Under the pieces are notes generated by a model. The model made no database searches and was not told the origin of the DNA. It was given only the letters and a program-made list of their open reading frames with translations. A program made the position numbers and the translations under genes. Source: a virus. From it: a DNA stretch of 64,000 bases. Position 1 is the stretch's first letter. The number at the start of each line of letters is the position of its first letter. Shown one piece after another: positions 1-64,000 of this stretch. Location: IMG/VR virus record IMGVR_UViG_3300027806_000003, positions 15,355 through 79,354 of that record; one strand, 5' to 3'.

Positions 1-990
1 GTTCATCGCCAGCGGCAGAGCCGTCTGCATCGCGCCGATCAGGCGGTTGTGGGCGCCCTCGAATCGCTCGTACATCACCACCGACATGCCAAGGATGTCC
101 TGGCTGCCCAGCGAATCGCCGCCCACGGGCGCGTTTTGGTTCAGGTGGATCAGCGTGCGGCCGAACTGCGGCTCAGCGCCGAAGGAGTCGGGGCTCACGT
201 TTGTGGGCGTGTACGTCAGCAGCGCGTACTGGCGATCCCAGACGCGGCGGTTGACCGGCGACAGTCCGCGGCTGGCGTTGTTGCGGAGCATGCCCGCGAT
301 GTTCACGCGATCCACGCGGAAGATCTCGGCCATCTGCTCGGCCGTCAGCCGCGTGGGGTTGCGTCCGGCGTTGCCACCGGCAAACGTCGCCCTCACGGCG
401 GTGTTGAGGCTGATCGGGCGGACAAGGTCCTGGCTGATCGTCAGCGTGTTGGGGCGGATGCCGCCGCTGGCCTTCTCGGCGGTGTCCAGACCGGTCAGGA
501 TCGTGCCGATGATGTCCGCGGCCGGATCGGTCCAGGCCGTGCCGACGGTCACGCCCGTGGTTCCCGACGGCGGGAAGTTCGTGTCGTTGTTCAGGTACGC
601 GCAGGTGTTCTGCTCGTAGGCCCGGACCACGTGCAGCGCGGTCAGTTCGGCGGCCTGCCGCTCGGCCTGATCGCGGATGCGCTCAGTCTGGCCGCGCAAC
701 TTGGTTTCGTCAAGGGCCAGCTCGAGGTTGTACTCCTCAAGGTCGTAGGACAGGAACTCCTGCGCACCCTCGATGCGGATGGCGCTGCCGCCGTATCCGC
801 GCTTGGCGCTGCTGATGCCCTGGCTGTACACGGCCGTGGGCGTGATCGGGATCTGCCCGTTGGTGTTCTCGACCACCAGCGCGGGGAAGATCGACAGCGC
901 GACCGCGCCCTGCGTCAGCAGGCTGTACTTGCGGATCTCACCGTCAAGGTCGGGGCGGATCAGGCCGCCGTTTGCGGGGACAAATGCCAT
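1..990 (-). CDS. Major capsid protein (3' end outside window)
   Basis: Manual translation MAFVPANGGLIRPDLDGEIRKYSLL... is open to the window edge, with an AAGGA RBS. It follows the protease/scaffold and cement genes. It is absent from the ORF track because it has no stop in the window. Confidence 0.75.
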   Translation of the reverse strand, partial: MAFVPANGGLIRPDLDGEIRKYSLLTQGAVALSIFPALVVENTNGQIPITPTAVYSQGISSAKRGYGGSAIRIEGAQEFLSYDLEEYNLELALDETKLRGQTERIRDQAERQAAELTALHVVRAYEQNTCAYLNNDTNFPPSGTTGVTVGTAWTDPAADIIGTILTGLDTAEKASGGIRPNTLTISQDLVRPISLNTAVRATFAGGNAGRNPTRLTAEQMAEIFRVDRVNIAGMLRNNASRGLSPVNRRVWDRQYALLTYTPTNVSPDSFGAEPQFGRTLIHLNQNAPVGGDSLGSQDILGMSVVMYERFEGAHNRLIGAMQTALPLAMN

Positions 991-1061
991 GGTCAGAGTC
1001 CTTTCTTGTTCGTTCTACCCGCACCGGCGGGCCGTTGTGTTCTTCGCGTCATATCGGGCAC

Positions 1062-1097
1062 GGCCGCGGGGACGCCGTCCTTGGCGTCCCCGCGGCC
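1062..1097. terminator. Strong GC hairpin between cement and capsid genes (terminator or mRNA stabiliser)
   Basis: GGCCGCGGGGACGCC-gtcctt-GGCGTCCCCGCGGCC inverted repeat; no clear U-tract. Confidence 0.4.
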
Positions 1098-1119
1098 CCT
1101 GATGGGTCGTGGGTTGTTC

Positions 1120-1692
1120 TCAGTGCTGGATGATCAGCACTTCGTCGGTCGCCGCCAGCGTGCCAGCGGCGATGGTCACGTTGTTGCCGCTGGTCGTGAC
1201 CGTCAGCGCGCCGCGATCCAGGCCCGCGTTGCTGCGCACCTGCACCTGCAAGCGCGTGCGGTTGGTCGGCTGGCCGACGTTGATCGTCACGCTGTTGGCC
1301 GCCGCGCCCGTGGCCGGACCGGCGTACAGGGTCGTGCGTCCGTCGTTGTCGAAGAGGATCGCCTCGATCTGCGCGTTGTCGCCGCTGGCCGTCTGCAGGG
1401 CAAGGCCGATGGCATCGCCGGTCGGCGTGGCGGTCACCTTGCCCGCGGCGTCGGGGTAGATCAGGCTCAGCGCCGTGATCGAGCCCGAGGCGGTCACCAG
1501 CGTTGCGCCGGGCACGCTGCGCGGCCAGAGGTCACCGGCCGCGCCCGCGGCGATCGTCGGTCCGATGTTGATCCCGTGCGGCACCTGGCCGGCACCGTTG
1601 AGGGTGATCGTCCCCGCCGCGCTGATGCGGCCCAGGCGAAACTGCGGGATGGCCACGGCGGCCGTTCCCTTGATCGTGTCGGTCACGTTCAT
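1120..1692 (-). CDS. Capsid cement/decoration protein (DUF2190-like) with C-terminal extension
   Basis: G/A/T-rich, motif YPDAAGKVTAT..IGLALQTA; lies between scaffold and capsid; RBS present. Confidence 0.6.
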   Translation of the reverse strand: MNVTDTIKGTAAVAIPQFRLGRISAAGTITLNGAGQVPHGINIGPTIAAGAAGDLWPRSVPGATLVTASGSITALSLIYPDAAGKVTATPTGDAIGLALQTASGDNAQIEAILFDNDGRTTLYAGPATGAAANSVTINVGQPTNRTRLQVQVRSNAGLDRGALTVTTSGNNVTIAAGTLAATDEVLIIQH

Positions 1693-1815
1693 GCGATTCC
1701 TTTCCTTCTCGTGTGTGCGTGTGCGGCGACCGGTCCCGTGCCGCCTCTGGGGCCGTGGCCGGTGCCGTTGAATGTCGTTGCCCGTTTCTTAAAGGCTCTT
1801 GCCGCTCGGCCTTGG

Positions 1816-2388
1816 TCAGCCGATGAGTTCCTGCTGCAACCGCGTCAGGGCGGCGGGACCGAGCAGCCGATACCCGGCCGCGTCGACCTTCTTGGCCTCA
1901 GCGCAGGCGGCGGCAAAGTCGGCCTTCTTGGCGTACGCCGTGCGGATGAGGCCTTCGGCCCGCTCGGTCGTCCCCTTGGCGTGCTCATGGCCATCGCCCC
2001 CCACGCCGCCGCTGGCGTTGCCCTGCGGGCCCTGGCCATCCTTGGCCAGGCTCAAGGGCGATCCATGCCCCTGGGCGGCGGTCGATGCGGCCTTCTTCAC
2101 CCCCGCGTCGATCTTGCTCTGCAGCTCCGCGTTCTTGGCCTGCGCCGCCTTGAGCCGCTCACCGAGCACATCGGCAAAGGCCGCCTTGGCCTGGCTCATC
2201 GTCGCGCCGCGCTCCGCCTGGCCGAGCACAAACTCCGCCTCGCCCGCAAACGCGCTCTTGAGTTCGCCGATGCTCGCGGGCTTGTCCTGTGCCGCGGCGG
2301 GCGCGTTCTTGACCGCATCGGCCTGAATCTGGCCGATGAGCTCTTCGCCGCCGTCGAGCTTCTTGAGTCCTTCCAGTGTGATCGCCAT
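1816..2388 (-). CDS. Nested in-frame scaffold protein (Nu3-like)
   Basis: Internal ATG (MAITLEGLKK) preceded by AGGAAAGGA RBS. Confidence 0.65.
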   Translation of the reverse strand: MAITLEGLKKLDGGEELIGQIQADAVKNAPAAAQDKPASIGELKSAFAGEAEFVLGQAERGATMSQAKAAFADVLGERLKAAQAKNAELQSKIDAGVKKAASTAAQGHGSPLSLAKDGQGPQGNASGGVGGDGHEHAKGTTERAEGLIRTAYAKKADFAAACAEAKKVDAAGYRLLGPAALTRLQQELIG

Positions 2389-3471
2389 GATCTGTCCTTT
2401 CCTGCCGCGCTGCGCGGCCCCTTGGGTGCTCCCGGCGTTGCCGCCGCGCTGGCCGCGGTCCGCCCGCAGCCGCGTCAGCGCCGCCGTCATATCCGTCACA
2501 ACTTCATCAGCCAGCCCCGTGGCCACCGCTGCCGCACCGGCGTACCAGTGCTTGCCGCTCCAGCCCTGGGCGATCTCCACGCTCACGCCGCGGCCAGCGG
2601 CCACCGCCCGTGTGAACTGCTGGCCCATGGCGTCGATGTCTTCCTGGAGCGCCGCCCGCTGCGCATCGGTCAGCGGCTCGCGCCAGAGCTTCTTGATTTC
2701 GGCGCTGGCCACCGTCTGCGGCTTGATCCCCGCAATGGCCATCGCCTCAAAGTCCTCGTACCAGTGCAGCACCGTGCCGATGTTGCCGACCTCGGCATCG
2801 CTGGTGAGCATGAACAGCCCGGGCGTGCAGGCAGAGGCCAGGTAGAACGCGGCGCTCATGCACCAACCCGCGCACATCACGCCGATGGGCTTGAGATCGC
2901 GCAGAGCCCTGATCTTCTCGGCCAGCGGGTCACACCCTATCGCTTCGCCACCGGGCGAATCGGCCACCATCAGAATCTCGCCAATCCGGGGGTCTTCGAT
3001 CCCCGCCGTGATCGCCGCGGCGATGTCCTCGTACGCCGATGCAAACGCGTTTCCGTTGCTGTCGATCGCGTCCTCGACCTTGCGCACCAGCGGCCCGCTG
3101 AGCGGGATCACCAGCGTCGAGCCCTGCACGCTCGGCGCGGCCAGCGACCAGTACTCGCGTCCCGCGTAGGTGCTCAGGGCCTGCTTCTCGGGCGCGCTTG
3201 CGCCACCATCGTCGTGCCAGGCCGCCGGGCCAACAGCCGGTCCAGCAGCCGGGCCAGCATCCGCGCTCGCGTGATCAAGGCCGGCTCGTTTGCTCCGCAC
3301 AGACCGTCCAGCGTCTCGCATCATCGCGTTTAGGCGGATGCCGCCGCTGACATCGACCTCGCCAAGGGCGACCCGGCGCAGCATCGCCCGCGCGGCCATG
3401 TCAACGCTCGCCTCGAGCATCCACGGCTTATTCATCGCAGCCGCGGCACGGATTGTCCAGTGCATGTGCAT
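1816..3471 (-). CDS. S49-family prohead protease with C-terminal scaffold (lambda gpC/Nu3-like)
   Basis: DSPGG, CMSAAFYLAS and VGNIG S49 motifs; coiled-coil C-terminus. Confidence 0.9.
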   Translation of the reverse strand: MHMHWTIRAAAAMNKPWMLEASVDMAARAMLRRVALGEVDVSGGIRLNAMMRDAGRSVRSKRAGLDHASADAGPAAGPAVGPAAWHDDGGASAPEKQALSTYAGREYWSLAAPSVQGSTLVIPLSGPLVRKVEDAIDSNGNAFASAYEDIAAAITAGIEDPRIGEILMVADSPGGEAIGCDPLAEKIRALRDLKPIGVMCAGWCMSAAFYLASACTPGLFMLTSDAEVGNIGTVLHWYEDFEAMAIAGIKPQTVASAEIKKLWREPLTDAQRAALQEDIDAMGQQFTRAVAAGRGVSVEIAQGWSGKHWYAGAAAVATGLADEVVTDMTAALTRLRADRGQRGGNAGSTQGAAQRGRKGQIMAITLEGLKKLDGGEELIGQIQADAVKNAPAAAQDKPASIGELKSAFAGEAEFVLGQAERGATMSQAKAAFADVLGERLKAAQAKNAELQSKIDAGVKKAASTAAQGHGSPLSLAKDGQGPQGNASGGVGGDGHEHAKGTTERAEGLIRTAYAKKADFAAACAEAKKVDAAGYRLLGPAALTRLQQELIG

Positions 3472-3482
3472 TCGCTATTGGC

Positions 3483-3519
3483 CCTCTACCCATGTGCGCC
3501 CGTGGAGCATTTCTATGTC
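3483..3519 (-). promoter_or_regulatory. Conserved 37-bp motif, copy 1 (putative late promoter)
   Basis: 35/37 identical to 7140-7176; both copies sit immediately upstream of a late gene start. Confidence 0.55.
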
Positions 3520-3550
3520 CCACCGCCAAACCGGCCCCGGCATCAACAGA

Positions 3551-3627
3551 TCCTCCCCCGCCCAATGTCAGATTGGCCACCGGGGGAGGTGCCGCGGCCC
3601 AAATGTCATCCGGGCGGCGGAGGGGGT
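3551..3627. repeat. REP-like palindrome family B, copy 1 (others at about 7194-7255, 23759-23812, 25381-25459)
   Basis: CTCCCCCG..CGGGGGAG-GTGCCG...GGCGGAGGGGG double hairpin recurring four times. Confidence 0.75.
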
Positions 3628-3631
3628 GCCT

Positions 3632-3670
3632 TTATTTGGTCATTTGACCATTTGACCATTTGCCCATTTA
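3632..3670. repeat. Octamer tandem repeat (CATTTGAC)n; also at 8636-8667 and 27109-27140
   Basis: Directly visible tandem units. Confidence 0.9.
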
Positions 3671-5284
3671 CGCTGGCGGCGCTTCGCCGCCAGCGGCCTG
3701 CCCCGGCATCAGCACCGGCTCGATGCCCAGCTCGCGCTCGATCTGCTTCTCCTCGCTGCGTTCGGCGGCCACGCTGGCAAAGTCGCGCCCGCCCAGCTGC
3801 TCGGCCGCTTCGCGCTTGCTCATGAGGTTCGCGTTGATCGCCGCCACCAGCGCCGCCGTTTCCTTCTCCGGGTCAAACTGGCCGATGGGCAGGCCGATCC
3901 AACGCACGCCCATCGGGCTCAGCGCGTAGGCCAGTTCCTCTTGGCTCAGGTCGATCACGCCCGCCTGTGCCCACTCGCGCAGCCGCCACTGGTAGATCGG
4001 CGTGCACACGGTCCGCACAAAGTGCGCGAGCATCATCCGCCGCTGCCGCATCGCCATCATCACCGCCGTGCGTCCGGCGTAGGCGGTGCTCTGGCTGGCG
4101 TCCAAAAGCAGCACCTCCAGCGGCAGGCCCATGCGTGCCCCGAGCACCCGCAGGAGCATCCGCAGGCTCGCGTCAAACGACGCGGCCGGGTACGGGCTCT
4201 GCGGCATGCTCACGGTCACATCCTCGCCGACATAGTGCACGCTGCCGGCCGGAATCTCCGTTGTCTTGGGGCTTGTCGGGCTGGCCGCCGCCTTGGGCGC
4301 GCCGATGAGCTTGCTGGTCAGTTCCGGCCTGCGCGAAGAAACAAACGCCGCCAGCCGGCTGGTCAGGTCGCACGCGCGGATGTACGAGCTGAACATATCG
4401 TCGGCGCCGATGATCCGGTCGATCATCCCGCGCAGCGCGCTGATGCCGCGGTACTGGCTGATCTGATCCACGTTGGCCAGGAACACCGCGCCGCGTGCAT
4501 CCACGCGCGCGATGTCCACACCGCTGGGCGCTCCGTCCTTGAACACCGCCACGCGGTAGCGCAGCACGCGTCCGTCGCTATCGAGCTCCAGCCCCTCGGC
4601 GGGCAGATCCTGGCTCTGCGGCCTTGGCCCGTCTCGCACGAGCTGGGCCTCGACCATCTGCACCGTCCGGCCGACCATCGGATCGTCGCCCTGGGCCACC
4701 AGCACGCCCAGCACATCGCCGTCGAGGTACGCCGAGCGCAGCAGTTCCCGCTGCAGGCCGCCCCAGCCGTACCGCCGTGTGTGCTCGGCGCTCTCGGCCC
4801 ATTCGATGAACAGGTCTTCGATCATCCGGGCCTTTTCGGTCCGGCCCTGCGGCAGCACGGTCTGCGGGTACAGCCCATCACCCAGCAGGAAGTCCACCGC
4901 GCTGTCGATCAGCAGCGGCGCGAGCGTGGTGGTGCGGTAGGCCTGGCGTGCGGCCCGGGCCACGGCGCTCCTTCGCGTCTCGCGGGCGATGCGTCCGCCC
5001 GCGGCATTGATCGGCGGCGAATCCTTGCGACCGCTCGACAGATCCGCTTCGGTGTACGGTGCGGAGCCTCGGCCGGCCGAGCCGAACGACGCCGACGCGT
5101 TCATGGCCGCGCCCGGTGCGGCCCTGCGCCACTGCCTGACCGACTCAAGTTGCGCCCGCGCAAGAGCCGACCGCGCCTCCGCCTCGGCCTTGTCGGCTCG
5201 CAGGCTCGCCACGCTGGCATCCACGCGCGCGCGCGTGATCGTCGCCACCTTGCCGGTGGGCCTGTTGCTGGGCTTGCTGGCCAT
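3668..5284 (-). CDS. Portal protein, lambda family
   Basis: DGDV, LQMVEA-like, GLELDSDGR..Y, QYRGIS, PIYQW and DPEKE motifs. Start uncertain (5284 or 5377). Confidence 0.9.
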   Translation of the reverse strand: MASKPSNRPTGKVATITRARVDASVASLRADKAEAEARSALARAQLESVRQWRRAAPGAAMNASASFGSAGRGSAPYTEADLSSGRKDSPPINAAGGRIARETRRSAVARAARQAYRTTTLAPLLIDSAVDFLLGDGLYPQTVLPQGRTEKARMIEDLFIEWAESAEHTRRYGWGGLQRELLRSAYLDGDVLGVLVAQGDDPMVGRTVQMVEAQLVRDGPRPQSQDLPAEGLELDSDGRVLRYRVAVFKDGAPSGVDIARVDARGAVFLANVDQISQYRGISALRGMIDRIIGADDMFSSYIRACDLTSRLAAFVSSRRPELTSKLIGAPKAAASPTSPKTTEIPAGSVHYVGEDVTVSMPQSPYPAASFDASLRMLLRVLGARMGLPLEVLLLDASQSTAYAGRTAVMMAMRQRRMMLAHFVRTVCTPIYQWRLREWAQAGVIDLSQEELAYALSPMGVRWIGLPIGQFDPEKETAALVAAINANLMSKREAAEQLGGRDFASVAAERSEEKQIERELGIEPVLMPGQAAGGEAPPA

Positions 5285-5366
5285 ATCGCGTTCGTCCCTT
5301 TCCTGCGTTGCCCTTTGCTGCTCTGCCGCTTTGCCCTTTGCTGCTTTGCCGATTTCCCGCGGCCGC

Positions 5367-5888
5367 TCAGCCCTCAAGTCTGCGCAGTTCCGCCTCCAGC
5401 GCGTACCGCTCGGCCACCAGCGGCTGGAAGATCTCCCGCTCCTGCCGCTCGTATTCGCGGGTGATCTCCTGCGCCTCGGCCTCGAGCTCTTCGATCACAC
5501 GCTGGCGGCGAGAGTGGACCTCAGCCCGGCGCATCTTGATGTCGTCGAGCACCTTGACCGGCTGGCCGATCTGGTTCAGCCGCGTGCGGATCTGCCCCGC
5601 CCGCTCGGCCCGCGCACGCTCGGACCGCTCGTGCTCATCGGCATCGTGCGCATCGACCTCCGCGGCCGCATCCAGCTCAACATCGGTCTCAACATCCAGC
5701 TCGGTATCCTCCACCTCGGCACCGCTCGCACGCGCGCCCGCACCAGCATCAAACGGCGCGGTCTCATCCCCGGCCCCGGCGTCGAGCCCACCATCACCCA
5801 CCGGCGTCTCCGCCGAGCCGCTGCGGTTTGTCGTGCTCAGCGTCGAGGCCGCCGCCGCGTTCACGTCTTTATTGCCCTTGCGTGCCAT
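5367..5888 (-). CDS. Acidic/coiled-coil hypothetical late protein
   Basis: ATG with AAGGA RBS; contains the 61-bp copy of integrase sequence. Confidence 0.6.
   Translation of the reverse strand: MARKGNKDVNAAAASTLSTTNRSGSAETPVGDGGLDAGAGDETAPFDAGAGARASGAEVEDTELDVETDVELDAAAEVDAHDADEHERSERARAERAGQIRTRLNQIGQPVKVLDDIKMRRAEVHSRRQRVIEELEAEAQEITREYERQEREIFQPLVAERYALEAELRRLEG
5798..5858. repeat. 61-bp exact direct repeat of 16724-16784 (inside the integrase gene)
   Basis: CCACCGGCGTCTCCGCCGAGCCGCTGCGGTTTGTCGTGCTCAGCGTCGAGGCCGCCGCCGC is present at both loci. Confidence 0.95.
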
Positions 5889-5950
5889 GCTTGTTTCCTT
5901 TTTGCTGCTCTGCTGATTTGCTGCTCTGCTGCTTTGAGCTTCGAGCTTTG

Positions 5951-6193
5951 TCACACCACCACGTACGTCCCGCCCCCTCCGCCATTTCCATCACCGACCA
6001 CCGCCGCCAGCATGCGTTCTTCCTCGATAAGCATGTTCAGAAGGCTCGTCAGCGAACCGCTGGCCACGCTCATGTTCCCGCCGCTGACATCCGGCCCGAT
6101 CTTCTGCGTGACTTCGACGATGTGCAGCCGCAGCCGCGCCAGCCGCTCGGCATCGCTCGAGTACCCCCGCCAGTCCGCGTACTGCCACATCAT
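5951..6193 (-). CDS. Head completion protein (gpW-like)
   Basis: 80 aa, helix-hairpin-helix pattern, between terminase and portal; ATGA overlap. Confidence 0.5.
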   Translation of the reverse strand: MMWQYADWRGYSSDAERLARLRLHIVEVTQKIGPDVSGGNMSVASGSLTSLLNMLIEEERMLAAVVGDGNGGGGGTYVVV

Positions 6194-7137
6194 GCCGCCT
6201 CCTGTTCCGTCGCTGCGTCCGCCATCACCGCCGCCCCCCCCGCCGCCGCTCCTGTTCCGCTCCGCTCCTGCAGCGCCGCCGCCGCCCGCTGGCGGATCTC
6301 CAGAACCAGTCTTTCGGCCGCGGCCCGCAGCCGGGCCACGCTCATGGGGTCCATCGGCTCGGCGCTCTGGCCGCGATCGCCGGCAACCGGCGGCAGGCCG
6401 ATCTGTGCCAGGTCCGCCAGCCTCTGCGGCAGGCCGTCGATCGCGTGCACCAGCCCGGTGATCACCTCCTGCATCGCCGCCGCCGCCGCCGCACGGTCGA
6501 CCAGCTCGCCGCGCTTGGCCTTCATGGCCATGTCCTTGCTGCTGGCCTCGATCAGCGCCCGCAGGTTCTCCGCGTCGGCCCTGGTCACCCGGCCGATCAC
6601 TTCATTCAGCACGCCCGGGTCGCTGATCGATCGCCCGTTCAAGATCCGCATCAGGCTCAAGCCCTCGCCCTGCTCGGCCGCTTCCATGGCGGCCTCGCGC
6701 ACAGCCTGCCCCAGCGGCGACTGGTCAAAGGCCTGCCCCGGCTCACCGGCTGCGGTCGACCGACCACGGCCACCCCCGCGCCCATTCACACGCCCGGCCA
6801 CGCTCCCGGCTACGCCGGACGCACGCCGCACGCCCCGCACGTTCAGCCCGGCCTTGCGTCCGGCCCCGCCGCGAATCCCGCCGTGGTGCGCGGTCGACGC
6901 CTCCACCGCGTGCGCCTTGTTCGTCTTTGCCCAGGCCACGCACGCGGCCTGGTCGAACCACCTCTGCCCGCTGGCCACCGTGTGCGGCATGCCGTCGCGC
7001 ACGTAGTTCGTGATCGTCATGCGCGTCACGCCCAGCGCCTTGGCCAGCTTGCCCGCGCCGACCATTCCCGGCGGCGGCAACTCCGCCGCCCCCGGCAGCA
7101 GCAGCCCACCCGAGTTGTCGCCGGTTGCTTCGCCCAT
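6190..7137 (-). CDS. Terminase small subunit (Nu1-like)
   Basis: N-terminal wHTH LAKALGVTRMTITNYVRDGMP..FD..ACVAW and a GELVD motif. Confidence 0.75.
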   Translation of the reverse strand: MGEATGDNSGGLLLPGAAELPPPGMVGAGKLAKALGVTRMTITNYVRDGMPHTVASGQRWFDQAACVAWAKTNKAHAVEASTAHHGGIRGGAGRKAGLNVRGVRRASGVAGSVAGRVNGRGGGRGRSTAAGEPGQAFDQSPLGQAVREAAMEAAEQGEGLSLMRILNGRSISDPGVLNEVIGRVTRADAENLRALIEASSKDMAMKAKRGELVDRAAAAAAMQEVITGLVHAIDGLPQRLADLAQIGLPPVAGDRGQSAEPMDPMSVARLRAAAERLVLEIRQRAAAALQERSGTGAAAGGAAVMADAATEQEAA

Positions 7138-7139
7138 GG

Positions 7140-7176
7140 CCTCTACCCATGTGCGCCGGTGGTGCATTTCTATGTC
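7140..7176 (-). promoter_or_regulatory. Conserved 37-bp motif, copy 2 (putative late promoter)
   Basis: Near-identical to 3483-3519; ends 2 nt upstream of the terS ATG. Confidence 0.55.
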
Positions 7177-7261
7177 TCATCGCGCTCTTCGCACCTCCCC
7201 CGCTCGGCGGGGGAGGTGCCGAGTCCCAAGTGTCATTTGGGAGGCGGAGGGGGCGCCCGCC

Positions 7262-7336
7262 TTCAGCCCCAACGGGGCCGCGGCCTGCCCCCCAATAGCC
7301 ACGGGTGGAGCCCGCGCTTCCCGGGCGCAGCCCGTG
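7262..7336. repeat. REP-like palindrome family A (others at about 8495-8603, 9640-9738, 23826-23923, 25309-25363, 26444-26542)
   Basis: GCCCCnAnGGGGC hairpin, then GCCACGGGT...ACCCGTGG hairpin, often CTGCCCC..GGGGCAGAGGA; six copies in the same orientation. Confidence 0.85.
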
Positions 7337-7342
7337 AACGCC

Positions 7343-9622
7343 TCACCCACGCTCCTCCTGATACAGCTCCACCGCCATCTGCCGCGTGAACGTCCGCACC
7401 TCGTTTCTGTCCGCGATCGCGCAGGCATACACCTCGCAGTCCAGCAGGTGGTTGTCCTTCCGCCCCTCGCGCAGTTCCCACACCGCCATCGCGCGGCCGT
7501 ACCGGTCCGTCGCCACCACTTGCCGCTCGGCGGTCACCTGGTGCCAGTACCGGTCGTGATTGTCGCCCCTGCGGACCGTGCCCCCCGGCTCGGTTCGGTC
7601 GGCGGTGTACGCCGGCCACCACCACCGCTGCTTGTCGGCCTCGATGCTCAGCCTGTCTGAGCCATCCCGTGCCGCCGTCGGCGGCGCCGCGGCCATGTGG
7701 CCAACGATCATCGTTTTGTAGTAACTGCCACCAACCATCAGCAGCAGCCTCGGCGCAGCGCGCCCCGCCGCACCCCTGCCCGCCCCGCCGATCTGGCTCA
7801 TGCGGAAGTTCACAAGCCCCGGCCGTGATTCGCTCATGCCCTTGGCCGCCTGCGCCCCCGTCTGGTCGCACGCCGCGTACACCTCGCTGGTCCGGTCGCC
7901 CGAGTCCACGGCCAGATCAATGATCGGCAGGCCAACTCGCTCGATCATGCCCTCGGGCCGCTCAAGTGTGTACCGCAGCCCCTGCAGGCCCGCCAGTTCA
8001 TGCCCGTCGACCAAGGGGTACCGCCGGCTCTTGACCCGCTCGATCGCGCCGACCAGCGCGTGCCGATCGCCGGCCTCGAGCGCGCCGTAGTCGATCAGCC
8101 AACTCGACCGCCCCTCTGCGCCAAACCCGCGCACCACGTAGTAGATCCGGTCGGCCTGCACATCCACGCCCGCGAACAGCGCCAAACATCCGCGCGGCAC
8201 CGTCCCGCGTCGGTACCCGCCATCGGCCAGGCTCAGGCAGTGCGCCTTCATGCTCCCCGGCTCGATCGACCGCCCCACGGCCTGCGTCGCGCGGCCGAGC
8301 ATGCCCGCCCACCACTTGTCCGGCGGGTTCTTGCCGAGCTTGACGTAGTCGTGCACCAGGCTCGCCCACGTGGTCCACGGCGAATACATGCCGGAGATTG
8401 AGAACGACGCCACCCGCGTCCTTGGCCCCTCGCCCACGACCCCCGCCCGCTCCCCGCCCGCCTCCCTCCGCTCCCACGCAAACGCAAAGGCATCTTCGGC
8501 CCCGAAGGGGCCGAGGGATGTAGCCACGGGTGCAGCCCGCGCTTGGCGGGCAGAACCCGTGGAAGCCTCCGCATCCGAATCCTGCCCCGGAGGGGCAGAG
8601 GAAGCTTCATCGGACCCGACGCCTTCCCCTTCTCCCATTTGACCATTTGACCATTTGACCATTTGGCCCTTTTTGACCCACACCCCCCGCCGCATCATCG
8701 CCGCCTTGTACTTCTCATCGATCTCCGCCCCGCAGCACTCGCACACGTACACGCACGATTGCTCGGCGTCCAAGGGGTCAACGTCATCACGGTCTTTCCC
8801 CTCCCAGTCCAGTTGCTCGAAGGACAACTCGCGGTACTCGCCGCAGTGGGGGCAGGGCACGTGATACGTCCGCTGGTCCCCCTGCTTGTAGAGCCGATCG
8901 ATGCCCTGATCGGCGGCCCCCGGCGTCGACACGGCCATCCGCACCGCGGCGTCCTTGAAGGTCTTGGTCCGTTCGCACGCCAGTTCCCACGCGTCCTTGC
9001 TCCACTCCTCAACCTCATCACCGATCAGGTAGCGGATCGGCAGGCTCTTCAGGTCCGCATCGCTCCGCGTGCCGCGCAGAAAGACCGTGCTCTGGCCGAT
9101 GGTCAGGTCGGCGATGCGGGCTTCCTTGCCATCGAGAGCGCCCGCGTTCTTGAGTTTGTTCTTGATCCTGGGCGTGGCGCGAATCGCGGGGATGAGCCTC
9201 TTGCGGTTCTGCTCGCGTGCGAAGTCCGTCGACGGGTACACCACCATCGCCGGCCCCGGCGCGTTGTCGATGCACGCAAAGAGCACGTTGATCGCCGCTT
9301 CGGTCGCGCCGACCTGGGAGCACTTGATCACGACCACATCCGAGTACAGCCCGCTGGCGGCCGCGTCCATGATGTCCACCAGGTACGGCGTGACATCGTT
9401 CCGCCAGGGCCCCGGCCTGTGGCTCGACTCGGCCGCCACACCGCGGTGCCGCTCGGCCCACTGGCTCGGCGTCAGCCGCTCCTGCGGACGGATCACCCCG
9501 GCGGCCACGCTCAGCAGAAACGCGCGATCACCGCCATCGGCCACCGCCGCCCCCCCCGCACCAGCATCTACGCCGGACGCCACGACCGCCACCGCCGCCC
9601 CCGCCGAAGCCGCCGCGCTCAT
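7343..9622 (-). CDS. Terminase large subunit, GpA family
   Basis: TPYL, SQVGAT, GDEVE, STP, CPHCGE, CECCG, GVDVQ, VDSG and NHLLDCEVYA motifs. Confidence 0.95.
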   Translation of the reverse strand: MSAAASAGAAVAVVASGVDAGAGGAAVADGGDRAFLLSVAAGVIRPQERLTPSQWAERHRGVAAESSHRPGPWRNDVTPYLVDIMDAAASGLYSDVVVIKCSQVGATEAAINVLFACIDNAPGPAMVVYPSTDFAREQNRKRLIPAIRATPRIKNKLKNAGALDGKEARIADLTIGQSTVFLRGTRSDADLKSLPIRYLIGDEVEEWSKDAWELACERTKTFKDAAVRMAVSTPGAADQGIDRLYKQGDQRTYHVPCPHCGEYRELSFEQLDWEGKDRDDVDPLDAEQSCVYVCECCGAEIDEKYKAAMMRRGVWVKKGQMVKWSNGQMGEGEGVGSDEASSAPPGQDSDAEASTGSARQARAAPVATSLGPFGAEDAFAFAWERREAGGERAGVVGEGPRTRVASFSISGMYSPWTTWASLVHDYVKLGKNPPDKWWAGMLGRATQAVGRSIEPGSMKAHCLSLADGGYRRGTVPRGCLALFAGVDVQADRIYYVVRGFGAEGRSSWLIDYGALEAGDRHALVGAIERVKSRRYPLVDGHELAGLQGLRYTLERPEGMIERVGLPIIDLAVDSGDRTSEVYAACDQTGAQAAKGMSESRPGLVNFRMSQIGGAGRGAAGRAAPRLLLMVGGSYYKTMIVGHMAAAPPTAARDGSDRLSIEADKQRWWWPAYTADRTEPGGTVRRGDNHDRYWHQVTAERQVVATDRYGRAMAVWELREGRKDNHLLDCEVYACAIADRNEVRTFTRQMAVELYQEERG

Positions 9623-9969
9623 CGCACCACCTCCGCGACTTCGGCCCCAACGGGGCCGAGGGATGCAGCCACGGGTGGAGCGCAGCGCAACCCGTGGACC
9701 GCCCCCGACTCATCGCCCTGCCCCAAAGGGGCAGAGGAATCGGCCATCAACGTCCCGCCCTGAGCCCCCACGCATCCGCACGCCAAACCCGCAATCATCT
9801 TCCTGATCGTCCGCGGATCAATCGCGTGCCGCCTGGCCGCCGCCCGCGCGGTTTGGCCCTCGACGATCACCGCCCGCACCGCCTCAAACCGCGCCGCCGC
9901 CTCGGCCTTCTCCCCCTGCGTCCACCCCAGGCAGTACGCTGCCAGCCACTCTTCCGGCGGCATGTTCAT
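9619..9969 (-). CDS. HTH-like hypothetical protein with REP-derived C-terminus
   Basis: TARAAARRHAIDPRTIRK HTH-like segment; 4-bp overlaps on both sides. Confidence 0.55.
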   Translation of the reverse strand: MNMPPEEWLAAYCLGWTQGEKAEAAARFEAVRAVIVEGQTARAAARRHAIDPRTIRKMIAGLACGCVGAQGGTLMADSSAPLGQGDESGAVHGLRCAPPVAASLGPVGAEVAEVVR

Positions 9970-10670
9970 CCGTTACCCCCCGCGGCGTACGCCGCGATCA
10001 CTTCTTCGGCGCTCCGCCGATCATCCTCGATTCCGCGCTCGCGTTGCCGCAGCGTGGCCAGCACGCTGGCCTCATCGAACGCGCGAGCGCTCCGCACCCC
10101 GCGAGCCGCCGCGGCCGATGCGCCGCACGGCTGCCTGGCCAGCCAGTCCCGCACCTTGTCCATGGTCGACCGGCCCCGGGCCCACGGATCCAGCCGCACC
10201 ACATCCTCGCCGAGCTCCGCCGCCAGCATGCACTGGGCCGTGTGCAGGTCATCGGCCCGCGTGTCATCGCTGACCAGCTCGGCGTACTCGAGGCTCAGCC
10301 CGCCGCCGCGCACCCGCACGCGAACGTACCGCGTCTGGGCGCACGCGCGCGGGTACCGCCGCGGCCGCGAGCCCGGCAGTGGGGGCGTGCTCACGCGGCC
10401 GAACCGATCCACGCCGCACGCCGGCACCAGGCCCGGGATGCCGAAAGCCCCAGCGCGATCCCCACCACAAAATCGTGTTGATCCCTCGCCCATGATCCCC
10501 ATCACCGCGTGGGCGCGGTCGGTCGCATCGGCCGTGCTGATCATCTCGCACGCGCTCTCATCGGCGCAGACCAGCACCTCGGCCCTGTTCGGGCACAGCT
10601 GATCCTGGTGCGATTGCTCCTGCTCGCCCCGCCACGCCTTGGGTTTTCTTCCAGCCTTCGCCGCGCCCAT
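9966..10670 (-). CDS. Hypothetical protein
   Basis: Co-oriented, ATGA overlap, GGAGG RBS. Confidence 0.55.
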   Translation of the reverse strand: MGAAKAGRKPKAWRGEQEQSHQDQLCPNRAEVLVCADESACEMISTADATDRAHAVMGIMGEGSTRFCGGDRAGAFGIPGLVPACGVDRFGRVSTPPLPGSRPRRYPRACAQTRYVRVRVRGGGLSLEYAELVSDDTRADDLHTAQCMLAAELGEDVVRLDPWARGRSTMDKVRDWLARQPCGASAAAARGVRSARAFDEASVLATLRQRERGIEDDRRSAEEVIAAYAAGGNG

Positions 10671-10687
10671 CGGTCACCTCCGCACAC

Positions 10688-10762
10688 GCCATCCACGCCC
10701 ATCCGCTCATCCGCCCATCCGCTCAGGCCGTCATCCGCCCAGCCGCCCATCCGCTCACCCGC
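10688..10762. repeat. Degenerate octamer tandem repeat (CATCCGCC/T)n
   Basis: Visible intergenic tandem units. Confidence 0.7.
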
Positions 10763-11003
10763 TTATCGCCGTTCGCTCGTGCGCCTCGGCGATCGCCAGC
10801 GCCGCCTCAAAGCTCGCCGCGCTGTGCTCGCTCATCAGCCCAGGCTCCGAGCACGAGACCTTGAACAACCCACCAGGCCTCCGCGGCGCGATGATCGTGA
10901 AGTGAATCGGCGAGTCCGGCCTGCTCAGCCCGCTGGCCGCCACCCACACCACCGCCCGCCCACGCCCCGCCTCTTGCACAAACTCCAACGCCCGCTCGCT
11001 CAC
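10755..11003 (-). CDS. Small hypothetical protein
   Basis: GTG start after AAGGAG RBS with an AT-richer upstream region. Confidence 0.5.
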   Translation of the reverse strand: MSERALEFVQEAGRGRAVVWVAASGLSRPDSPIHFTIIAPRRPGGLFKVSCSEPGLMSEHSAASFEAALAIAEAHERTAISG

Positions 11004-11052
11004 GCCCTTGCTCCTTGTATAGTCATTGCATCGGCATGACAACCGATTATCT

Positions 11053-11724
11053 TTACCCGATCGCCGCGCGGGCGTCGATCGCCTCGCGTTCCCATTCCTT
11101 CTCCGGCTCAACGCGCCGCACCACGATCGGCCGCCCCATCCGGTCCGGGTGCAACTCGGTCACCACGCCAGGCCACGCATCGCGCCGCCGCAGGCAGATG
11201 TGCACCAGTTGCCGCGCCGAGCCCTGCACCACGTCGACCGCGACCACGCTCTCTCCCACGTTTCGCACGTGCGAGAGCACCTGCAGCATCGCGGCCATCG
11301 TCGCCGGGCCCAGCGGCTTGCCGTTGCGGCTGGCCCGCTGATCGGTCGACGCCGCCGCCGCCCATCGCTCGGCCGCCAGCGCCCCCGGCCCGGCGCGGTA
11401 GGCCGCGATCGCCGCGCTCCGCTCGGCCACGCTCGGCCGCCGGCCCCGACCACCGCCACCATCACCGCCGCCCGCGCCCTCCTCCAGCAGCGGCCCGACC
11501 TTCTCCAGCAGCATGTTGCCGATTCGTGCGCAGTCGCCCGGCGTCAGGTCGCCCAGCTCGCACATCGAGGCCAGCGTCGGCCCCACACACCGAACGAACA
11601 GATCCACCGGCATCTTGGCCAGCTCGCCCACCTCCGCCGCCACATCACGCCTATCGCCGCCACCCTCGCGGCCCCGCGGCATCGCGTCGATGATCATGGC
11701 CACCTCGCCGCTCCTCATCTTCAT
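11053..11724 (-). CDS. Hypothetical protein
   Basis: Co-oriented, ATGA overlap. Confidence 0.55.
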   Translation of the reverse strand: MKMRSGEVAMIIDAMPRGREGGGDRRDVAAEVGELAKMPVDLFVRCVGPTLASMCELGDLTPGDCARIGNMLLEKVGPLLEEGAGGGDGGGGRGRRPSVAERSAAIAAYRAGPGALAAERWAAAASTDQRASRNGKPLGPATMAAMLQVLSHVRNVGESVVAVDVVQGSARQLVHICLRRRDAWPGVVTELHPDRMGRPIVVRRVEPEKEWEREAIDARAAIG

Positions 11725-12380
11725 CGCTCACCCCCTTCTTCCTGCCCGCCATCAGCGCGGGAGTCATCGACCACGCGAGCAGTCCCCACCACCGGCCGCG
11801 GCGCACGCTCGCACTCGCACACATACGGCTCGCCGCAGGCACACCCCGGCCAGCTCCGCGCCGCCACCGCGGCCTCAACCGGCACCTCGCGCCCGCCGCA
11901 CGGACAGCACCCGCGCGAGCCCGCCAAGCCCGCACCCCGGCCCGCACCACAACCCACACCACCGCCCGCACCCCGGCGCGCCCGCTTGGCCCGCACATAC
12001 GGCCGCAGCCTTCGCATCTCCACGATTCGCCGCGAGCGCCGCACATCAGCCGCCACATCGCGCCCAACGGCCACGAGCAGCCCGACCGCCACCCCCAGCA
12101 GCGTCACCAGCAGCCCGATCTGCACCAATCCCGTGGAATACTCAACAACCCACCACGCCGCCGCATGGCCGAGCATCCACCCCAGCCACGCCCCGAGCAC
12201 CACCAGCACCACCGCCAGCACACCCACCAGCCCCCGAGGCACCCCGCGAACAACCGCCAGCGCCGCCCGCGCCACCGCCAGCGCCAGCGCCGCCCGCGAC
12301 ACAACCCACCCCGCCGCCGCGGCCACACTCCTGCCCAGCCACCAAGCCCGCCCCCAACCATCAGCCCCGGCAAAACGCAT
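11721..12380 (-). CDS. Membrane protein with C-terminal Cys cluster
   Basis: Two to three hydrophobic segments; CCPCG..CACG..CEC. Confidence 0.5.
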   Translation of the reverse strand: MRFAGADGWGRAWWLGRSVAAAAGWVVSRAALALAVARAALAVVRGVPRGLVGVLAVVLVVLGAWLGWMLGHAAAWWVVEYSTGLVQIGLLVTLLGVAVGLLVAVGRDVAADVRRSRRIVEMRRLRPYVRAKRARRGAGGGVGCGAGRGAGLAGSRGCCPCGGREVPVEAAVAARSWPGCACGEPYVCECERAPRPVVGTARVVDDSRADGGQEEGGER

Positions 12381-12910
12381 ATGACCGCCCGAGCCTCATC
12401 GGCTCGGAGCGGTGTGCAGCCGCTCCCTTGGTGTTGGTGCGACGATGATATGCCCGCACCCCCGCCAATGCAACAATCCACACCCCCATTCCACCAGGCC
12501 GCGATCGGGATGCACGGGTTCGAACGGGTTCCAGCCTAGAGCGAGCGCCAAGAGCAAATATCACCCAAGCATTTCGATATTGCCACAAAGGCCAACCATG
12601 GCCCGCGCACCGGTTCACGCTCGGCCATCCCCCCGCACCCCACGCCCGGATGCTCGGCCAATCCGTTTCACGCCACCCCCAACCCGTTCACCCCATCAAA
12701 CCCCACCACCAACCCCATCCAATCCACCCCAACCCCACCTCCACTCCACCCCAAGCGGCCTAAATCAACCCCACCGCCCCCATCCATCCCAAAAACGGGA
12801 CGCCTTCGGTACTGCGGGCCACGTAAGGGCTCCGGTAGTACCGACGTGGGGGGGGCCTCAGAGCACCTCAGAACGCCGATTTCTCTGCCTCATGGGGTGC
12901 GGGGCGACGA

Positions 12911-15748
12911 TCAGAACACCGGCACGCCGTCGCCCTGCTGTTCAGGCTGAGCGCCGTAGCCAATGGTGAACTCCGCGGGCCTGCGTGCCAGACCAAGATA
13001 TGCCGGCACTCGCTCGCTATTGATCGTGTTGCGCTGCACCCGCCGGACCGACGGCGCTGCGACCAGCAGTTTGCGGCCGAAGATGTTGCGAGCCAGCATC
13101 TTCTTCTCATCGATTTTTGTGTGATTGCACCAGCGCATGTACTCGGTGTACACCTCGTCCGTGGCAACCCACGAATCAGGCTCACGCACAAACCCAAAGC
13201 GGCTGTCTTCGAGGAAGTCCAGCACGTGCGACTGCTGCCGCCGAAGATCGTCGGCCATCTCCTGGCCGTGCTCGCTCATGGCCCACGGGCTCCCCGACGT
13301 ACGCAGTCTCCGAAGGTGATACAGCGCATAGAGCGCAATGCCCGTGCCCTCGCCGCGGATGCCCGCCTTGATCGACGGGTCGGCCTTGCCCACAAACGAC
13401 TGCGAGAAGGGGATCACAACCTGCCGCCTGGCCAGTGCGCCCGAGTTGTCGGGCAGCGTGGCCGGCTCGTTGTAACTGATCAGAATCTGAGCCGCAATCC
13501 GCACCTGCTGCGCCTCTGAGTAGAGCCTTCGCACCGTCAGCATGTCGCCGCCGCTCAGCTTCTTGAGCCCCTCCATCGCCGCCGCGGCGTCCACCTTGCC
13601 CAGGCTCGCGTCGTGCAGGATCACCGCACGCTTGCCCACCATCTTGGTCAGGCCGCGATCGTCGGCGAAGTCGCCAAGGCTCGCGGCGCACACAGCCTCC
13701 TCGCCGATCATCGAAGTCACCGCCTCAAACGCCGACGACTTGCCGCTGCCCGGCGGCCCGATCAGCAGGAAGATCCGCTCGTGGCTCACATCGGCCGTCA
13801 GGCAGAGTGCGAACATGCCGCCTAGACAGTTGCCCCAGTTGGCGTCCTCGGCGGGCGCGACACTGTTGAGCCACCTGGAGAAGCACGGAGCCAGCCGCTC
13901 AACCTCCGCCATCCACACGGCCGGGCGCTCGGCCTCGGGCGCGGCCTCGATGCGGTCGACGGCCTCAGCCGGAAACGCGTATGGCAGCACCTGCTCGCTG
14001 AACCACCGAGGCGTATGCGGCCGCATGATCAGTTCCCCACGTGCCCACGCTTCCACGTCCACCAGCGCATCGGCGAACGCGATCACCGAGTCCGCACGCC
14101 ACATACCCTGATCTTCGGCCGTCCCCCGTGCGCCCAAGTCACCCCACACCGGCTGCCCCGCCGCGTCAAAGGTTGTCGGTGCCCAGCACGGCACCGACAC
14201 ATCGGGTTCGACGCGCACGATGCACTCGCTCGCCAGCGCCTGCACAACCTCCGTCGTGGTTTTCGGCCCGGGGTTCATCGGCGCGGGCCCGTACGTGTCG
14301 CCCTGCTTTTTCATGACCTGGTAGCGCTGCAGGAGCTGCTGCGTCTCCGTGGTCAAGTCCTCATCGGTCTTTCGCACGTACGCGTAGCCGCCGCCGCGCC
14401 GCTTCTCCCACGAGTACCACTGCCCGCCGAACCGCACGCGGTGCCACCTCTGCCCCTCGCGCTCGCCGGTTGGGTGGTACATCGGCCAGTCCATCAGCAG
14501 CCGCCGCGCCCTCGGCAGAGCCCCATCGGGCATCACGTCGGCAATATCCGCCCCGCCCGCAGCGCCCGCGCCGATGGTGTAGAGCGTCCGCTCGGCGCTG
14601 GCCGGCTCGCTGCGCTGCTCGGCCGCCGCACGCTCGAGGTACGTCATCGAACCCTTGCCCAGAATCGCCTCGCGCACCACCTCGGCGCCCGCACGCACGT
14701 ACACATCGAGCCAGTCCAGGCCCTTGATCGTGCAGCCGCCCTCACCAAAGACCTCTGGCACGTGGTCCGAGCCCGGCATGGCCAGCGTCACCGTCAGCCA
14801 CGGACAGTCGGCTCGCAAACGCTTGGCCAGGTCGGCGCTGGCGTCGGGCCCAGCGGCGTTGCCCTGCTCGTTGCGCTTGTCCCGGTCAACCGCGATCACC
14901 ACGCGGCTCAGCGGCCCCGGCCTGCCGAAGAGCTCGCCGGGGAGCTGGAGCTGGCGCACGCCGTTGGCGCTGATCGCGGCCCACACACCAACGCCCGAGC
15001 CATGGCCAACGCGGCACGCCGCGGCGATCGCCAGCGCGGTCTCCACGCCCTCGGCGATCACCAGCGTGCCGCCCTCGGCGGGCTTGAAGAGCCGGCAGGC
15101 CGCACCGGCCATAACGCCCATGCTGCGCTTGGCGGCGGCCCCTCCAAGGTCGGCCTTGCCGCCATCGGGGCCAAGGAAGATCCGCTGCAGGCCCACCACG
15201 CTCCGCGGGTCGGCCCGCACGCACGCGCACAAGATCGCGGGCCCTTCGTGCTCTTTGTTCACCTCACCGAGATACGCCTTCGTCTTGGCCACCAGCCGCA
15301 GCGACTGGGGCGTCTCGCCCAGGTCGACCAGCGCGATACCCCGCCGCGCGATGTACTGGCGTATGTCGGCGTGCTTCGGCGTGCCCTGACCCCAGAGCCT
15401 CTTAGCCGTGTCGATCTTCCGCTGCTCGGCCAGTTCCTCTTCGGCCTTGATTCTCGCCAGTTCGATCGGCCCGAGCGTGCGAACGCTCGCCGATGCGCCA
15501 TCATCGGGCACAAAGATGTAGTCGCCCTCCCCGTACGGCTGACCACCGGGGTTGATCATGCGGTACCCGGTGATGTTCATGCCCCCGCTGGAGGCGGCGG
15601 TGCCGCCCTCGCCGGTGACAAAGCAGTGCACGGTTCCGTCGGGCCACGTGCCCTTCTTGCCGGGGGTTGGTCCATCGGTCCGGCAGCAGCGTGAGGAACC
15701 GCCGCAGATCGGGCAGGGCCGCTTTTTCCCAAACTCTTTCCAAGCCAT
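12911..15748 (-). CDS. Primase-helicase (Zn ribbon + TOPRIM + D5/P4-type SF3 helicase)
   Basis: CPICGG, AEGVETAL, DRD TOPRIM motif, GPPGSGKS Walker A, LKKLSGGD and N..P....D.SGALARR. Confidence 0.92.
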   Translation of the reverse strand: MAWKEFGKKRPCPICGGSSRCCRTDGPTPGKKGTWPDGTVHCFVTGEGGTAASSGGMNITGYRMINPGGQPYGEGDYIFVPDDGASASVRTLGPIELARIKAEEELAEQRKIDTAKRLWGQGTPKHADIRQYIARRGIALVDLGETPQSLRLVAKTKAYLGEVNKEHEGPAILCACVRADPRSVVGLQRIFLGPDGGKADLGGAAAKRSMGVMAGAACRLFKPAEGGTLVIAEGVETALAIAAACRVGHGSGVGVWAAISANGVRQLQLPGELFGRPGPLSRVVIAVDRDKRNEQGNAAGPDASADLAKRLRADCPWLTVTLAMPGSDHVPEVFGEGGCTIKGLDWLDVYVRAGAEVVREAILGKGSMTYLERAAAEQRSEPASAERTLYTIGAGAAGGADIADVMPDGALPRARRLLMDWPMYHPTGEREGQRWHRVRFGGQWYSWEKRRGGGYAYVRKTDEDLTTETQQLLQRYQVMKKQGDTYGPAPMNPGPKTTTEVVQALASECIVRVEPDVSVPCWAPTTFDAAGQPVWGDLGARGTAEDQGMWRADSVIAFADALVDVEAWARGELIMRPHTPRWFSEQVLPYAFPAEAVDRIEAAPEAERPAVWMAEVERLAPCFSRWLNSVAPAEDANWGNCLGGMFALCLTADVSHERIFLLIGPPGSGKSSAFEAVTSMIGEEAVCAASLGDFADDRGLTKMVGKRAVILHDASLGKVDAAAAMEGLKKLSGGDMLTVRRLYSEAQQVRIAAQILISYNEPATLPDNSGALARRQVVIPFSQSFVGKADPSIKAGIRGEGTGIALYALYHLRRLRTSGSPWAMSEHGQEMADDLRRQQSHVLDFLEDSRFGFVREPDSWVATDEVYTEYMRWCNHTKIDEKKMLARNIFGRKLLVAAPSVRRVQRNTINSERVPAYLGLARRPAEFTIGYGAQPEQQGDGVPVF

Positions 15749-15773
15749 CCATGACCTCCGAGCAGACGTAGAA

Positions 15774-15951
15774 GCGCACCACCGGCCGCAGGTGGTGCGC
15801 CTTCAAGTTTCACAGATCAAACCCGCAACACGACCCCGCTGTTAACCGGCAGGTTATAGGTTCGAGTCCTATTCGGGGAGTTCAAAAGAGCCTTGTTTTC
15901 CCGCACGAAACGCGCACCACCGCGCACCACGCAAAAACCACCGCGCACCAC
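15774..15951. promoter_or_regulatory. attP of phage 1 with integrase arm-type repeats GCGCACCAC
   Basis: Copies at 15774-82, 15792-15800 (inverted), 15912-20, 15922-30 and 15943-51 flank the tRNA-derived core on both sides. Confidence 0.75.
15838..15880 (+). other. att core: 3' half of tRNA-Asn(GTT)
   Basis: CT-GTT-AA loop, CCGGC, T-arm ATAGG-TTCGAGT-CCTAT and acceptor strand TCGGGGA-G; no D-arm or 5' acceptor strand. Confidence 0.88.
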
Positions 15952-15996
15952 CTTCCCGACCCGCACAGGCCCCTCGGCCCCGTGTACGCTGGCCCC

Positions 15997-17361
15997 ATGC
16001 CCCGCCCTCTGCCCATGATGCGAAAGCACGCCCGCGGCATGTGGACCGTGCGGATCGACGGCATCGACCACTACCTCGGCCTGGACCGCACCGCTGCCGA
16101 GGCCCAATACGCCCAGCTCATCGCCGAAGTCGCCGCCGCCCGCGCCGACGAGGCCGAGGCGATCGCCGCGGCCCACGCCGCCGCCCCTGCCGGCAGCACG
16201 CGCCGCGAGCCGACGATCGCCCAGGTCATCACCGCGTACATCACGCAGCGCACCGCCGAGCGTGGCCGCGGCACGGCCCGCTACGACCGCACCAGCCTGC
16301 GCCGCCTGGCCAGCACTTTTCCCAAGCTTCCGCTCAGCCGTCTCTCGGCCCCGCTGGTGGCCGCCATGGCCGCCGACGCCCAGCAGTCGGGCCTTGCCCC
16401 CCGCACGGTCTCGCACGAACTGACGGCCATCAAGGGCCTCATGCGCTGGGCCGCGCTGAACTACCCGCACATCCGCCTGGCCTGGAACCGTGACGCCCTG
16501 CCCCGCGTCCGCGTGCCGCGCAGCCCCCGGCGCTACCAGCCCGTGGCGTACATCGCAAAGTACATCCTCGCGCACGAGGCCTACGACCCCCGCATCGCCC
16601 CGTGGCTTCGGCTGCAGTTCCTGGCCGCCCTCCGCCCGATCGAAACAACCCGCATCATCCACGGCCAGTACGAGTTTCACCGCCCCGAGCTCGGCGAGTA
16701 TGTCCTGGCCATCGACAACAAAACCACCGGCGTCTCCGCCGAGCCGCTGCGGTTTGTCGTGCTCAGCGTCGAGGCCGCCGCCGCCCTCGCGGCCGCCACG
16801 GCCGAGCCTCCGCCCTGGAGCTGCCCTCAGCCGGGCGAGCCGGCCTCCAACGCCTCGGGTGCCGATCAGGTCTTCCGCCGCGCCTGGCGTGGCCAGCACA
16901 CCAAGAGCACCACGCTCATCGAGGCCCTGAGCGTCCGCCGCCCGCGTCAGTCTGGCGTCGGCCCGCCGCCGGGCTTCCCGCGTCACTTCCTGCGTCACTC
17001 GGCGTATCAGGCTCTTCTCGACGCCCTGCCCGAGCAGCAGAGCACGGCCAAGATGCTCGCCGGCCACGTCCAGCCCGGGGCCTGGAGCGCCTACGCCGAT
17101 GCTCCGTGGCACCGCTGGCGCGATCAGATCAGCAGTGCCTTGACGCTCACCGCGCACGAGTCAGCCCTCCTTGCCGATCCGGCCTTCGCCGCCGTGCTCG
17201 AGAAGATCCGCGCCGAGAGTCCCGTGCGTGCCAAGCTGGCCCTGGGCCTGCCCGCCAGCCACCGCGGCATGCTCAAGGGCCGCAGGCTCGGCCCCCGTCA
17301 GCGTGCCCTTGAGTCCCCGTCCGGCGACACCGGCTCGGCGACGGTCGACGGCGGCCGCTGA
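15997..17361 (+). CDS. int: Tyrosine integrase
   Basis: R (LRPIE), K (NKTT), HxLRH, AGH and Y; N-terminal arm-binding W.VRIDG.DHYLG; adjacent to att. Confidence 0.9.
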   Translation: MPRPLPMMRKHARGMWTVRIDGIDHYLGLDRTAAEAQYAQLIAEVAAARADEAEAIAAAHAAAPAGSTRREPTIAQVITAYITQRTAERGRGTARYDRTSLRRLASTFPKLPLSRLSAPLVAAMAADAQQSGLAPRTVSHELTAIKGLMRWAALNYPHIRLAWNRDALPRVRVPRSPRRYQPVAYIAKYILAHEAYDPRIAPWLRLQFLAALRPIETTRIIHGQYEFHRPELGEYVLAIDNKTTGVSAEPLRFVVLSVEAAAALAAATAEPPPWSCPQPGEPASNASGADQVFRRAWRGQHTKSTTLIEALSVRRPRQSGVGPPPGFPRHFLRHSAYQALLDALPEQQSTAKMLAGHVQPGAWSAYADAPWHRWRDQISSALTLTAHESALLADPAFAAVLEKIRAESPVRAKLALGLPASHRGMLKGRRLGPRQRALESPSGDTGSATVDGGR

Positions 17362-17544
17362 TCGTTCCCGCTCGAGCCTGGCCCGTGCGGCGATGGACAA
17401 CACACGGGGTGCGGGGCTCATGTACTTCTCGAGCCCAAGCCGCCGGGCCAGGAGCCGCGTCTGCGTGACCGGCCCGCACGTCACGGCCAGTTCCGCGGGC
17501 CGCATGCGGCCGACCAGATCCAAGCACTTTTCGGTGTGATTCAC
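17161..17544 (-). CDS. Hypothetical protein overlapping the int 3' end in antisense
   Basis: GTGA coupling to the upstream gene, GGAGG RBS. Confidence 0.45.
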   Translation of the reverse strand: MNHTEKCLDLVGRMRPAELAVTCGPVTQTRLLARRLGLEKYMSPAPRVLSIAARARLERERSAAAVDRRRAGVAGRGLKGTLTGAEPAALEHAAVAGGQAQGQLGTHGTLGADLLEHGGEGRIGKEG

Positions 17545-17951
17545 GCCGCACCTCCCGCCATCATCTCGCGCACCTGTCCCTCAACCTTGCCAACGATCTC
17601 CAGCGCCTGCCGCCGCGCTTGCCGGTTGCGATCGCTGCCCCTGGCCTCATCGGCTCCCGCCTCTTGCCTGGCCAGTTCGATCATCTCCGGCATTCTGATG
17701 ACCGAGCTATGCCCGGTCCCGTGCGGCCGCACCCGATCGGCAACCTCCGGCCACGAGAGCCGCGACAACGTGCGCAGCAGGTACGCCATCGCCCACCGCG
17801 CTGCCAGCACCTGCGGCATGCGGCCGATGCCGCGAATCTCGCCGATCGGCACACCGCTGGCGAACACCACCATCAGCACAACGGCATCCGGCTCGGCACG
17901 CCAAAGCCCCCTGGGCACCAGATGCGAACTCAGCGACTGGGCAACGCTCAC
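17541..17951 (-). CDS. DnaA C-terminal (domain IV)-like HTH protein
   Basis: AARWAMAYLLRTLSRLSWPEVA...GHSSVI; GTG start overlaps the methylase stop. Confidence 0.7.
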   Translation of the reverse strand: MSVAQSLSSHLVPRGLWRAEPDAVVLMVVFASGVPIGEIRGIGRMPQVLAARWAMAYLLRTLSRLSWPEVADRVRPHGTGHSSVIRMPEMIELARQEAGADEARGSDRNRQARRQALEIVGKVEGQVREMMAGGAA

Positions 17952-19792
17952 GCCACACCTCCCACCCGCCCCGCATCGACTCCCGCCGCCACGCGCGCCC
18001 CTACGCGCGGCAGGTTCGCCCGCACCAGCGCCGCCGCCTGCACGGGCGACACGGCGTTGCCGATCAGCCGCACGGCCTCTCGCTGCGTGGCCGGCCAGAT
18101 GTACGTTTCGGGGAACCCCATCGCCGCCGCCAGCTCGCGCGGCTTGAGCATGCGAAACAGGATGTCGACCATCGGCCGCCGCACAACCAGCCCCGGCTGA
18201 TTCGCATCGTGCAGGCTCACGTACACCAGCCCATCGGCATCGGCCACCGCCACGCCCAGCCGCACCAGGAGCCCGGCCACGGCCAGCGCCCGCCGCCGCA
18301 TCTCCGGGCTCATCGTCAACGTCTGCTCGCCAACCGCCGCCGCGACGATGCCATGGCGATCGTGCGTCGTCACGGTCCCCAGCGGCTCGAGCACATCGCG
18401 CCCGCCGCTCTCGGCCCCGTAGAACGCCAGCGCCACCGGGCACACCAGCCCACTCTGTCCTCCGGTGGTAACGGTCGGCAGCGGCTGCTCCATCGTGCCG
18501 CCGGTGTGCCCCGTGGTGTTGTGCATGATCACCGGCATCGCCACCGCGCGATGGTCTCGCGTCAGCACAGTGCCCATTGGCTCCGACGCCGGAACCGCTC
18601 GACACGTCGGCCCTCCGGCAGAGAGCACCATCGGGCACACCAGCCCCTGGTGCATCCCGCCCGCGGCGATCGTCGCCATGGGCTCTTGCACATCGCGGCC
18701 CTGCCCGTTGCGCCGCAGCACGCCGAGCACCGGCGTGACCACGGCCAAGTCCTGCCGCGTGGTCTGGGTGGGCATCGGCCGCAGCACATCGGCCACATGC
18801 CACCCCCCGCCGGTCTGCGTCACGCGGAGGCAGAACGGCCGCGGCGAGTTGATGACGTACCGCCTGATCCCTTCGCCGATCCGCGCGAGCGTCTTGTCCG
18901 CGAGCGGCCTTTCCCGCTCGAAGATGCTCCGCCCGAGGTCGGTCCAGTCGATGACATCCGCCGCGCAGCGGGCATCGGCGGCCTTGCCCCGCGCAGCGGA
19001 TGCTTCCGGCCACGCCGGAGCGTGGCCATCTCTGCGTGCGATCACGTACAACCGCTTCCTTCGGCACGCAGCACCGAAGTCCGCGGCATCCATCACCCGC
19101 CACTCAACCTTGTACCCCAGCCTCCGCAGCATCGCCGCCCACCGCCTGAACGTCTGGCCCTTTCGCCCGGGCACGGGCTCGAGCACCGTGCGTCCCTGCG
19201 CATCGCGCACCGCGCGGCCGTGTTCATCGGTGCGCGCCCGCGTCGGTCCCCACTCAAGGAACTCCGGCACGTTCTCGACCATGATGATCCGCGGCCTGTG
19301 CCGCTCATCGAGCTCGCGTGCCCACTTGATCACCACCCACGCCAGGCTCCGCACGCGGCCCGATACCGGCGCGGCCCCTCGCGCCCGCGAGAAGTGCCGG
19401 CAGTCGGGAGAAGCCCAGAGCACGCCGACCGGCCGCGGCTTTCCGTCAGCCCCGCGGATGACGCTGCCCGGTGCCTCGGCCCAGACATCACCGAGCCGGT
19501 GGTTCGTGCGCGGGTGGTTGCGTGCGTGCGTCAGCACGGCCACTTCGGAGTGGTTCACGCACTCGTGCACCAGCAGCCCGGCATCTTCCATGCCCTGCGT
19601 CGCCCCACCGCCGCCGGCAAAGAGATCAACGTTGATCTCCCCGGGCAGGGGTCCGCCGCAGACCGACTCGGCCAGGCTCAACCTCGCCGCCGATTCAAAG
19701 TCCAGCATGTCCATCATGTCCGCAGGGCTGACCGTCACGATTGCTTCTCCCGCTGTCCACCCCGGTCGCACCCAACCCCCATCCGCCCGCAC
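17948..19792 (-). CDS. C5 cytosine DNA methyltransferase
   Basis: DLFAGGGG, SPDC, ENV, RKR and IGNAV motifs; start uncertain. Confidence 0.93.
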   Translation of the reverse strand: MRADGGWVRPGWTAGEAIVTVSPADMMDMLDFESAARLSLAESVCGGPLPGEINVDLFAGGGGATQGMEDAGLLVHECVNHSEVAVLTHARNHPRTNHRLGDVWAEAPGSVIRGADGKPRPVGVLWASPDCRHFSRARGAAPVSGRVRSLAWVVIKWARELDERHRPRIIMVENVPEFLEWGPTRARTDEHGRAVRDAQGRTVLEPVPGRKGQTFRRWAAMLRRLGYKVEWRVMDAADFGAACRRKRLYVIARRDGHAPAWPEASAARGKAADARCAADVIDWTDLGRSIFERERPLADKTLARIGEGIRRYVINSPRPFCLRVTQTGGGWHVADVLRPMPTQTTRQDLAVVTPVLGVLRRNGQGRDVQEPMATIAAGGMHQGLVCPMVLSAGGPTCRAVPASEPMGTVLTRDHRAVAMPVIMHNTTGHTGGTMEQPLPTVTTGGQSGLVCPVALAFYGAESGGRDVLEPLGTVTTHDRHGIVAAAVGEQTLTMSPEMRRRALAVAGLLVRLGVAVADADGLVYVSLHDANQPGLVVRRPMVDILFRMLKPRELAAAMGFPETYIWPATQREAVRLIGNAVSPVQAAALVRANLPRVGARVAAGVDAGRVGGVA

Positions 19793-19880
19793 ACACCGTC
19801 AACCACCGCTTCAACCATCAGGTACACCACCACCGCCGCCGCGGCACACACCACCGCCGCCGCGGCGATCAACACCGCGC

Positions 19881-20420
19881 TCACGCAGCACCGCCTTCGA
19901 TCGGGTTTCCGTTGACGTAGTGCCACAGCCGATCGAACGCCTCTTCGCACGGGTCAAAACCGCGATAGGCACGGATCACACCGCGCAGCGCCTCAACAAT
20001 CAACTCGGCCTCGGCCGGCCCATTGGCCGCGGCGATCGACCACACACCCTCTGCGGTCTTGATGCGCACCACATAGTCACCGGTGGCATCATCGCGATGA
20101 TCAGTGACAACGATGTTCTGCGTGTGCCGGTGTGAGCCGCTGTTCAGCCGCTTATGGATGCCCGTCGCGGCCTCGGCCAGCCGGTCCCTCACCGCCGCGA
20201 GCGCCGCTTCCCGCGATGAATACACCTGCCGCATGGCAAAGTTCCCGCCGATGCCCGGGAAGTGAATGAAGACCGCGCTCTGCGAGGCGCTGAGCGTCCA
20301 GACCGGGTGCTCCGAAGCATCCATGTCCTTGTCCGAATGCAGCACAAAGACCGGCCCTTCATGCTCACAGATCTTCTTCCCACACGCCATCGTCGCTTCG
20401 CTGATCTTGCCCATCGTCAT
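19881..20420 (-). CDS. Hypothetical protein
   Basis: ATG after GGAG RBS; co-oriented. Confidence 0.5.
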   Translation of the reverse strand: MTMGKISEATMACGKKICEHEGPVFVLHSDKDMDASEHPVWTLSASQSAVFIHFPGIGGNFAMRQVYSSREAALAAVRDRLAEAATGIHKRLNSGSHRHTQNIVVTDHRDDATGDYVVRIKTAEGVWSIAAANGPAEAELIVEALRGVIRAYRGFDPCEEAFDRLWHYVNGNPIEGGAA

Positions 20421-20473
20421 GCTCCCTTGACTTTGCTGCTTTGCCCTTTGCTGCTTTGCCCTTTTCTCAGCGT

Positions 20474-21064
20474 CTACTTCCCCCTGCGCTGCCCCGTGCT
20501 CTCCGGCTCGCTCCCGCTCCGCACCCCCGCCCGCTGCTCGATGTGCCACCGGCGCACGCGCGTCGCCGCCGCGGCCGCGCTCACCAGCGCATCGGCCAGC
20601 TCCATCGCCGAGCCGCTGGCCATATCCGGCAGCGTCACGTACGCGCGCCCGTCGCCGCCGCTCTCGCTCAGGCTCACGCGCACCATCCCGGGCGCGACGA
20701 TCCGCACCGTGTGCCCGCTCAAGCTCGCGTAGACCACGCGGTCGAGCGTGCTCAGTTCCATCTTCGCGGCCTGGTCACCATTGACCGCGCGGCCGAGCAG
20801 CTCGCTCAGCGATCGCGCCGCATCGGCCAGCACGCGGCCGATCCCCTCGGCCTGGCCGATCGCGGCCCTGGTCCCGCCCGGCAGTTCCGCGGGCTCAACG
20901 TCCAGGCTCGCCCGCTGCACGCTCCCGCGCTCATCGGCCATGTTCGCCTCCTCGGTGATCGTCACGGTCAAGCCTTCCCGGCCGGGCTCCCGGCCAACAT
21001 CCACGCGCAGCAGCCCCACCGCCCACGGGCACACGCCCCGGGCCACCACGACAGGCACACGCAT
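20474..21064 (-). CDS. Hypothetical protein
   Basis: ATG after AAAGGA RBS. Confidence 0.55.
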   Translation of the reverse strand: MRVPVVVARGVCPWAVGLLRVDVGREPGREGLTVTITEEANMADERGSVQRASLDVEPAELPGGTRAAIGQAEGIGRVLADAARSLSELLGRAVNGDQAAKMELSTLDRVVYASLSGHTVRIVAPGMVRVSLSESGGDGRAYVTLPDMASGSAMELADALVSAAAAATRVRRWHIEQRAGVRSGSEPESTGQRRGK

Positions 21065-21178
21065 TGCATTTCCTTTCGTGCCTCCGGCGGCTCTTGAACT
21101 CACGCCGCCCGCACACACCTTGCAAATCCCGCCGCCGGGTGTCCCCGGCGGCAGGCATCCGTGGAGAGAGAGAATGCC

Positions 21179-22117
21179 TTACGCCTCGAACGACCAGGCC
21201 TGAACGTTGCTCTTCATCGGCAGCGCCTCGAACACGCCGACGCTCTTGATGCCGCCATCGCCCTCACGGCCAGCGGCGATTTCCTTGAGCGTTCGGCGAA
21301 CAACGCCCGCCAGCCAGCCCACCGCTTCCGCCTCGGCCCGCTCGACCTGCCCGGCCTTGGCCCGCAGCAGCAGCGGCTTGTCCGCCAGAGCGTCAACATC
21401 CAGCGTGGCGCCGACGCGCTGCATGTGCGGAACCTCATCGATCAGCACGTTGTCCCACACCGCCGCATCGATGACCACGTCCTCGGGCAGCTTGTCGGTG
21501 CCGGTCACTTCGGCCACGATGTCAACATCCACCTTGCTGGCACCCTGGCTGATCTTGCTGGTGCCCGTGGTGTTGCTGACGCTCTTCAGATCGCTGATAA
21601 GCTCGACCAAGTTGGCCGGCTCGTAGCGGGCCTGCATGTCGGTCTTCAGCAGCGTGCGCAGCTCCCGCTGGCCCGTCCGCTGGCTCTGCCGCAGGGCCCG
21701 CACGCGATGCCAAGTCTGCGAAATCGCCAGATCCATCCGCACGCCGTCGCCGTAGGCGATCGCTTCTTCATCTCGGTAAGCCTCGATCGCACCGAGGCTC
21801 ACCAGCACAATGGGCTTGTACGGGCTGTCACCGCCGCCGCAGATCCGGTCGAGCATCGCGCACAGCGCGTCAACCGTCAGCGCCACCAACCGCACCGGCG
21901 GCTCAAGCGGCGACACCACCAGCCCCTCAACCTCCTCGCTGGTCAGCGCCCGTCCCGCGGCCCGGTCATAAACGATCTTGGTCCCGTTGGCCTTGTCGAC
22001 ATCGCTCACCGTCAGGCCCAGGTTCGCGCCCTTGCTCTCGGCCCACTTGAGCACCTCGATCTGCCCACCACCGCCACCACCACCACCCGCCGTACCGCCA
22101 TTCTTCTCACTGCTCAT
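21179..22117 (-). CDS. Conserved phage early protein (DUF2303-like)
   Basis: Size and pairing with the upstream small protein; family call by recollection only. Confidence 0.45.
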   Translation of the reverse strand: MSSEKNGGTAGGGGGGGGQIEVLKWAESKGANLGLTVSDVDKANGTKIVYDRAAGRALTSEEVEGLVVSPLEPPVRLVALTVDALCAMLDRICGGGDSPYKPIVLVSLGAIEAYRDEEAIAYGDGVRMDLAISQTWHRVRALRQSQRTGQRELRTLLKTDMQARYEPANLVELISDLKSVSNTTGTSKISQGASKVDVDIVAEVTGTDKLPEDVVIDAAVWDNVLIDEVPHMQRVGATLDVDALADKPLLLRAKAGQVERAEAEAVGWLAGVVRRTLKEIAAGREGDGGIKSVGVFEALPMKSNVQAWSFEA

Positions 22118-22200
22118 TGCATGTTCCTTGTCTTCACCGCCACACGTTGCACATCCACCATGCCGCACCCTTGCTCAGAACCAGCCGCGACGATCGCGGC

Positions 22201-22593
22201 TTACTCGCTCTGATCCTCAAGACCGCCGAAGGTCGCCTGCGCCACGTTGTCAGGATCGCCGCCGATCACGCCGGCAAACAACCGCTCACCGGTGGCCCGA
22301 TCAACCGTCTCGGTGATCATGCACTCGTGGCCCTCGGTCTGCTGCGGCGGAACCACCGATCGGATCGCCACGTTGATCGTCGCCGTCGGCGCGGATTCCC
22401 CGGAGCCCTCATCGTCGCCGTGGCTCTTGGGGGTCACGCTCATCACGATCGTCAACTTCCGCGCCGCGTTCACGCCGGGCCGCTTGGCCACATCGCGGAG
22501 CACCGTCCCGAGTTCCTTGTTGAAGATCTTGCCCACCAGCCCCTTCTTGAGCTTGCCGACCGCCCCCAGATCCAAGACCGCTCGCTGCGCCAT
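22201..22593 (-). CDS. Conserved phage early protein
   Basis: G.VGKIFNKEL..VLRD...RP....ARKLTI motif; AAAGGA RBS. Confidence 0.6.
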   Translation of the reverse strand: MAQRAVLDLGAVGKLKKGLVGKIFNKELGTVLRDVAKRPGVNAARKLTIVMSVTPKSHGDDEGSGESAPTATINVAIRSVVPPQQTEGHECMITETVDRATGERLFAGVIGGDPDNVAQATFGGLEDQSE

Positions 22594-22685
22594 GCGTATT
22601 CCTTTCTGCACCCGACCATGTTGCACACGCCCCTTTGCGCAGCGGAGTGCAACACACACTCCGCCGCGCGCCGGTGGCGACACCA

Positions 22686-23291
22686 TTACAAACCCTTCCG
22701 CCCCCCGGCCCCAGCCGCGCCCCCCGCCGTTTGCCCCATCCCCGTCGCCCGCTGCTGCATCTCACTGGCCAGCAGCATCAGCCGCCCCGCCTGGTCGGCC
22801 AGGGCCTGCGCCTCGTCCTTACTAATGACCGTGTCCTGCGCCGCGGCGTTCAGCCGCTCGGCCAGCATGCCGACCGAGGCCATCACGCCCAGCATCATGC
22901 GGTCAAGGCTCTGCGCCGCCGCGTCGGCCTCGCTCTCGGCCACCAGCGCGAATCCCCACTCCTCGCCCAGCCGCGACACCAGCCACGCCCGCGCGTCATC
23001 CGGCAGGTGCGGGATCAGCTTGAACAGCTGGAACCAGGGCACATGCCGATCCGCCTTGCTCGGCGAGAGCCAGGCCACGATCGTCTCGTACGAGATCCCG
23101 AGCCGATTGGCCAGGAACCGCCGCGTCACACCCAGCTCCTCGCACCGATGCACCGCCCCGCGGAAGAGCTCCTCCGCCCGCGCCCCCACCGGATCACGCA
23201 CGAGATCCTCCTTGATCTCACCGTCTGCTCGCCGCAGGTCTGGCCGCCGCCCGTCCAGAAGTTTCCCGCGTTGTTGGCTTGTTATGTCCAT
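22686..23291 (-). CDS. CII-like phage regulatory protein
   Basis: HTH LANRLGISYETIVAWL followed by helical ..AAQDTVISKDEA (186 CII/CP76-like). Confidence 0.6.
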   Translation of the reverse strand: MDITSQQRGKLLDGRRPDLRRADGEIKEDLVRDPVGARAEELFRGAVHRCEELGVTRRFLANRLGISYETIVAWLSPSKADRHVPWFQLFKLIPHLPDDARAWLVSRLGEEWGFALVAESEADAAAQSLDRMMLGVMASVGMLAERLNAAAQDTVISKDEAQALADQAGRLMLLASEMQQRATGMGQTAGGAAGAGGRKGL

Positions 23292-23423
23292 GGACCCACG
23301 CAATCCTTCCATCACTGTGCCACTGCGCCACTCCGCCACTGCACCACTGCCCGCATCACTTCCCAACCAAACCCGCGTGCCGGGGCGCCAGCCCCGGCCG
23401 CGAGCGCACCAGCGCGGCCTCGC

Positions 23424-24506
23424 TCACACGCCCACCGTGTTTGCCTGCTCCGCACCGCCAACACCGCCAGCCGTTCCCCCAGCCGCCCCCCCGCCCCCGC
23501 CCGCCGCCACCACCGCCTCCAGCTCCGCCAAGCGCGACACCAGCGCCGCCACATCCGCCGCCAGCGCCCTGGCCGCCGCGGCGTCGATCCCCGCCCCCCG
23601 CTCAGCGCTCACGCTGATCCGAGCCAGCACCCGCTGCGCATGCCCCCTTGCCGCCACCACCGCCTTCTCAGCCGCCGCGAACATCGGCACCAGACTCAGC
23701 TGCACCGCCGCCGGCTGCACCACCCCCGCGGCCATCGGCCCCCGGCCATCGGTCTTTGATCCTCCCACGTTTCCTAACGGGGGAGGTGGCGAGTCCTCGA
23801 GCCGGATGGGGTCCCCGCCTTCGCCTTCGGCCCCGAAGGGGCCGCGGCCTGCCCCCCCAATAGCCACGTGTGCAACCCGTGGAAACGTCTGCACGCTCGC
23901 TCCTGCCCCGGCAGGGGCAGAGGAGAGCCCCGCCAATCCACCCCCAGCATTTCCCCTCGGAGTTGGACCAATCGGTCCAACTTCAAGGGTTCTCCCCGGC
24001 CCGCCGATGGCACCGACGATGATCTCGGCCTCGTGCGTGCTCAGCCGGCCTTCGTCGGCGTTGCGGCTGATCCGCGCCGCCATCGTGGCGTGTCCCGCCT
24101 GGGCCAGCCGCTTGGCCGCGTCCTTGGCCGCCGCCCGCACCGCCTGCTCGTTCATGTCCCCGTCGCGGCCAAAGGCCTCGCCCAGCGCGATCGCCCGGCT
24201 GACCAGCTTGGCGTGGAGCTGGCTCTCTCGCTGCCACTGCCCCCAGGCCCCGTGCCTGCCGCGTGCCATGAGCTGCTGCCGCACCGCGATCAGGTACGCC
24301 CCAAGCTGCACCCGCGCCCGCAGCAGATCCTTCTTCTTCACCGCCACCAGGCTGGCCAGGCTCCCCGCCCGCGCGATACTCGCCCCCCAGGTCACCTCGA
24401 GCGTGGCCCCGTCCACCGTCGGCACCACCAGCGGCGCGTACACGCCAGCGCCAGCCCCAACGGCAACACCAGCCGCCGCCCCCGACTCAATCCGCAGTGC
24501 GGTCAT
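23424..24506 (-). CDS. Hypothetical protein with in-frame REP segments
   Basis: LGAYLIAVRQQL..HGAWGQW (DUF3102-like motif); ATGA overlap. Confidence 0.55.
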   Translation of the reverse strand: MTALRIESGAAAGVAVGAGAGVYAPLVVPTVDGATLEVTWGASIARAGSLASLVAVKKKDLLRARVQLGAYLIAVRQQLMARGRHGAWGQWQRESQLHAKLVSRAIALGEAFGRDGDMNEQAVRAAAKDAAKRLAQAGHATMAARISRNADEGRLSTHEAEIIVGAIGGPGRTLEVGPIGPTPRGNAGGGLAGLSSAPAGAGASVQTFPRVAHVAIGGAGRGPFGAEGEGGDPIRLEDSPPPPLGNVGGSKTDGRGPMAAGVVQPAAVQLSLVPMFAAAEKAVVAARGHAQRVLARISVSAERGAGIDAAAARALAADVAALVSRLAELEAVVAAGGGGGAAGGTAGGVGGAEQANTVGV

Positions 24507-24585
24507 GGCTCACCCCCGTCATCGGCCCCGGGCTCAATCACCACGCCCGCTCCTTCCCACTTCCTCTTGCTCTTGCTCTTGCTCC

Positions 24586-25260
24586 TCACGCCGCACCCCC
24601 ATCCTGCCGCCCGGCCTGCCCCTCTTCCCTCCGCTCCCCTTCCCTTCGCGTCTTCGCGTCTTCGTGCGCCCGCCCCCGCGCCTTCTCCTCCGCCTCCATC
24701 TCGCGTATGAACTCCGCGTGCTCGGCCCCCAGCAGCCTGGCCATCAGCCCGATCGGCGTGCCGTCCAGGTCCGCCAGCCCGGCGACGATCTCCAGCCCGT
24801 GATAGCACAGGGTCTGCGTCACGGTCCCGCCCCCGGCGGTGCCCTCGCTCCACTTGCACAGCCCGTCTCGTTTGCTGGCCCAGGTCATGGCCACCGCGTG
24901 GTAGAGCCCGCTGGCGTCGATCGGCATGCCGATGCTGCGTGCCCGCTGGGCGACCTGAACCCAGTCCACCTGGTCAACATCCGCCCGTCCGCAGTGCACC
25001 AGCGTCTCGGTGATCAGCCCCGCGGCCACGGCCCGCGCCGTGATCTGGTGGGCCTCGCAGATCAGTTCCCGCCCCCGCCGCCGCGCCTCGGCGATCGACC
25101 ACACATCGGCGGTCACCGCATCGGGCAGGCGGTACACCATCTGCCCCACCGGCGGCCTCGGTGCCCGCCCGAACTCGCCAACCGGCTCGAGCCCCATCGC
25201 CGCGGCCTCGGCCCCCAGCGCCGGCAGCCGGCCCTTCTCATCTCGCTGCACGCTGATCAC
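24586..25260 (-). CDS. Hypothetical protein
   Basis: GTG start coupled to the upstream stop. Confidence 0.5.
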   Translation of the reverse strand: MISVQRDEKGRLPALGAEAAAMGLEPVGEFGRAPRPPVGQMVYRLPDAVTADVWSIAEARRRGRELICEAHQITARAVAAGLITETLVHCGRADVDQVDWVQVAQRARSIGMPIDASGLYHAVAMTWASKRDGLCKWSEGTAGGGTVTQTLCYHGLEIVAGLADLDGTPIGLMARLLGAEHAEFIREMEAEEKARGRAHEDAKTRREGERREEGQAGRQDGGAA

Positions 25261-25595
25261 AGGCCACCCCCAGCGTTCTGGCCCTCGGCCATCGGGATGC
25301 GGCCCCCGGACCCAACGGGGCCGCGGGATGTCGCCACGGGTGAAGCGCAGCGCAACCCGTGGACAGCCTTCGCCCCCACAGATCCTTCCCCGCCCACCGT
25401 CAGATTGGCCAACCGGGGAGGTGCCGAGTCCCAAGTGTCATTTGGGAGGCGGAGGGGGCGAGCCGCTCGCGCCACCGGCCTGACCACCGCCGCCACCAGC
25501 CTTCGGATCGCGGCATCACTGGCCTCGGCCTCAACGAACACAAGCCGCATCGCTGCGGCTGGTGGTGTCGGTACAACGGGTCTGGTCTTGTTCAC
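25257..25595 (-). CDS. Hypothetical first gene of the leftward early operon; largely REP-derived
   Basis: GTG after GGAG; GTGA coupling downstream. Confidence 0.35.
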   Translation of the reverse strand: MNKTRPVVPTPPAAAMRLVFVEAEASDAAIRRLVAAVVRPVARAARPLRLPNDTWDSAPPRLANLTVGGEGSVGAKAVHGLRCASPVATSRGPVGSGGRIPMAEGQNAGGGL

Positions 25596-25739
25596 GCGCG
25601 TGCTCCACTGCCCTCTCGGGCCTTGTCGGGTCGGCGGCCATCCACGGTCGCCGTGCCCCTAAAACCCGCGGCGAGCGTTGAAACTCGCCGAGGGCTGGAT
25701 GGCTTTCGTGGGCCTTGAACCCCACGCACGCACGGGAGG

Positions 25740-25846
25740 ATTGTGCCATGCGTAGGGCATATGTCAAACACAAGTGTCAAAGAAGTCTATAAATCCCCGG
25801 TTTGGGGCGTTTGTTGACATTGCCACCACACACGGAAGACTCATGC
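25740..25846. promoter_or_regulatory. Divergent promoter/operator (immunity) region
   Basis: AT-rich; TTGACA at 25762-67 (-), 25775-80 (-) and 25814-19 (+); TTGACA-16-CACAAT leftward. Confidence 0.6.
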
Positions 25847-26440
25847 ATGAACCCGGTCGCAGAACTTCGCCGGGGGCGGGGTCTGACGCAGAGTGAACTC
25901 GCCGCCGCGGCGGGCGTGCATCTTCGCACCGTCTGGCGAATGGAGCATGACAGAGGCTCGGCAACACTTCCGAGCGTCACCGCCGTAGTGATCGCGCTGC
26001 ACGACTCCTCCGGAGTTTCTGAGGATGAACTGTTTTCTGTTGCCCGCCACTTTGGGCTTCCGCCGGCCCCGATACTGGCTCGCCTTGGAGTTCAATCGGT
26101 GCGATCAGGAACGGCGCCGGCAAGCGTTGCGGACACCGATCGGCTCATCGCAAAGCTGCGCGTTGCCATCGCGGAGCTCGGCGTAGCAGCCGTCGAACAG
26201 CACCTCAATGACGTTCTCATGGCGGCTTTTGCCAAAAACTCGCCGCCGCCCGCGACCGCCGTTGGTGCCACTTCCGATGAGCATGTCATGACCGTCGCAT
26301 CGAACCCCCGCAAGAGCCCGCTCGGCCCGAACATCCTGGAGCAGGAGTTTCGCCACTACTCGCCAGCCCCTCCACCAGCCGCGCCCACCGAGCCTCAGCA
26401 GTCCCCGTCCAAGCCCGCCCCCAAACGCCGACCCGGATAA
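25847..26440 (+). CDS. XRE-family HTH repressor
   Basis: LRRGRGLTQSELAAAAGVHLRTVWRME; divergent from the early operon. Confidence 0.85.
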   Translation: MNPVAELRRGRGLTQSELAAAAGVHLRTVWRMEHDRGSATLPSVTAVVIALHDSSGVSEDELFSVARHFGLPPAPILARLGVQSVRSGTAPASVADTDRLIAKLRVAIAELGVAAVEQHLNDVLMAAFAKNSPPPATAVGATSDEHVMTVASNPRKSPLGPNILEQEFRHYSPAPPPAAPTEPQQSPSKPAPKRRPG

Positions 26441-26636
26441 CTCTTCGGCCCCGAAGGGGCCGAGGTATGTAGCCACGGGTGGAGCGCAGCGCAACCCGTG
26501 GACAGCCTTCCCCTTCATTCCTGCCCCGGCAGGGGCAGAGGAGTCTCGGAGCCACGATCCCGCCCGCCCGCACGCGACCATCGCCGCTCTCTTTGCTTTG
26601 CCGCTTCACCGCGATCATCATCAAAGGCCCTCCCTC

Positions 26637-27077
26637 ATGCCCAGGTATCACATCCACACCGTCATCGACGGCCGCCGCAAGATCGCCAAGCTCGATGCAC
26701 CCTCCGAGGCCGCCGCCCGCGATCAGGCCACCCGCGCGGGCCTGATCATCAACGCCATCGAGCTCGCTCCCGAGCCGCCCCAGCCCGCCAGCCAGCCCGC
26801 GCCGGAACCGCTCATCACGCCCGCCTCGGCGCCTCCGCACGATGCTGCCATCGCCGATCTCCTCGCCCGCATCCACGCGGATCTTGTCGTGCTCAAGGCC
26901 CACACAGCTTTCCTCGAGCCCATCGCCCGGTGCGAACTTCTCCGGCGTCCAAACTTCACGCTCATCGCCACCGTCTGCCTGGGCATCTTCTTCGGCGTGG
27001 TCTTCCTGCTGGTCGTGGCGTTCTTCGTGCTCCTGTTCTTTAACCAGGTCGGTCGTTTCACCCGCACCGGCGGCTGA
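26637..27077 (+). CDS. Membrane protein with PilC/GspF N-terminus-like segment
   Basis: MPRYHI...G....AKLDAPSEAAARDQATRAGL plus a C-terminal TM helix. Confidence 0.6.
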   Translation: MPRYHIHTVIDGRRKIAKLDAPSEAAARDQATRAGLIINAIELAPEPPQPASQPAPEPLITPASAPPHDAAIADLLARIHADLVVLKAHTAFLEPIARCELLRRPNFTLIATVCLGIFFGVVFLLVVAFFVLLFFNQVGRFTRTGG

Positions 27078-27106
27078 CACCCACCCGCCGACCGCACCAA
27101 CCACCC

Positions 27107-27595
27107 TTATTTGACCATTTGACCATTTGACCATTTGGCTCTTCGCCTCCGCCCCACCCTCCACCACCGGTCCAGGTTCGTCACCGCCCACAGCGTGACC
27201 CTGACCGCTCGCTTGAGCGGAATCACGCATCCGCACCCGGGCACCTTCGGCGCCAGCGGCGTGCTGATCTTGCCCTGGCTCCAAAGCTCCAGCCGTTGCC
27301 ACATCGGCGATCCCCGCGTCCGCACACGCACGCTCACACGCCCGATCGTGATCGGCGTGCTGACCACGCCCTTGGCATCCGGATGGCGGCCCTCGGGGCA
27401 AGGCAGGCCGTAGACCGTGTGCTCGTCCACCGTGTACCCCGACCGCGAGCACACGCCGGCATCGGCGTGCTCGCCGGTCTGCCGCATGTTCGGGCACGCC
27501 GCGCAGATGACCGCTCGCGTCACCGTCTGTCCGTCGCGCTTCGCGCCGTTGCGACACGCGATCGTGCCCTTTGTCTGTCCGCATCCGCAGGTCAT
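27107..27595 (-). CDS. Cys-rich protein, last gene of the late operon
   Basis: MTCGCG..CAACP..CPEG..GCGC; ATGA overlap. Confidence 0.65.
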   Translation of the reverse strand: MTCGCGQTKGTIACRNGAKRDGQTVTRAVICAACPNMRQTGEHADAGVCSRSGYTVDEHTVYGLPCPEGRHPDAKGVVSTPITIGRVSVRVRTRGSPMWQRLELWSQGKISTPLAPKVPGCGCVIPLKRAVRVTLWAVTNLDRWWRVGRRRRAKWSNGQMVK

Positions 27596-28512
27596 GGAAG
27601 GTTCCCTCCTCCGCCGATAATGCCGCGGCACTCTGGCGTGTCGGTAAAGTACGCTTTGGGGTTCCTTCGGTCGCCAGAGCCTGGTGCGCTGAACTGCTTG
27701 AACCCAGAAGATTCGGCTTCGTCAAACTCGCCATTACCAAGATTGAGACGCTGAAGCCTGTAGTACGCGGAGCGTCGGCAGTCAAAGAACGCCCGAACGA
27801 TGTCCACTTCGCACGCCCCGCACGCCAAGATGTCAGGCGGCGGGGGCTGCCTGCCAAAGCAAGAAAAGAACCCGCTGAATGGGCCGTTGGGGTATGGTTC
27901 GGAGGCGAAGCAGTTGAAGGGTTGCGGCGTTACTTGGCTCACCGTCGTGGTGGTGCCGCTAACCGGGTCTGTCCTGATGCGAGTTAGCGTGGCGGAGCCC
28001 GACCATTCACAGCAGTCTCCGGGGGTCGCGTTAGGCCGCTGCGACCACGTGACATTGCTCTCGAAGATTTGCTCTTCAACCGTCTCGCCGCCGGCTCGAA
28101 CGGATCGACTCTTGAAGGTCCATCGCATCCGCGCGGTCATGCCTGCAATCTGGCACTCGTCGGTCGGAATAAGGTATGTGCCAGGCGGCGCGTTTGGGTC
28201 GATCGGATTCGGATCGTCGATCATCCTGCACAGAAATGGACAGCAACAATTCGCACACACCGCGTTTGTGCCAACATCGGCACATCGGGCTATCTGTTCT
28301 CCCTGCGGCTGAAATGGAAGCGGACAACCTGTGCCATACTCCGGACCTCGGGGTGCCGACGGGTCGAACCACGGCGGCGGGCCGCCCGGCCCCCACGGCG
28401 GCTCGCCATTCCACCCATCACCGCAGCAGTTCGGCGGCGGCGGACACGCGCCGGTGTACAGCTTGCCCGCGGCCGTCGTGATGATCTTGCCGTTATCGAG
28501 CTGGTAGATCAT
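27592..28512 (-). CDS. Cys/Pro-rich putative tail-tip or host-range protein
   Basis: Many Cys incl. CC and CCC; lower GC than neighbours; at the end of the tail operon. Confidence 0.6.
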   Translation of the reverse strand: MIYQLDNGKIITTAAGKLYTGACPPPPNCCGDGWNGEPPWGPGGPPPWFDPSAPRGPEYGTGCPLPFQPQGEQIARCADVGTNAVCANCCCPFLCRMIDDPNPIDPNAPPGTYLIPTDECQIAGMTARMRWTFKSRSVRAGGETVEEQIFESNVTWSQRPNATPGDCCEWSGSATLTRIRTDPVSGTTTTVSQVTPQPFNCFASEPYPNGPFSGFFSCFGRQPPPPDILACGACEVDIVRAFFDCRRSAYYRLQRLNLGNGEFDEAESSGFKQFSAPGSGDRRNPKAYFTDTPECRGIIGGGGNLP

Positions 28513-29735
28513 GTCGGCCCCGGCGCGGGCTCAGGCTCGCAGACCTGGACTTCGAGCCGCTCTTGGATGAGCAGGTACCAGCCAAGGCCTCCGTCGCCGT
28601 TGTCGTCCCGAATGCACAGCGCGCGAGCGCCGACGATCGCTGGCACGATGATGCCGTCGGGCATCACCGGTGTCCCCCAATGCGGCCGCACGTTCGTGAG
28701 GGTCTGGTCGGTGCCGCGGATCTTCACCGAGTAGTTGACCGACGAGACGACCGTCGGCTCCGTCGCGCTCGCCGCGGTGATCTCGCCGATGAGAATGTTT
28801 GGCGTCGGGCGCTCGAACGCGAACAGCGTCTCGCCGGTCGTCGTTCGCTGGGGCCACGCGTGCACGATCGTTCCGGGTCGGACCTGCTCGAGCCACTCGT
28901 TCTCTCGATGCGTGGTGTCGGTGTGTGTGGCTTCGAGCAGGTTGATCGCGCGATACGGCTGGAAGTCGGCCGAGGTGATCCCTCCCGGCTTCGCCACCCA
29001 CGTGCCGAAGTCGGGGCTCTCGGGGTCAGTGTCCCAGGCGACCTGCGTGAAGTGATACAGGTAGCGGTACTGCCTGGTCTCTGCCGGGTCTGAGCCCGGC
29101 ACTTCCCACGGCTCGGCGTTGTCGATACGAATCGTGATCGGCCCCGCCGGCAAGGGGCCGAGGTGCAGCATGGCCCACAGCGGGAGTGGTTCTTCCGGCG
29201 TGCCGTGCCCAGGCTCTTCGTCGCCGCTGAAGCCGGCTTCCGCCGCGATGATGGTGAACTCGCCGACCTCGCCGGCATGCAGCGTGCGCGACCCGGCGCG
29301 GAGGCTCGCACGACTCTGGCCCTCGCGCGTGATGATCACCAGCGCCGGGACCATCCCGTGGACGACGACCGGGCCGACCGCTCCCGGCAGGATGGGCCTG
29401 GCGGCGATGCATGTGCGGCCTACATGGGTCTCCGCCGGCTCGATGAGCCTCATGACGGGGCGGGTCTGGAACAGGTTCGCCGATGGATCGACCAGGTCAT
29501 CCTCGCCGACTCGGGCCGGCTCCCAGCACGGGCCGCCGAGTGCCATCGCCTGGCCCTTCTCGATCAGCGTGGCCGTGGTGTTGAGCGCGGCGAGCACGCG
29601 GGGCCGCTCTGTGGAGTCTTCGGTAGTTTGGCCGAGGGTGCGAGACTCCGCGGCCGCGGCGGCTTGCTGCCAGCGGTTGAGGGTGCTTGCCTTGAGCCTG
29701 ACATTCTCGCCGGATTGGAAGATCCGTTCGGCCAT
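28509..29735 (-). CDS. Putative tail protein
   Basis: Second gene after tape measure; coupled overlaps. Confidence 0.6.
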   Translation of the reverse strand: MAERIFQSGENVRLKASTLNRWQQAAAAAESRTLGQTTEDSTERPRVLAALNTTATLIEKGQAMALGGPCWEPARVGEDDLVDPSANLFQTRPVMRLIEPAETHVGRTCIAARPILPGAVGPVVVHGMVPALVIITREGQSRASLRAGSRTLHAGEVGEFTIIAAEAGFSGDEEPGHGTPEEPLPLWAMLHLGPLPAGPITIRIDNAEPWEVPGSDPAETRQYRYLYHFTQVAWDTDPESPDFGTWVAKPGGITSADFQPYRAINLLEATHTDTTHRENEWLEQVRPGTIVHAWPQRTTTGETLFAFERPTPNILIGEITAASATEPTVVSSVNYSVKIRGTDQTLTNVRPHWGTPVMPDGIIVPAIVGARALCIRDDNGDGGLGWYLLIQERLEVQVCEPEPAPGPT

Positions 29736-30568
29736 CAGGGCTCCGGGAGATCGAGCGCCGCAAACGAGACTTCGTCGTACACGCGGTCGATGTGTGCAAG
29801 GTCGGGGATCTTCCGAAGACGGCCGCTGGCGTCGGGAACGTCTCGGTACTGCACCGAGAGATAGTGCCAGCCCTTCTTTCCCGGTATGTTGATGAACTCG
29901 CCTGGCGGCGCTCCAGCGTTGATGACGAATGCGTCCTTGTTCTCAGAGATCGCAAACTGGGAGACGATCTCATAGTCGCCATTGGCGATTCGCGGCTCCC
30001 CGCGCGAGCCAAGGAACAGCACCTCGCCTGGCTCGAAGCCGCGGAAGTTGTCTGAGTTCACTTTGAACGCGTTCCGGTTGATCGTCCGGAGCCACGCCGT
30101 TGTGATGGAGCCGACCGGCTTGAACCCCCGCTCGGTCAGGATCCCGTTGCCCGTTGGAACGGACACGCCCTGGGGCACGCCGTTCTCGTCGATGTTGAGC
30201 GCGCCGCCCGTCAGTGTGCTGACCCCGCCCGCGTTGCCCCAAGAGCCAATGTGCTCGAGCGAGTAGGTCAGGAGGACTTCGCTCCGCTGAGTCTCGAAGG
30301 ACTGGAAGAAGTCGGTCGTCTGTGGCTGAACGCGGATCGAACCGCCGGAAGTGGAGCCCCAGGTAACTCGGCCCTCGTAGACGCCGACTGTGACCGGGCG
30401 GATGATCGGATCGCCTCGCCTCAGCCGCCCAAGGTTGGCGGGGGTGTTGGCTACCAGGTGTGCGAGAACGGTGTCGGGGTTCGTTTCACCGCGCAGAATG
30501 TACAGCCGGCTCTGTTGGGCAGTGCCTTGCTCAAACCCGCCGCCGACCTCAATCATTTCGATGGGCAT
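29735..30568 (-). CDS. Putative distal tail/hub protein
   Basis: Beta-rich, directly after tape measure; VNSDNFRGFEPGEVLFLG and KKGWHYL motifs. Confidence 0.65.
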   Translation of the reverse strand: MPIEMIEVGGGFEQGTAQQSRLYILRGETNPDTVLAHLVANTPANLGRLRRGDPIIRPVTVGVYEGRVTWGSTSGGSIRVQPQTTDFFQSFETQRSEVLLTYSLEHIGSWGNAGGVSTLTGGALNIDENGVPQGVSVPTGNGILTERGFKPVGSITTAWLRTINRNAFKVNSDNFRGFEPGEVLFLGSRGEPRIANGDYEIVSQFAISENKDAFVINAGAPPGEFINIPGKKGWHYLSVQYRDVPDASGRLRKIPDLAHIDRVYDEVSFAALDLPEP

Positions 30569-30571
30569 GGC

Positions 30572-32602
30572 TTATCCCAGGTTCAGGTAACCGGGCTCCA
30601 TCCGCTCGACGGCTCGCTGGATGCTCGAGATCTTGCTGTCGATCCGCTCGAGGACCTGGCCGGTCGGTCCGCCGCGGAGGCCCGCCAGGGCCGTGTCGGT
30701 CAGGTTGAATGCACCGCGGACCCCGCCGAACTGAGAGATCGCCTCGAAGGCCTCGCCGATGCTCTCCATCGCGGCCTTGACCTTCGGCGCTGCCGCTTCT
30801 GGGCCGAAGGGATTCGCACCGCCGGCCTCGTACCAGGCGGCAAACGCGTCGGCCTGGGCCTTGGCTCGCGACTCCTCTAGGCCTGCACGTGCAGCGTCAA
30901 TTTCCTTTTGCAACGCGTCGATTGGCGACTGAAGTATCGACCCGAAGTCCTTGCCGATCGCCTCGATCATCTGCTTGCGATAGCCCTCCTGGGCGTTGTA
31001 GTTCTCGAGGTACTGCCTACCCGCGTCGCCGAACAGTCCCTCCGCTCGCAGATCCCGCTCCGCGATCGTGTTCTCAAGACTTGCGTTGTGGCGCTTTTGC
31101 CAACGTACCAGCCACGAGTCGGTACTGAATGCTTCTCTGGCTCTGTTCCACCGAACGCTAGGATCCATTCCCGCGAGCCCTTCAAGCCCAGCACCGATCG
31201 CGAAGTACGCGCCGGCGATCGAGTCACCCACGAACTCAGCGGCGTTGACCAGCGGCGTCGCGACTCCCTTGTTCAAATCGAGCCGTGCATCCAAAAACTC
31301 AGCGTCTATCCGGTTGGCCAGCCCCGCGATTCCCTTGGCTCCAGCGGACTCGCCGTACTGATCCGGCGCTATCGTGGCGGCGACGGCGCTCGTCGCGCTC
31401 GCCATGAGCTTTGCGAGGGTCTCGCCGATCCAGGTGAAGAGGTTCTGAAATGCCTGCGCGATGCTCTTTGCCGCGGTCAGGAACGCCATCTGGAGAGAAT
31501 TCGCTGCGATCTTCCCCGCCGTCTCCATGTCTCCGCTCTGCATCGCCTTCGTGAGATCGTCGAGCACGCCCTTCGTCGCTGTCCAGGCATCACCGATCAT
31601 TTCGCCCGCTGCTCGGAGTGCTTCGCTCGGACCAACGGTGAAGGAGACGACCGCCGCGGCCAGTCCGACAACGGCTCCCGTTACGAGCACGATCGGGCTC
31701 GCGAGCAGGCCGATGCCGATGGCAGCTGCCTTGGCGGCGATCGCCAAGGTCACGAGTGCTGAACCAAGGACCACTGCGCCCGCTGCTGTTGCGCCCAGCG
31801 CCATGATGACCGCGGGGTTGGCGGAGACGAAGTTGCCGAACTGCGCGATCAGCGGCGTGATCGTCTCCAGCGCGACCGTCATCGCGGGGGCGAAGGCCTC
31901 GCCGATCTTCTGGCTCGTACGAGCGATCGAGGCTTCGAGCTCATCGAACCGGTCGGCAAGCGCTGCGCCAGCCCTGGCGGTGCTCGTGCTCATCGTCAGC
32001 CCGAGCTCCCGCGCCCGCGCCCGCATGTCCTGAAGCCCCTTGGCCCCGCGGTCCAGAAGTGGTATCAGGCTCGCGCCTGAGCGGCCGAAGATGCCCATCG
32101 CCGCGGCGGTCTTCTGCGCCGGGTCCTGGATCGCGGCGATCGCGTCGGCGATGACCTCAAACTGGCGGTCTGGGTGCAGGCCCTGCAGCTGCTCAATCGT
32201 CAGCCCCAGATCCTCGAGCGCTCCGACAGACCCGGCGTCGCCCTGCATCGCGCCGGCCAGGACACGCTGCATCCTGGCAACGCTGCTGGTCAGGTCGCTT
32301 ATCTCGAGGTTCGCCTGCTGGACGCCGAGCTTCAGCTCGCTGATCGCCTCGACGGACATGCCCGTCTTTGTCGCCATGGTGTCGATGTCATCGGCGCTGT
32401 TGGCGAACAGCTTCGCCATGGTCGCGAGGCCTCCCAGGGCTGCGCCGCCGAGAGCGATGCTCGCGCCGCCGATCTTGCCGACCGACGCCGCGAAGGAGTT
32501 GAGTCGCTTCTCAGCGTTCGACATCGCCCGGTGAAACTTCTCGTCACGTGCGCCAAGCTCCACGAACGCGCGCCCAGCTCGGATGGCGGCTGCCACACTC
32601 AT
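30572..32602 (-). CDS. Tail tape measure protein
   Basis: IRAGRAFVEL start, AM.IFGRSGASLIPLL motif, Ala/Gly helical. Confidence 0.9.
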   Translation of the reverse strand: MSVAAAIRAGRAFVELGARDEKFHRAMSNAEKRLNSFAASVGKIGGASIALGGAALGGLATMAKLFANSADDIDTMATKTGMSVEAISELKLGVQQANLEISDLTSSVARMQRVLAGAMQGDAGSVGALEDLGLTIEQLQGLHPDRQFEVIADAIAAIQDPAQKTAAAMGIFGRSGASLIPLLDRGAKGLQDMRARARELGLTMSTSTARAGAALADRFDELEASIARTSQKIGEAFAPAMTVALETITPLIAQFGNFVSANPAVIMALGATAAGAVVLGSALVTLAIAAKAAAIGIGLLASPIVLVTGAVVGLAAAVVSFTVGPSEALRAAGEMIGDAWTATKGVLDDLTKAMQSGDMETAGKIAANSLQMAFLTAAKSIAQAFQNLFTWIGETLAKLMASATSAVAATIAPDQYGESAGAKGIAGLANRIDAEFLDARLDLNKGVATPLVNAAEFVGDSIAGAYFAIGAGLEGLAGMDPSVRWNRAREAFSTDSWLVRWQKRHNASLENTIAERDLRAEGLFGDAGRQYLENYNAQEGYRKQMIEAIGKDFGSILQSPIDALQKEIDAARAGLEESRAKAQADAFAAWYEAGGANPFGPEAAAPKVKAAMESIGEAFEAISQFGGVRGAFNLTDTALAGLRGGPTGQVLERIDSKISSIQRAVERMEPGYLNLG

Positions 32603-33171
32603 CGGAGATCTCCGGTCTTACGCAACGCGTCCTGCCACGCCTGGCGAAGCCCAGCGAGGCCCTTGCCGAACGCCGGCCGCATGAAGGGCCGTGCCGCCAT
32701 GGTCCTGGTCTTCTTCACCCAGCGCCCCTGGGTCTGCCACGTCGAACCGTCCGACCGAATCCTGACGCGGCCGGGTTCGAAGGTTCGGAACCGCACCGTT
32801 CCGCCGAACTCGAGGACCTCTGGAGCGCCCGTCGGCTTGTTCGTTCGGGCAGGGCCGATGATGATGCTGCCCGTCGCGCGGTCGTACGAGAAGAAGACAA
32901 ACTTCCGCAGGAGCGAGTTGGGATCACGGACGAAGGGCGGGTTGCCCGGCGCGCTGTACTCGGTCTCGTCGCTCCAGTTGACGACGCCCTCGATCTCCTG
33001 CCGAATGAGCTTCTTCCGCCGAGTCTTCAGCAGCTTGCGGGCCTGCTGCCGCACGTTCCCGCCGAGGGCGAACAGCGCGCGGTACCGGGCCTCGTTCATC
33101 GACGTGATGATGTCCTTCCGGTTGAAGAAGCCGGCCTTCATGCCCTTGATGGTCGCGGTCGGGGTGATCAT
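32599..33171 (-). CDS. Neck/tail completion protein (HK97 gp10-like)
   Basis: SAPGNPP, LEFGGT and ARPFMRPAF motifs. Confidence 0.75.
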   Translation of the reverse strand: MITPTATIKGMKAGFFNRKDIITSMNEARYRALFALGGNVRQQARKLLKTRRKKLIRQEIEGVVNWSDETEYSAPGNPPFVRDPNSLLRKFVFFSYDRATGSIIIGPARTNKPTGAPEVLEFGGTVRFRTFEPGRVRIRSDGSTWQTQGRWVKKTRTMAARPFMRPAFGKGLAGLRQAWQDALRKTGDLR

Positions 33172-33386
33172 CGGTCGTCGCGGTGCTGCTTGCGATGCTC
33201 TTCGAGAAGGCTCAGTCGGGTCTCGTGGCCGTGCAGACGATCCTCGAGCTTTTCAATGGTCCTGGACAACTCGCGCACGTCCGCGCCGAGTCGCTGAATG
33301 GTCGACATCAGACGCCCAATGCCGATCAAGATTCCGGCCGCGGACATCAGGATGGTCAGGAGCGTGAGCCCGTTGTCGAGAGTCAT
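33168..33386 (-). CDS. Small TM + coiled-coil protein (holin-like)
   Basis: One N-terminal TM, then HETRLSLLE coiled coil. Confidence 0.5.
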   Translation of the reverse strand: MTLDNGLTLLTILMSAAGILIGIGRLMSTIQRLGADVRELSRTIEKLEDRLHGHETRLSLLEEHRKQHRDDR

Positions 33387-34147
33387 GCTTTGGGATCCGT
33401 TGCAGGTGATGAAGATGATGTCGGCGGCTGCATCGCCGCCAGCACTCGCATGAGCGCCGCGTTCTGTGCCGCGGCGGTTGCTTCGTCCCAAGCCTCGTCG
33501 GCGAGGCGCTTGCGGGCCAGCCCCTCGGCCAGGCCCTCGTCGTACGACTTGTCCGCTTGCTTCTGCCCGCGGCGAGTGATGCCGTACGCGCCAACGCCCG
33601 CAGCGCCGATACCCAGCAGGGTGCCGAGCCCGCTGAGGTTGACGCCGGCCTGACCGGCAGCTGCCTGGACGTATGGGTTGTCAGTGATGAACTTCAGGGC
33701 TGCCGCGCTCTGCTGGCGCTTGGTCTCGATCTCCGCCAGGGCGTTGTTTGCCACGGTCTCGATCGTCGTCAGACTCTGCTCCAGCCGCGCCTTGGCCGCC
33801 GCGGCATCGGCCACGCTCTGAGACACGGCCTGCTCCGTTTCGACGACAATCTGCTCCAGCTCGCTCTTGGCCTGAGCCTCACCAATGGCCACATCGCGGC
33901 GGACCTTCGACGCCCGCAACTCGGCCTGTGCGCGTGCCGCGAGGATGCGAGCCTCCGCCGCGTCCTGCTGCGCCTTGGCCTCGGCTTCCTTGGCCGCGGC
34001 CATCTGGTCCGACTTGATGCGGACCTGCGTTGCGGTGACCTGCTTCCCGGAGCCGTACGGGTCTTCGATCTTCGGTTCGAGGAATCCGCAGCCTGCGATG
34101 ATGAGCGCGATGGCGGCGACGACGATGGCGATCGGGGTGCTCTTCAT
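33383..34147 (-). CDS. Lipoprotein with coiled coil and C-proximal TM segment (spanin-like)
   Basis: Signal MKSTPIAIVVAAIALIIAG-C lipobox; LSGLGTLLGIGAAGVGAYGI. Confidence 0.6.
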   Translation of the reverse strand: MKSTPIAIVVAAIALIIAGCGFLEPKIEDPYGSGKQVTATQVRIKSDQMAAAKEAEAKAQQDAAEARILAARAQAELRASKVRRDVAIGEAQAKSELEQIVVETEQAVSQSVADAAAAKARLEQSLTTIETVANNALAEIETKRQQSAAALKFITDNPYVQAAAGQAGVNLSGLGTLLGIGAAGVGAYGITRRGQKQADKSYDEGLAEGLARKRLADEAWDEATAAAQNAALMRVLAAMQPPTSSSSPATDPKA

Positions 34148-34420
34148 AGTGTGGCTCTCTGAGCGAGGATCTGGAACTCGGCGGCGCTCACGCGAGAGTC
34201 GTCGGTTCCGTCGGTTTGAGGCATGAAGTCCGAGGGCTTGGTTCGGTTTCCGGCGAGGTTCGCCACCAAGCTCATGAGGCGTGCGGTCTGTCCGCAGTGG
34301 AACTGCGTGGCCCCCGCCCACATGGCGATCAGCTGCCATTCCTGGAGGCCGTCGAGGCTGTTGAGGCCGATGGCTCCGGCGATTTGCCAGGCGTTGATCC
34401 AGGCACAAGGTCGACGGCCA
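34144..34420 (-). CDS. Tail assembly chaperone T-part (likely reached by -1 frameshift)
   Basis: WQIAGAIG..LIAM.AG..TARLMSLVAN..PSDFMP in the -1 frame, overlapping the chaperone 3' end; 5' boundary approximate. Confidence 0.5.
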
Positions 34421-34790
34421 GGCTCAGAACCTGGTCCGCCGCGCTCTGCGCCGCCTTCTCCTGAGCTTGGCGCACCTTTCGAATCTGCTTGGCCGCGGCG
34501 CGCAGGAACGCCCCGCGGCCCCCAACGAAATCCGCCAGTGCCTCCAGCAGGACCTCGGTGCCGGCCTCGATCCGCTCGAGGCTGTCGAACTTGGCGGCCC
34601 ACTCCTCCGGGGTGCACTTCGGCTGGCAGCAGATGTGGAGGATGGTCACGACCGCCTTGCTGTTGGCCAGCGTTTCGACGGTCGTTGCGGGTGCACCCAG
34701 GAGGTCGTAGCCGGCCTGCCGGATCTGATCGAGCAGGCCGAAGTGCAGTCGGAACTCGTAGCGCTCGTTGGCGATCGCGAAGGCTTGCAT
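34329..34790 (-). CDS. Tail assembly chaperone (gpG-like)
   Basis: Follows the tail tube gene; LLEALADF motif; GGAG RBS. Confidence 0.7.
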   Translation of the reverse strand: MQAFAIANERYEFRLHFGLLDQIRQAGYDLLGAPATTVETLANSKAVVTILHICCQPKCTPEEWAAKFDSLERIEAGTEVLLEALADFVGGRGAFLRAAAKQIRKVRQAQEKAAQSAADQVLSLAVDLVPGSTPGKSPEPSASTASTASRNGS

Positions 34791-34841
34791 GTGGCTCTCC
34801 GAAGGTCAGCGGCTGGGTGGGAGCGTGATCGACCTGGCGAC

Positions 34842-35282
34842 TCAGCCCGTCACGGTTGAGAAGTTGGGCGAGATCGTCGCGTGCGGCGTCGGCCGCAGGG
34901 TGATGGTGATCTGGACGGTCGTGTTGGCCTGCTCGGGCTGGCTGATGCCCTCGACCATGAATACGGCCTCGAAGACCACGGTGCCCACGATGGCGATGGC
35001 GTCCGTGGTGAACTTCAGATGCACCGACGTCTGATTGATGAACGCCGTTCGCAAAGCGATGTAGCTCGCGTCGTCCGGCTCGAGGTTCAGCACTATCGAC
35101 GCCGAGATGTCGATCTTGCCCGGGATGTACAGCGAGAACTTCGAGTCCCGGCTGCTCGCATCGACCGCCTGCCCGCTCAGCTGCAGCTCCGTCGAGACGA
35201 CGTTCTTGATGAGCGCGGGGGCGAGCGGATCGCCCGTCATCAGATAGACCTTGTGAAAGTCGCCGGTTCGCTTGGTTCCCAT
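34842..35282 (-). CDS. Major tail tube protein
   Basis: VDASSRDSKFSLYIPG (TP901-1/lambda tube-like). Confidence 0.8.
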   Translation of the reverse strand: MGTKRTGDFHKVYLMTGDPLAPALIKNVVSTELQLSGQAVDASSRDSKFSLYIPGKIDISASIVLNLEPDDASYIALRTAFINQTSVHLKFTTDAIAIVGTVVFEAVFMVEGISQPEQANTTVQITITLRPTPHATISPNFSTVTG

Positions 35283-35285
35283 GGG

Positions 35286-35762
35286 TCACTCCTGGTCGTG
35301 GTCGCTGGTGTGCACGCTGTAGCGTGCGAGGATGTTGATGAGCGCGACCGCCTGCGTCTCCCGCAGTGCGGTGTGCTCGATGGACCTGTCGCTCGTCGTT
35401 GCCTGCCACTCTGCGAGAATGCCGGGGCCGAGCGTCAGGTGCTTGCGTGTCAGTGCAGCACGAACATTGGCCGCGACGATCATCATCGCCTTGGCTTCCG
35501 CGAAGGTGTTCACCGCTCGGCGGATCACGGTCACGCCGACGCCGATCTCGTGGCGATCGCCATCGCGCGAGACCGGCTCGATCGTGTAGTCGGATGCGTA
35601 GACCAGCGTGATGACGTCGTTGTCGCGAACGTCGCGGACCACCGATGCCAAGGGCGCGGCGGCGGTCTGGACGATCAGGCCCAGGCCGTTGGTCTCCGGC
35701 GCGGTCTGCAGGAGCTCGGCGACCTCTTCGACGACCCGCGCATCAAGGGCGAGGCGGCTCAC
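35286..35762 (-). CDS. Tail terminator-like protein
   Basis: GTG after GGAGG; position before the tube gene. Confidence 0.6.
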   Translation of the reverse strand: MSRLALDARVVEEVAELLQTAPETNGLGLIVQTAAAPLASVVRDVRDNDVITLVYASDYTIEPVSRDGDRHEIGVGVTVIRRAVNTFAEAKAMMIVAANVRAALTRKHLTLGPGILAEWQATTSDRSIEHTALRETQAVALINILARYSVHTSDHDQE

Positions 35763-36139
35763 AGCGCACCTCCCGCGGCGGTGGTGCGGATGCGGATGCT
35801 CGTTCGATCGGCGGTCTGGTAGGACCAGGCGTCGAGGCCGGGCCGTGCGATCACGCGATAGATGACCGTCTGTCCGCCGACCGTGTCGCGGATCTGGTCG
35901 CCGGCCGCGGGGCGGAAGAGCGCGGCGCCGATCCTCAGATCCGCTGCGGTCACCGTCCAATCCTGGGTGCGAACCTCGACGACGACGTCGTCGTTGGTGA
36001 CGGCCTCGCCGCGGGTCTGACCTGGCATGGCCCGGACCGTGATCTGCTCGTTCGTCGCCGCGCGAATGTACACCACCTCACGCGAGAGGCTGGTCTCGCG
36101 GACGCGGTTCAGAACGGCTTGGCCCTGCTGAAGGATCAA
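35759..36139 (-). CDS. Head-tail joining protein (gpFII-like)
   Basis: D..V.AADL....RP.AGDQI...YRV pattern; start uncertain. Confidence 0.65.
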   Translation of the reverse strand: MILQQGQAVLNRVRETSLSREVVYIRAATNEQITVRAMPGQTRGEAVTNDDVVVEVRTQDWTVTAADLRIGAALFRPAAGDQIRDTVGGQTVIYRVIARPGLDAWSYQTADRTSIRIRTTAAGGAL

Positions 36140-36189
36140 ATCGGCCAGCCCGCCTGTCAGCGAGCCGGCCCGGAAGAGAGAGATCAGGA

Positions 36190-36891
36190 TCAGGCCGCGA
36201 GCGGCTGCAGCACGAGGAAGAACCGGACCGCCGGCAGGTTGGCGGTTGCGCCATTCGTGACGTCAAGCCGCAGCTGCTCGTCGGGCAACAGCGCCGCGTG
36301 TGCCTGGTTCGGGACCGGCAGGTAAAAGGTCCCGCTGTTCGGCAGGGTGTTCACGTTGTTGTAAGTCGCGGTCGTGATCGAATTGCCCGCCTGGTCCTTG
36401 AAGTTGATGACGACCGTGTTGGCCGCGTCGACACCGCCGACGTTGCCCTGCGTGAGCCCGTAGATGCCGAGCACGCGGTGTCCGCGGGGAGCGACAAAGA
36501 CCGGCCGGTCGGCGATGTCGGCACCGGCCGCCAGATCCTCGAGGTCCACCGGCACGATGAGCGACTGAGCCGGGTTGATGCGGCGGACCAGGACGGACGT
36601 CGTGTCATCCCCCGCCGCCTCGACGACGACGCCGGTGTCGAGGTTGCGAATGTCCCGCGTCGAGAGCCCTGTTGCCGGGTCGATGTACGCGCGCTCGCCC
36701 GGGACGAAGACCGTCGCCAAGGCCTTGTCGAGCTCGTCGATGCCCTCAAGCTGCAGGCCGACGAGCTCGTTGGCGGCGGTCGGGGTCGGGACCAGGCCTC
36801 GCACTGCGCCCACGTTCACGAACGTGCCTGCGGCCAGGGCCGCGGCCGGCCGGTGATTGATGCTGTCAGCGCGAGAACGACGAGTGTGCAT
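36190..36891 (-). CDS. DUF2190-like capsid cement protein with extra C-terminal domain
   Basis: D.INHRP...AAG..V...G....AANELVGL..EG...DKA; AAGGAG RBS. Confidence 0.7.
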   Translation of the reverse strand: MHTRRSRADSINHRPAAALAAGTFVNVGAVRGLVPTPTAANELVGLQLEGIDELDKALATVFVPGERAYIDPATGLSTRDIRNLDTGVVVEAAGDDTTSVLVRRINPAQSLIVPVDLEDLAAGADIADRPVFVAPRGHRVLGIYGLTQGNVGGVDAANTVVINFKDQAGNSITTATYNNVNTLPNSGTFYLPVPNQAHAALLPDEQLRLDVTNGATANLPAVRFFLVLQPLAA

Positions 36892-36990
36892 GTGTGCTCC
36901 TTGCTCGGGTGTGTGTGCCCCGCCAGTGCGGAGCGTGAATCCAGGCCCTTGGCTCTCGCCCTGGGCCTGGTTGAAGTCAGTGGGAGTCGA

Positions 36991-39132
36991 TCAGGCCTTG
37001 CCCTTGGACCAGGCGAGCCCGCGGCCATCGCCCTTGCCAGCGCCGTAGCGGGCATACGCACGGATCGAGAAGCCCAGGACGTCTGCCGGAGCGTCGACGG
37101 CCTCGACCGTGACGTCCTGATTGCCCTGGACAAAGACCATGTCCACGGGCATGACCGAATCGCCGAGGATGGCGAAGTTGTCCTCCTGGCTGCCAGGGAC
37201 GAACTTCGTCAAGGACATGAACGGGCTGCAGATCGGCGTGAGCTTGCCCTGGTGCGGGTTGTCGGCCAGCTTGGGCTTGTTGGCGGTCGTCGTCTCGTTG
37301 ACCTGCTGGGCCTTGTACAGCAGATCCGCGGCGGTCTTGTTCTTCGTCGTGACCAGCACCTTGGTCGGCTGAAGGAGGATCGGCAGACCGTTCGCGTCGA
37401 CCTGATCCATCAGCAGCCGCTCGAGGGCGCTGATCGATTCGATCGAGAAGGCCGAGTCCGCACCCTCGATGTAGTTCTTCCTGGCGGCGCTGATCTCCGT
37501 GCCGAGCATGGAGAAGAGCACCTTGTACGCATCAATTTCAATCTGCTGCGCGGCGTGCACGGCGAACATCCCGGGCAGGCGATCGAGCGCGCCGAGGTGG
37601 TCGTTGATGTACATGACCTCGGTGATGTTCACGATGCCGGCAATCTGCTTCGCCTGCGTCGTGAACTCGCTCTCCTGGAGGCTCACGTCCTGAATCGTGC
37701 CGTCCTTGGCGACTTCGCGCATCGTCCCCAAGAGATCGATCTGATACGACTTGCTCGGCTGGAAGTTGGCGACGGGCCGCACGCTGCAGAACTGCCTCCA
37801 GGTCATGGGCTGCCGCTGCCACTGTTCCCGAAGGCGAGCGTCAACATACGAGTTGAACACGCTGGCCAGGGGAATGGTGCTCGCCGAGGCGGCTTGGATC
37901 GTGCGCTTCGCCTGAGCACGAAGCTGCAAGTCCAGTGCCTTCGCGGCCCGGAGCTCATCGGTGTGCGACATGTTGACCGAGTACTCGCCGTGAGCGGCCA
38001 GGAACTGGCGGACGGTCTTCTGAAGCGACGAACCGAGGCTCAGGCGATCGCCCTGCTCGACCGCCTGTGCGCCGAAGCGGCGGATGCGGTCATCGTCCTT
38101 CATGACTCCTGCGGTGAGGCCGGCCGCCAGGCAGAGGCCGATGGTCCCGGGCGTGGTGCCGCTGTTGATGTGCGCGGCGGGCGCGCTGGACGCCTTGAGC
38201 TTGAACACTTCGAGTTCGACCTTTTCGGCGGTCCACTTGTTCCTGATGGCCTTCGCGGCCAGCTCGAGGTGGGTGGTGCCGCAGATCTCCAGGATCTTGC
38301 TCTGACGCTCGAGGTTCTGCGCGAGCTCCTCATCGCTGGCCTGGATCGTCGATCGGCTGTTCGCCGCGGCCAGCCGCCCTCGGCTCGCGGCCTGAACGCC
38401 GGTCGCCGCGCCGGAGCCAGCGGCAGCCGCCTCGCCGGCCTTGGCCGCGTCGGCCTGCTCGGCGTCGTACTCCGCCTGCAACGTGGTCATCTCGTCGTCC
38501 GTCAGGTCCGCCAGGACCTTGCCCTTCGCCTTCACCCATGCCTCGAAGCCCATGCGTTTCTCCTTTGTTTCGCCCGCGCGCTGGGCGGCGAGCCTGGTTT
38601 CCGTGTCCGGGTCCGCGCCCGCCGCCACAAGCGACACTTCGCGGAGCCGTGACGTGGTGACGATTTCAACAGGGCCAACGACCTCGCGGCCGTTGACCAC
38701 GGTCTTTTCTCCCGCTCTCAATTCCCTTGTCTCGATGACATCGATTCCAATCGAGGCCTCCCACGAATAGCCGTTTTTGGCCATCGCGACGACAAGGTCG
38801 GCCTCCGGGTACCCAATCGCGGACACCACGGCCGCGACATAGAGCTGGCCGGTGTCGACACGCGCCGACTCAAGATGACCGAGGATCTTGGACTCGTCGT
38901 GCTGACGCAGGAATGAGCGAGGCTTGCCCTCGCGGAGGTCGATCCCCGCCAAGTCGACGACGACCCCATCCCAGAAACCGGGATGCTCGATGCGGCTGCC
39001 TGTGTAGGCGAGACTCTCGAACCGCGGGAGCTTCGTGCCGTCCGCGTTCTGAAACTTCATGCTGCCGCCCGAGGAGGCGAGCCGAATCTGGCGCGTGCGC
39101 GAAACGTTGAGGTTGAGTCGGCGGGTCTTCAC
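36991..39132 (-). CDS. Prohead protease-scaffold-major capsid fusion (Mu gpT-like capsid)
   Basis: AYTG, HD...ILGH, WEASIG and LREVSLVAAGAD protease motifs; capsid motifs V.NF, YINDHLGAL and NP.QG; GTG coupled to the portal stop. Confidence 0.88.
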   Translation of the reverse strand: MKTRRLNLNVSRTRQIRLASSGGSMKFQNADGTKLPRFESLAYTGSRIEHPGFWDGVVVDLAGIDLREGKPRSFLRQHDESKILGHLESARVDTGQLYVAAVVSAIGYPEADLVVAMAKNGYSWEASIGIDVIETRELRAGEKTVVNGREVVGPVEIVTTSRLREVSLVAAGADPDTETRLAAQRAGETKEKRMGFEAWVKAKGKVLADLTDDEMTTLQAEYDAEQADAAKAGEAAAAGSGAATGVQAASRGRLAAANSRSTIQASDEELAQNLERQSKILEICGTTHLELAAKAIRNKWTAEKVELEVFKLKASSAPAAHINSGTTPGTIGLCLAAGLTAGVMKDDDRIRRFGAQAVEQGDRLSLGSSLQKTVRQFLAAHGEYSVNMSHTDELRAAKALDLQLRAQAKRTIQAASASTIPLASVFNSYVDARLREQWQRQPMTWRQFCSVRPVANFQPSKSYQIDLLGTMREVAKDGTIQDVSLQESEFTTQAKQIAGIVNITEVMYINDHLGALDRLPGMFAVHAAQQIEIDAYKVLFSMLGTEISAARKNYIEGADSAFSIESISALERLLMDQVDANGLPILLQPTKVLVTTKNKTAADLLYKAQQVNETTTANKPKLADNPHQGKLTPICSPFMSLTKFVPGSQEDNFAILGDSVMPVDMVFVQGNQDVTVEAVDAPADVLGFSIRAYARYGAGKGDGRGLAWSKGKA

Positions 39133-40667
39133 TGGGCGGCCTCCTGCAGGTTGTTGTCGGCGCTGCCCTGGCCGCTCGCGGTCGATGATGCCGGCTGCGA
39201 GGCCTTGGGCTGCATGAACTCGAGCTGCGTGCCCCCGAGCATCGCGCGTTCGCTGCGGATCATGCTCGCTTGGCTGCGCGGGTCGCGCGTGCTGTACTGG
39301 CGGACGCAGTCGCCCCACGTCTTCAGTCCGTGGCGCACCGCTTCGATGTCGGCGTTCATCGTCTTTTCAACGTCGACGTGCGGCCGGATCGGCCAGGCCC
39401 AGAAGGCCTGCAGTCGCAGCAGCAGCGATCGGAGCCGATAGGAGAACTTGCCTTCGCCTGCTCGCGCCGCCCACAGCTGGTCGCTCTTGACGGCGTACCA
39501 GAGGTACTTGTCCAGGAGCGGGGCGATCACGAGCTCCTCGATCCGCATCTGCCGGTCCTGCGTGGCCAGGTTGTACGACTGGAAGTCCAGTCGGGCGCTC
39601 GCGTACGAGTGCCCGCTGCTGTCGCCAAACGCGATGCAGTACGGCATCAGCACCGCACGCGCCGCCTCCGTGACGACCGACTTGTAGTACTCGCCATACG
39701 TTGCGCCGCCGTGGCCGGGCTGCAGCATCTGCGCTTCCCAGCCTGCCGGCAGCGTGACCGCCATGCGGTTGGCGAGCGGGAGCGTCAGACCGGTCGCGAC
39801 CTTGGCAGTCTGGCCGTCCGGCGGCGTGTCGGTCTTGAAGAACACGGCGAAGTTGGCGTTCGTCTCGGCCTGGGCAACCGTCGCCAGGCCGAACCGGCGA
39901 AGGTTGGCGAGCAGCGGGATGGCCGCGGCGATCGCGGGGAAGCCTCTTCGCTGGCCTGGGCGCTGCCAGTCGAATAGGTGCAGCATGTCCTCGGCGTCGA
40001 CCGGCGTCGTCTCGAGCGACGCGCCCAGGCCGTTCACCTCGCCGGGGTGATCGACCCGCACGTGGTAGCGGATGGGGTTGCCGAAGGTGTCGTAATCGAT
40101 GCCCGAGACATGCTCCGGCGACTCGAAGACAAACGGGGAGCTTTCGACCTGGTCGGCTTCGAGGAGGCGAAGATCCAGCTGGATCGGGTGCTTGATCTTC
40201 GGGTTGTGGAGCATGACGCCGAAGGCCTCGCCGTCGATCGCCTCAGCGCGGACCATGACGGAGAGCTTGCGGCGCAGTGCGATCGCTCGCGCCCACTTCT
40301 GGAAGAGAACCTCGAACTCGTCGATCTCGGCGCGGAGGTCGTCGTCGGGCTGTTCGCCCATCGGAAGGTCAAGTTGCAGCGTCGGCCCGCGGCCGATCGT
40401 GTCGATGGTGAGCGTCTGCACCATGCCCGCCAGGACGGCGTTGTTGGCGGCTTCGGCGCGGCAGCGCTCGCGGGCGATGCGGCGGACCTGGGGTACCAGG
40501 CTCGCGATCGCCGAGCGGTCGTCGGCCGTCTGCAGGAAGTGACGCGCGATCTCCGGGGTGTTCCGCGCGATGTCGTACCGCGTGGCCTCGACTCGCGCAG
40601 GCTCAGCAGAAGCAGCCATGGCGGGCGGCGAGGCCTGGACACCGGTTGGAAGGTCTACGTAGATCAT
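39129..40667 (-). CDS. Portal protein, lambda family
   Basis: DGEAF, LEADQV, GI.YD.FGNPIRYH, RPGQRRG and DSS.HSYASARLD motifs. Confidence 0.93.
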   Translation of the reverse strand: MIYVDLPTGVQASPPAMAASAEPARVEATRYDIARNTPEIARHFLQTADDRSAIASLVPQVRRIARERCRAEAANNAVLAGMVQTLTIDTIGRGPTLQLDLPMGEQPDDDLRAEIDEFEVLFQKWARAIALRRKLSVMVRAEAIDGEAFGVMLHNPKIKHPIQLDLRLLEADQVESSPFVFESPEHVSGIDYDTFGNPIRYHVRVDHPGEVNGLGASLETTPVDAEDMLHLFDWQRPGQRRGFPAIAAAIPLLANLRRFGLATVAQAETNANFAVFFKTDTPPDGQTAKVATGLTLPLANRMAVTLPAGWEAQMLQPGHGGATYGEYYKSVVTEAARAVLMPYCIAFGDSSGHSYASARLDFQSYNLATQDRQMRIEELVIAPLLDKYLWYAVKSDQLWAARAGEGKFSYRLRSLLLRLQAFWAWPIRPHVDVEKTMNADIEAVRHGLKTWGDCVRQYSTRDPRSQASMIRSERAMLGGTQLEFMQPKASQPASSTASGQGSADNNLQEAAQ

Positions 40668-40867
40668 GTTCCGGGGGGCTGGGGGATGATCTTGACGAAG
40701 CCGATCGCGCTGAGTGGGTTGCTTGAGACGCTTGCCCGCTGGATCTCTCGGCGTGCCTCGATCGTCTCGGTCACGCTGTCGAGGGTGACCGACTGGCCAT
40801 CCGACGTCGTCGAGCGCACGCCCTCTTTGGCTCGCTCCTCGATTTTCGTCTTCAGCTCGTCAGCCAT
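40664..40867 (-). CDS. Head completion protein (gpW-like)
   Basis: 67 aa, S.TSDGQSV; directly before portal. Confidence 0.6.
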   Translation of the reverse strand: MADELKTKIEERAKEGVRSTTSDGQSVTLDSVTETIEARREIQRASVSSNPLSAIGFVKIIPQPPGT

Positions 40868-40960
40868 TGCAAGGGCTCCTGGTCCGCTTGGTTCTACCGA
40901 CTGGTCCACCTTCGGGCAAGGGCTCGGGGGAAAACGTCCCAGCGTCTGGGACGTTCCGTG

Positions 40961-43093
40961 TCAATTCAGTCGTCGCGGACCGCCGATGGGGGGAGCGAGG
41001 GCGTCGAGCGGACCGAGCACCGCAAGGGCGAGCTCCCGGCCGTTGAGGTCGTACTCGGGCCTCAGCCAGTCCAGGTGTGGCTGCACTCGCGGCGTCGCCG
41101 ACGCCAGGGCAAAGGGCGAGTCGAGGAACGTCGGCGAGTCGGTGAGGTTCACGCCGGGCACGACGTTGCCTCCGCCGAAGTCGCGTGGGACTTCACGAAC
41201 ACCGAAGAACTCGCAGCCGGCCATGCCTCCGGTGCCGCCGGCCGCGGGTGCTCCGTTGCGGAATCCAACGACGTTCTTGTCGGTGCCGCTGACCGGCGCG
41301 CCCCCAAGGAAGGTGAGGCGGCTGTTGACGCCGAAGCTCTTCGAGAACTCCGTCGACCTGAATCGAGCGAGGAACTCGGCCATCTGGTTCGGCGCAGACT
41401 TGATCGTGAACTGCGAGTTGGCCATGGCGATGACGGGCGTCGAGCCCGTGTTCGTGGCGAAGATCGTCCAGTAGGTCGTGCTATTCCCGGCGAGCGATCG
41501 GGCGTCGATCTCGAAGCGGCTTCCCATGAAGAGCAGGTTGTTGTTCGAAGCGTTCAACGCGACGACTGCGCCCGAGCCCGACGTCCACGGGATCTGGACA
41601 TCGCACCCGAGGTACGAGGTGTCCATCGACAGCGAGAGGGCTCCGAGCCGTCCGAGCGGCTGTCGGCAGAGGATGACGCGCGATCGCCCCCACGAGGTGG
41701 CAAGCTCGGCGTTGGGCTGGCTCTGGCCATCGCCGCGGCCGTCAGCGCCGCCGATGAAGACGACGCTCCCACCGTCGGCGACTGCGTCCTCGTCGATCTC
41801 GCAGTCCATGATGATGGCCAACGCCGGTGGCGGCTGGTTCGCACCCGCGTGACCGTACCAGCCCTGGCACACGCCACGGGGCGTGCTCGTAATCGTCGTG
41901 CCCGTTCCGTTGGTACCCAGGTTGAGCGACCGAAGGTTTCCACCGATCAGCCGATCCCCGATGACCAAGAACTCGTTGCCGCCGCCTTGCGCGTAGTCCA
42001 CGTGAACCGTCGAGTTTCCGAGGTTGTCTCCCTGCGTGAAGCCCGCCGAGTTTCGCCAGTAGAGCGTCGTCCCGCCCGTCGCGTTCAGGGCTGTGACGAG
42101 GTGGCCGTACGCGTGGTGACCGCTATAGCCGACCACGCAGTTGTCGATGACGGCGTACTTGTTGCCCTCGTGGGTCAGATGAATGCAGTACGCCTGGCTG
42201 ACGCCGACGTCGGAGTTCATGCCCCAGCCCGCAACGACGAGGCCGCTACTTCGGAAGCCCGTGACGTCGCCGACGCTGATACCCCGTGTCGTCGCGATCT
42301 GGGCTTCGATCCGGCCTGTGGTGTTCTGGATCGCGTTCCTCGCGGACCGCGAAACGTGGAAGAGTCGCTGGTTCGTCGGGTCATAAACCGCGCTGTCCTG
42401 GTCGAGGGCCGCGAGCGTCGCCAGCTGCGCGGTGATCGTCGGGCTTGTCGCCGCGGTGAGCCGACCACCCCAGGCGATCGTCTGCCGACCCATGCCTCCC
42501 GCCGCTCCGTCGCGCGGATCATCCTCGGCGAAACGCGTGTGATACACGGTCTGCGTGACGGAGCGGAACCAGACGTTGCCCGGCAGTCCGGCGTACCCGC
42601 CGCCGAGCGTGCTCGCGAGCGTCCACCCGCCGGCAAAGGGGGCGAGAAAGCCCAGGATCTGCGGCGCTCGTTGGAGCGAGCCCACGTCGTCAGCGCCCGC
42701 TGTCGCTGTGCCTCGATACCCGGTGATGGTGATGTTGTTCAGGTTGATGTTGGTCTGCGAGCCCGCCAGGTTGGCGGGGTCGCAACGGAACACATCGCCG
42801 CGGCGGAGATAGATCGTCGTGTTCGCTTGTGCGTTCGCGGCGATGATCGCGGCGAGGTCGGCCGTGTGCCGAGCGCCGAAGGCCAGTGCCGGTGTCGTCC
42901 CGTTCCTGGCTGGATTGGCACCAGTCACGGCACCGGTCGCCGACCCGTTCGCGTTGAACTCGATGTAGATCGAGTTTTGCCGCTGGATCGGGCACAGGCT
43001 CAGCAGGAGTTGAGCGCCGGCCTTGATCCACAGAAGCTCGGCGCGAGTGCCGGGCGCAGGAAGCGGTCCCTGGCTGTCGAGCAGGAAGGGCAT
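40961..43093 (-). CDS. Large beta-rich protein, possibly right-handed beta-helix (fibre/depolymerase)
   Basis: IYLRRGDVF, ITITGY and IDNC.V.YSGHH motifs; G/N/T-rich. Confidence 0.55.
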   Translation of the reverse strand: MPFLLDSQGPLPAPGTRAELLWIKAGAQLLLSLCPIQRQNSIYIEFNANGSATGAVTGANPARNGTTPALAFGARHTADLAAIIAANAQANTTIYLRRGDVFRCDPANLAGSQTNINLNNITITGYRGTATAGADDVGSLQRAPQILGFLAPFAGGWTLASTLGGGYAGLPGNVWFRSVTQTVYHTRFAEDDPRDGAAGGMGRQTIAWGGRLTAATSPTITAQLATLAALDQDSAVYDPTNQRLFHVSRSARNAIQNTTGRIEAQIATTRGISVGDVTGFRSSGLVVAGWGMNSDVGVSQAYCIHLTHEGNKYAVIDNCVVGYSGHHAYGHLVTALNATGGTTLYWRNSAGFTQGDNLGNSTVHVDYAQGGGNEFLVIGDRLIGGNLRSLNLGTNGTGTTITSTPRGVCQGWYGHAGANQPPPALAIIMDCEIDEDAVADGGSVVFIGGADGRGDGQSQPNAELATSWGRSRVILCRQPLGRLGALSLSMDTSYLGCDVQIPWTSGSGAVVALNASNNNLLFMGSRFEIDARSLAGNSTTYWTIFATNTGSTPVIAMANSQFTIKSAPNQMAEFLARFRSTEFSKSFGVNSRLTFLGGAPVSGTDKNVVGFRNGAPAAGGTGGMAGCEFFGVREVPRDFGGGNVVPGVNLTDSPTFLDSPFALASATPRVQPHLDWLRPEYDLNGRELALAVLGPLDALAPPIGGPRRLN

Positions 43094-43096
43094 GGC

Positions 43097-43399
43097 TTAC
43101 TCCGTGGGGATGACAGAGGCGATCGCGTTGCCGCCGACGGCGCGGAGTCGCAGTGTCTTGAGGCCTGCCAGCTTGCCGCCGGTTCCAAGCTCGCGCTCCT
43201 TCCGAAACTCGACGGACGTCCCGGGGCTGACCTTGTGCCAGGTGGCTCCGTGAATCTCCGGCGCGTTGACCTCGACTGCCGTGGGGCTCGCGAACTCGCA
43301 GGTCACCAGGACGGACCGATAGGGCGCGCCGAAGTCGCCGTTGAAGACTTCGTTGGTGGCTCCGCTGGCGATGGTGACCGAGTTGAAGGGCAGACTCAT
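43097..43399 (-). CDS. Small beta-rich hypothetical protein
   Basis: GGAG RBS; tightly linked to the 710-aa gene. Confidence 0.6.
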   Translation of the reverse strand: MSLPFNSVTIASGATNEVFNGDFGAPYRSVLVTCEFASPTAVEVNAPEIHGATWHKVSPGTSVEFRKERELGTGGKLAGLKTLRLRAVGGNAIASVIPTE

Positions 43400-43516
43400 G
43401 AGCGGCTCCGGTGGGGATCTCGCACGCGACGTGTGGCTGTCGTCGCGGAAGTCCTACCAGCTCACGCTGAGGGGATCAATGGGCGGCGGCGGAACGTCCC
43501 AGACGCTGGGACGTTC

Positions 43517-43822
43517 TCACAAAATTTGTTCGATGGTGCAGAAGACGTGCTTGCAGTAGTCGCACTCGCGCCAGCGCTGGCGAAAGTTCGCCCCCACGTT
43601 GGTCTCGCGGAACCGGCTGGTCTTCACGCTCGCGTTGCAGCCACACTTTGGGCAGCGGATCGGATCTCCGCTCGGCTGGTACGCGGGGTCGAGCGCGGCG
43701 TATGGCCCGCTCGGCGCTGCCGGCCCCGAGGTGGCATCTGCGGACGCGGGTGTCGGCGGCGGAGCTCCGCCGGCTGGACGCGCGGGTGGTGGACCCTTCT
43801 TGCCTTTGTCGCTCAGCCCCAT
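43517..43822 (-). CDS. Zn-ribbon protein (Ogr/NrdR-N-like)
   Basis: CPKCG...RQRWRECDYCKHVFCT.E. Confidence 0.7.
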   Translation of the reverse strand: MGLSDKGKKGPPPARPAGGAPPPTPASADATSGPAAPSGPYAALDPAYQPSGDPIRCPKCGCNASVKTSRFRETNVGANFRQRWRECDYCKHVFCTIEQIL

Positions 43823-45909
43823 GCGGAACTCCCGGGTTGACTGCCGACCTGCCACAGCCTGGCGAGGTCGACGAATTCGCTGCCTTCGTCGCTGGTCGCG
43901 GTCGGCCACAAGGTCAGGCCTTCCATGCTCGCGGCCGCGGCGCAGCCGACGAGGCCGTCCCACCAGTGGTTGTCGCGGCCCGCGGCTCCGCCCCATTCGT
44001 CGAGCCGCCGGCCGTGGCCGACCGTGCGCGTCGGCCGCTCGGAGCGGATGTGGTCAATGAGCATGCGGTGCAGGTCCGCGTTCGCGTCGAGCTGGCCGTA
44101 GAAGGTCAGCGCGCCCGGGTCACCCGGTGCGGTGCGGAGGCGATCGGCGACGAACGTCTTCCAGTAGTTCACGTCAATCTGGAGGAGCCTCGTCGCTCGT
44201 GCGGCCTTGGGCGAGGTGAGCAGCCAGTGCAGGCCGCGGCGCTCGCCTGGTCTGATCTTCCAGGTGCTCATCGGGGACTTCGCCGCGGTGATGCCGACGC
44301 CGGCACTCGGCGTGATGATCGCTTTGTGTGGGCTGATCCTGGCGATCTCGTGGACGATCTCGGTGCTGACGTTCCAGTTGGAGTCGATCAGCAGCCGGCT
44401 CAGCAGCATCTCTGCGCCGTCCTCTCGCAGCCACGTGCGGCCGCAGAGGTCGTTGGTCAGATCAATCAGGCCCTGGCGGAGCCGGGCCTGCTGGTCGTGC
44501 CCGGGGTAGCGCTTGCTCAGTGTCTCGCGGATGTCGCGGTTGCTGAAGTAGGCGTCGGCTTGGCCCGGCCAGGTGCCATAAGCGATCACGCTCCCGCGCA
44601 TCCGCTCGCCCCAAGCGCAGATCACGTACCACAGCGCCTCGCCCTGCACGTCGACGAAGCCGGTGAGGTGGCTCGCGTAGAGGGGCACGCGGCCGCGCGG
44701 GAGACCGCTCAGCCTGGCGGCGAGATCGGCGGCGCTGAGGAGCTTGGCCTCCGTCTCATCGCGAAGCGGCTCCAGCTGATACTCGCTGGCGAACATCTGC
44801 GGGCGCAGGAGGTAGATGTGCATGAGGCTCTGCACGGCGCTCACGCATCCGGGCTCGATTCGCTCCGGCCAATAGACCTCAGCGCCGTGGTCCAGCTGCT
44901 TGCGGTGTCGCTTGTAGAACGCGTTGACCTCGCCGAAGTCCTTCCGGAGGGTCGCCGCGCGGAGCAGCTCGAGGTACTGACCTCGCCAAAGGTCGAGCCG
45001 CTCGGGCATGGTGATCATCGCGCGGAACCGCTCGCCCGACCATTGCGGGCTCTTCTCGCGGTCGAGCAGCCGGTCGGCGAGGTCGTCATGCTCAATGACC
45101 GTGCAGGGGACGACCGTCGCGAGGGGCCGCGTCGGTCCCTGCAGGCCCTGCAGGCCGGACTCGAGCGTGCGTTGCCGAGAGACGACCTGGGCCGGGCTCC
45201 GCGCCGACGCGTCGGTCTGCGGGTCGTCGGCGATGACGAGCTCCGGCCTGACGGAACGGCCGTCGCGGCGCTGGTGATTCAGCCCGCGGAAGCCCGACTC
45301 GAGACCGACCGCCTCGATGATGCAGCCCGCGGCCTTGGAGCCCGGGATGTCCGGGAGCACGATGACTCCGTCACCCCATTGCATGTGCGTGCGCCGGCCG
45401 TGGTGCAGCTGGCCCGCACATCGCCGCGGCTCGCCCTCGAGCGCCGCGATCGGATAGCAGACCTCCGGGAAGTCGGCGGCGAGTTCGACCGATGTCTCCA
45501 GCCAAGTCTTCAGCGTCGCGATCGACTGCTCCGCCTTCTTCTCTGACGCGCCGACGAACAGGATGTACGGCACCCCGTTCAATGCGGCCCAGAGCGTGGC
45601 GGCCTCGCAGAGCTTGGTCTTTCCCGAGCCGCGTGGCATGCCGACGGCGAACCCTCCGCCCTGGCGGATGACGGCCTCCAGGACTTCGATCACTCGCAGG
45701 TGTGCTTTGCTGAATGTCAGCGCGAAGGTCGCCGGGAAGTACGTTCGGCAGAACGTCTCCAGGCTCGCGAGGCAGCGGTGCTTTCGTGCCGGCCGTGCGA
45801 CCCTGGGGATGCGGCCGATGTCACGGCCCTCCCGCGAGATGCGCTGCTCACGCGCACCTGCAGACTTGAGCTTGCGCTGATAACTCGCTCCCTTGCCGGC
45901 CTTTGGCAC
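43813..45909 (-). CDS. Terminase large subunit
   Basis: PRGSGKT Walker A, IADDPQ Walker B, GFVDVQ, LIDSN and NHWWDGLVG motifs. Confidence 0.92.
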   Translation of the reverse strand: MPKAGKGASYQRKLKSAGAREQRISREGRDIGRIPRVARPARKHRCLASLETFCRTYFPATFALTFSKAHLRVIEVLEAVIRQGGGFAVGMPRGSGKTKLCEAATLWAALNGVPYILFVGASEKKAEQSIATLKTWLETSVELAADFPEVCYPIAALEGEPRRCAGQLHHGRRTHMQWGDGVIVLPDIPGSKAAGCIIEAVGLESGFRGLNHQRRDGRSVRPELVIADDPQTDASARSPAQVVSRQRTLESGLQGLQGPTRPLATVVPCTVIEHDDLADRLLDREKSPQWSGERFRAMITMPERLDLWRGQYLELLRAATLRKDFGEVNAFYKRHRKQLDHGAEVYWPERIEPGCVSAVQSLMHIYLLRPQMFASEYQLEPLRDETEAKLLSAADLAARLSGLPRGRVPLYASHLTGFVDVQGEALWYVICAWGERMRGSVIAYGTWPGQADAYFSNRDIRETLSKRYPGHDQQARLRQGLIDLTNDLCGRTWLREDGAEMLLSRLLIDSNWNVSTEIVHEIARISPHKAIITPSAGVGITAAKSPMSTWKIRPGERRGLHWLLTSPKAARATRLLQIDVNYWKTFVADRLRTAPGDPGALTFYGQLDANADLHRMLIDHIRSERPTRTVGHGRRLDEWGGAAGRDNHWWDGLVGCAAAASMEGLTLWPTATSDEGSEFVDLARLWQVGSQPGSSAWG

Positions 45910-45994
45910 TTATGGGTCTCGGGGGCTCCCCGCCATTTCGTGGCGTCCTGCCGGTGGGGTGGCTCAATCGTATCGGGAAAGGTATCGTCAGTGC

Positions 45995-46246
45995 ATGCCA
46001 AGTCTCCGCGAGCAACTCGAGCCCCACATCCGCGCGTTCGGCGTCGGCAGGTTGGCGGATGCGACCGGCATCCGCGGCCCGAACATCTCCGAGTTCCTTC
46101 ATGGCAAGCGGAGCATGCGTGAGGAGAACCTCACCAAGATGGCGACGGCGCTCGGCTTTGAGATCGTCATCCGCCGGACGAAGTCAGCCTCGGCGGGCGC
46201 TCGGCCGGCCGCTCGTCCCGCTGCTCGCCCGCGGCGTCGCGCGTGA
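45995..46246 (+). CDS. XRE-like HTH protein
   Basis: RLADATGIRGPNISEFLHGKR. Confidence 0.7.
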   Translation: MPSLREQLEPHIRAFGVGRLADATGIRGPNISEFLHGKRSMREENLTKMATALGFEIVIRRTKSASAGARPAARPAARPRRRA

Positions 46247-46432
46247 TCGGCGCGGTGGTTTGATGATCAGCGTTGCGCCGAGGGCCTTGACGATCGCCTC
46301 GATGTGCTTCACCGGCAGTTCCCGACGGCCGGCCATGTAGGCGTTCAGCGATGGGGCGTGGATGCCGATCTCCGCGGCGCAGCGGGCCTGGCCGTACTCG
46401 TTGATCAGTGGTGTCAGTTGTTCGCGGATCAT
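46184..46432 (-). CDS. XRE-like HTH protein
   Basis: QARCAAEIGIHAPSLNAYMAGRR. Confidence 0.7.
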   Translation of the reverse strand: MIREQLTPLINEYGQARCAAEIGIHAPSLNAYMAGRRELPVKHIEAIVKALGATLIIKPPRRSRATPRASSGTSGRPSARRG

Positions 46433-46674
46433 GCGTGCTCCTGGAGAGTCTGGCGGATCTCGAGCGGGTCCCTCCCGGTCAGCACCGAGAGGGAGACGAT
46501 CAGGTGTGAGAGGACTCGCTCATTCTTCGCGACGTCGCGTGCGGTCGCTGGCATTCTGCGGGCGCGCTTGTCGCCGGCCTCGATCGCGGCCTCGATCCCG
46601 GTCAGCAGCTTGAGCATCTGCAGGGCGGTGGTCTGGCGGCGGGACTCGGGCGCGAGCTTGTTCGTGATCTTCAT
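46429..46674 (-). CDS. Small hypothetical protein
   Basis: AAGGAG RBS; ATGA overlap. Confidence 0.6.
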   Translation of the reverse strand: MKITNKLAPESRRQTTALQMLKLLTGIEAAIEAGDKRARRMPATARDVAKNERVLSHLIVSLSVLTGRDPLEIRQTLQEHA

Positions 46675-46696
46675 GGGGGTGCTCCTTTGGGGCGTT

Positions 46697-46930
46697 TCAT
46701 TCGGCGTCGTTCAGGAAGGCCTCGACCTCTTCTGGCTCTTGGCTGCTGATGAATCCGACCAGGTTGATCAGGTCTTCGCGGATCTTGCCGAGGTCTCCGG
46801 CGTGGCCCCAGTTCTTCGGTTCGGCCTTCTGCTCGGCGTCGTGCCGGTCGAGCTCCATCTGCAGCACATCCATCAGGCGGGCGATGTCGTTGCGGCGAGC
46901 GGCGTAGGTCTGGGCGGCGGTTGCGGACAT
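46697..46930 (-). CDS. Small conserved hypothetical protein
   Basis: NWGHAGDL motif; AAGGAG RBS. Confidence 0.7.
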   Translation of the reverse strand: MSATAAQTYAARRNDIARLMDVLQMELDRHDAEQKAEPKNWGHAGDLGKIREDLINLVGFISSQEPEEVEAFLNDAE

Positions 46931-46941
46931 GGTCGTGCTCC

Positions 46942-47235
46942 TTACTTCGTGATGGGGTTGCGGGGCTTGCTCTGCGCGTTCATGCCGCGGGCCTCTCGGC
47001 AGGCATCGCCGCGGCCCTGGCGGTAGCCGGTGCTCAGTCCTGCGGAGTAGCCGGCCTCGAAGGCCGCGGCGATCACCTCGCGGAGCGTGGCGACCGAGAG
47101 GTCGTGGAAGTCCAGGTGGTCGCGCCCGCGGGTCGCGAGCGTTTCGAGTTCAAGGTTGGTCCTCGCGGCCTCCATCGCGGCGCTCATGGCGTTGGTCTTT
47201 GCGGTCGCGTCGAGGCTGATCTTGCTGCTGCTCAT
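46942..47235 (-). CDS. DUF6900-like protein
   Basis: LETL.TR..D.LDFHD.SV..L...I.AAFEAG. Confidence 0.7.
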   Translation of the reverse strand: MSSSKISLDATAKTNAMSAAMEAARTNLELETLATRGRDHLDFHDLSVATLREVIAAAFEAGYSAGLSTGYRQGRGDACREARGMNAQSKPRNPITK

Positions 47236-47256
47236 TGCTTGCTCCTGTTCTCACAC

Positions 47257-47274
47257 ATTAGCACCCGTGCTAAT
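47257..47274. promoter_or_regulatory. Palindromic operator overlapping an extended -10 of the moron promoter
   Basis: ATTAGCAC-cc-GTGCTAAT; minus strand TG-C-TAATGT; AT-rich upstream. Confidence 0.6.
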
Positions 47275-47320
47275 CAATGCCAGCGCAATGCGAGAAAAGA
47301 AGAGCAGAATTGCAAAGATC

Positions 47321-47788
47321 TCAGCGGCGTTTCGCGGCCGCGATCGCGGCGGCCGCGAGCCTGGCCAGCTCGCTGACGGGATAGCCCTTCGGCCCGAGTC
47401 TCAGGGGTTCCAGGTGCTCGCGAACGGCGGCGAGTTCGAGGCTGCTTTCGTCATCGGCGGCGTGCGCCGGGGTCTCCGTGGGCGCGTCGAGGCGCATCAG
47501 CTTGACGAGCTCGGCCTGGGCGCGGAGGGCGGTGCGGTTGTCCTGCCCCTGCAGCGCGCGGCGGTAGATGTCCTCGAACCGAACGACGGCCTTGCCCCGC
47601 TCGACCGCTCGGCTCGCGTCGCCGGCCAGAATGATCCGGCGGTGGACCTCGGCCATGGTCTCCTCGAGCGCGTCCGCCGGCACGCCGATCTTCGCCAGCG
47701 CGGCGTTCTTCAGATCGGTCGGGCTAAGCCCGCTGACGCTGAGGAGGATGAGCTTCTCGACGTGGCCCTGGTCAGGCGTCGCGGGCAT
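47321..47788 (-). CDS. Helical protein, candidate terminase small subunit
   Basis: IYRRAL..QD.RTALRAQ.EL.KLM.L; position upstream of terL. Confidence 0.45.
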   Translation of the reverse strand: MPATPDQGHVEKLILLSVSGLSPTDLKNAALAKIGVPADALEETMAEVHRRIILAGDASRAVERGKAVVRFEDIYRRALQGQDNRTALRAQAELVKLMRLDAPTETPAHAADDESSLELAAVREHLEPLRLGPKGYPVSELARLAAAAIAAAKRR

Positions 47789-48416
47789 GCGCCTCCTCCA
47801 TCCATCGCGCGTGAAACCTCAGCAGGTCGGCGCTTTGCGTCAGCGTGAACTGCTCGATCGCGCGGCAGGTCCGCAGGTTGGCCGAGGACTCGACGACGAA
47901 CGCTCGGCCGTCGGTCAGCCTGGCGGCGATGATCTTCGCGTGCGTCCGTGTCGCGCAGTACCAGCCCCCGCGGGCGGGGAGCTCGGCGCGAAGGCGGTTG
48001 CAGACGTCGGCCTCGTTGTAGTCCGACTCGTAGAAGTGGGAGACCAGAAGCCTGGTCGGCCCGATCACGCCGGCATCCATCGCGCTGAGAAGGCGCTGGG
48101 CGTTGGCGGCGTTGAAGCCGAGCGTCGCGAGCCAGAGGTCGGCGATTCGCGCCGGGCTCGCGTGGATCAGGATCGCATCGACGAGGTCGTATCCGTCCCA
48201 GGCCCCGCTCATGAGGCCGTGCCAGGACTCGTTGTCCGCCGGCAGGCCCCCGAGCGCGTGAGCCGCGACGTCGGCCCTAGTCAGGTCGATCGTCTTCCGC
48301 CCCGCGGCGGTGCGCTTGAGCAGCGGTGTTCCTTCGAGCGGGATGGGCTTGGCCTTGGCGCGGCTCTCGCGCTCCGGCGATCGCGTCACGCCGAGGATCT
48401 CGTCGAGGTCATCCAT
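47772..48416 (-). CDS. PLD-superfamily (HxK) nuclease-like protein
   Basis: THAKI...VVESSANL. Confidence 0.7.
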   Translation of the reverse strand: MDDLDEILGVTRSPERESRAKAKPIPLEGTPLLKRTAAGRKTIDLTRADVAAHALGGLPADNESWHGLMSGAWDGYDLVDAILIHASPARIADLWLATLGFNAANAQRLLSAMDAGVIGPTRLLVSHFYESDYNEADVCNRLRAELPARGGWYCATRTHAKIIAARLTDGRAFVVESSANLRTCRAIEQFTLTQSADLLRFHARWMEEAHARDA

Positions 48417-49815
48417 CGATCCGCTCCGCGGCCTTTCCCGCGAAGGCCTCCCATCGGGCGATGATCACGTCGCAGTACAGTGGGTCGAGCTCCATCAGGA
48501 ACGCGCGGCGTCCGGTCATCTCCGCGGCGATAAGCGTCATCCCGCTCCCGCCGAAGAGGTCGAGGACGTTCTCGCCCGGGAGCGTGCTGTACTCAATCGC
48601 CCGGCGGGCCAGCTCGACGGGCTTCTCCGTGAGGTGGACCATCGCCTGCGGGCTGACCTTCTTCACTCGCCACACGTCGCTCGGCGCGTCGGCGTGGACG
48701 ATCGCGGCCTGATCGTCGCCGAGCTCGACCTCCGCGAGCCCCTTGCGTCCGGAGCTCGCCGGCAGCACGTCGACGCTGGCGTCGCCGGCCTTGATCCTCA
48801 CGCCCTGGCCGAGCTTGACCCCGCGCGGCGCCCTTCCTCCGCGGCGAATCTCCCAGGTGTCTGAAACGTTGGCTTGCCCGAAGAACCGATGCGCCGCACC
48901 CGCTCTCCAGCCGTAGAAGCACCACTCGTGGTTGCCCATGAAATCTCGCCGGCTGAGCGTCGGGTGCTCCTTGATCCAGATGATCGCCTGGGCCAGGTGC
49001 AGGTTGTTCCTCCGGAACGCCAGCGAGTAGGGCTCGGGCGAGACGTACCCGCCCCAGGCGTAGACCGCGCCGCCCGGCACGAGCACTCGAGCCATCTGTC
49101 CGAACCAGGCGAGCACGAGCCGCTCGTACTCGGCGGGGCTGTGGTCGTCGTTCATGATCACGCGATCGCGGGCGCGCTCCGTCTTCTTCTCGCCCTTGGC
49201 CTTCGGCTTGCTCCGCGGCTGGACCGCTACGTTGTACGGCGGGTCGGTGTGAACGAGATGGATCGGCGATCGGGCGACGAGCCGGTCGACATCCTCGGTG
49301 CTCGCCGAGTCTCCGCACAGCAGGAGGTGGCGACCAAGCTTGATCAGCTGGCCGCGCTTCGTCGTCGCGACCGCGGGCACGGCCGGCACGTCGTCAGGGT
49401 CAACGCCCCGCTCCTGGTACCCGCCGGCCAGGATGCGGTCGATGTCGCCGCGCGTGAAGCCGAGGAGCGTCATGTCGATCGCGGCTCCGATCGCCTCCAG
49501 CTCGCCGCGGAGGAGGTCCTCGTTCCACTCGGCGAGCTCGCCGACCTTGTTGTCGGCGATGCGCAGCGCTCGGACCTGGTCCGGCGTCAGGTCCGCGGCG
49601 ACGATCACCGGCACGTCGGCCAGCCCGAGCTTCAGCGCAGCCTTGAGCCGCGTGTGCCCGGCGATGATCACGCCCTCGGCGTCGACGAGGATCGGGAATC
49701 GGAACCCGAACGCGGCGATCGAGGCCGCGCACGCGTCAACCGCCCCCTCGTTGTCGCGAGGATTCCGCTGAAAAGGCCGCACTTTTGCGACCGGCCACCG
49801 TTGGATCTGCTCCAC
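48409..49815 (-). CDS. ParB-N domain fused to N6/N4 DNA methyltransferase
   Basis: NPR.N, IIAGHTR, IADNK; DPPYN, H.TEKP and LDLFGGSG motifs; GTG start after GGAG. Confidence 0.92.
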   Translation of the reverse strand: MEQIQRWPVAKVRPFQRNPRDNEGAVDACAASIAAFGFRFPILVDAEGVIIAGHTRLKAALKLGLADVPVIVAADLTPDQVRALRIADNKVGELAEWNEDLLRGELEAIGAAIDMTLLGFTRGDIDRILAGGYQERGVDPDDVPAVPAVATTKRGQLIKLGRHLLLCGDSASTEDVDRLVARSPIHLVHTDPPYNVAVQPRSKPKAKGEKKTERARDRVIMNDDHSPAEYERLVLAWFGQMARVLVPGGAVYAWGGYVSPEPYSLAFRRNNLHLAQAIIWIKEHPTLSRRDFMGNHEWCFYGWRAGAAHRFFGQANVSDTWEIRRGGRAPRGVKLGQGVRIKAGDASVDVLPASSGRKGLAEVELGDDQAAIVHADAPSDVWRVKKVSPQAMVHLTEKPVELARRAIEYSTLPGENVLDLFGGSGMTLIAAEMTGRRAFLMELDPLYCDVIIARWEAFAGKAAERIDG

Positions 49816-50007
49816 CCGCTCTCCGAACTTCCCAAGGAAAGAAAGACTACCTTGGAAGGCGGCAGTTCCGGAGGCTGCAAACGTCCACACTTACCCCTAG
49901 AAGGACCCAAACCCGGGGGGGGTGGGGGGCGTCTTGGGCTCCGTCTGAATACCAAAGTGAATAATCCGCACCCGGTTCTTCCTCGGAGCACCGCGGCGTT
50001 CCGTTGT

Positions 50008-50682
50008 TTAGACCAGGTTGATCTTCACCTGCGGGCGTCTGCTCTCCCAACGGGCCATGACGAAGACCTCGCCCCATTCCCCGATGCGGCTCATCACGTC
50101 CGCGCCGAGCGACTCGACCAAGGCATCTGGCGTGTAGTTCGCGGCGATGATCGTGCCTGCCTTCATCTGGTACCGCGCGTTCAGCAGCTCGCCGAGGATG
50201 AGCATCTCCTCCGGCGTGTGCCGGCGGCGGTGGAGGTCGTCGATCAGCATCAGCGACTGCATCTTGCACAGCTGGTCAATCACCGTGGCTCGCGGCGTTC
50301 GCTCGCCGAAGGCCTTGGTGCTGATGTGCTCGATGATCTCTGCGCCTTCCCACATCCGCACCATCGACAGGGAAGGCTCGGCGCAGGCCTCCCAGGCGAC
50401 CTGGGTCAGCAGCTGGGTCTTGCCAATGCCCCGCTCGCCGAGAAGGACGACGCATCGGCCCGCCAGAGCAGCCTTGAGAACGGCTCGCGCAAGTGCGCCC
50501 TGGTCAGGCCACTTCAGCCCTCCTTCAAGGACCGCTTTGTGTCTCGGGCTGATGCAGGCATACTGGCGCTTGCTCTCGACTCGTTGCGCGGCGAGGCTCT
50601 GTGCGGTCTGGCGGTCGATCTGGTCCTTCGCTGCTCTCGCCTCCCGCGCTCGGTTCGCCTGCTCCGCGGTCATCTGCCTCAT
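50008..50682 (-). CDS. DnaC/IstB-like helicase loader ATPase
   Basis: GERGIGKT, LIDDL, NARY..TII.AN. Confidence 0.85.
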   Translation of the reverse strand: MRQMTAEQANRAREARAAKDQIDRQTAQSLAAQRVESKRQYACISPRHKAVLEGGLKWPDQGALARAVLKAALAGRCVVLLGERGIGKTQLLTQVAWEACAEPSLSMVRMWEGAEIIEHISTKAFGERTPRATVIDQLCKMQSLMLIDDLHRRRHTPEEMLILGELLNARYQMKAGTIIAANYTPDALVESLGADVMSRIGEWGEVFVMARWESRRPQVKINLV

Positions 50683-51599
50683 GCTGTGCTCCTCATGGTC
50701 GTGGTGGTTGCCTCTTCGCCATTCGCGGCTCGCCATGCCGCCCAGTTCGTCGCGTCCTTCACGCTGAGCCTCTGCGGTGCCTGGCGTTCCGGCGCTCGCC
50801 TGGCGAAGACCATCTGCCAGCCCGAGGCCCAGGCCGCGTCGATCGCTCGCACGGCCGCGGCCTCGCCCCCTGCGGACATCTCGGTTCGGACCGCCTCGAG
50901 CGCCGCGGCGATCTTGTCTGCCGTCGCCGGGTTCCGCCATCCAGCCCTCGCCCGCTGGTCGAGCCAACGTGCCCAGGCCCGGCGGACGGCCTCGGGCAGG
51001 TCGGGCTCGCGGAGCTCGGCTGGCAGTGCCTCGAGCGCCTTGGCGGCTCTGGTCGCGTTCGCCTTCGCCGCGGCCTCCGACCGGCTGGACCCTAACGGAT
51101 TGGCGTCACGCTGCAGCGTGACGGAGCGTGACGCGTCACGCTGTGCGTCACGCGCGGGTTTTTGTGTATTGTCTTGGTATTTATCAGCCTCTTCAGCAGG
51201 AAAGAGACCGGAAGAAGAACCAAAACCGCGCGCGAGTGCGTCACGCTCCGTCACGCTGCCGTCACGCTGACCGTCACGCTGCGTCACGCTTGAGCGTGAC
51301 GCGTCACGCGCGCTCGCGGCCGATCTGTTAGGGTCTGCGATGGCCCGAAGGCTCGCTCGGTACCGTCGGGCTCGCTCGGCGGCGAGGGCTCGCCGGCGTG
51401 CGTCCGAGTCGGTCTGGGGGGCTGACGATCGGCCCACAGCCGCCGGCGGCGGCGCGGGCTGCTCGGAGGCCTGGCTCGGCTCCGGGCTCGCCTGGGCGTC
51501 GCCGCGGGCTCGCCGGCGCTCGCGGCGCAGCTTCTGTGCCTCGTCGAGCACGTCGGCGAGGAGTTCGGCGAGGGTTGTGATAAGGGCTGAGCGGTTCAC
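50679..51599 (-). CDS. Replication initiator (lambda O-like organisation)
   Basis: AERARRYRA, internal iterons, C-terminal W..W...R...GWQ.VF; directly upstream of the loader. Confidence 0.7.
   Translation of the reverse strand: MNRSALITTLAELLADVLDEAQKLRRERRRARGDAQASPEPSQASEQPAPPPAAVGRSSAPQTDSDARRRALAAERARRYRASLRAIADPNRSAASARDASRSSVTQRDGQRDGSVTERDALARGFGSSSGLFPAEEADKYQDNTQKPARDAQRDASRSVTLQRDANPLGSSRSEAAAKANATRAAKALEALPAELREPDLPEAVRRAWARWLDQRARAGWRNPATADKIAAALEAVRTEMSAGGEAAAVRAIDAAWASGWQMVFARRAPERQAPQRLSVKDATNWAAWRAANGEEATTTTMRSTA
51105..51309. repeat. Putative replication origin: 12 GTCACGC iterons around an AT-rich core
   Basis: Direct and inverted copies flank TTTTTGTGTATTGTCTTGGTATTTAT (51159-51184). 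Confidence 0.75.
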
Positions 51600-51946
51600 G
51601 AGGCTCTCCTGGCGGTGGTGTAGCGGATGGCGCGAGCCTGCCAGGCGGCCCAGAAGGCCTGCTCGGCGATTTCGACGCGGCGTGCGAAGTCGGGGTCTCT
51701 CATGAGCTCCCGGGCGGCGGTGTGCATCTCCAGGACGCTGGTGTGTCCTGCTGAGCGTGGGCGCAGCCGCCGGCGGATTTCGGGGTACGACGCTCCGATG
51801 TACTGGCGGGCCAGGAGCACGATGACCCGGCGGGCCTCGATCGTCGCTGCGCCTCGGCTGTCGTCAAGGAGCAGATCGACGGGCACGCCGAGCGCCCTGG
51901 CGGCGGGCTCGATCAGGTCGTCGAGGATGGGGGGCGGTAAGTTCAT
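51596..51946 (-). CDS. DnaA C-terminal (domain IV)-like HTH protein
   Basis: EARRVIVLLARQYIGASYPEI...GHTSVL. Confidence 0.75.
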   Translation of the reverse strand: MNLPPPILDDLIEPAARALGVPVDLLLDDSRGAATIEARRVIVLLARQYIGASYPEIRRRLRPRSAGHTSVLEMHTAARELMRDPDFARRVEIAEQAFWAAWQARAIRYTTARRAS

Positions 51947-52326
51947 GGGAAGAGCGGCTCGATCTGTCCGGGGAATGGCAGGTCCCAGTTCGCGATGATC
52001 TCATCCCAGTCGAGCGCCTCGGCTGGCAGGTCCGCCTGGCCTGCGGCGAGCACCCTGCCGATCTGCTCCTGCAGGTGAGGGAGCCTGAAGCACTCCGGCG
52101 GCTTTTCGCCGCTGGGATTGCACGCGAGCGCGGCCTTCATGTGCGGGCTCTCGATGAAGCGGCGGAGCCAGGCGGTGATGGCGCAGTTCGGGCAGAAGCC
52201 TCGGTCCTTCGCGTGCTTGAGGAGCCGGGCCTGGTCGTTCGACGTCGCGGCGATCCGGCACCTGACGGCGCAGCGATCGCAGTTGACGATGCGGCCTGCG
52301 TTGGGGTTGGGTGTGGTCTCGCTCAC
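51943..52326 (-). CDS. Zn-finger hypothetical protein
   Basis: CDRC and CPNC motifs. Confidence 0.6.
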   Translation of the reverse strand: MSETTPNPNAGRIVNCDRCAVRCRIAATSNDQARLLKHAKDRGFCPNCAITAWLRRFIESPHMKAALACNPSGEKPPECFRLPHLQEQIGRVLAAGQADLPAEALDWDEIIANWDLPFPGQIEPLFP

Positions 52327-52967
52327 GCTGCACCTCCCACCCGCTCGACGAAGTCCCGTGCCCGGTTGACCTTGGCCATGAGCTCATCGCTCCCGCCGGC
52401 GTCGGGGTGTGCCTTCCTGGCGGCGGCGCGATAGACCGCCTGCAGATCCGTCGGGAGCTCGCTGACGATGTCGCCCTTGCCGATGCTGCTCAGCCATCTC
52501 ATGGCGTCGCGCACGCTGGCGAACTCGGCCGCTGGCGTCGCCGGCGTCGAGGGCAGGGCCTTCCAGCCGGCGTACACCTGGTCACCCTTCACTGCGCCGT
52601 CGCGGGCGATCATCCGTTGGGCGCGGAGCGTCCGGGCGATCGCAAAGACGTTGTGCTCCCAGTCTGCCCACGTCGCGCACTCGTAGCGGAGCGGGCCGTA
52701 CTTCGAATCGAAGAACAGGCGCACGCCCGGCGATCGCGGCCTGGCGGTGGAGCGGATCCAGCCGTCGTTACGGATGTCGTTCTCGGCGACGTTCATCTCG
52801 ACGATCGCCTGGCGGACCTCGAGCGCCGCGAGCTCGTGGCGAAGCATGGCCGCGATCGACGTCCACCCGGCTCGGTAGGGGCTCTTCTTGCCCTGGCCCT
52901 TGATCGGCTCGGCCCAGGCCCGTGCGATGAGCTCCGTCCTGATTGGCGGCTGCTGTGTGCGTCTCAC
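52323..52967 (-). CDS. J-domain protein
   Basis: YRAAARKAHPDAGGSDELMAKVNRARD. Confidence 0.85.
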   Translation of the reverse strand: MRRTQQPPIRTELIARAWAEPIKGQGKKSPYRAGWTSIAAMLRHELAALEVRQAIVEMNVAENDIRNDGWIRSTARPRSPGVRLFFDSKYGPLRYECATWADWEHNVFAIARTLRAQRMIARDGAVKGDQVYAGWKALPSTPATPAAEFASVRDAMRWLSSIGKGDIVSELPTDLQAVYRAAARKAHPDAGGSDELMAKVNRARDFVERVGGAA

Positions 52968-53284
52968 GCTGATGCTCCTGTGTTGCGGACGGCGCGGTCC
53001 TCGGCGAGGGCCGCTCGGTGTTCGATCACGAGTCGCTGAAGGTCTGCCAAGGCATGCATGTCGATGGCCTGCTGCTGCTGGAGGCGGTCGCAGAGTCGCT
53101 CGGCCGCGGCGGCGATCGCGAGCGTGCCCTGGGCGAGAGCGCCGGCGGCCTTGGTCTGTGCGAGCTCGGTCTGCGTCAAGTCGAGGAACCGGCCGACGAC
53201 GCGGGCCTGGCGAGTGAGCCGATCGGCCTGCATCCGCAGGTCACGGGCGCGGAGCCGGCTCTGTTTGCCCTGGTCGGCGGTCAT
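52964..53284 (-). CDS. Coiled-coil hypothetical protein
   Basis: 4-bp overlaps on both sides. Confidence 0.55.
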   Translation of the reverse strand: MTADQGKQSRLRARDLRMQADRLTRQARVVGRFLDLTQTELAQTKAAGALAQGTLAIAAAAERLCDRLQQQQAIDMHALADLQRLVIEHRAALAEDRAVRNTGASA

Positions 53285-53853
53285 CGCTCGGCCCCCTTCG
53301 CGGCCTGGGAGTCGAGGTGCCGACGAATCAGGCGGCGTAGGGGGACGACGGCGCTGATCACATCCGGATACCGGGGGTCGCCCGGAGGGTTGGTTCGCAT
53401 GCAGATCGCCTGCCAGCCGGAGCCCACGACGGTGATGCCCCAGAGCCCGAGTTTCTCTGCGATCCTTTGTGGCTCGTGAATGACGCCGCCTGCGAGCGTC
53501 AGGGCTTGGAGATAATCCTGGTTGAAACACAGATGACGCACAGCCACTTTGCGGCGAGGACTCTCGTTGTCGTCGGGATCTTCCGACGGCCCGAGCGTCC
53601 GCACTGGCGGAACCTGGTCGAAGACGATCGGGGATGCGGGCTGTGTGTTGACCGACCAGTTGAGCGACTCGACGTTCGGGAATCGCTCACCCGCTCCTGG
53701 CTTGCTGTCCCTGGTGTCGGTCCGCCGGCGGATGCAGAGGGCCAGGTCCGTCGCGTACTCCCAGCCGTTCAAGACGAAGGGCGTGGTGACCGCGTAGACC
53801 CCGTGCGAGTACTGCCGGCAGGCGGCGTGCATCAGCTCGTCGAGGGTGATCAT
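53281..53853 (-). CDS. Hypothetical protein
   Basis: AAGGAG RBS; overlaps. Confidence 0.6.
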   Translation of the reverse strand: MITLDELMHAACRQYSHGVYAVTTPFVLNGWEYATDLALCIRRRTDTRDSKPGAGERFPNVESLNWSVNTQPASPIVFDQVPPVRTLGPSEDPDDNESPRRKVAVRHLCFNQDYLQALTLAGGVIHEPQRIAEKLGLWGITVVGSGWQAICMRTNPPGDPRYPDVISAVVPLRRLIRRHLDSQAAKGAER

Positions 53854-54203
53854 GGCTGGGCTCCTTCATCCGCGGCGATGACGTACACCGTGGCCATGCG
53901 CCCCGTCCTGGTCGGCCTGCGGCGCCCGCTGTCGACGATCGCTCCGGCGTGCTTGAGGCTCGTGAACCGGCCGCTGTGCGATTGGGGCAGGTGGGCGGCG
54001 GCGAGCCACTCGTCGAGCGTGGCCCCGTGCTCGCCGGCGTCGTGGACGAAAGCCAAGGCCTGGCGGGCCAGCAGCGTGGGGCGCTCGGTCGCGTTGGCGG
54101 TCAGCGCCGCGATGCGGCTCGTGGCCGGCGCTGCACGCGACGTGCGGTATCCGATTCGGCGGAGCTCGAGCCCGTCCCAGAGGTGAGCAGCGGTGTCGGT
54201 CAT
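53850..54203 (-). CDS. Winged-helix-like hypothetical protein
   Basis: GAT.DE...SGRF..L...G.IVDSG.RR.TR.GR.A.V. Confidence 0.6.
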   Translation of the reverse strand: MTDTAAHLWDGLELRRIGYRTSRAAPATSRIAALTANATERPTLLARQALAFVHDAGEHGATLDEWLAAAHLPQSHSGRFTSLKHAGAIVDSGRRRPTRTGRMATVYVIAADEGAQP

Positions 54204-54535
54204 TCTCGCACGCCCCTCTCTCCGCCCCACATGAGGTCGTCGACGCGGCGCTCGAGCGCCTCAATGCGACGCTCGGCCGCGTCGGCGCGTTCCGCGAGGG
54301 CGTTTAGCCGGCGATCGAGCTCGCGTCGTTTTGCCCCCTCGGGCCACGGCAGAAAAGCCGGATGGTCCGAGGTGCGATCGGGGAGCGTCTGGGATACCGG
54401 AGGCCCGTTCCAAGGTGAACGAACCGGGTTCCTCAGTCGGCGCTTCGCAGGCCGACATGCAAGCAGGATGATGGGCAGGGCCAGGGCCATCGCGATAGCC
54501 AACAGCAGTACTCGTGAGTCCTCGAGCGGCATCAT
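54200..54535 (-). CDS. Small membrane-anchored protein
   Basis: N-terminal hydrophobic helix, C-terminal coiled coil. Confidence 0.5.
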   Translation of the reverse strand: MMPLEDSRVLLLAIAMALALPIILLACRPAKRRLRNPVRSPWNGPPVSQTLPDRTSDHPAFLPWPEGAKRRELDRRLNALAERADAAERRIEALERRVDDLMWGGERGVRE

Positions 54536-55182
54536 GACAGTGCCCCCCTCGCCGCGACCAGCAGCCATTGGTCCAGACGGTCGATCTGCTCGAAGTCGGC
54601 CCACTCGAACGACGTCGGCGGCTTGGCGCGGTCCGGGTATCGGTTCACCATCTGCCGCCCTGTGAGCACGCCGATGCGGTCTTCGTTCTTCCAGAGGACC
54701 GCGACGACGGCGGCGTACCAGTTGTGCAGATCGATGAGCGCGTTCAGCTGGTGTGCTCGAAGGCCTCCGTAGCCCTTTCCCGGCGCTACGACCTTCAGCC
54801 TGTTCGCGTGCTCCGTGGTCGCTTTGACCTCGAGCGCGATCATGCGGCCTTGGAGCATCGGCAGCCGCTTGTCACCGAGAAGGTCTGCGGATGGTCCCAT
54901 GACGCCGAGGAAGTCCACGTCCTGGCGCTCTGAGAGCTTCCTCAAACCTGTGAACCCGCGTCCGGCCGTCTTCACCGGCACCGTCGGCACCGGCAGCATG
55001 CGAATCCGAGCGACCAGGCTGCGCTCCCAGCCTGCATGGACGCTGGCGAGCTCCCGCTCAAAGTACTTGCCGGCGGCCGTCGCGCGCTTGCCGGCGATGG
55101 ACCGCTCGAGCCTCGCCTTCTCGGCGCTCGCCTGGTCAGGGTGCAGCGCTCGGAACTGCTCCGCGGTGAGTCGCTCGTTCAT
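54532..55182 (-). CDS. RecU-like Holliday junction resolvase
   Basis: GKYFE, LPVP, VDFLG, LEVKAT and HQ...L motifs. Confidence 0.75.
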   Translation of the reverse strand: MNERLTAEQFRALHPDQASAEKARLERSIAGKRATAAGKYFERELASVHAGWERSLVARIRMLPVPTVPVKTAGRGFTGLRKLSERQDVDFLGVMGPSADLLGDKRLPMLQGRMIALEVKATTEHANRLKVVAPGKGYGGLRAHQLNALIDLHNWYAAVVAVLWKNEDRIGVLTGRQMVNRYPDRAKPPTSFEWADFEQIDRLDQWLLVAARGALS

Positions 55183-55871
55183 GGCTGGCCCTCCGCGTTC
55201 TGAGGGATGAGCTTGACGCCGAGGACAGTCAATAGCGCCGCGACCTGATCCGGCATGAGCGCCTGCGTCAGCTGTGCGTGCACGCCGAAGAGCTCGCCCC
55301 AGACGTGCAGGTACTTGTCTCGAGCCTCATCGTGCTCCATCGGCCGGTCGATGACGCCTCGCTCCCAGCGCTTCAGGCCCTTGCTCCACCCGGTGTCGTG
55401 CCGGAGCAGGTCGCTGGCCTCGCGGGCGAGCACGAGGCGGTCGGCTTCGGTGACGAGCACAGCGACGTCGGTGTCGGTGTACTCGGGAAGTCCGAAGGCC
55501 TGGCGGACGACTCGGTCGATGTTGAACGTGTGGTCGTTCAGCTTCTCGGTCATCGCCTTGAGCGGGCCAGGTACATCGCCGAGCCAGGCCTCGTGCGCGT
55601 CGTGAAGCAGTCCCCAGCGCGCGGCCTTCAGGGCGAGCGCGGGGGTGTCGTTGGCGGTCGTGCCGAATGCCAGGTCCGCAGCGACGAGGGCCACGATGGC
55701 GCTGTGCTGCGCGACCGAGTAGAAGTAGCGCGTGTGCCCGTTGAACCTCGCCAGCCTGCTGAGGCTCGTGGCGATGTCCTGAAGGTTCGCATCGTCGCGA
55801 TTGAAAGCGTCGACGTGCACCATGCGTCCGGTGAAGGTCTGGATCGGTCCTGCTTCTTTGTTGATGCTCAT
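55179..55871 (-). CDS. HD-domain 5'-deoxynucleotidase (YfbR-like)
   Basis: RFNGH..YSVAQHS and LLHDAHEAW.GD...PLK. Confidence 0.85.
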   Translation of the reverse strand: MSINKEAGPIQTFTGRMVHVDAFNRDDANLQDIATSLSRLARFNGHTRYFYSVAQHSAIVALVAADLAFGTTANDTPALALKAARWGLLHDAHEAWLGDVPGPLKAMTEKLNDHTFNIDRVVRQAFGLPEYTDTDVAVLVTEADRLVLAREASDLLRHDTGWSKGLKRWERGVIDRPMEHDEARDKYLHVWGELFGVHAQLTQALMPDQVAALLTVLGVKLIPQNAEGQP

Positions 55872-56515
55872 CGGCGGTCCTCGCGGTTGGCGCTGTAAAC
55901 GCGGTCCTCGTGTCGGTGTGCGGGCTCGAGATACGGCAGGCCCAGGAGGTCGAACGCGACGGCCTCGCTCGGCACGGCGATCCGAACCCCGCGGCGGTCG
56001 TGCGGAAACCCCTCGCGGCTCTTGAGGCCTCGGTTCTGCAGGCGGAACATCGCGGCCTTGCCGAACTCCGCCGGCCCCGTCCTGATCAGCTCGATCCAGC
56101 CGCGGTTGCCCTGCGGTCCTGGCCAGAATCGGTGGATCTGGATCGGCAGCAGCGCCGGCTTGGGGCTCTTGAGCTCGAGCAAGAGGTTGCACATGCCGAA
56201 GCCGGGCTTGAGGCCCTTGACGGCCGTGCCCAGCCTCGTGTCTCGTGCTGGTTCCTCCGCGGGGTAGAAGTGCTCGCTGAGCACGGCGTACAGCGCGTCA
56301 GCCTCCATGGGCCTGCCCTGGGCGTCGAGCGCCGGCCTGGGCGCGATGTAGTCGAGGTCGCCGGCCACCGGGAGGCCGCGGCGGAGACTGCCGACCGTCG
56401 CGACCATGGCAGCGCCGCCCTCGGCGTCTGGAGTCAGCTCGCGAAGCCCGAGCGTGCCGCGGAGGTGGTTATCGACCTTGCGGAGATAGTCGGCATCGAA
56501 TCGCGGTCCGTTCAT
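55868..56515 (-). CDS. Minimal family X DNA polymerase/nucleotidyltransferase
   Basis: VGSLRR...GDLD, RTGP.EF and E...F.LLGLPYLEP.HR. Confidence 0.85.
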   Translation of the reverse strand: MNGPRFDADYLRKVDNHLRGTLGLRELTPDAEGGAAMVATVGSLRRGLPVAGDLDYIAPRPALDAQGRPMEADALYAVLSEHFYPAEEPARDTRLGTAVKGLKPGFGMCNLLLELKSPKPALLPIQIHRFWPGPQGNRGWIELIRTGPAEFGKAAMFRLQNRGLKSREGFPHDRRGVRIAVPSEAVAFDLLGLPYLEPAHRHEDRVYSANREDRR

Positions 56516-56919
56516 GAGGTTGCTCCTGCGGCCCTCTTGACCGCGAACGCCAGCGGTGCCTCGATCCGCACCTTGCCGGCCTTGCCCTTGGGCCACCAAC
56601 GCACGACGAGCGTCTTCTTGGTTCCGGCCTCGGCAAGCGCGGCCATGTCCTTCGCGCTGATGGTGATCTCGACCGGATCCCCGGCGCTGACCGTGACGCT
56701 CAGGCTTGTCTGGCGGTGCAGGCCGTACAGCTCGCGGATCTTGGACTCCAGCGCTGGGTCCGCGTGGCGGCCGTTGGCGTTATCTTCGATCGCTGAGAGC
56801 CTCGCCTCGCGGATCTCCAACAGCCTCGCGGCCTGCTCGAGAGTGAAGCCGCACTGCTCGCGAAGCGTGCGGAGCTCTGCGCCGATGCGGATGTGCTCCT
56901 GGCGGTGCTCCATGCTCAC
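56512..56919 (-). CDS. XRE HTH fused to a CsrA-like domain
   Basis: LRTLREQCGFTLEQAA..L.I; C-terminal L.V...GD.VEI...GKVRIEAP...VKR. Confidence 0.55.
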   Translation of the reverse strand: MSMEHRQEHIRIGAELRTLREQCGFTLEQAARLLEIREARLSAIEDNANGRHADPALESKIRELYGLHRQTSLSVTVSAGDPVEITISAKDMAALAEAGTKKTLVVRWWPKGKAGKVRIEAPLAFAVKRAAGATS

Positions 56920-58709
56920 TTGCGCACCTTGCCCTTCACCGGCTTCGCGGGCTTGGCGGCCTTGGCGGCGGGAGCCTGTGCGGGCTCGGCGGCGGTGGGG
57001 GCATCCACCCAGCCCTTCGGCCTGGCGATCTTCTTGGAGTCGATCAGCTTCTGGAGCGTGGCCTGGCGGATGACCTTCTCGTCCACCGCCGGCGGGAGCG
57101 GCGCGGCGATGTTCAGGGCCTTGCGGAGGGCGTCGCGCTTGTCGAAAGCGTTGTCTGTGTCGGCGAGCAGTTCTGCGATCGCCTCCACGATGCTCTCCGG
57201 GCTGGAGGTCGTCGACTTGGCCTTCATCGCGATTTTGCCCAGCTCGCCGATGTCCGGCTCCGCGATCAGCCGGAGGCGTTGCTGCCAGTGGGCTTGGCTC
57301 AGGGGTGCGTACCTGTTGTACTTGGGCTTCTTCGCCAGCAAGGTGTCGGAGAAGCTGCTCTCGAAGAGCATCACCGTCATCGCGGTCGCGACCTCCGGCC
57401 GTGCCGTCAGAGCGGCCTCGACGTACGGCATGTACTGCTCGACGCGCTCGTGGTTCGCATTCCTGATCGCGTCATTGACGCGGTAGTTGACCTCGTACTC
57501 GGGCAGGTAGTTCGTCTCCGAGCGATCGGCCGAACGTTCTGCGGCCTTGACGCTCTTTTCGGCGCGTCGGATCCTGGCGGCGGAGAGTGCGGCCTCGGCG
57601 CTGACGCCCGCGGGGACTAGACGGCTCTCCTGCAGCATCTTGATGTTCAGCGGGGCCTCGGTCTTCTCGACCGCGTTGACGATCGCCGTCGCCGCGGTCT
57701 TCAGGGCCTTCTCCGCCGCGGCGGCTTTCGCCTTGTAGCACGTCGGGTTCCCGCAGTACGGCCCGTCGTCGTCCTTCGAGCGCCTGCCTGTCCCGCCGTC
57801 CATCTTGTCGTACAGGTCGCCGGCGGCTGGCAGTTCGCCCTTGCCTCCGAACAGCTGCATGTCGTTGGCGCTGTTGGCCGGGCAGGTGTTGCACGCGGGG
57901 GCTTGAACCCCGGGCACGTTCACGGCCTTGTCCCAGGCGACGTCGGCGAGGCTGAGCATGCGGCGCGTCACCAGGTCCTTGACCTGGTCGAGCTCCATCG
58001 GCAGGCGTCCGGGCTCCTCGGCCGCGGCCTGGCGAGCGATGTCCTCGCGAACCTTCGCATCGGCGAGCCTGGCGATCACCCGGGCGTGCGTCGCCGGCAA
58101 TTGGCCCGAGCGGATCAGCTCGCGGATCGGCTTGCTCATCCGCGCGATGTACAGGTGGTCTCGGACCCAGCGCTCGCTCTGGCCGAGCCTGGCGGCGATC
58201 GCGGCGACCCGCTCATCGTCGGGGACCAGGTCGGGGTTTCTGTCGTAGAGCTCGCATACCGCGTCTGCTTTCTCTATGTCGCTCAGCGCCTCGCGGTGGA
58301 GGTTCTCGGTGAGCCTCGCGTCCGCGTCCGAAACGTCCGCCGGCACGACGACGGCGTTGATGTGCGTCCACTTCAGCATGTTCGCGGCCCGCATGCGGCG
58401 GAACCCGAAGACGAGCTCGTATGAGGCGAGTGCTCCGCCCTGGGTCTTGCGCTTGTCGTCGGGCAGGCGGCGAACCCCGACGGGCTGAAGCTGGCCCAGG
58501 CGGTGCATGGTCTCGGCCAGTTCATTCAGCGCCGTCGCTCCCTGCGGCGTGTCGTACGACCTGGCGTCGCGGTCGTTCTTCATCTCATCGACGATGATGT
58601 CGGCGATCGCGATCGACGCGGGCTCGGCGGTGCGGTATCCGCCGGCGTAAGGGATGCTCGGCGGCAGTGCGGCGGCGGCGGGCTCGGGCTTTGTGGCGGT
58701 CTTCGGCAT
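56916..58709 (-). CDS. ParB/Spo0J-family protein
   Basis: GQLQPVGVR, GFRRMRA, ENLHRE.LS.IE.A and HTH; CxxC...CxxxxC. Confidence 0.88.
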   Translation of the reverse strand: MPKTATKPEPAAAALPPSIPYAGGYRTAEPASIAIADIIVDEMKNDRDARSYDTPQGATALNELAETMHRLGQLQPVGVRRLPDDKRKTQGGALASYELVFGFRRMRAANMLKWTHINAVVVPADVSDADARLTENLHREALSDIEKADAVCELYDRNPDLVPDDERVAAIAARLGQSERWVRDHLYIARMSKPIRELIRSGQLPATHARVIARLADAKVREDIARQAAAEEPGRLPMELDQVKDLVTRRMLSLADVAWDKAVNVPGVQAPACNTCPANSANDMQLFGGKGELPAAGDLYDKMDGGTGRRSKDDDGPYCGNPTCYKAKAAAAEKALKTAATAIVNAVEKTEAPLNIKMLQESRLVPAGVSAEAALSAARIRRAEKSVKAAERSADRSETNYLPEYEVNYRVNDAIRNANHERVEQYMPYVEAALTARPEVATAMTVMLFESSFSDTLLAKKPKYNRYAPLSQAHWQQRLRLIAEPDIGELGKIAMKAKSTTSSPESIVEAIAELLADTDNAFDKRDALRKALNIAAPLPPAVDEKVIRQATLQKLIDSKKIARPKGWVDAPTAAEPAQAPAAKAAKPAKPVKGKVRK

Positions 58710-58774
58710 GCGGGGCTCCTGTGGGTGTGGGGGCGAATCCCGCCGGCGGCCTTGCGGACGCCGGCGAGGTGTGG

Positions 58775-59173
58775 TCAGCGGGGAGCGTCGGTGAGGGTCG
58801 GGTTGGCAGGATTGCGACGCTCAGAAAACGCGCCGAGCGGCTTGGTCAAGTCCGGCCACTCGGCCCAGTACCCGATGCCACGCTCGCCCATGTGGCTGCG
58901 CTGCTCATCGGTCAGGGCCTCGCACAGCGGGATCTCGAACGTGTTCGAGCTCGCTCGCATGATCGCGGCTTCGTGCGGCTGGGTCGTGTCGAGCCACGTG
59001 TGAACAACGACCTTCCTGTACTCGCCCTCCGGGCCGATGTGCGGCCCGCTGCTGCTGATGACGACGCCCGGCCGCGGCCCTTCCCACTCGGCCCCGAAGA
59101 CGAGGACGATCCGGCCTGTCGAAACCTCCCGCTTGCTGAAGATGCTGCTCTGCTCTGCGTTCTGCTCTGGCAT
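58775..59173 (-). CDS. Hypothetical protein
   Basis: AGGAG RBS. Confidence 0.65.
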   Translation of the reverse strand: MPEQNAEQSSIFSKREVSTGRIVLVFGAEWEGPRPGVVISSSGPHIGPEGEYRKVVVHTWLDTTQPHEAAIMRASSNTFEIPLCEALTDEQRSHMGERGIGYWAEWPDLTKPLGAFSERRNPANPTLTDAPR

Positions 59174-59257
59174 GTGCTACTCCTGAGTGTGCTTGCGGCC
59201 ACGCGCCGCCGAATCCCTCGCCGCGGGCTTTCGCCTGCGGCGGGGAGGAGAGAGAGA

Positions 59258-60478
59258 TCAGCGGGACTTGGCGGGCTTCTTCGCGGCCTTCTTCTTGGCC
59301 GGCTTCTTGGGCTTCTCGGTGGGCGAGGCCTCGGGCTCCGCGGCAGGCGTGAAGGGCACGCGGCGATCCTCGGGCCAGCCCATCATGATGTGAAGCTCGG
59401 CGACTCCGAAGAGCGTCTCGAACGCGTCCTGGTTGCGGGCGAAGATGCGCAACAGGGCGTTCCACATCCGCTCGCCTCCGGAGAGGCGCAGGCGTTCGGC
59501 GATGATGGAGCCGAGGTGGCCCCAGACCTCCGAGTGCAGATCGGGGAGACTGGTGAGGATCGCCGGCGCATCGGCACTGGTCTCGAACACATGGCGGAGC
59601 TTGCGGATCAGGCGGTCGGGCGTGCCCAGGCCCCAGCTCGCAAGCTGGTCGAGCGCCTCCTGGACATCGTCCTCGTCGATGTTGTTGATCGCGGCCGGCC
59701 CCACGCTCGCGGTCCAGGGCACGGTCAACCAGGCGTGATCGAACCCCGCCTCTGCGAGCTCATCGCCGAGCCAGACCTCGGCGGTCGGGTCTGCGTCAGG
59801 CGCGGCGCCCTGGCTATCGGCGTCGTCGTCGTCGTCAGTCTGCTTCGGCTTTTCGATCGCCGGCAGGCGGATGTCGCCGCCCTTGATGTCCGTCGCGATG
59901 CCGCGGCGAGCGCAGAAGTCCGCGAGGCAGTCGCGTAGGTGGTCGAGTTGCTCCGGCGTGATCTCGCCGGCGAGCATGGCCTGCTTGACGGCCTGGCCCT
60001 CGTGCTGGTCCATGGCCTCTTTGACGGTGCGCATGCCGACTTTCAGCCATGCGGCCGAGTACATCTCGCCCATCAGGTCTCGCAGCTCAACGGCCTCCCA
60101 CGCCCGGGGGTCGGGCTTGAAGCCGTCGGCGAGCCCTCCATCGCACGCACGATCGACCAGGTCGAACAGGTCCTGCGTCATCTTCTTCGTCAGGTCGAGT
60201 TCGGATCGGCGCTGGCGATCGAGGTTCGTGAACGTTGCCTTTGCGCGGCGGAGGTCCATCGCGATGCCGGCGACGCGCTCGAGGAGTGCGGGGTCTGCGT
60301 GGGCGTCCTTCTCCTCGGGGAGCTCGTCGAGCGACTTGCTCAGCGTCTCCTCGCGGTCCTTCACCGCGCCCTTTGCCTGGTTCCAGTCCTCCTCCATCTC
60401 GGCGACGCGGGCCTGGCTGGCCTTCACTCCGTCGCGAAGGGTGATGATGCGGATCGTCGTGGTTGCGTCGAAAGCCAT
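59258..60478 (-). CDS. Hypothetical protein (N-terminal coiled coil, Lys/Ala tail)
   Basis: AGGA RBS; coding-like composition. Confidence 0.7.
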   Translation of the reverse strand: MAFDATTTIRIITLRDGVKASQARVAEMEEDWNQAKGAVKDREETLSKSLDELPEEKDAHADPALLERVAGIAMDLRRAKATFTNLDRQRRSELDLTKKMTQDLFDLVDRACDGGLADGFKPDPRAWEAVELRDLMGEMYSAAWLKVGMRTVKEAMDQHEGQAVKQAMLAGEITPEQLDHLRDCLADFCARRGIATDIKGGDIRLPAIEKPKQTDDDDDADSQGAAPDADPTAEVWLGDELAEAGFDHAWLTVPWTASVGPAAINNIDEDDVQEALDQLASWGLGTPDRLIRKLRHVFETSADAPAILTSLPDLHSEVWGHLGSIIAERLRLSGGERMWNALLRIFARNQDAFETLFGVAELHIMMGWPEDRRVPFTPAAEPEASPTEKPKKPAKKKAAKKPAKSR

Positions 60479-60530
60479 TGCGTGGTTCCTGCTCGGTGTG
60501 GTGTGTCGCCGGCCGCACGGCCGGCGTGCG

Positions 60531-62030
60531 TCAGGCCTTGGCGGCCGTCGGTTGCTGAGTTGTGTTGGTCGGCGCGGTAAACGCGGTGTGCTCGGCGAAG
60601 TCGAGCAGCTCGCGGCGGCCGTCCCTTATGCCCCAGCGGGCTGAGATGCGTTTGCCCTTGAACGACTCGATCGAGGTGCTGAAGGTGAACATGTCACCGG
60701 CCTCGGTTCTGACCTTGAAGAGCACCCAGGCCTGCCCTTTCGCCGTCGTGCCGTTCTTCACGGCTTGGACCTCCATCACGGTGAGGATGCCCGTCTGCTC
60801 GCCCTTCTTGGCGGCCGGCTGTTCATCGCGCTGGCGCTCGGCCCTCGCGGCGGCGTCGGCGGCATCGGCGGCGGAGCCTCGGGCACGCGTGGGCTTGGGC
60901 TTCGTCGGCGCTGCTGGTGTCTCCCGGCCGGGCTGCGCGGTCGGGGGTTGCGGAGTGGGGGGCGGAGGCGGTGTAGATGCAGCCGGAGCCGACTCACCAC
61001 GGGTGGGGGTCTCGGCGACGGGGGCGGTCGTGGTGGCGGAGGCCTTGGCGGCGGGCTTCGGGGCCGGCAGGTCCGCGGGCTTGCGGCCCGCGGCCTGGTG
61101 CTGCTGAAGCAGCTCGATCATGCGGAGGCACTCGTCAGGCTCCGCTTTGCGCGCGGTCAGGTCGATGCCGATCTGTGCGCCCAGGCAGTGGACGATTCGG
61201 CGGACCTCGGCGTTGATCTCGTCCACCGTGCCTGGCATCTGCCCGGCCCACTGCTTGACCGCCTGGACGAGTCGTGGCGCTGGGAGCAGCCGATCGTCCA
61301 CCCCGACCGGGCGAGGGGCGGGGTCGATGACCTCGGCTCCGTCCCTCAGCCAGCCGATCAGCCGCCGGCCGAACGCCTCGTCGGGCTTCTCCATCATTTC
61401 GTTGTGCAGATCGCTCCAGCGTGTCTTCGTCACCGTCATGATGGCCCCGTCCATCTTGACGCCGATGTCGAACTCGTACTCCATGCCGTCGCGCTGGATC
61501 GGAGCCATGCCAAGCCGACGCACGGTGGTCTTGCCGTCGACGACCTCCTGGACGTGCTCCATCTTCTCTCGCAGCGTGACCAGCAGGTGGCACTTGCAAC
61601 GGAGCATGGTCTCGACGAACTGGTTGTGCAGCGGCGTGACCTCGCGCCAGGCGGTGAAGCCCTTCGGGTCGCCGCTCTTGGTCCGGGCTCGATCGACGCG
61701 GTCGAGCGCTCCGTCCTTGCCCGACCAGGCGTGCGTGGCGGAGTCGATGATGATCACACCGTATCCCGCGGCCTCCGCGGCCTCGATCGCCTTGCAGTAC
61801 TCGCTCGGGCTGAATGAGGTGAGGTTGACCTGGTCAAACTTGAACCTGTCGGCGTAGAGCGAAGACGAGTAGTTCTCGGTGTCGATGAACGCGATCGGCT
61901 TGCCGATCGCCTCCGAGATGCCCGTGGCGATCCGCAGGGCGGAGTAGGTCTTGCCGCTGTTGGTCGCGCCCGACAGCACCATGCGGAGCAGGCGCTGAGA
62001 CTTCTGTGCGGGCTTGAAGACGTACGTCAT
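60531..62030 (-). CDS. AAA_24/Sak4-like ATPase with Pro-rich linker
   Basis: GATNSGKT, IDTE, IIDS.TH.W and EYEFD motifs. Confidence 0.85.
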   Translation of the reverse strand: MTYVFKPAQKSQRLLRMVLSGATNSGKTYSALRIATGISEAIGKPIAFIDTENYSSSLYADRFKFDQVNLTSFSPSEYCKAIEAAEAAGYGVIIIDSATHAWSGKDGALDRVDRARTKSGDPKGFTAWREVTPLHNQFVETMLRCKCHLLVTLREKMEHVQEVVDGKTTVRRLGMAPIQRDGMEYEFDIGVKMDGAIMTVTKTRWSDLHNEMMEKPDEAFGRRLIGWLRDGAEVIDPAPRPVGVDDRLLPAPRLVQAVKQWAGQMPGTVDEINAEVRRIVHCLGAQIGIDLTARKAEPDECLRMIELLQQHQAAGRKPADLPAPKPAAKASATTTAPVAETPTRGESAPAASTPPPPPTPQPPTAQPGRETPAAPTKPKPTRARGSAADAADAAARAERQRDEQPAAKKGEQTGILTVMEVQAVKNGTTAKGQAWVLFKVRTEAGDMFTFSTSIESFKGKRISARWGIRDGRRELLDFAEHTAFTAPTNTTQQPTAAKA

Positions 62031-62078
62031 CGGTGCTCCTGGTCTCGTGGCGTTGTGGGGTGGTGTCGCAGCGGGCGC

Positions 62079-62378
62079 TCAGCTCGCCCGGCGGGCCTGG
62101 GCGGTCTCAAGCTCGCGTGTCAGGTAGAGGAGACGATCGGCCTGCATCTGTGCGGTGCGGGCTCGCGCGTCGCTCTCAGCTTGGATCTGGCGCACCTGCT
62201 GCTCGAGCTTGTTGACGCTCTCGAGCGCGTCGGCCTGCAGTTCAGCAAGCTCACGGCGCGTCGCTTCAAGCTCGCCGGCTCCCCGGAACCAGCCGAGCGT
62301 GTACCCGACTCCGAAGCTGGCGGCCAGCACGCCGCTGACTGCGAAGAAGATGAGCAGGGGTTCGAGGTTCGGCATCAT
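62079..62378 (-). CDS. TM + coiled-coil protein
   Basis: Hydrophobic N-terminus; GGAG RBS. Confidence 0.6.
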   Translation of the reverse strand: MMPNLEPLLIFFAVSGVLAASFGVGYTLGWFRGAGELEATRRELAELQADALESVNKLEQQVRQIQAESDARARTAQMQADRLLYLTRELETAQARRAS

Positions 62379-62806
62379 CGGTTGTCTCCGTTGTGAGGTG
62401 CGGTGGGGTCGCCGAGTGCGGCGATCGCGAGGCTGATTGAGTGGTGGTTGCCGGGCTTCCAGGCGTCGGCGTGCCAGTGCGCCCTGGCGAAGGCGACGAA
62501 CGCGGCAAGGTCGGCGGTGGCGCGGGCGTAGGCCGGCTCGAGCTCCTGCTCGTCGAGGACGGCCTCGGCCAGGACCATCTCGATCGACGTCGGCTCCGGC
62601 GCGCTGGCCGGCATCGGCGGCGCGGCGACCGATAACTGCGTGGGTGAGGGCGTGGTGGGGTCAGAGAGGCTGTACAAGGTTGGGCCTCGCGGGGTCGGTT
62701 TGGGGTGTGTGGGAGTGGGGAGGGCGACACTCAGACACCGGCGCTCAGATCGCGGCGGCGTTGGTGGTCGAAAGCCCCGGCGAGAACCGCCGGGGCTCGT
62801 GGTCAT
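62375..62806 (-). CDS. Hypothetical protein (start uncertain)
   Basis: ATGA coupling to the next gene. Confidence 0.4.
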   Translation of the reverse strand: MTTSPGGSRRGFRPPTPPRSERRCLSVALPTPTHPKPTPRGPTLYSLSDPTTPSPTQLSVAAPPMPASAPEPTSIEMVLAEAVLDEQELEPAYARATADLAAFVAFARAHWHADAWKPGNHHSISLAIAALGDPTAPHNGDNR

Positions 62807-62809
62807 GCA

Positions 62810-63742
62810 TCAGGAGGCGGCGGCTCGCGTGCTCGCCAAGACTCGCGCGGCTTCGAAGGCGTCATCGCTCGGGACCGGCGCGTAGAGCTCGGTCGTGCGG
62901 CTGCTGCGATGTCCCAGCAGTGCCGCAGCCGCATCGAGGCCCGCCTTCGGGCGCACGGCCCTGGCCGCGGCGTGTCGGATCGCGTGCGTCGAGAATCGCT
63001 CAACACCGGCCTTCGCGCATGCCGAGTCGATCGCCCGCTGCAGCCACTGGCGGCTCCGCTTCTGCCCGCGAGGGTTCAACGGGCGGAACACATACTCGCC
63101 TCCGCTGGTTCGGAGTGCTCGCCTGACGGCCGTCAGCGCCGGCCCGACGAGGGGGATGAGGCGCGTGTGCCCCCGGTGGGCGTTTTTGTGCTGCCTCTTG
63201 GCGATGTACGCCTGGCGGCCCAGGTGCAGCTCGTCGCGGCGGAGCGTGAGCACTTCGCCGACCCTGCAGCCCGTCGCCGCCATGACCGCGACGACGTCGG
63301 CGTGGTGCTTGGGCATCAGCCCGACCAGGCGGCGGATCTGCTGGAGGCTCGGGACGTTCTTCTCCGCCGGCTTCCTGGCGGCGCTCTCCCTGGCGGCGAG
63401 GGGCAGGACGCTCAGCGCCGAAGCCGCGTCGGCGGCGGTCATGATCTCGCGCTCAACGGCCCAGCGGAGCATGCGCTGGACTCGGAGCGTCTGCTGGTTC
63501 GTGTAGCCGTGCGACCAGTCGCGCTTCGTGATCTGTTCATCTCGCCAGGCCTTGAGCGCCTTGGCCGTGATGTCCTCGGCCGCGGCCTTGTCGCCGAAGC
63601 TCTCGAGCAGGGCTCGCATGGTGCTTCGAATGTTCGCGGCCTCGCCGGTCGGTGAGCCATCGGCGCGGCGGTAGTACTTCTCGGCGTGCGCGCAGTACGT
63701 CACGACGAGCCGCTTGAGCGGCGTGCATTGCTTTGAGGGCAT
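62810..63742 (-). CDS. int: Tyrosine integrase
   Basis: TGCRVGE, HKN, HAIRH, LGH and Y; adjacent to a tRNA fragment. Confidence 0.93.
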   Translation of the reverse strand: MPSKQCTPLKRLVVTYCAHAEKYYRRADGSPTGEAANIRSTMRALLESFGDKAAAEDITAKALKAWRDEQITKRDWSHGYTNQQTLRVQRMLRWAVEREIMTAADAASALSVLPLAARESAARKPAEKNVPSLQQIRRLVGLMPKHHADVVAVMAATGCRVGEVLTLRRDELHLGRQAYIAKRQHKNAHRGHTRLIPLVGPALTAVRRALRTSGGEYVFRPLNPRGQKRSRQWLQRAIDSACAKAGVERFSTHAIRHAAARAVRPKAGLDAAAALLGHRSSRTTELYAPVPSDDAFEAARVLASTRAAAS

Positions 63743-63834
63743 GGGGGTGCCTCGATGTCGCGCGAGACTGAGTTCGTCGTCTGGGCCTCGCGCGGGCTCC
63801 GGCGGCGGCCGAGTTGCTAAGGCTCGGCGACACC

Positions 63835-63862
63835 ACTTTACGTTTCCGCGGCCCGCTGTCAA
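63835..63862 (-). promoter_or_regulatory. Putative sigma70 promoter for int/early operon
   Basis: TTGACA-16-TAAAGT. Confidence 0.5.
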
Positions 63863-63951
63863 GCCCGAGAAGATCGAGGCTGGTAGTATGTGCGGGCGCG
63901 GCGATGGCCACGGCTGGCAGCCTCGTGACGCTGAGGATCAGACAACGGCGC

Positions 63952-63998
63952 TCAGATTCCCAAGCTGAATGTCGGGAGTTCGATCCTCCTCGCCCGCT
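63952..63998 (+). other. att core: 3' half of tRNA-Gly(CCC)
   Basis: TT-CCC-AA-GCTGA, T-arm with GTTCGA, acceptor strand CGCCCGC-T; no D-arm or 5' acceptor strand upstream. Confidence 0.85.
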
Positions 63999-64000
63999 TT

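Follow-up and report, generated by a model that had tools for sequence, protein, structure and literature searches.

A virus-collection contig of 79,354 bp, from which the 64,000-nt stretch analyzed here (the window) is taken, carries the genes of two phages side by side. It raises the question of whether the record represents one large phage, one phage carried inside another, or two separate phages joined during assembly. The first-pass annotation favored the second reading, a cointegrate in which phage 1 (here phage A) had recombined into prophage 2 (phage B) through a shared tail-tip module. Positions below are those of the window unless they are given as genome positions, which refer to the whole contig.

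Two temperate phages on one contig

The two full sets of terminase, portal, protease, capsid and integrase genes that had been described earlier were found, one set per phage (Table 1). With all of these hallmark genes and a tRNA-derived att core in each half, both phages are predicted to be lambda-like (gpA terminase) temperate siphoviruses. Among the lambda-like hallmarks scored per half, the integrase of phage A matches by its N-terminal part only, as the phrog_1 match of this integrase-like gene covers residues 16-224 and a Pfam search gave no match. The major head gene of phage A straddles the window start, with its first 15 codons to the left, and is preceded there by 10.8 kb of phage A tail genes (genome 4574-15354) for which no family match was found. 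At the other side, phage B extends over the contig ends into genome 45-3512. Counted with one copy of the shared repeat described below (R), the phage A unit measures ~39,209 bp (~39.2 kb; A arc of 38,148 bp) and the phage B unit ~40,101 bp (~40.1 kb; B arc of 39,040 bp).

Table 1 Features of the window with their positions, strands and supporting evidence
Feature	Position	Strand	Evidence or remark
Phage A, in-window part	1..27367	-	Composition, 8-mer micro-arrays, own depth
A major head gene	1..990 (genome 15310-16344)	-	phrog_1005, E = 4e-24
A prohead protease (S49)	1816..3471	-	PF01343, E = 2e-17
A portal, lambda family	3668..5284	-	PF05136, E = 4e-32
A large terminase (TerL), gpA type	7343..9622	-	PF05876, 2e-62; PF20454, 3e-34
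A primase/helicase	12911..15748	-	DUF7146, Toprim_3, DUF5906
A attP core	~15832..15880	+	Reads as 3' half of tRNA-Asn(GTT)
A integrase-like gene	15982..17361	+	phrog_1, E = 7.6e-13
Second cassette gene, 162 aa, 9 Cys	27107..27595	-	
ATTTGACC x3 array	27109..27132	+	Supplies the final 8 codons and the stop codon of the 162-aa gene
Diverged homology	27146..27367	.	~75 % to genome 3291-3512, adjoining the identical block
R, copy 2	27368..28428	.	1,061/1,061 identical to genome 3513-4573 (alignment)
First cassette gene, 306 aa, 19 Cys	27592..28512	-	
Phage B	28429..63956	-	Composition, own depth
B tape measure protein (TMP)	30572..32602	-	phrog_8462, E = 5e-31
B major tail protein	34842-35282		
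B prohead protease-major capsid fusion	36991..39132	-	PF25209, 4.5e-21; PF04586, weak
B portal, lambda family	39129..40667	-	PF05136, E = 7e-50
B large terminase (TerL), gpA type	43813..45909	-	PF20454, E = 2e-18
B tyrosine integrase	62810..63742	-	PF00589, 7e-18; phrog_1, 9e-32
B att core, 3' 44 nt of tRNA-Gly(CCC)	63957..64000	+	Identical to genome 1-44

The two halves differ in composition, with a GC skew of -0.17 in A and +0.03 in B and a GC content of 0.69 and 0.67, respectively. The tetranucleotide profile of the phage A part correlates more highly with A than with B, that of the phage B part more highly with B, and tetranucleotide profile, GC and skew all change from A-like to B-like at both copies of R. 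In addition, 8-mer micro-arrays are confined to the phage A part, where contig depth is uniform and unlike that of B. Beyond R, the phages have only two short stretches in common, at 64-70 % identity.

The att core of phage A separates the primase gene from the integrase-like gene and is flanked on both sides by GCGCACCAC arm-type repeats (~15772-15800 and 15910-15952, by direct reading of the sequence), with an array detected by TRF at 15911-15952 beside the core. Having phage genes and arm-type repeats on either side, the core bears out the earlier description as attP. Logan contigs branch at 15838-15867, and their loose ends yield the matching 5' half of tRNA-Asn. An exact scan of genome contigs for the full-length tRNA-Asn, made in search of the host, returned 0 matches, and the names of the metagenome-assembled genomes (MAGs) among cluster members are in conflict (Phycisphaerales, Planctomyces sp. 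and Actinobacteria). In phage B, the integrase gene adjoins the tRNA-Gly core. The two contig ends share 44 bp, which are the 3' part of tRNA-Gly(CCC) and form the att core of phage B. Of what had been predicted to lie left of the window, two parts were confirmed: phage A tail genes are found there, and 27146-28443 recurs at genome 3291-4593, with 1,061 bp identical between the copies. The third part failed, as the expected intact tRNA-Gly(CCC) is absent and the contig ends instead in the 44-bp core that recurs at its other end.

A perfect repeat at the end of both late operons

R is a perfect direct repeat of 1,061 bp located at the end of both late operons, with copy 1 at genome 3513-4573, left of the window. 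The late genes of phage B are coupled (30572-32602, 29735-30568, 28509-29735, 27592-28512 and 27107-27595), with overlaps of 1 to 4 nt or small gaps, and the last of them ends in the threefold ATTTGACC array, as had been noted for a repeat specific to phage 1. The ATTTGACC 8-mer occurs in 8 copies in the window against 0.55 expected, all in A-type DNA. The repeat spans most of a Cys-rich gene of 305/306 aa and 76 codons of the next gene, and both genes are hybrids at its borders. The 306-aa gene in the window has a B-specific N-terminus of 28 aa, while its other copy (genome 3737-4654) has an A-specific N-terminus of 27 aa. In the 162-aa gene, the first 76 codons lie within R and the C-terminal half is of A type, with 72 % identity to the B-type copy at genome 3249-3740. 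Homology stops abruptly on one side of R and drops to ~75 % on the other. All four hybrid cassette genes are open and intact.

Read as a circle, the contig has the form A'-R-B'-R, in which the direct copies of R bracket a complete, attP-form phage A inside phage B, with no site-specific junction. This topology is seen directly in the contig and is exactly the one proposed earlier, with copies of a shared tail-end module flanking phage 1 inside phage 2. Neither a tRNA nor an att-like duplication was found at the junction, and Rfam, run over 10-30 kb with a permissive E-value, gave no tRNA-like or other credible RNA there, in agreement with the first-pass annotation. A BLAST search of the junction against phage records gave no match. 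Likewise, exact-probe scans for R in viral, genome and metagenome contigs and searches for related loci with the 306-aa protein and an alignment of the 162-aa family all gave 0 matches, results that have no bearing on rarity.

The proteins of the cassette show no family, fold or annotated relative in Pfam, PHROG and Atlas; the 306-aa protein had no match in the first two and no usable match in the last, and an AlphaFold2 model of the 305-aa protein was unusable (pLDDT 39). Among close relatives of phage B, the first cassette gene is hypervariable (38-95 %), and it is therefore plausibly a tail-tip or host-recognition gene, a suggestion drawn from position and variability. The earlier claim of module exchange is supported, as the identical cassette is common to both phages and little else is. 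A Cys-rich two-gene cassette has been exchanged recently between two co-occurring phages, which is ordinary mosaicism.

Sequencing depth and the joining of the two halves

Depth across R was read from Logan contigs (k=31) of four runs (X1, X2, X14 and X13) from four studies. In 4/4 runs, the Logan contigs break at R, which stands alone as a contig of exactly 1,061 bp, and a sharp step in depth is observed directly at both of its edges. The depths of A, R and B are ~226, 244.5 and 27.8 in X1 (A:B ~8.1), ~85, 137.1 and 50.7 in X2 (A:B ~1.7), ~63-92, 102.9 and 53 in X14 (A:B ~1.6), and 45-138, 285.6 and 43.4 in X13 (A:B ~2), so that the A:B ratio differs between samples. The depth of R is close to the sum of A and B (226 + 28 versus 244.5 in X1 and 85 + 51 versus 137 in X2); in X13 it exceeds this sum, which suggests further carriers of R in that sample. 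On the B side, one Logan contig of >20 kb begins at 28399 in X1 and likewise in X2, each with a depth of its own. Some joints between Logan contigs (e.g., 16784>25415 and 26485>27109) were considered as deletions and rejected, as their sides are only 20-44 nt long and lie at short dispersed repeats of phage A.

Contigs in other assemblies, whose content can be inferred from protein membership and lengths only, end at the same place. Partial proteins at contig ends (a 75-aa B-type N-terminus, a 134-aa B-type C-terminus and a 74-aa A-type N-terminus) stop exactly 141 nt inside R, and the longest contig carrying both B-type partial cassette proteins is 39,322 bp, exactly the length of the B arc (39,040 bp) with 141 nt of R added at each end. 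Other assemblers thus broke at R and continued across the attP junction of phage B. Variant A proteins come from contigs 38.3-39.2 kb long and variant B proteins from contigs of 39.9 kb, while the exact A proteins occur on 19-48 contigs and the exact B proteins on 7-28. Where relatives of either terminase lie on large contigs, the lengths of these contigs group at 35-45 kb, which is single-phage size. Finally, a contig of 98,848 bp (~79.3 kb + 19.5 kb) carries all exact proteins of both phages and may be the same arrangement with a host flank, and B-type contigs of 59.3-59.4 kb correspond to ~40.1 kb + 19.3 kb.

Most likely, the contig joins two separate phages that recently exchanged a cassette and were threaded into one sequence by the assembler. 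In a k-mer assembly graph, R would collapse to a single edge and the circle of phage A would become a loop hanging on phage B at R. The assembler may then have followed a path through the core, B-left, R, A, R, B-right and the core again, crossing R twice. The ends at the 44-bp core of phage B would be explained if B was present in the sample both excised (attP) and integrated (attL/attR). Perfect identity of the two R copies is what would be expected of one graph edge used twice. Alongside this letter-identical repeat, the switch in composition, the summed depth of R and the breaks at the repeat edges elsewhere are all observed. It should be noted that the graph of two circles sharing R is identical to that of a cointegrate, so the breaks at R do not discriminate and only depth does. 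The first-pass annotation had itself listed an assembly chimera at a shared repeat as its alternative, and had named a sharp step in coverage between the halves as evidence against its own proposal; with that step in each of the four runs and with breaks at R elsewhere, the alternative is now favored.

That phage A is truly nested in prophage B, or forms a cointegrate with it, in at least some of the population is unlikely, yet this reading has more in its favor than the other rivals. Here, RecA or a phage recombinase would have crossed the circle of phage A with prophage B within R, so that A is inherited within B at tRNA-Gly without the use of its own integrase and exits by the reverse crossover, with free copies of A accounting for the excess depth. 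The structure of the contig is exactly the product of such a single crossover, with 1,061-bp direct repeats, an attP-form A and four intact hybrid genes. Perfect homology of 1 kb between co-resident replicons is expected to give occasional crossovers. The junction stretch is present in 20 runs (14 studies), and words of both A and B occur in 20/20, so that the two phages always travel together in these runs; furthermore, A is deeper than B in 4/4 runs examined for depth, and the 98.8-kb contig holds proteins of both. However, the equal copy number of the halves expected of a cointegrate is not seen in the four runs, and an A:B ratio that reaches ~8 in X1 and varies across samples indicates that most copies of A are not in 1:1 fusion. 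The halves are linked by the path of the assembler alone, the 59.3-59.4 kb contigs suggest, by their lengths, host DNA with B and without A, and relatives of B appear to have an uninterrupted order of B tail, cassette and B-left, with linkage inferred from equal lengths. By analogy to lambda, a 79-kb unit would also be unpackageable cos-to-cos by gpA-type terminases in a head for ~40 kb, and piggy-backing could then be vertical only. The physical cointegrate and the integrase-independent piggy-backing of phage 1 proposed earlier are thus left unsupported, with a depth step at R and A:B ratios of 1.6-8.1. A fusion of part of the molecules may still be compatible with depth, as A is at least as deep as B in the four runs, which would also fit nested together with free A.

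The remaining explanations are far less probable. A single genuine phage or phage-plasmid of ~79 kb with two structural modules would agree with the circular-type contig ends and with halves that always co-occur, but it is very hard to reconcile with depths that differ up to 8-fold between the halves, and was rejected as contradicted by the depth step. The unlike composition of the halves, the presence of an integrase, att site, terminase, portal and capsid in each, relatives of 35-45 kb and the existence of single-phage-size contigs for each half speak against it as well. Least credible of all is site-specific joining, be it in tandem or by integration of one prophage into the other, with A using an att-like site inside B. 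While integration of a prophage into a prophage is documented in E. coli (PMC8112680), the attP of phage A is intact and unused at 15832-15880 with phage DNA on both sides, and the borders are formed by 1,061 bp of homology in coding sequence rather than by a short core. Site-specific tandem integration was therefore rejected, as no short core is duplicated at the A/B borders and the attP of A is unsplit.

Implications and comparison with known systems

For virus catalogs, the lesson is that an apparently complete 79-kb genome is most likely two 40-kb phages joined. As the contig ends at an att core, it has circular-type ends and can pass for a complete genome that carries direct terminal repeats. 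The record would bias genome-size statistics upward, mislead clustering and host prediction, and encourage spurious accounts of double phages. Screening for such cases is easy: the contig has circular-type ends, about twice the size of its relatives and two packaging modules, and both depth and composition change at a single long, perfect direct repeat. What is left of the biology is modest, namely two novel, co-occurring temperate phages with a recently exchanged Cys-rich tail-end cassette, whose hypervariable first gene is a candidate host-recognition gene. If nesting were real, the shared host-range cassette would also serve unrelated phages as a portable docking site that needs no integrase, by which A could bypass its own integrase and tRNA-Asn site and leave by reverse crossover.

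In lambdoid mosaicism, tail-end and host-range modules are swapped between unrelated temperate phages. The exchange described here is alike in its block of 100 % identity, which has sharp borders and closes the late operon in genomes that are otherwise largely distinct, in breakpoints that fall within genes and leave the frames intact, and in the hypervariable first gene, but differs in cassette proteins that are without family, fold or annotated relative.

The assembly itself resembles an artefact described for plasmids. Circular replicons that share a repeat longer than the insert size merge into a self-overlapping cycle of the assembly graph, which short reads can resolve only with the help of coverage (PMC6581055). 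As there, the repeat is apparently collapsed to one edge and traversed twice, the copies would be identical by construction, the joined parts are unequal in coverage, and contigs from other assemblers end k nucleotides into the repeat. In contrast to the plasmid and chromosome of that case, temperate phages are involved here, and the contig ends also fall at an att core.

On paper, the arrangement is also like the prophage-in-prophage cases of Nakamura et al. 2021 (PMC8112680), as one complete phage is contained in another prophage. In those cases, an integrase acts at attB-like sites and the insert lies between short core repeats, whereas the attP of the insert is unused here, its flanks are 1 kb of homology, and depth argues against a stable physical insertion.

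Composition of the contig and the shared repeat

The window starts at base 15355 and ends at base 79354 of one virus-collection contig of 79,354 bp, in which the minus strand carries almost all genes. As the DNA is 65-72 % GC, genes were called with a codon-bias model. Two complete head and packaging gene sets, unlike each other, lie in phage A and phage B, respectively, as the first-pass annotation had described for its phage 1 and phage 2. Self-comparison of the whole contig yielded one long direct repeat (genome 3291-4593 and window 27146-28443; "genome" denotes whole-record numbering), and the second copy of the junction stretch forecast left of the window is thus present. Alignment identified 1,061 consecutive identical bases, here termed R (window 27368-28428 and genome 3513-4573). 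The low-coordinate flank of R retains roughly 75 % identity for ~220 bp, and homology stops abruptly at the opposite flank. R takes in all of a 305/306-aa Cys-rich gene from codon 29 onward, plus the first 76 codons of the following 162/163-aa gene, together referred to as the cassette. The N-terminus of the former (27 or 28 aa) and the C-terminal half of the latter (72 % identical between A and B) are phage-specific, and all four open reading frames are intact. The window's 162-aa gene terminates in three copies of ATTTGACC, a motif that has eight occurrences in the window (0.55 expected) and is confined to A-type DNA, which agrees with the A-specific repeat reported earlier at the end of the last late-operon gene. 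At each R copy, base composition (GC content, skew and tetranucleotide profile) changes over between the A and B types; together with the repeat, this gives the circle form A'(38,148 bp)-R-B'(39,040 bp)-R. The junction yielded neither an att site nor a tRNA or any further RNA family, extending the earlier observation on att and tRNA.

Besides the cassette region, the only similarity between A and B in the self-comparison involves a 741-aa protein gene downstream of the A head genes and a 710-aa protein gene between the B terminase and portal, hence at different map positions. Nucleotide identity between these genes is 63.5 % over ~530 bp (genome 12733-13251 and window 42026-42547) and 70 % over a shorter stretch (genome 13452-13585 and window 42754-42884); no family was found for either protein.

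Phage A is also dotted with short tandem 8-mer arrays (ATTTGACC, CTTTGCTG, CGCTCATC, CACTGCGC), mainly at gene ends and junctions and nearly absent from B, which cause the contigs of Logan (k=31 contigs of public sequencing runs) to break inside A. A dispersed repeat family (~60-135 bp, 72-90 % identical) is found in A only, with some copies within open reading frames. Exact repeats of 61 bp (window 5798-5858 and 16724-16784, inside a late gene and the integrase-like gene) and 46 bp (window 7210-7255 and 25415-25460) produced apparent joints in the Logan contigs; such joints were rejected as deletions.

Features of phages A and B (window positions unless marked genome)
Phage	Feature	Position	Remark
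A	major head gene		spans window start
A	S49 protease	1816-3471	
A	portal	3668-5284	lambda-family
A	small-terminase-like gene	6190-7137	
A	large terminase	7343-9622	gpA-type
A	primase/helicase	12911-15748	
A	att site	15832-15880	reads as 3' half of tRNA-Asn(GTT)
A	integrase-like gene	15982-17361	
A	C5 methylase	17948-19738	
A	CII-like regulator	22686-23291	
A	8-mer arrays	3641-3669, 5296-5355, 5901-5936, 8635-8665, 10696-10767, 20431-20464, 23313-23350, 27109-27137	
A	dispersed repeats	8493-8602, 9639-9773, 23825-23925, 25307-25374, 26443-26575; genome 14454-14563	
B	tape measure	30572-32602	
B	major tail protein	34842-35282	
B	head decoration	36190-36891	
B	protease-capsid fusion	36991-39132	
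B	portal	39129-40667	
B	terminase	43813-45909	
B	ParB-methylase	48409-49815	
B	ParB-like gene	56916-58709	
B	tyrosine integrase	62810-63742	adjoins Gly core

Attachment cores and the cassette

Situated between the start of the primase gene and the integrase-like gene, the A att site has GCGCACCAC repeats on both sides; it is in the attP (phage-side) configuration, and the earlier assignment stands. In Logan contigs from one run of each of four studies (X1, X2, X13 and X14), forks occur within this core. In X1 and X13, loose ends at the core yield a 5' half with an acceptor strand complementary to the core end, and the cognate tRNA-Asn, as empty host site (attB) or integrated border (attL), is therefore present in these samples. 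For B, the first 44 bases of the contig reappear at its extreme end and read directly as the 3' part of a tRNA (CCC anticodon loop, T-arm and acceptor 3' strand), making the overlap an att core of the tRNA-Gly(CCC) type. No intact tRNA was found along the 79,354-bp contig, and the intact tRNA-Gly(CCC) anticipated left of the window is absent there. That region holds ~10 kb of A tail genes, none with a family match.

The cassette proteins are rare, forming four clusters among 5.8 billion sequences. In relatives of B, the terminase (98 % identity), tape measure (93 %), integrase (99 %), 408-aa gene (89-98 %) and 163-aa gene (92-98 %, with a B-type C-terminus every time) are conserved, whereas the 306-aa gene is only 38, 54, 68 or 95 % identical and is thus a hypervariable gene at the late-operon tip. 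Judged solely by its hypervariability between conserved neighbours at this tip, it may be a candidate for host recognition, a role that such a pattern fits. Its product has no Pfam, PHROGs or Atlas match, and the AlphaFold2 model of the cassette protein (pLDDT 39) was unusable. As the A-type N-terminus was found only alongside the R allele (94-100 %) and the GC content of R (0.63) is nearer to the B tail region, a B-like phage is the probable recent donor of the cassette to A. In both phages, small (+) genes (genome 356-2926 and window 26099-27077) occupy a moron-like position between the cassette and the att/early region; one (genome 825-1475) encodes a bacterial PH domain.

Depth and independent assemblies

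A 10-kb stretch around the window copy of R was searched by sampled words in public runs; 20 runs from 14 studies carry 93-99 % of the words, and none carries just half of the stretch. These runs, with near-identical DNA by 31-mers, date from 2017-2025 and are labelled freshwater, lake water or 'fungus' metagenome. Such wide recurrence points to a clonal host of cosmopolitan distribution or, alternatively, to a contaminant that recurs in laboratories or reagents. The MAG names on identical proteins conflict at phylum level.

Logan contigs of the four runs were placed on window 12001-32000, with zero differences from the window. R came out of every run as its own contig, exactly 1,061 bp long, overlapping the adjoining contigs by k-1.

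k-mer depth per contig in four public runs
Run	A side	R	B side
X1	212-230	244.5	27.8
X2	81-101	137.1	50.7
X14	63-92	102.9	53
X13	45-138	285.6	43.4

The A:B depth ratio differs among samples, from ~8 down to ~1.6, and R depth approximates A + B in X1 and X2; A and B therefore act as separate entities with one R each. Against the physical phage fusion proposed by the first-pass annotation speaks a sharp coverage step at R in all four runs, the outcome that annotation had itself named as refutation. In X13, a 2025 freshwater run, R depth is about twice A + B and the A contigs vary widely, suggesting that further cassette-carrying phages or several A variants are present.

Contig-end fragments of the cassette proteins break off exactly 141 nt within R (75 aa with a B-type N-terminus, 134 aa with a B-type C-terminus, and 74 aa with an A-type N-terminus). 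The longest contig carrying the two B-type fragments measures 39,322 bp, equal to the B arc (39,040 bp) + 141 + 141, so k=141 assemblers halted at both R edges and crossed the B att core uninterrupted, which shows that the B attP junction is real. A protein variants reside on contigs of 38.3-39.2 kb (predicted A unit 39,209 bp) and B terminase variants on contigs of 39.9 kb (predicted B unit 40,101 bp). Exact A proteins occur on 19-48 contigs, compared with 7-28 for exact B proteins, and a single 98,848-bp contig carries them all; for B-type proteins there is also a longest contig measuring 59.3-59.4 kb. Once 79.3 kb and 40.1 kb, respectively, are taken off, ~19.5 and ~19.3 kb remain, lengths that suggest one host flank with and without the A loop. 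Distant terminase relatives in IMG/VR (identity ≤36 % for A, ≤48 % for B) lie, among large contigs, mostly on contigs of 35-45 kb. From the 5,388-bp length common to one set of relatives' contigs, we infer that a B tail gene, B-type cassette and B-left genes are linked with no A between.

Origin of the fused contig

The A/B fusion in the contig is most likely an assembly product; what remains as biology is mosaicism of the ordinary kind, an exchange between two novel co-occurring temperate phages. Being longer than ordinary paired-end inserts, R would collapse to a single graph edge that can be entered in two ways and left in two, and the A circle would become a simple loop hanging on B. A path from B-left once through the A loop to the B tail genes would give exactly this contig, and the double passage of one edge would render both R copies identical by construction. 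Contig ends at the 44-bp core would be expected of a de Bruijn graph holding both the attP and the attL/attR forms of B, since paths merge and split where identity blocks begin and end.

Two circles sharing R and a cointegrate yield identical graphs, so breaks at R are neutral, and the case for separation is made only by depth and by the distinct contigs of single-phage size. A reaches at least 1.6x the B depth in all four runs, and both phages occur together in each of the 20 runs; a minority of A-in-B molecules, accompanied by extra free A, would be compatible with this as well but is unlikely. Occasional crossovers between co-resident genomes are in any case to be expected with 1 kb of perfect homology. 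The depth data speak against nesting as the main form. In lambda, the gpA-type terminase packages DNA from cos to cos. A 79-kb fusion would presumably not be packageable into a head sized for ~40 kb, leaving piggy-backing vertical only. Site-specific prophage nesting is known in E. coli (PMC8112680) and is ruled out here by the intact A attP and the borders in coding homology. The assembly reading has its counterpart in plasmid assembly, where replicons sharing a repeat pose the same problem: repeats common to several replicons generate self-overlapping cycles that short reads resolve only via coverage differences (PMC6581055).

Follow-up and report, generated by a model that had tools for sequence, protein, structure and literature searches.

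The stretch of DNA analysed here (the window) spans 64,000 nucleotides, positions 15355–79354 of a 79,354-bp IMG/VR virus record, which is a metagenome assembly that CheckV rates as complete. The source is the genome of a temperate phage, with a G+C content of 68%, and its minus strand carries nearly all the genes. From left to right, the minus strand of the window encodes a major head protein, a scaffold-like protein, an S49 protease and then a lambda-family portal (3668–5377), after which come a small head-module gene (5367–5888), an 80-aa ORF in the gpW position (5951–6193), a terS-like gene (6190–7167), a gpA-type terL (7343–9622), a group of small ORFs and a Toprim/DUF5906 primase gene (12911–15748). 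This terL is the only one detected in the genome. The primase gene is followed by an attP region (15774–15952) and by the integrase gene int (16015–17361), which is on the plus strand and is almost the sole gene of the genome to be so oriented; beyond it, minus-strand genes resume, a C5 methylase gene among them. No terminator-like site was found in the 180-bp gap that follows the convergent genes upstream of int.

The product of int (P0003, 448 aa) is a divergent, lambda-Int-like tyrosine integrase, as indicated by its match to PHROG 1 (phrog_1, integrase), its homologs and its fold. A HMMER search with int recovered 165 homologs, of which 54 were aligned; R207, K236, R246, R327, H351 and Y360 are invariant or nearly so among these. 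The motif HFLRH can be read directly in the protein, and the tyrosine-recombinase catalytic set is present in the correct order (Arg-I, Lys, His-x-x-Arg-II, His/Trp, Tyr). Since the protein itself does not match PF00589, a family matched by 35 of the 54 HMMER homologs, its family membership rests on transitive homology together with the fold. A PDB sequence search with int gave no match, and a single-sequence AF2 model had a pLDDT of 36; the AF2 model built on the 54-sequence alignment has a mean pLDDT of 84.8, and Foldseek relates it with a probability of 1.00 to full-length lambda Int (1z1b, 1z1g and 5j0n) and to the Int of Tn1549, with both the core-binding and the catalytic domain represented. 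The attP region on the plus strand contains a stretch resembling the 3' half of tRNA-Asn(GTT) at about 15830–15895, flanked by arm-type repeats of GCGCACCACC, all of which were read directly; Rfam and tRNA scans of the window gave no matches. Judged from its sequence, the region beside int is predicted to be a conventional attP of the tRNA-Asn type, and it is 100% conserved in the contig of the close relative described below.

A 61-bp segment of int recurs in the small head-module gene without a single difference. Positions 5798–5858 (copy 1) are identical to positions 16724–16784 (copy 2) over exactly 61 bp, with both flanking positions mismatched; direct reading and a script agree on this exact repeat, as the first-pass annotation had claimed. 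A pattern search for the 61-mer allowing three mismatches or fewer returned these two sites and no more (0 expected in 100 shuffles), the count in the whole 79,354-bp record is likewise 2, and the pair is the longest 100% repeat of the genome, followed by a 46-bp intergenic element and a 44-bp terminal overlap. Since both copies are on the plus strand, 10,926 bp apart, the repeats are direct. A template and variable pair of the DGR type is ruled out, the copies being identical and A-specific changes absent, and a terminator-like hairpin within the repeat (minus strand, 16742–16727) is unconvincing, as it is weak, with a 6-bp stem, and has its T-run in the int context only. A role of the repeat as an att site is also ruled out, given that the conventional tRNA-Asn attP adjoins int. 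The genome is, in general, unusually rich in dispersed short repeats.

The two genes read the segment on opposite strands, and the alignment and the model bear on which of them it came from. In the frame of int, on the plus strand, copy 2 reads TGVSAEPLRFVVLSVEAAA (residues about 237–257), which begins right after the catalytic Lys236 (K236), spans the family motif KT...RxVVLSxEA including the invariant R246, and falls in a confidently modelled strand and helix of the lambda-Int-like AF2 model. Because this motif is conserved among the 54 aligned integrases, the strand and helix are modelled with confidence, and the relative carries the segment in int alone, the segment is best described as native to int. 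This agrees with the earlier suggestion that it belongs there, just past the catalytic Lys, and the source direction is settled, with copy 2 as the source and copy 1 as the derived copy.

In the head-module gene, which lies between the gpW-position ORF and the portal gene and starts with an ATG at 5888, the segment is read on the minus strand as AAAASTLSTTNRSGSAETPV and forms codons 11–30, an Ala/Ser/Thr-rich stretch (hereafter the patch). The protein (P0010, 173 aa) has no family match; its N-terminus is short and basic, its long middle part is acidic and of low complexity, and it ends in a C-terminal coiled coil. The N-terminal stretch that bears the patch appears to be disordered. The earlier observation that the antisense reading does not break the frame is true, but it is not remarkable: read in a given frame, 75.5% of all the genome's 61-mers contain no stop, and 40% contain none in any of the three frames, so that an open antisense frame through copy 1 is what chance would lead us to expect.

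Copy 1 might also be a product of assembly, made by a chimeric join and absent from the real phage. In favour of such an origin, the record is a metagenome assembly, whose 44-bp terminal repeat resembles a circular overlap. However, 41 contigs, drawn from NCBI, JGI/IMG, Logan, ENA and gem, encode the identical 173-aa protein, which runs across both ends of copy 1; the exact full-length integrase is recorded on 36, and the gene context on either side of each copy is coherent. Because the two exact proteins recur on so many contigs, a one-off chimeric assembly of copy 1 is unlikely, to the point that we give it hardly any credence.

A TerL search of genome contigs led to one close relative, a 22,322-bp contig (L040) that is binned in a Gemmatimonas MAG (G001, 5.1 Mb). 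It is 98.3% identical to the window over 5966–17953 and about 96% identical over 2140–3543. The intervening cassette (3543–5966), with the portal gene, the 173-aa gene and the leader, is represented in the relative by a diverged allele, in which the portal has about 67–70% nucleotide identity. L040 has a single copy of the 61-mer, with 100% identity, in int, and the remainder of the 5.1-Mb MAG has none. The product of the corresponding small gene (P0013, 159 aa) has 34% amino acid identity to P0010 (E 1e-15), and the two have in common the ATG, the RBS and the C-terminal half with its coiled coil. The residues of P0013 that align with the patch are unrelated to it but almost equal in number, the alignment gap being only 4 residues. 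The swapped cassette ends on the right 108 bp beyond copy 1 and about 25 bp past an octamer-rich leader, and on the left it abuts a dispersed intergenic repeat.

Since the relative has the 61-mer in int only and a late-gene allele that lacks the copy, the duplication is lineage-specific and young. Since P0013 has an unrelated stretch of similar length at the same place, the patch replaces sequence and adds no net length, and therefore leaves the frame intact. Because 61 is not a multiple of 3, the intact frame speaks against a simple insertion and calls for either a replacement or a compensating change. The state of the repeat-bearing allele before the event is not seen, because the whole cassette of the sole close relative is a different allele. 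Searches for other relatives gave no match to int, the late protein or the exact 61-mer among viral contigs, and none to a degenerate 61-mer pattern among metagenome contigs. The TerL matches in the viral and metagenome contigs cover short segments; most are 25–40% identical, and none exceeds about 44%. Megablast against GenBank phages returned no match, a sample of 400 genomes from the phylum of the MAG contained no int, and when int, P0010 and P0013 were used in word-based protein searches, only their own clusters came up. A MAG that encodes P0006 has an int that differs at three residues within the repeat. The repeat-bearing lineage is recorded on 41 contigs and the repeat-less relative on 1.

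Taken together, we consider it probable (roughly 0.6) that copy 1 arose recently and in this lineage only, as an ectopic patch of int DNA within a part of the head-module gene that tolerates change. A 61-bp piece of the phage's own int was probably copied during replication or recombination, by a template switch or by microhomology-primed repair, a mechanism that we infer. The piece would have landed, in inverted gene sense, in the variable and apparently disordered N-terminal region of the small head-module protein, where it would have taken the place of a similarly long stretch, and it may persist because this region tolerates almost any open, Ala/Ser/Thr-rich sequence. Two outcomes would follow passively, namely 61 nt of perfect complementarity between the late mRNA and the int mRNA, and a pair of direct repeats that could act as a substrate for homologous recombination, with loss of the 10.9-kb terminase-primase-attP segment and defective products. 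Neither outcome appears to have been selected. Copy 1 could still be of some benefit, given that records of the repeat-bearing lineage greatly outnumber those of the relative without it (41 contigs vs 1).

The first of these outcomes has been interpreted as regulation. The first-pass annotation had pointed out the 61-nt complementarity of the two mRNAs, which indeed follows necessarily from the geometry of direct DNA repeats in opposite-strand genes, and had proposed trans-antisense silencing of integration during lytic growth. According to such an evolved control, the late head-operon mRNA would pair with the int mRNA over 61 nt, a dsRNA nuclease would cut the duplex, and int would be silenced in the lytic phase; the reverse direction, in which the int mRNA damps the late gene, is possible within the same explanation. 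The calculated duplex energy of -153 kcal/mol, which is very stable, is consistent with pairing, as is the fact that the commonly recorded lineage is the one with the repeat. A trans-antisense regulator would, however, be expected to be conserved and to co-vary with its target, and the duplication had been proposed for a check in related phages; the only close relative, at 98% identity, has the identical int target and no late-gene copy, which argues against the silencing. Moreover, each 61-mer is self-structured (-26 and -31 kcal/mol), and the late copy is part of a translated sequence (codons 11–30). Because int opposes nearly all genes and the 180-bp gap holds no terminator-like site, cis-antisense transcripts of int could arise anyway, from ordinary read-through. 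Silencing int late, in a cell that is about to lyse, would also seem to bring little obvious benefit. We therefore regard an evolved trans-antisense control as unlikely, and consider it very unlikely that the complementarity works as a lytic/lysogenic lock, in which abundant late mRNA titrates the int mRNA or triggers its cleavage (or the reverse) and the copy has swept the lineage because of that effect. If antisense control did operate, it would represent a simple route to a new regulatory RNA interaction, by which a piece of the target gene is copied into a late gene.

The second outcome concerns recombination between the copies, for which the layout of the window can be written as A-R-B-R-C. 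Segment B (5859–16723) contains the leader and first 10 codons of the late gene, the gpW-position ORF, the terS-like gene, terL, the small ORFs, the primase gene, attP and the N-terminal 236 codons of int. The deletion product A-R-C was built by script, and it encodes, from a GTG located 15 nt into C, a 168-aa protein (P0012) that is recorded on a 798-bp ENA contig and is found nowhere in the intact window. Two further proteins have starts of the kind that A-R-C predicts: a 144-aa protein (P0011), which starts at the last codon of the patch, and a 200-aa C-terminal fragment of int (P0008), which starts at a GTG inside the repeat. For each of them the only record is a JGI contig of 26,976 bp; both are expected gene calls on A-R-C, and we infer that they share one contig. 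The P0012 junction may stem from a genuine deletion or, where the repeat exceeds k, from an assembler that skipped from A to C, and a variant with a longer patch is a third possibility.

These junctions could be taken as signs of a programmed recombination site, which would excise a 10.9-kb satellite or plasmid-like replicon, or toggle the genome between two forms. The excision segment described in the first-pass annotation does contain the terS-like gene, terL, the primase gene and attP, and P0012 fits its deletion junction; the likeness to a satellite that was drawn from it is supported by neither product. In the circle formed in silico, int stops 18 codons past the repeat, without Arg-II, His and Tyr, and the small gene runs into nonsense after 45 codons, while the other product loses the terminase, the primase, the N-terminal half of int and the start of the small gene. 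In addition, the integrase is already served by a conventional attP that combines tRNA-Asn identity with arm repeats, the int cluster contains no circle-junction protein, and an assembler can join A to C over the 61-bp repeat if k is shorter or coverage is low. A satellite would be self-contained, with a functional integrase and att and site-specific excision, and would lack the essential packaging genes of the separate helper that it parasitises; here, int is truncated, the repeat is not an att site, and the interval holds the sole detected terL of the genome and its terS-like gene. A programmed site is thus highly improbable, and because both recombination products are defective, the repeat is better viewed as a fragile site than as a satellite boundary.

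If copy 1 is only a patch, it provides a clean, dated example of how phages gain short internal duplications, and it shows that coding DNA can be taken up in antisense into the disordered N-terminus of a protein. The repeat would also create a fragile site at which the packaging and replication block can be deleted, and this calls for caution in assembling metagenomes and in judging whether a viral genome is complete.

Several known systems share features with this locus. The integrase has the same fold as lambda integrase (1z1b, 1z1g and 5j0n), an N-terminal arm-type domain, the R-K-H-R-H-Y set and an adjacent attP with arm repeats, but it differs in its sequence, with about 15–17% identity, and in an insert of 60 residues, modelled with low confidence, that separates the sheet from Arg-II. 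Phage RNA-RNA immunity that makes use of repeated complementary sequences is exemplified by the CI RNA of P4, with seqA and seqC, and by the c4 RNA of P1 and P7; these systems employ a small processed RNA, have targets near ribosome-binding sites and are conserved across relatives. Short repeats in one genome, whose transcripts are able to pair in trans, are common to them and to this phage, whereas this phage has no dedicated small RNA, the target lies in the middle of an ORF, and the copy is missing in the closest relative. Integrases of the SSV1 type have attP inside the int ORF, with its partner in a host tRNA gene. As in those elements, a recombination-competent repeat lies within the int coding sequence and exchange splits int; in contrast to them, this phage has both copies in its own genome and, apart from the repeat, a conventional attP, and the exchange would be homologous and not catalysed by int. 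Phage genomes are mosaic, and short ectopic duplications and templated patches arise in them by illegitimate recombination. The present case is unlike typical patches in that the donor is the conserved catalytic core of int, the copy is translated antisense in another gene, and the pair brackets the terminase-primase block, but it resembles them in being a short, exact, dispersed self-copy that is located near a module boundary, absent from the nearest relative and situated in a tolerant region.

The portal gene and the small gene that encodes a 173-aa product are represented by a diverged allele (window positions 3543-5966) in L040, a contig from a Gemmatimonas MAG, and the remainder of this relative is 96-98% identical. 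As the left edge of the swapped cassette adjoins a dispersed intergenic repeat (an 81-bp element at 3546-3626), and its right edge falls about 25 bp past an octamer-rich leader (5901-5941), the sequence suggests that modules have been exchanged at repeated linkers. Octamer-rich leaders of the GCAGCAAA type, at 5298-5356, 5885-5941 and 20431-20466, precede the portal gene, the 173-aa gene and another minus-strand gene, and every one of these leaders closes with an AGGAAA-like ribosome-binding site. Two exact copies of a 46-bp intergenic element lie at 7210-7255 and 25415-25460, together with a diverged third copy (85%) at 3583-3628.

Repeats also occur within coding sequence. In terL (7343-9622), a stretch of about 270 nt (8407-8677) separates the part for the ATPase domain from that for the nuclease domain, and this stretch contains, both read in frame, one copy of a 65-nt dispersed element (8494-8558) and a ATTTGACC octamer array (8621-8679). 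The alignment with L040, which is 98% identical, continues across this stretch. On a larger scale, a 1.3-kb segment of the phage genome is duplicated with 94.9% identity, one copy being at 27146-28443 and the second to the left of the window, at genome positions 3291-4593. The window copy covers most of a 306-aa ORF (27592-28512, minus strand), for which there was no PHROG match, as well as the region downstream of it.

The attP (15774-15952) has the unintegrated configuration: an inverted pair of GCGCACCACC repeats on the left and three direct GCGCACCACC copies on the right flank the 3' half of a tRNA-Asn. The 81-bp core stretch of this attP (15820-15900) is 100% identical in L040, so the relative is likewise a free phage contig that was binned into the MAG.
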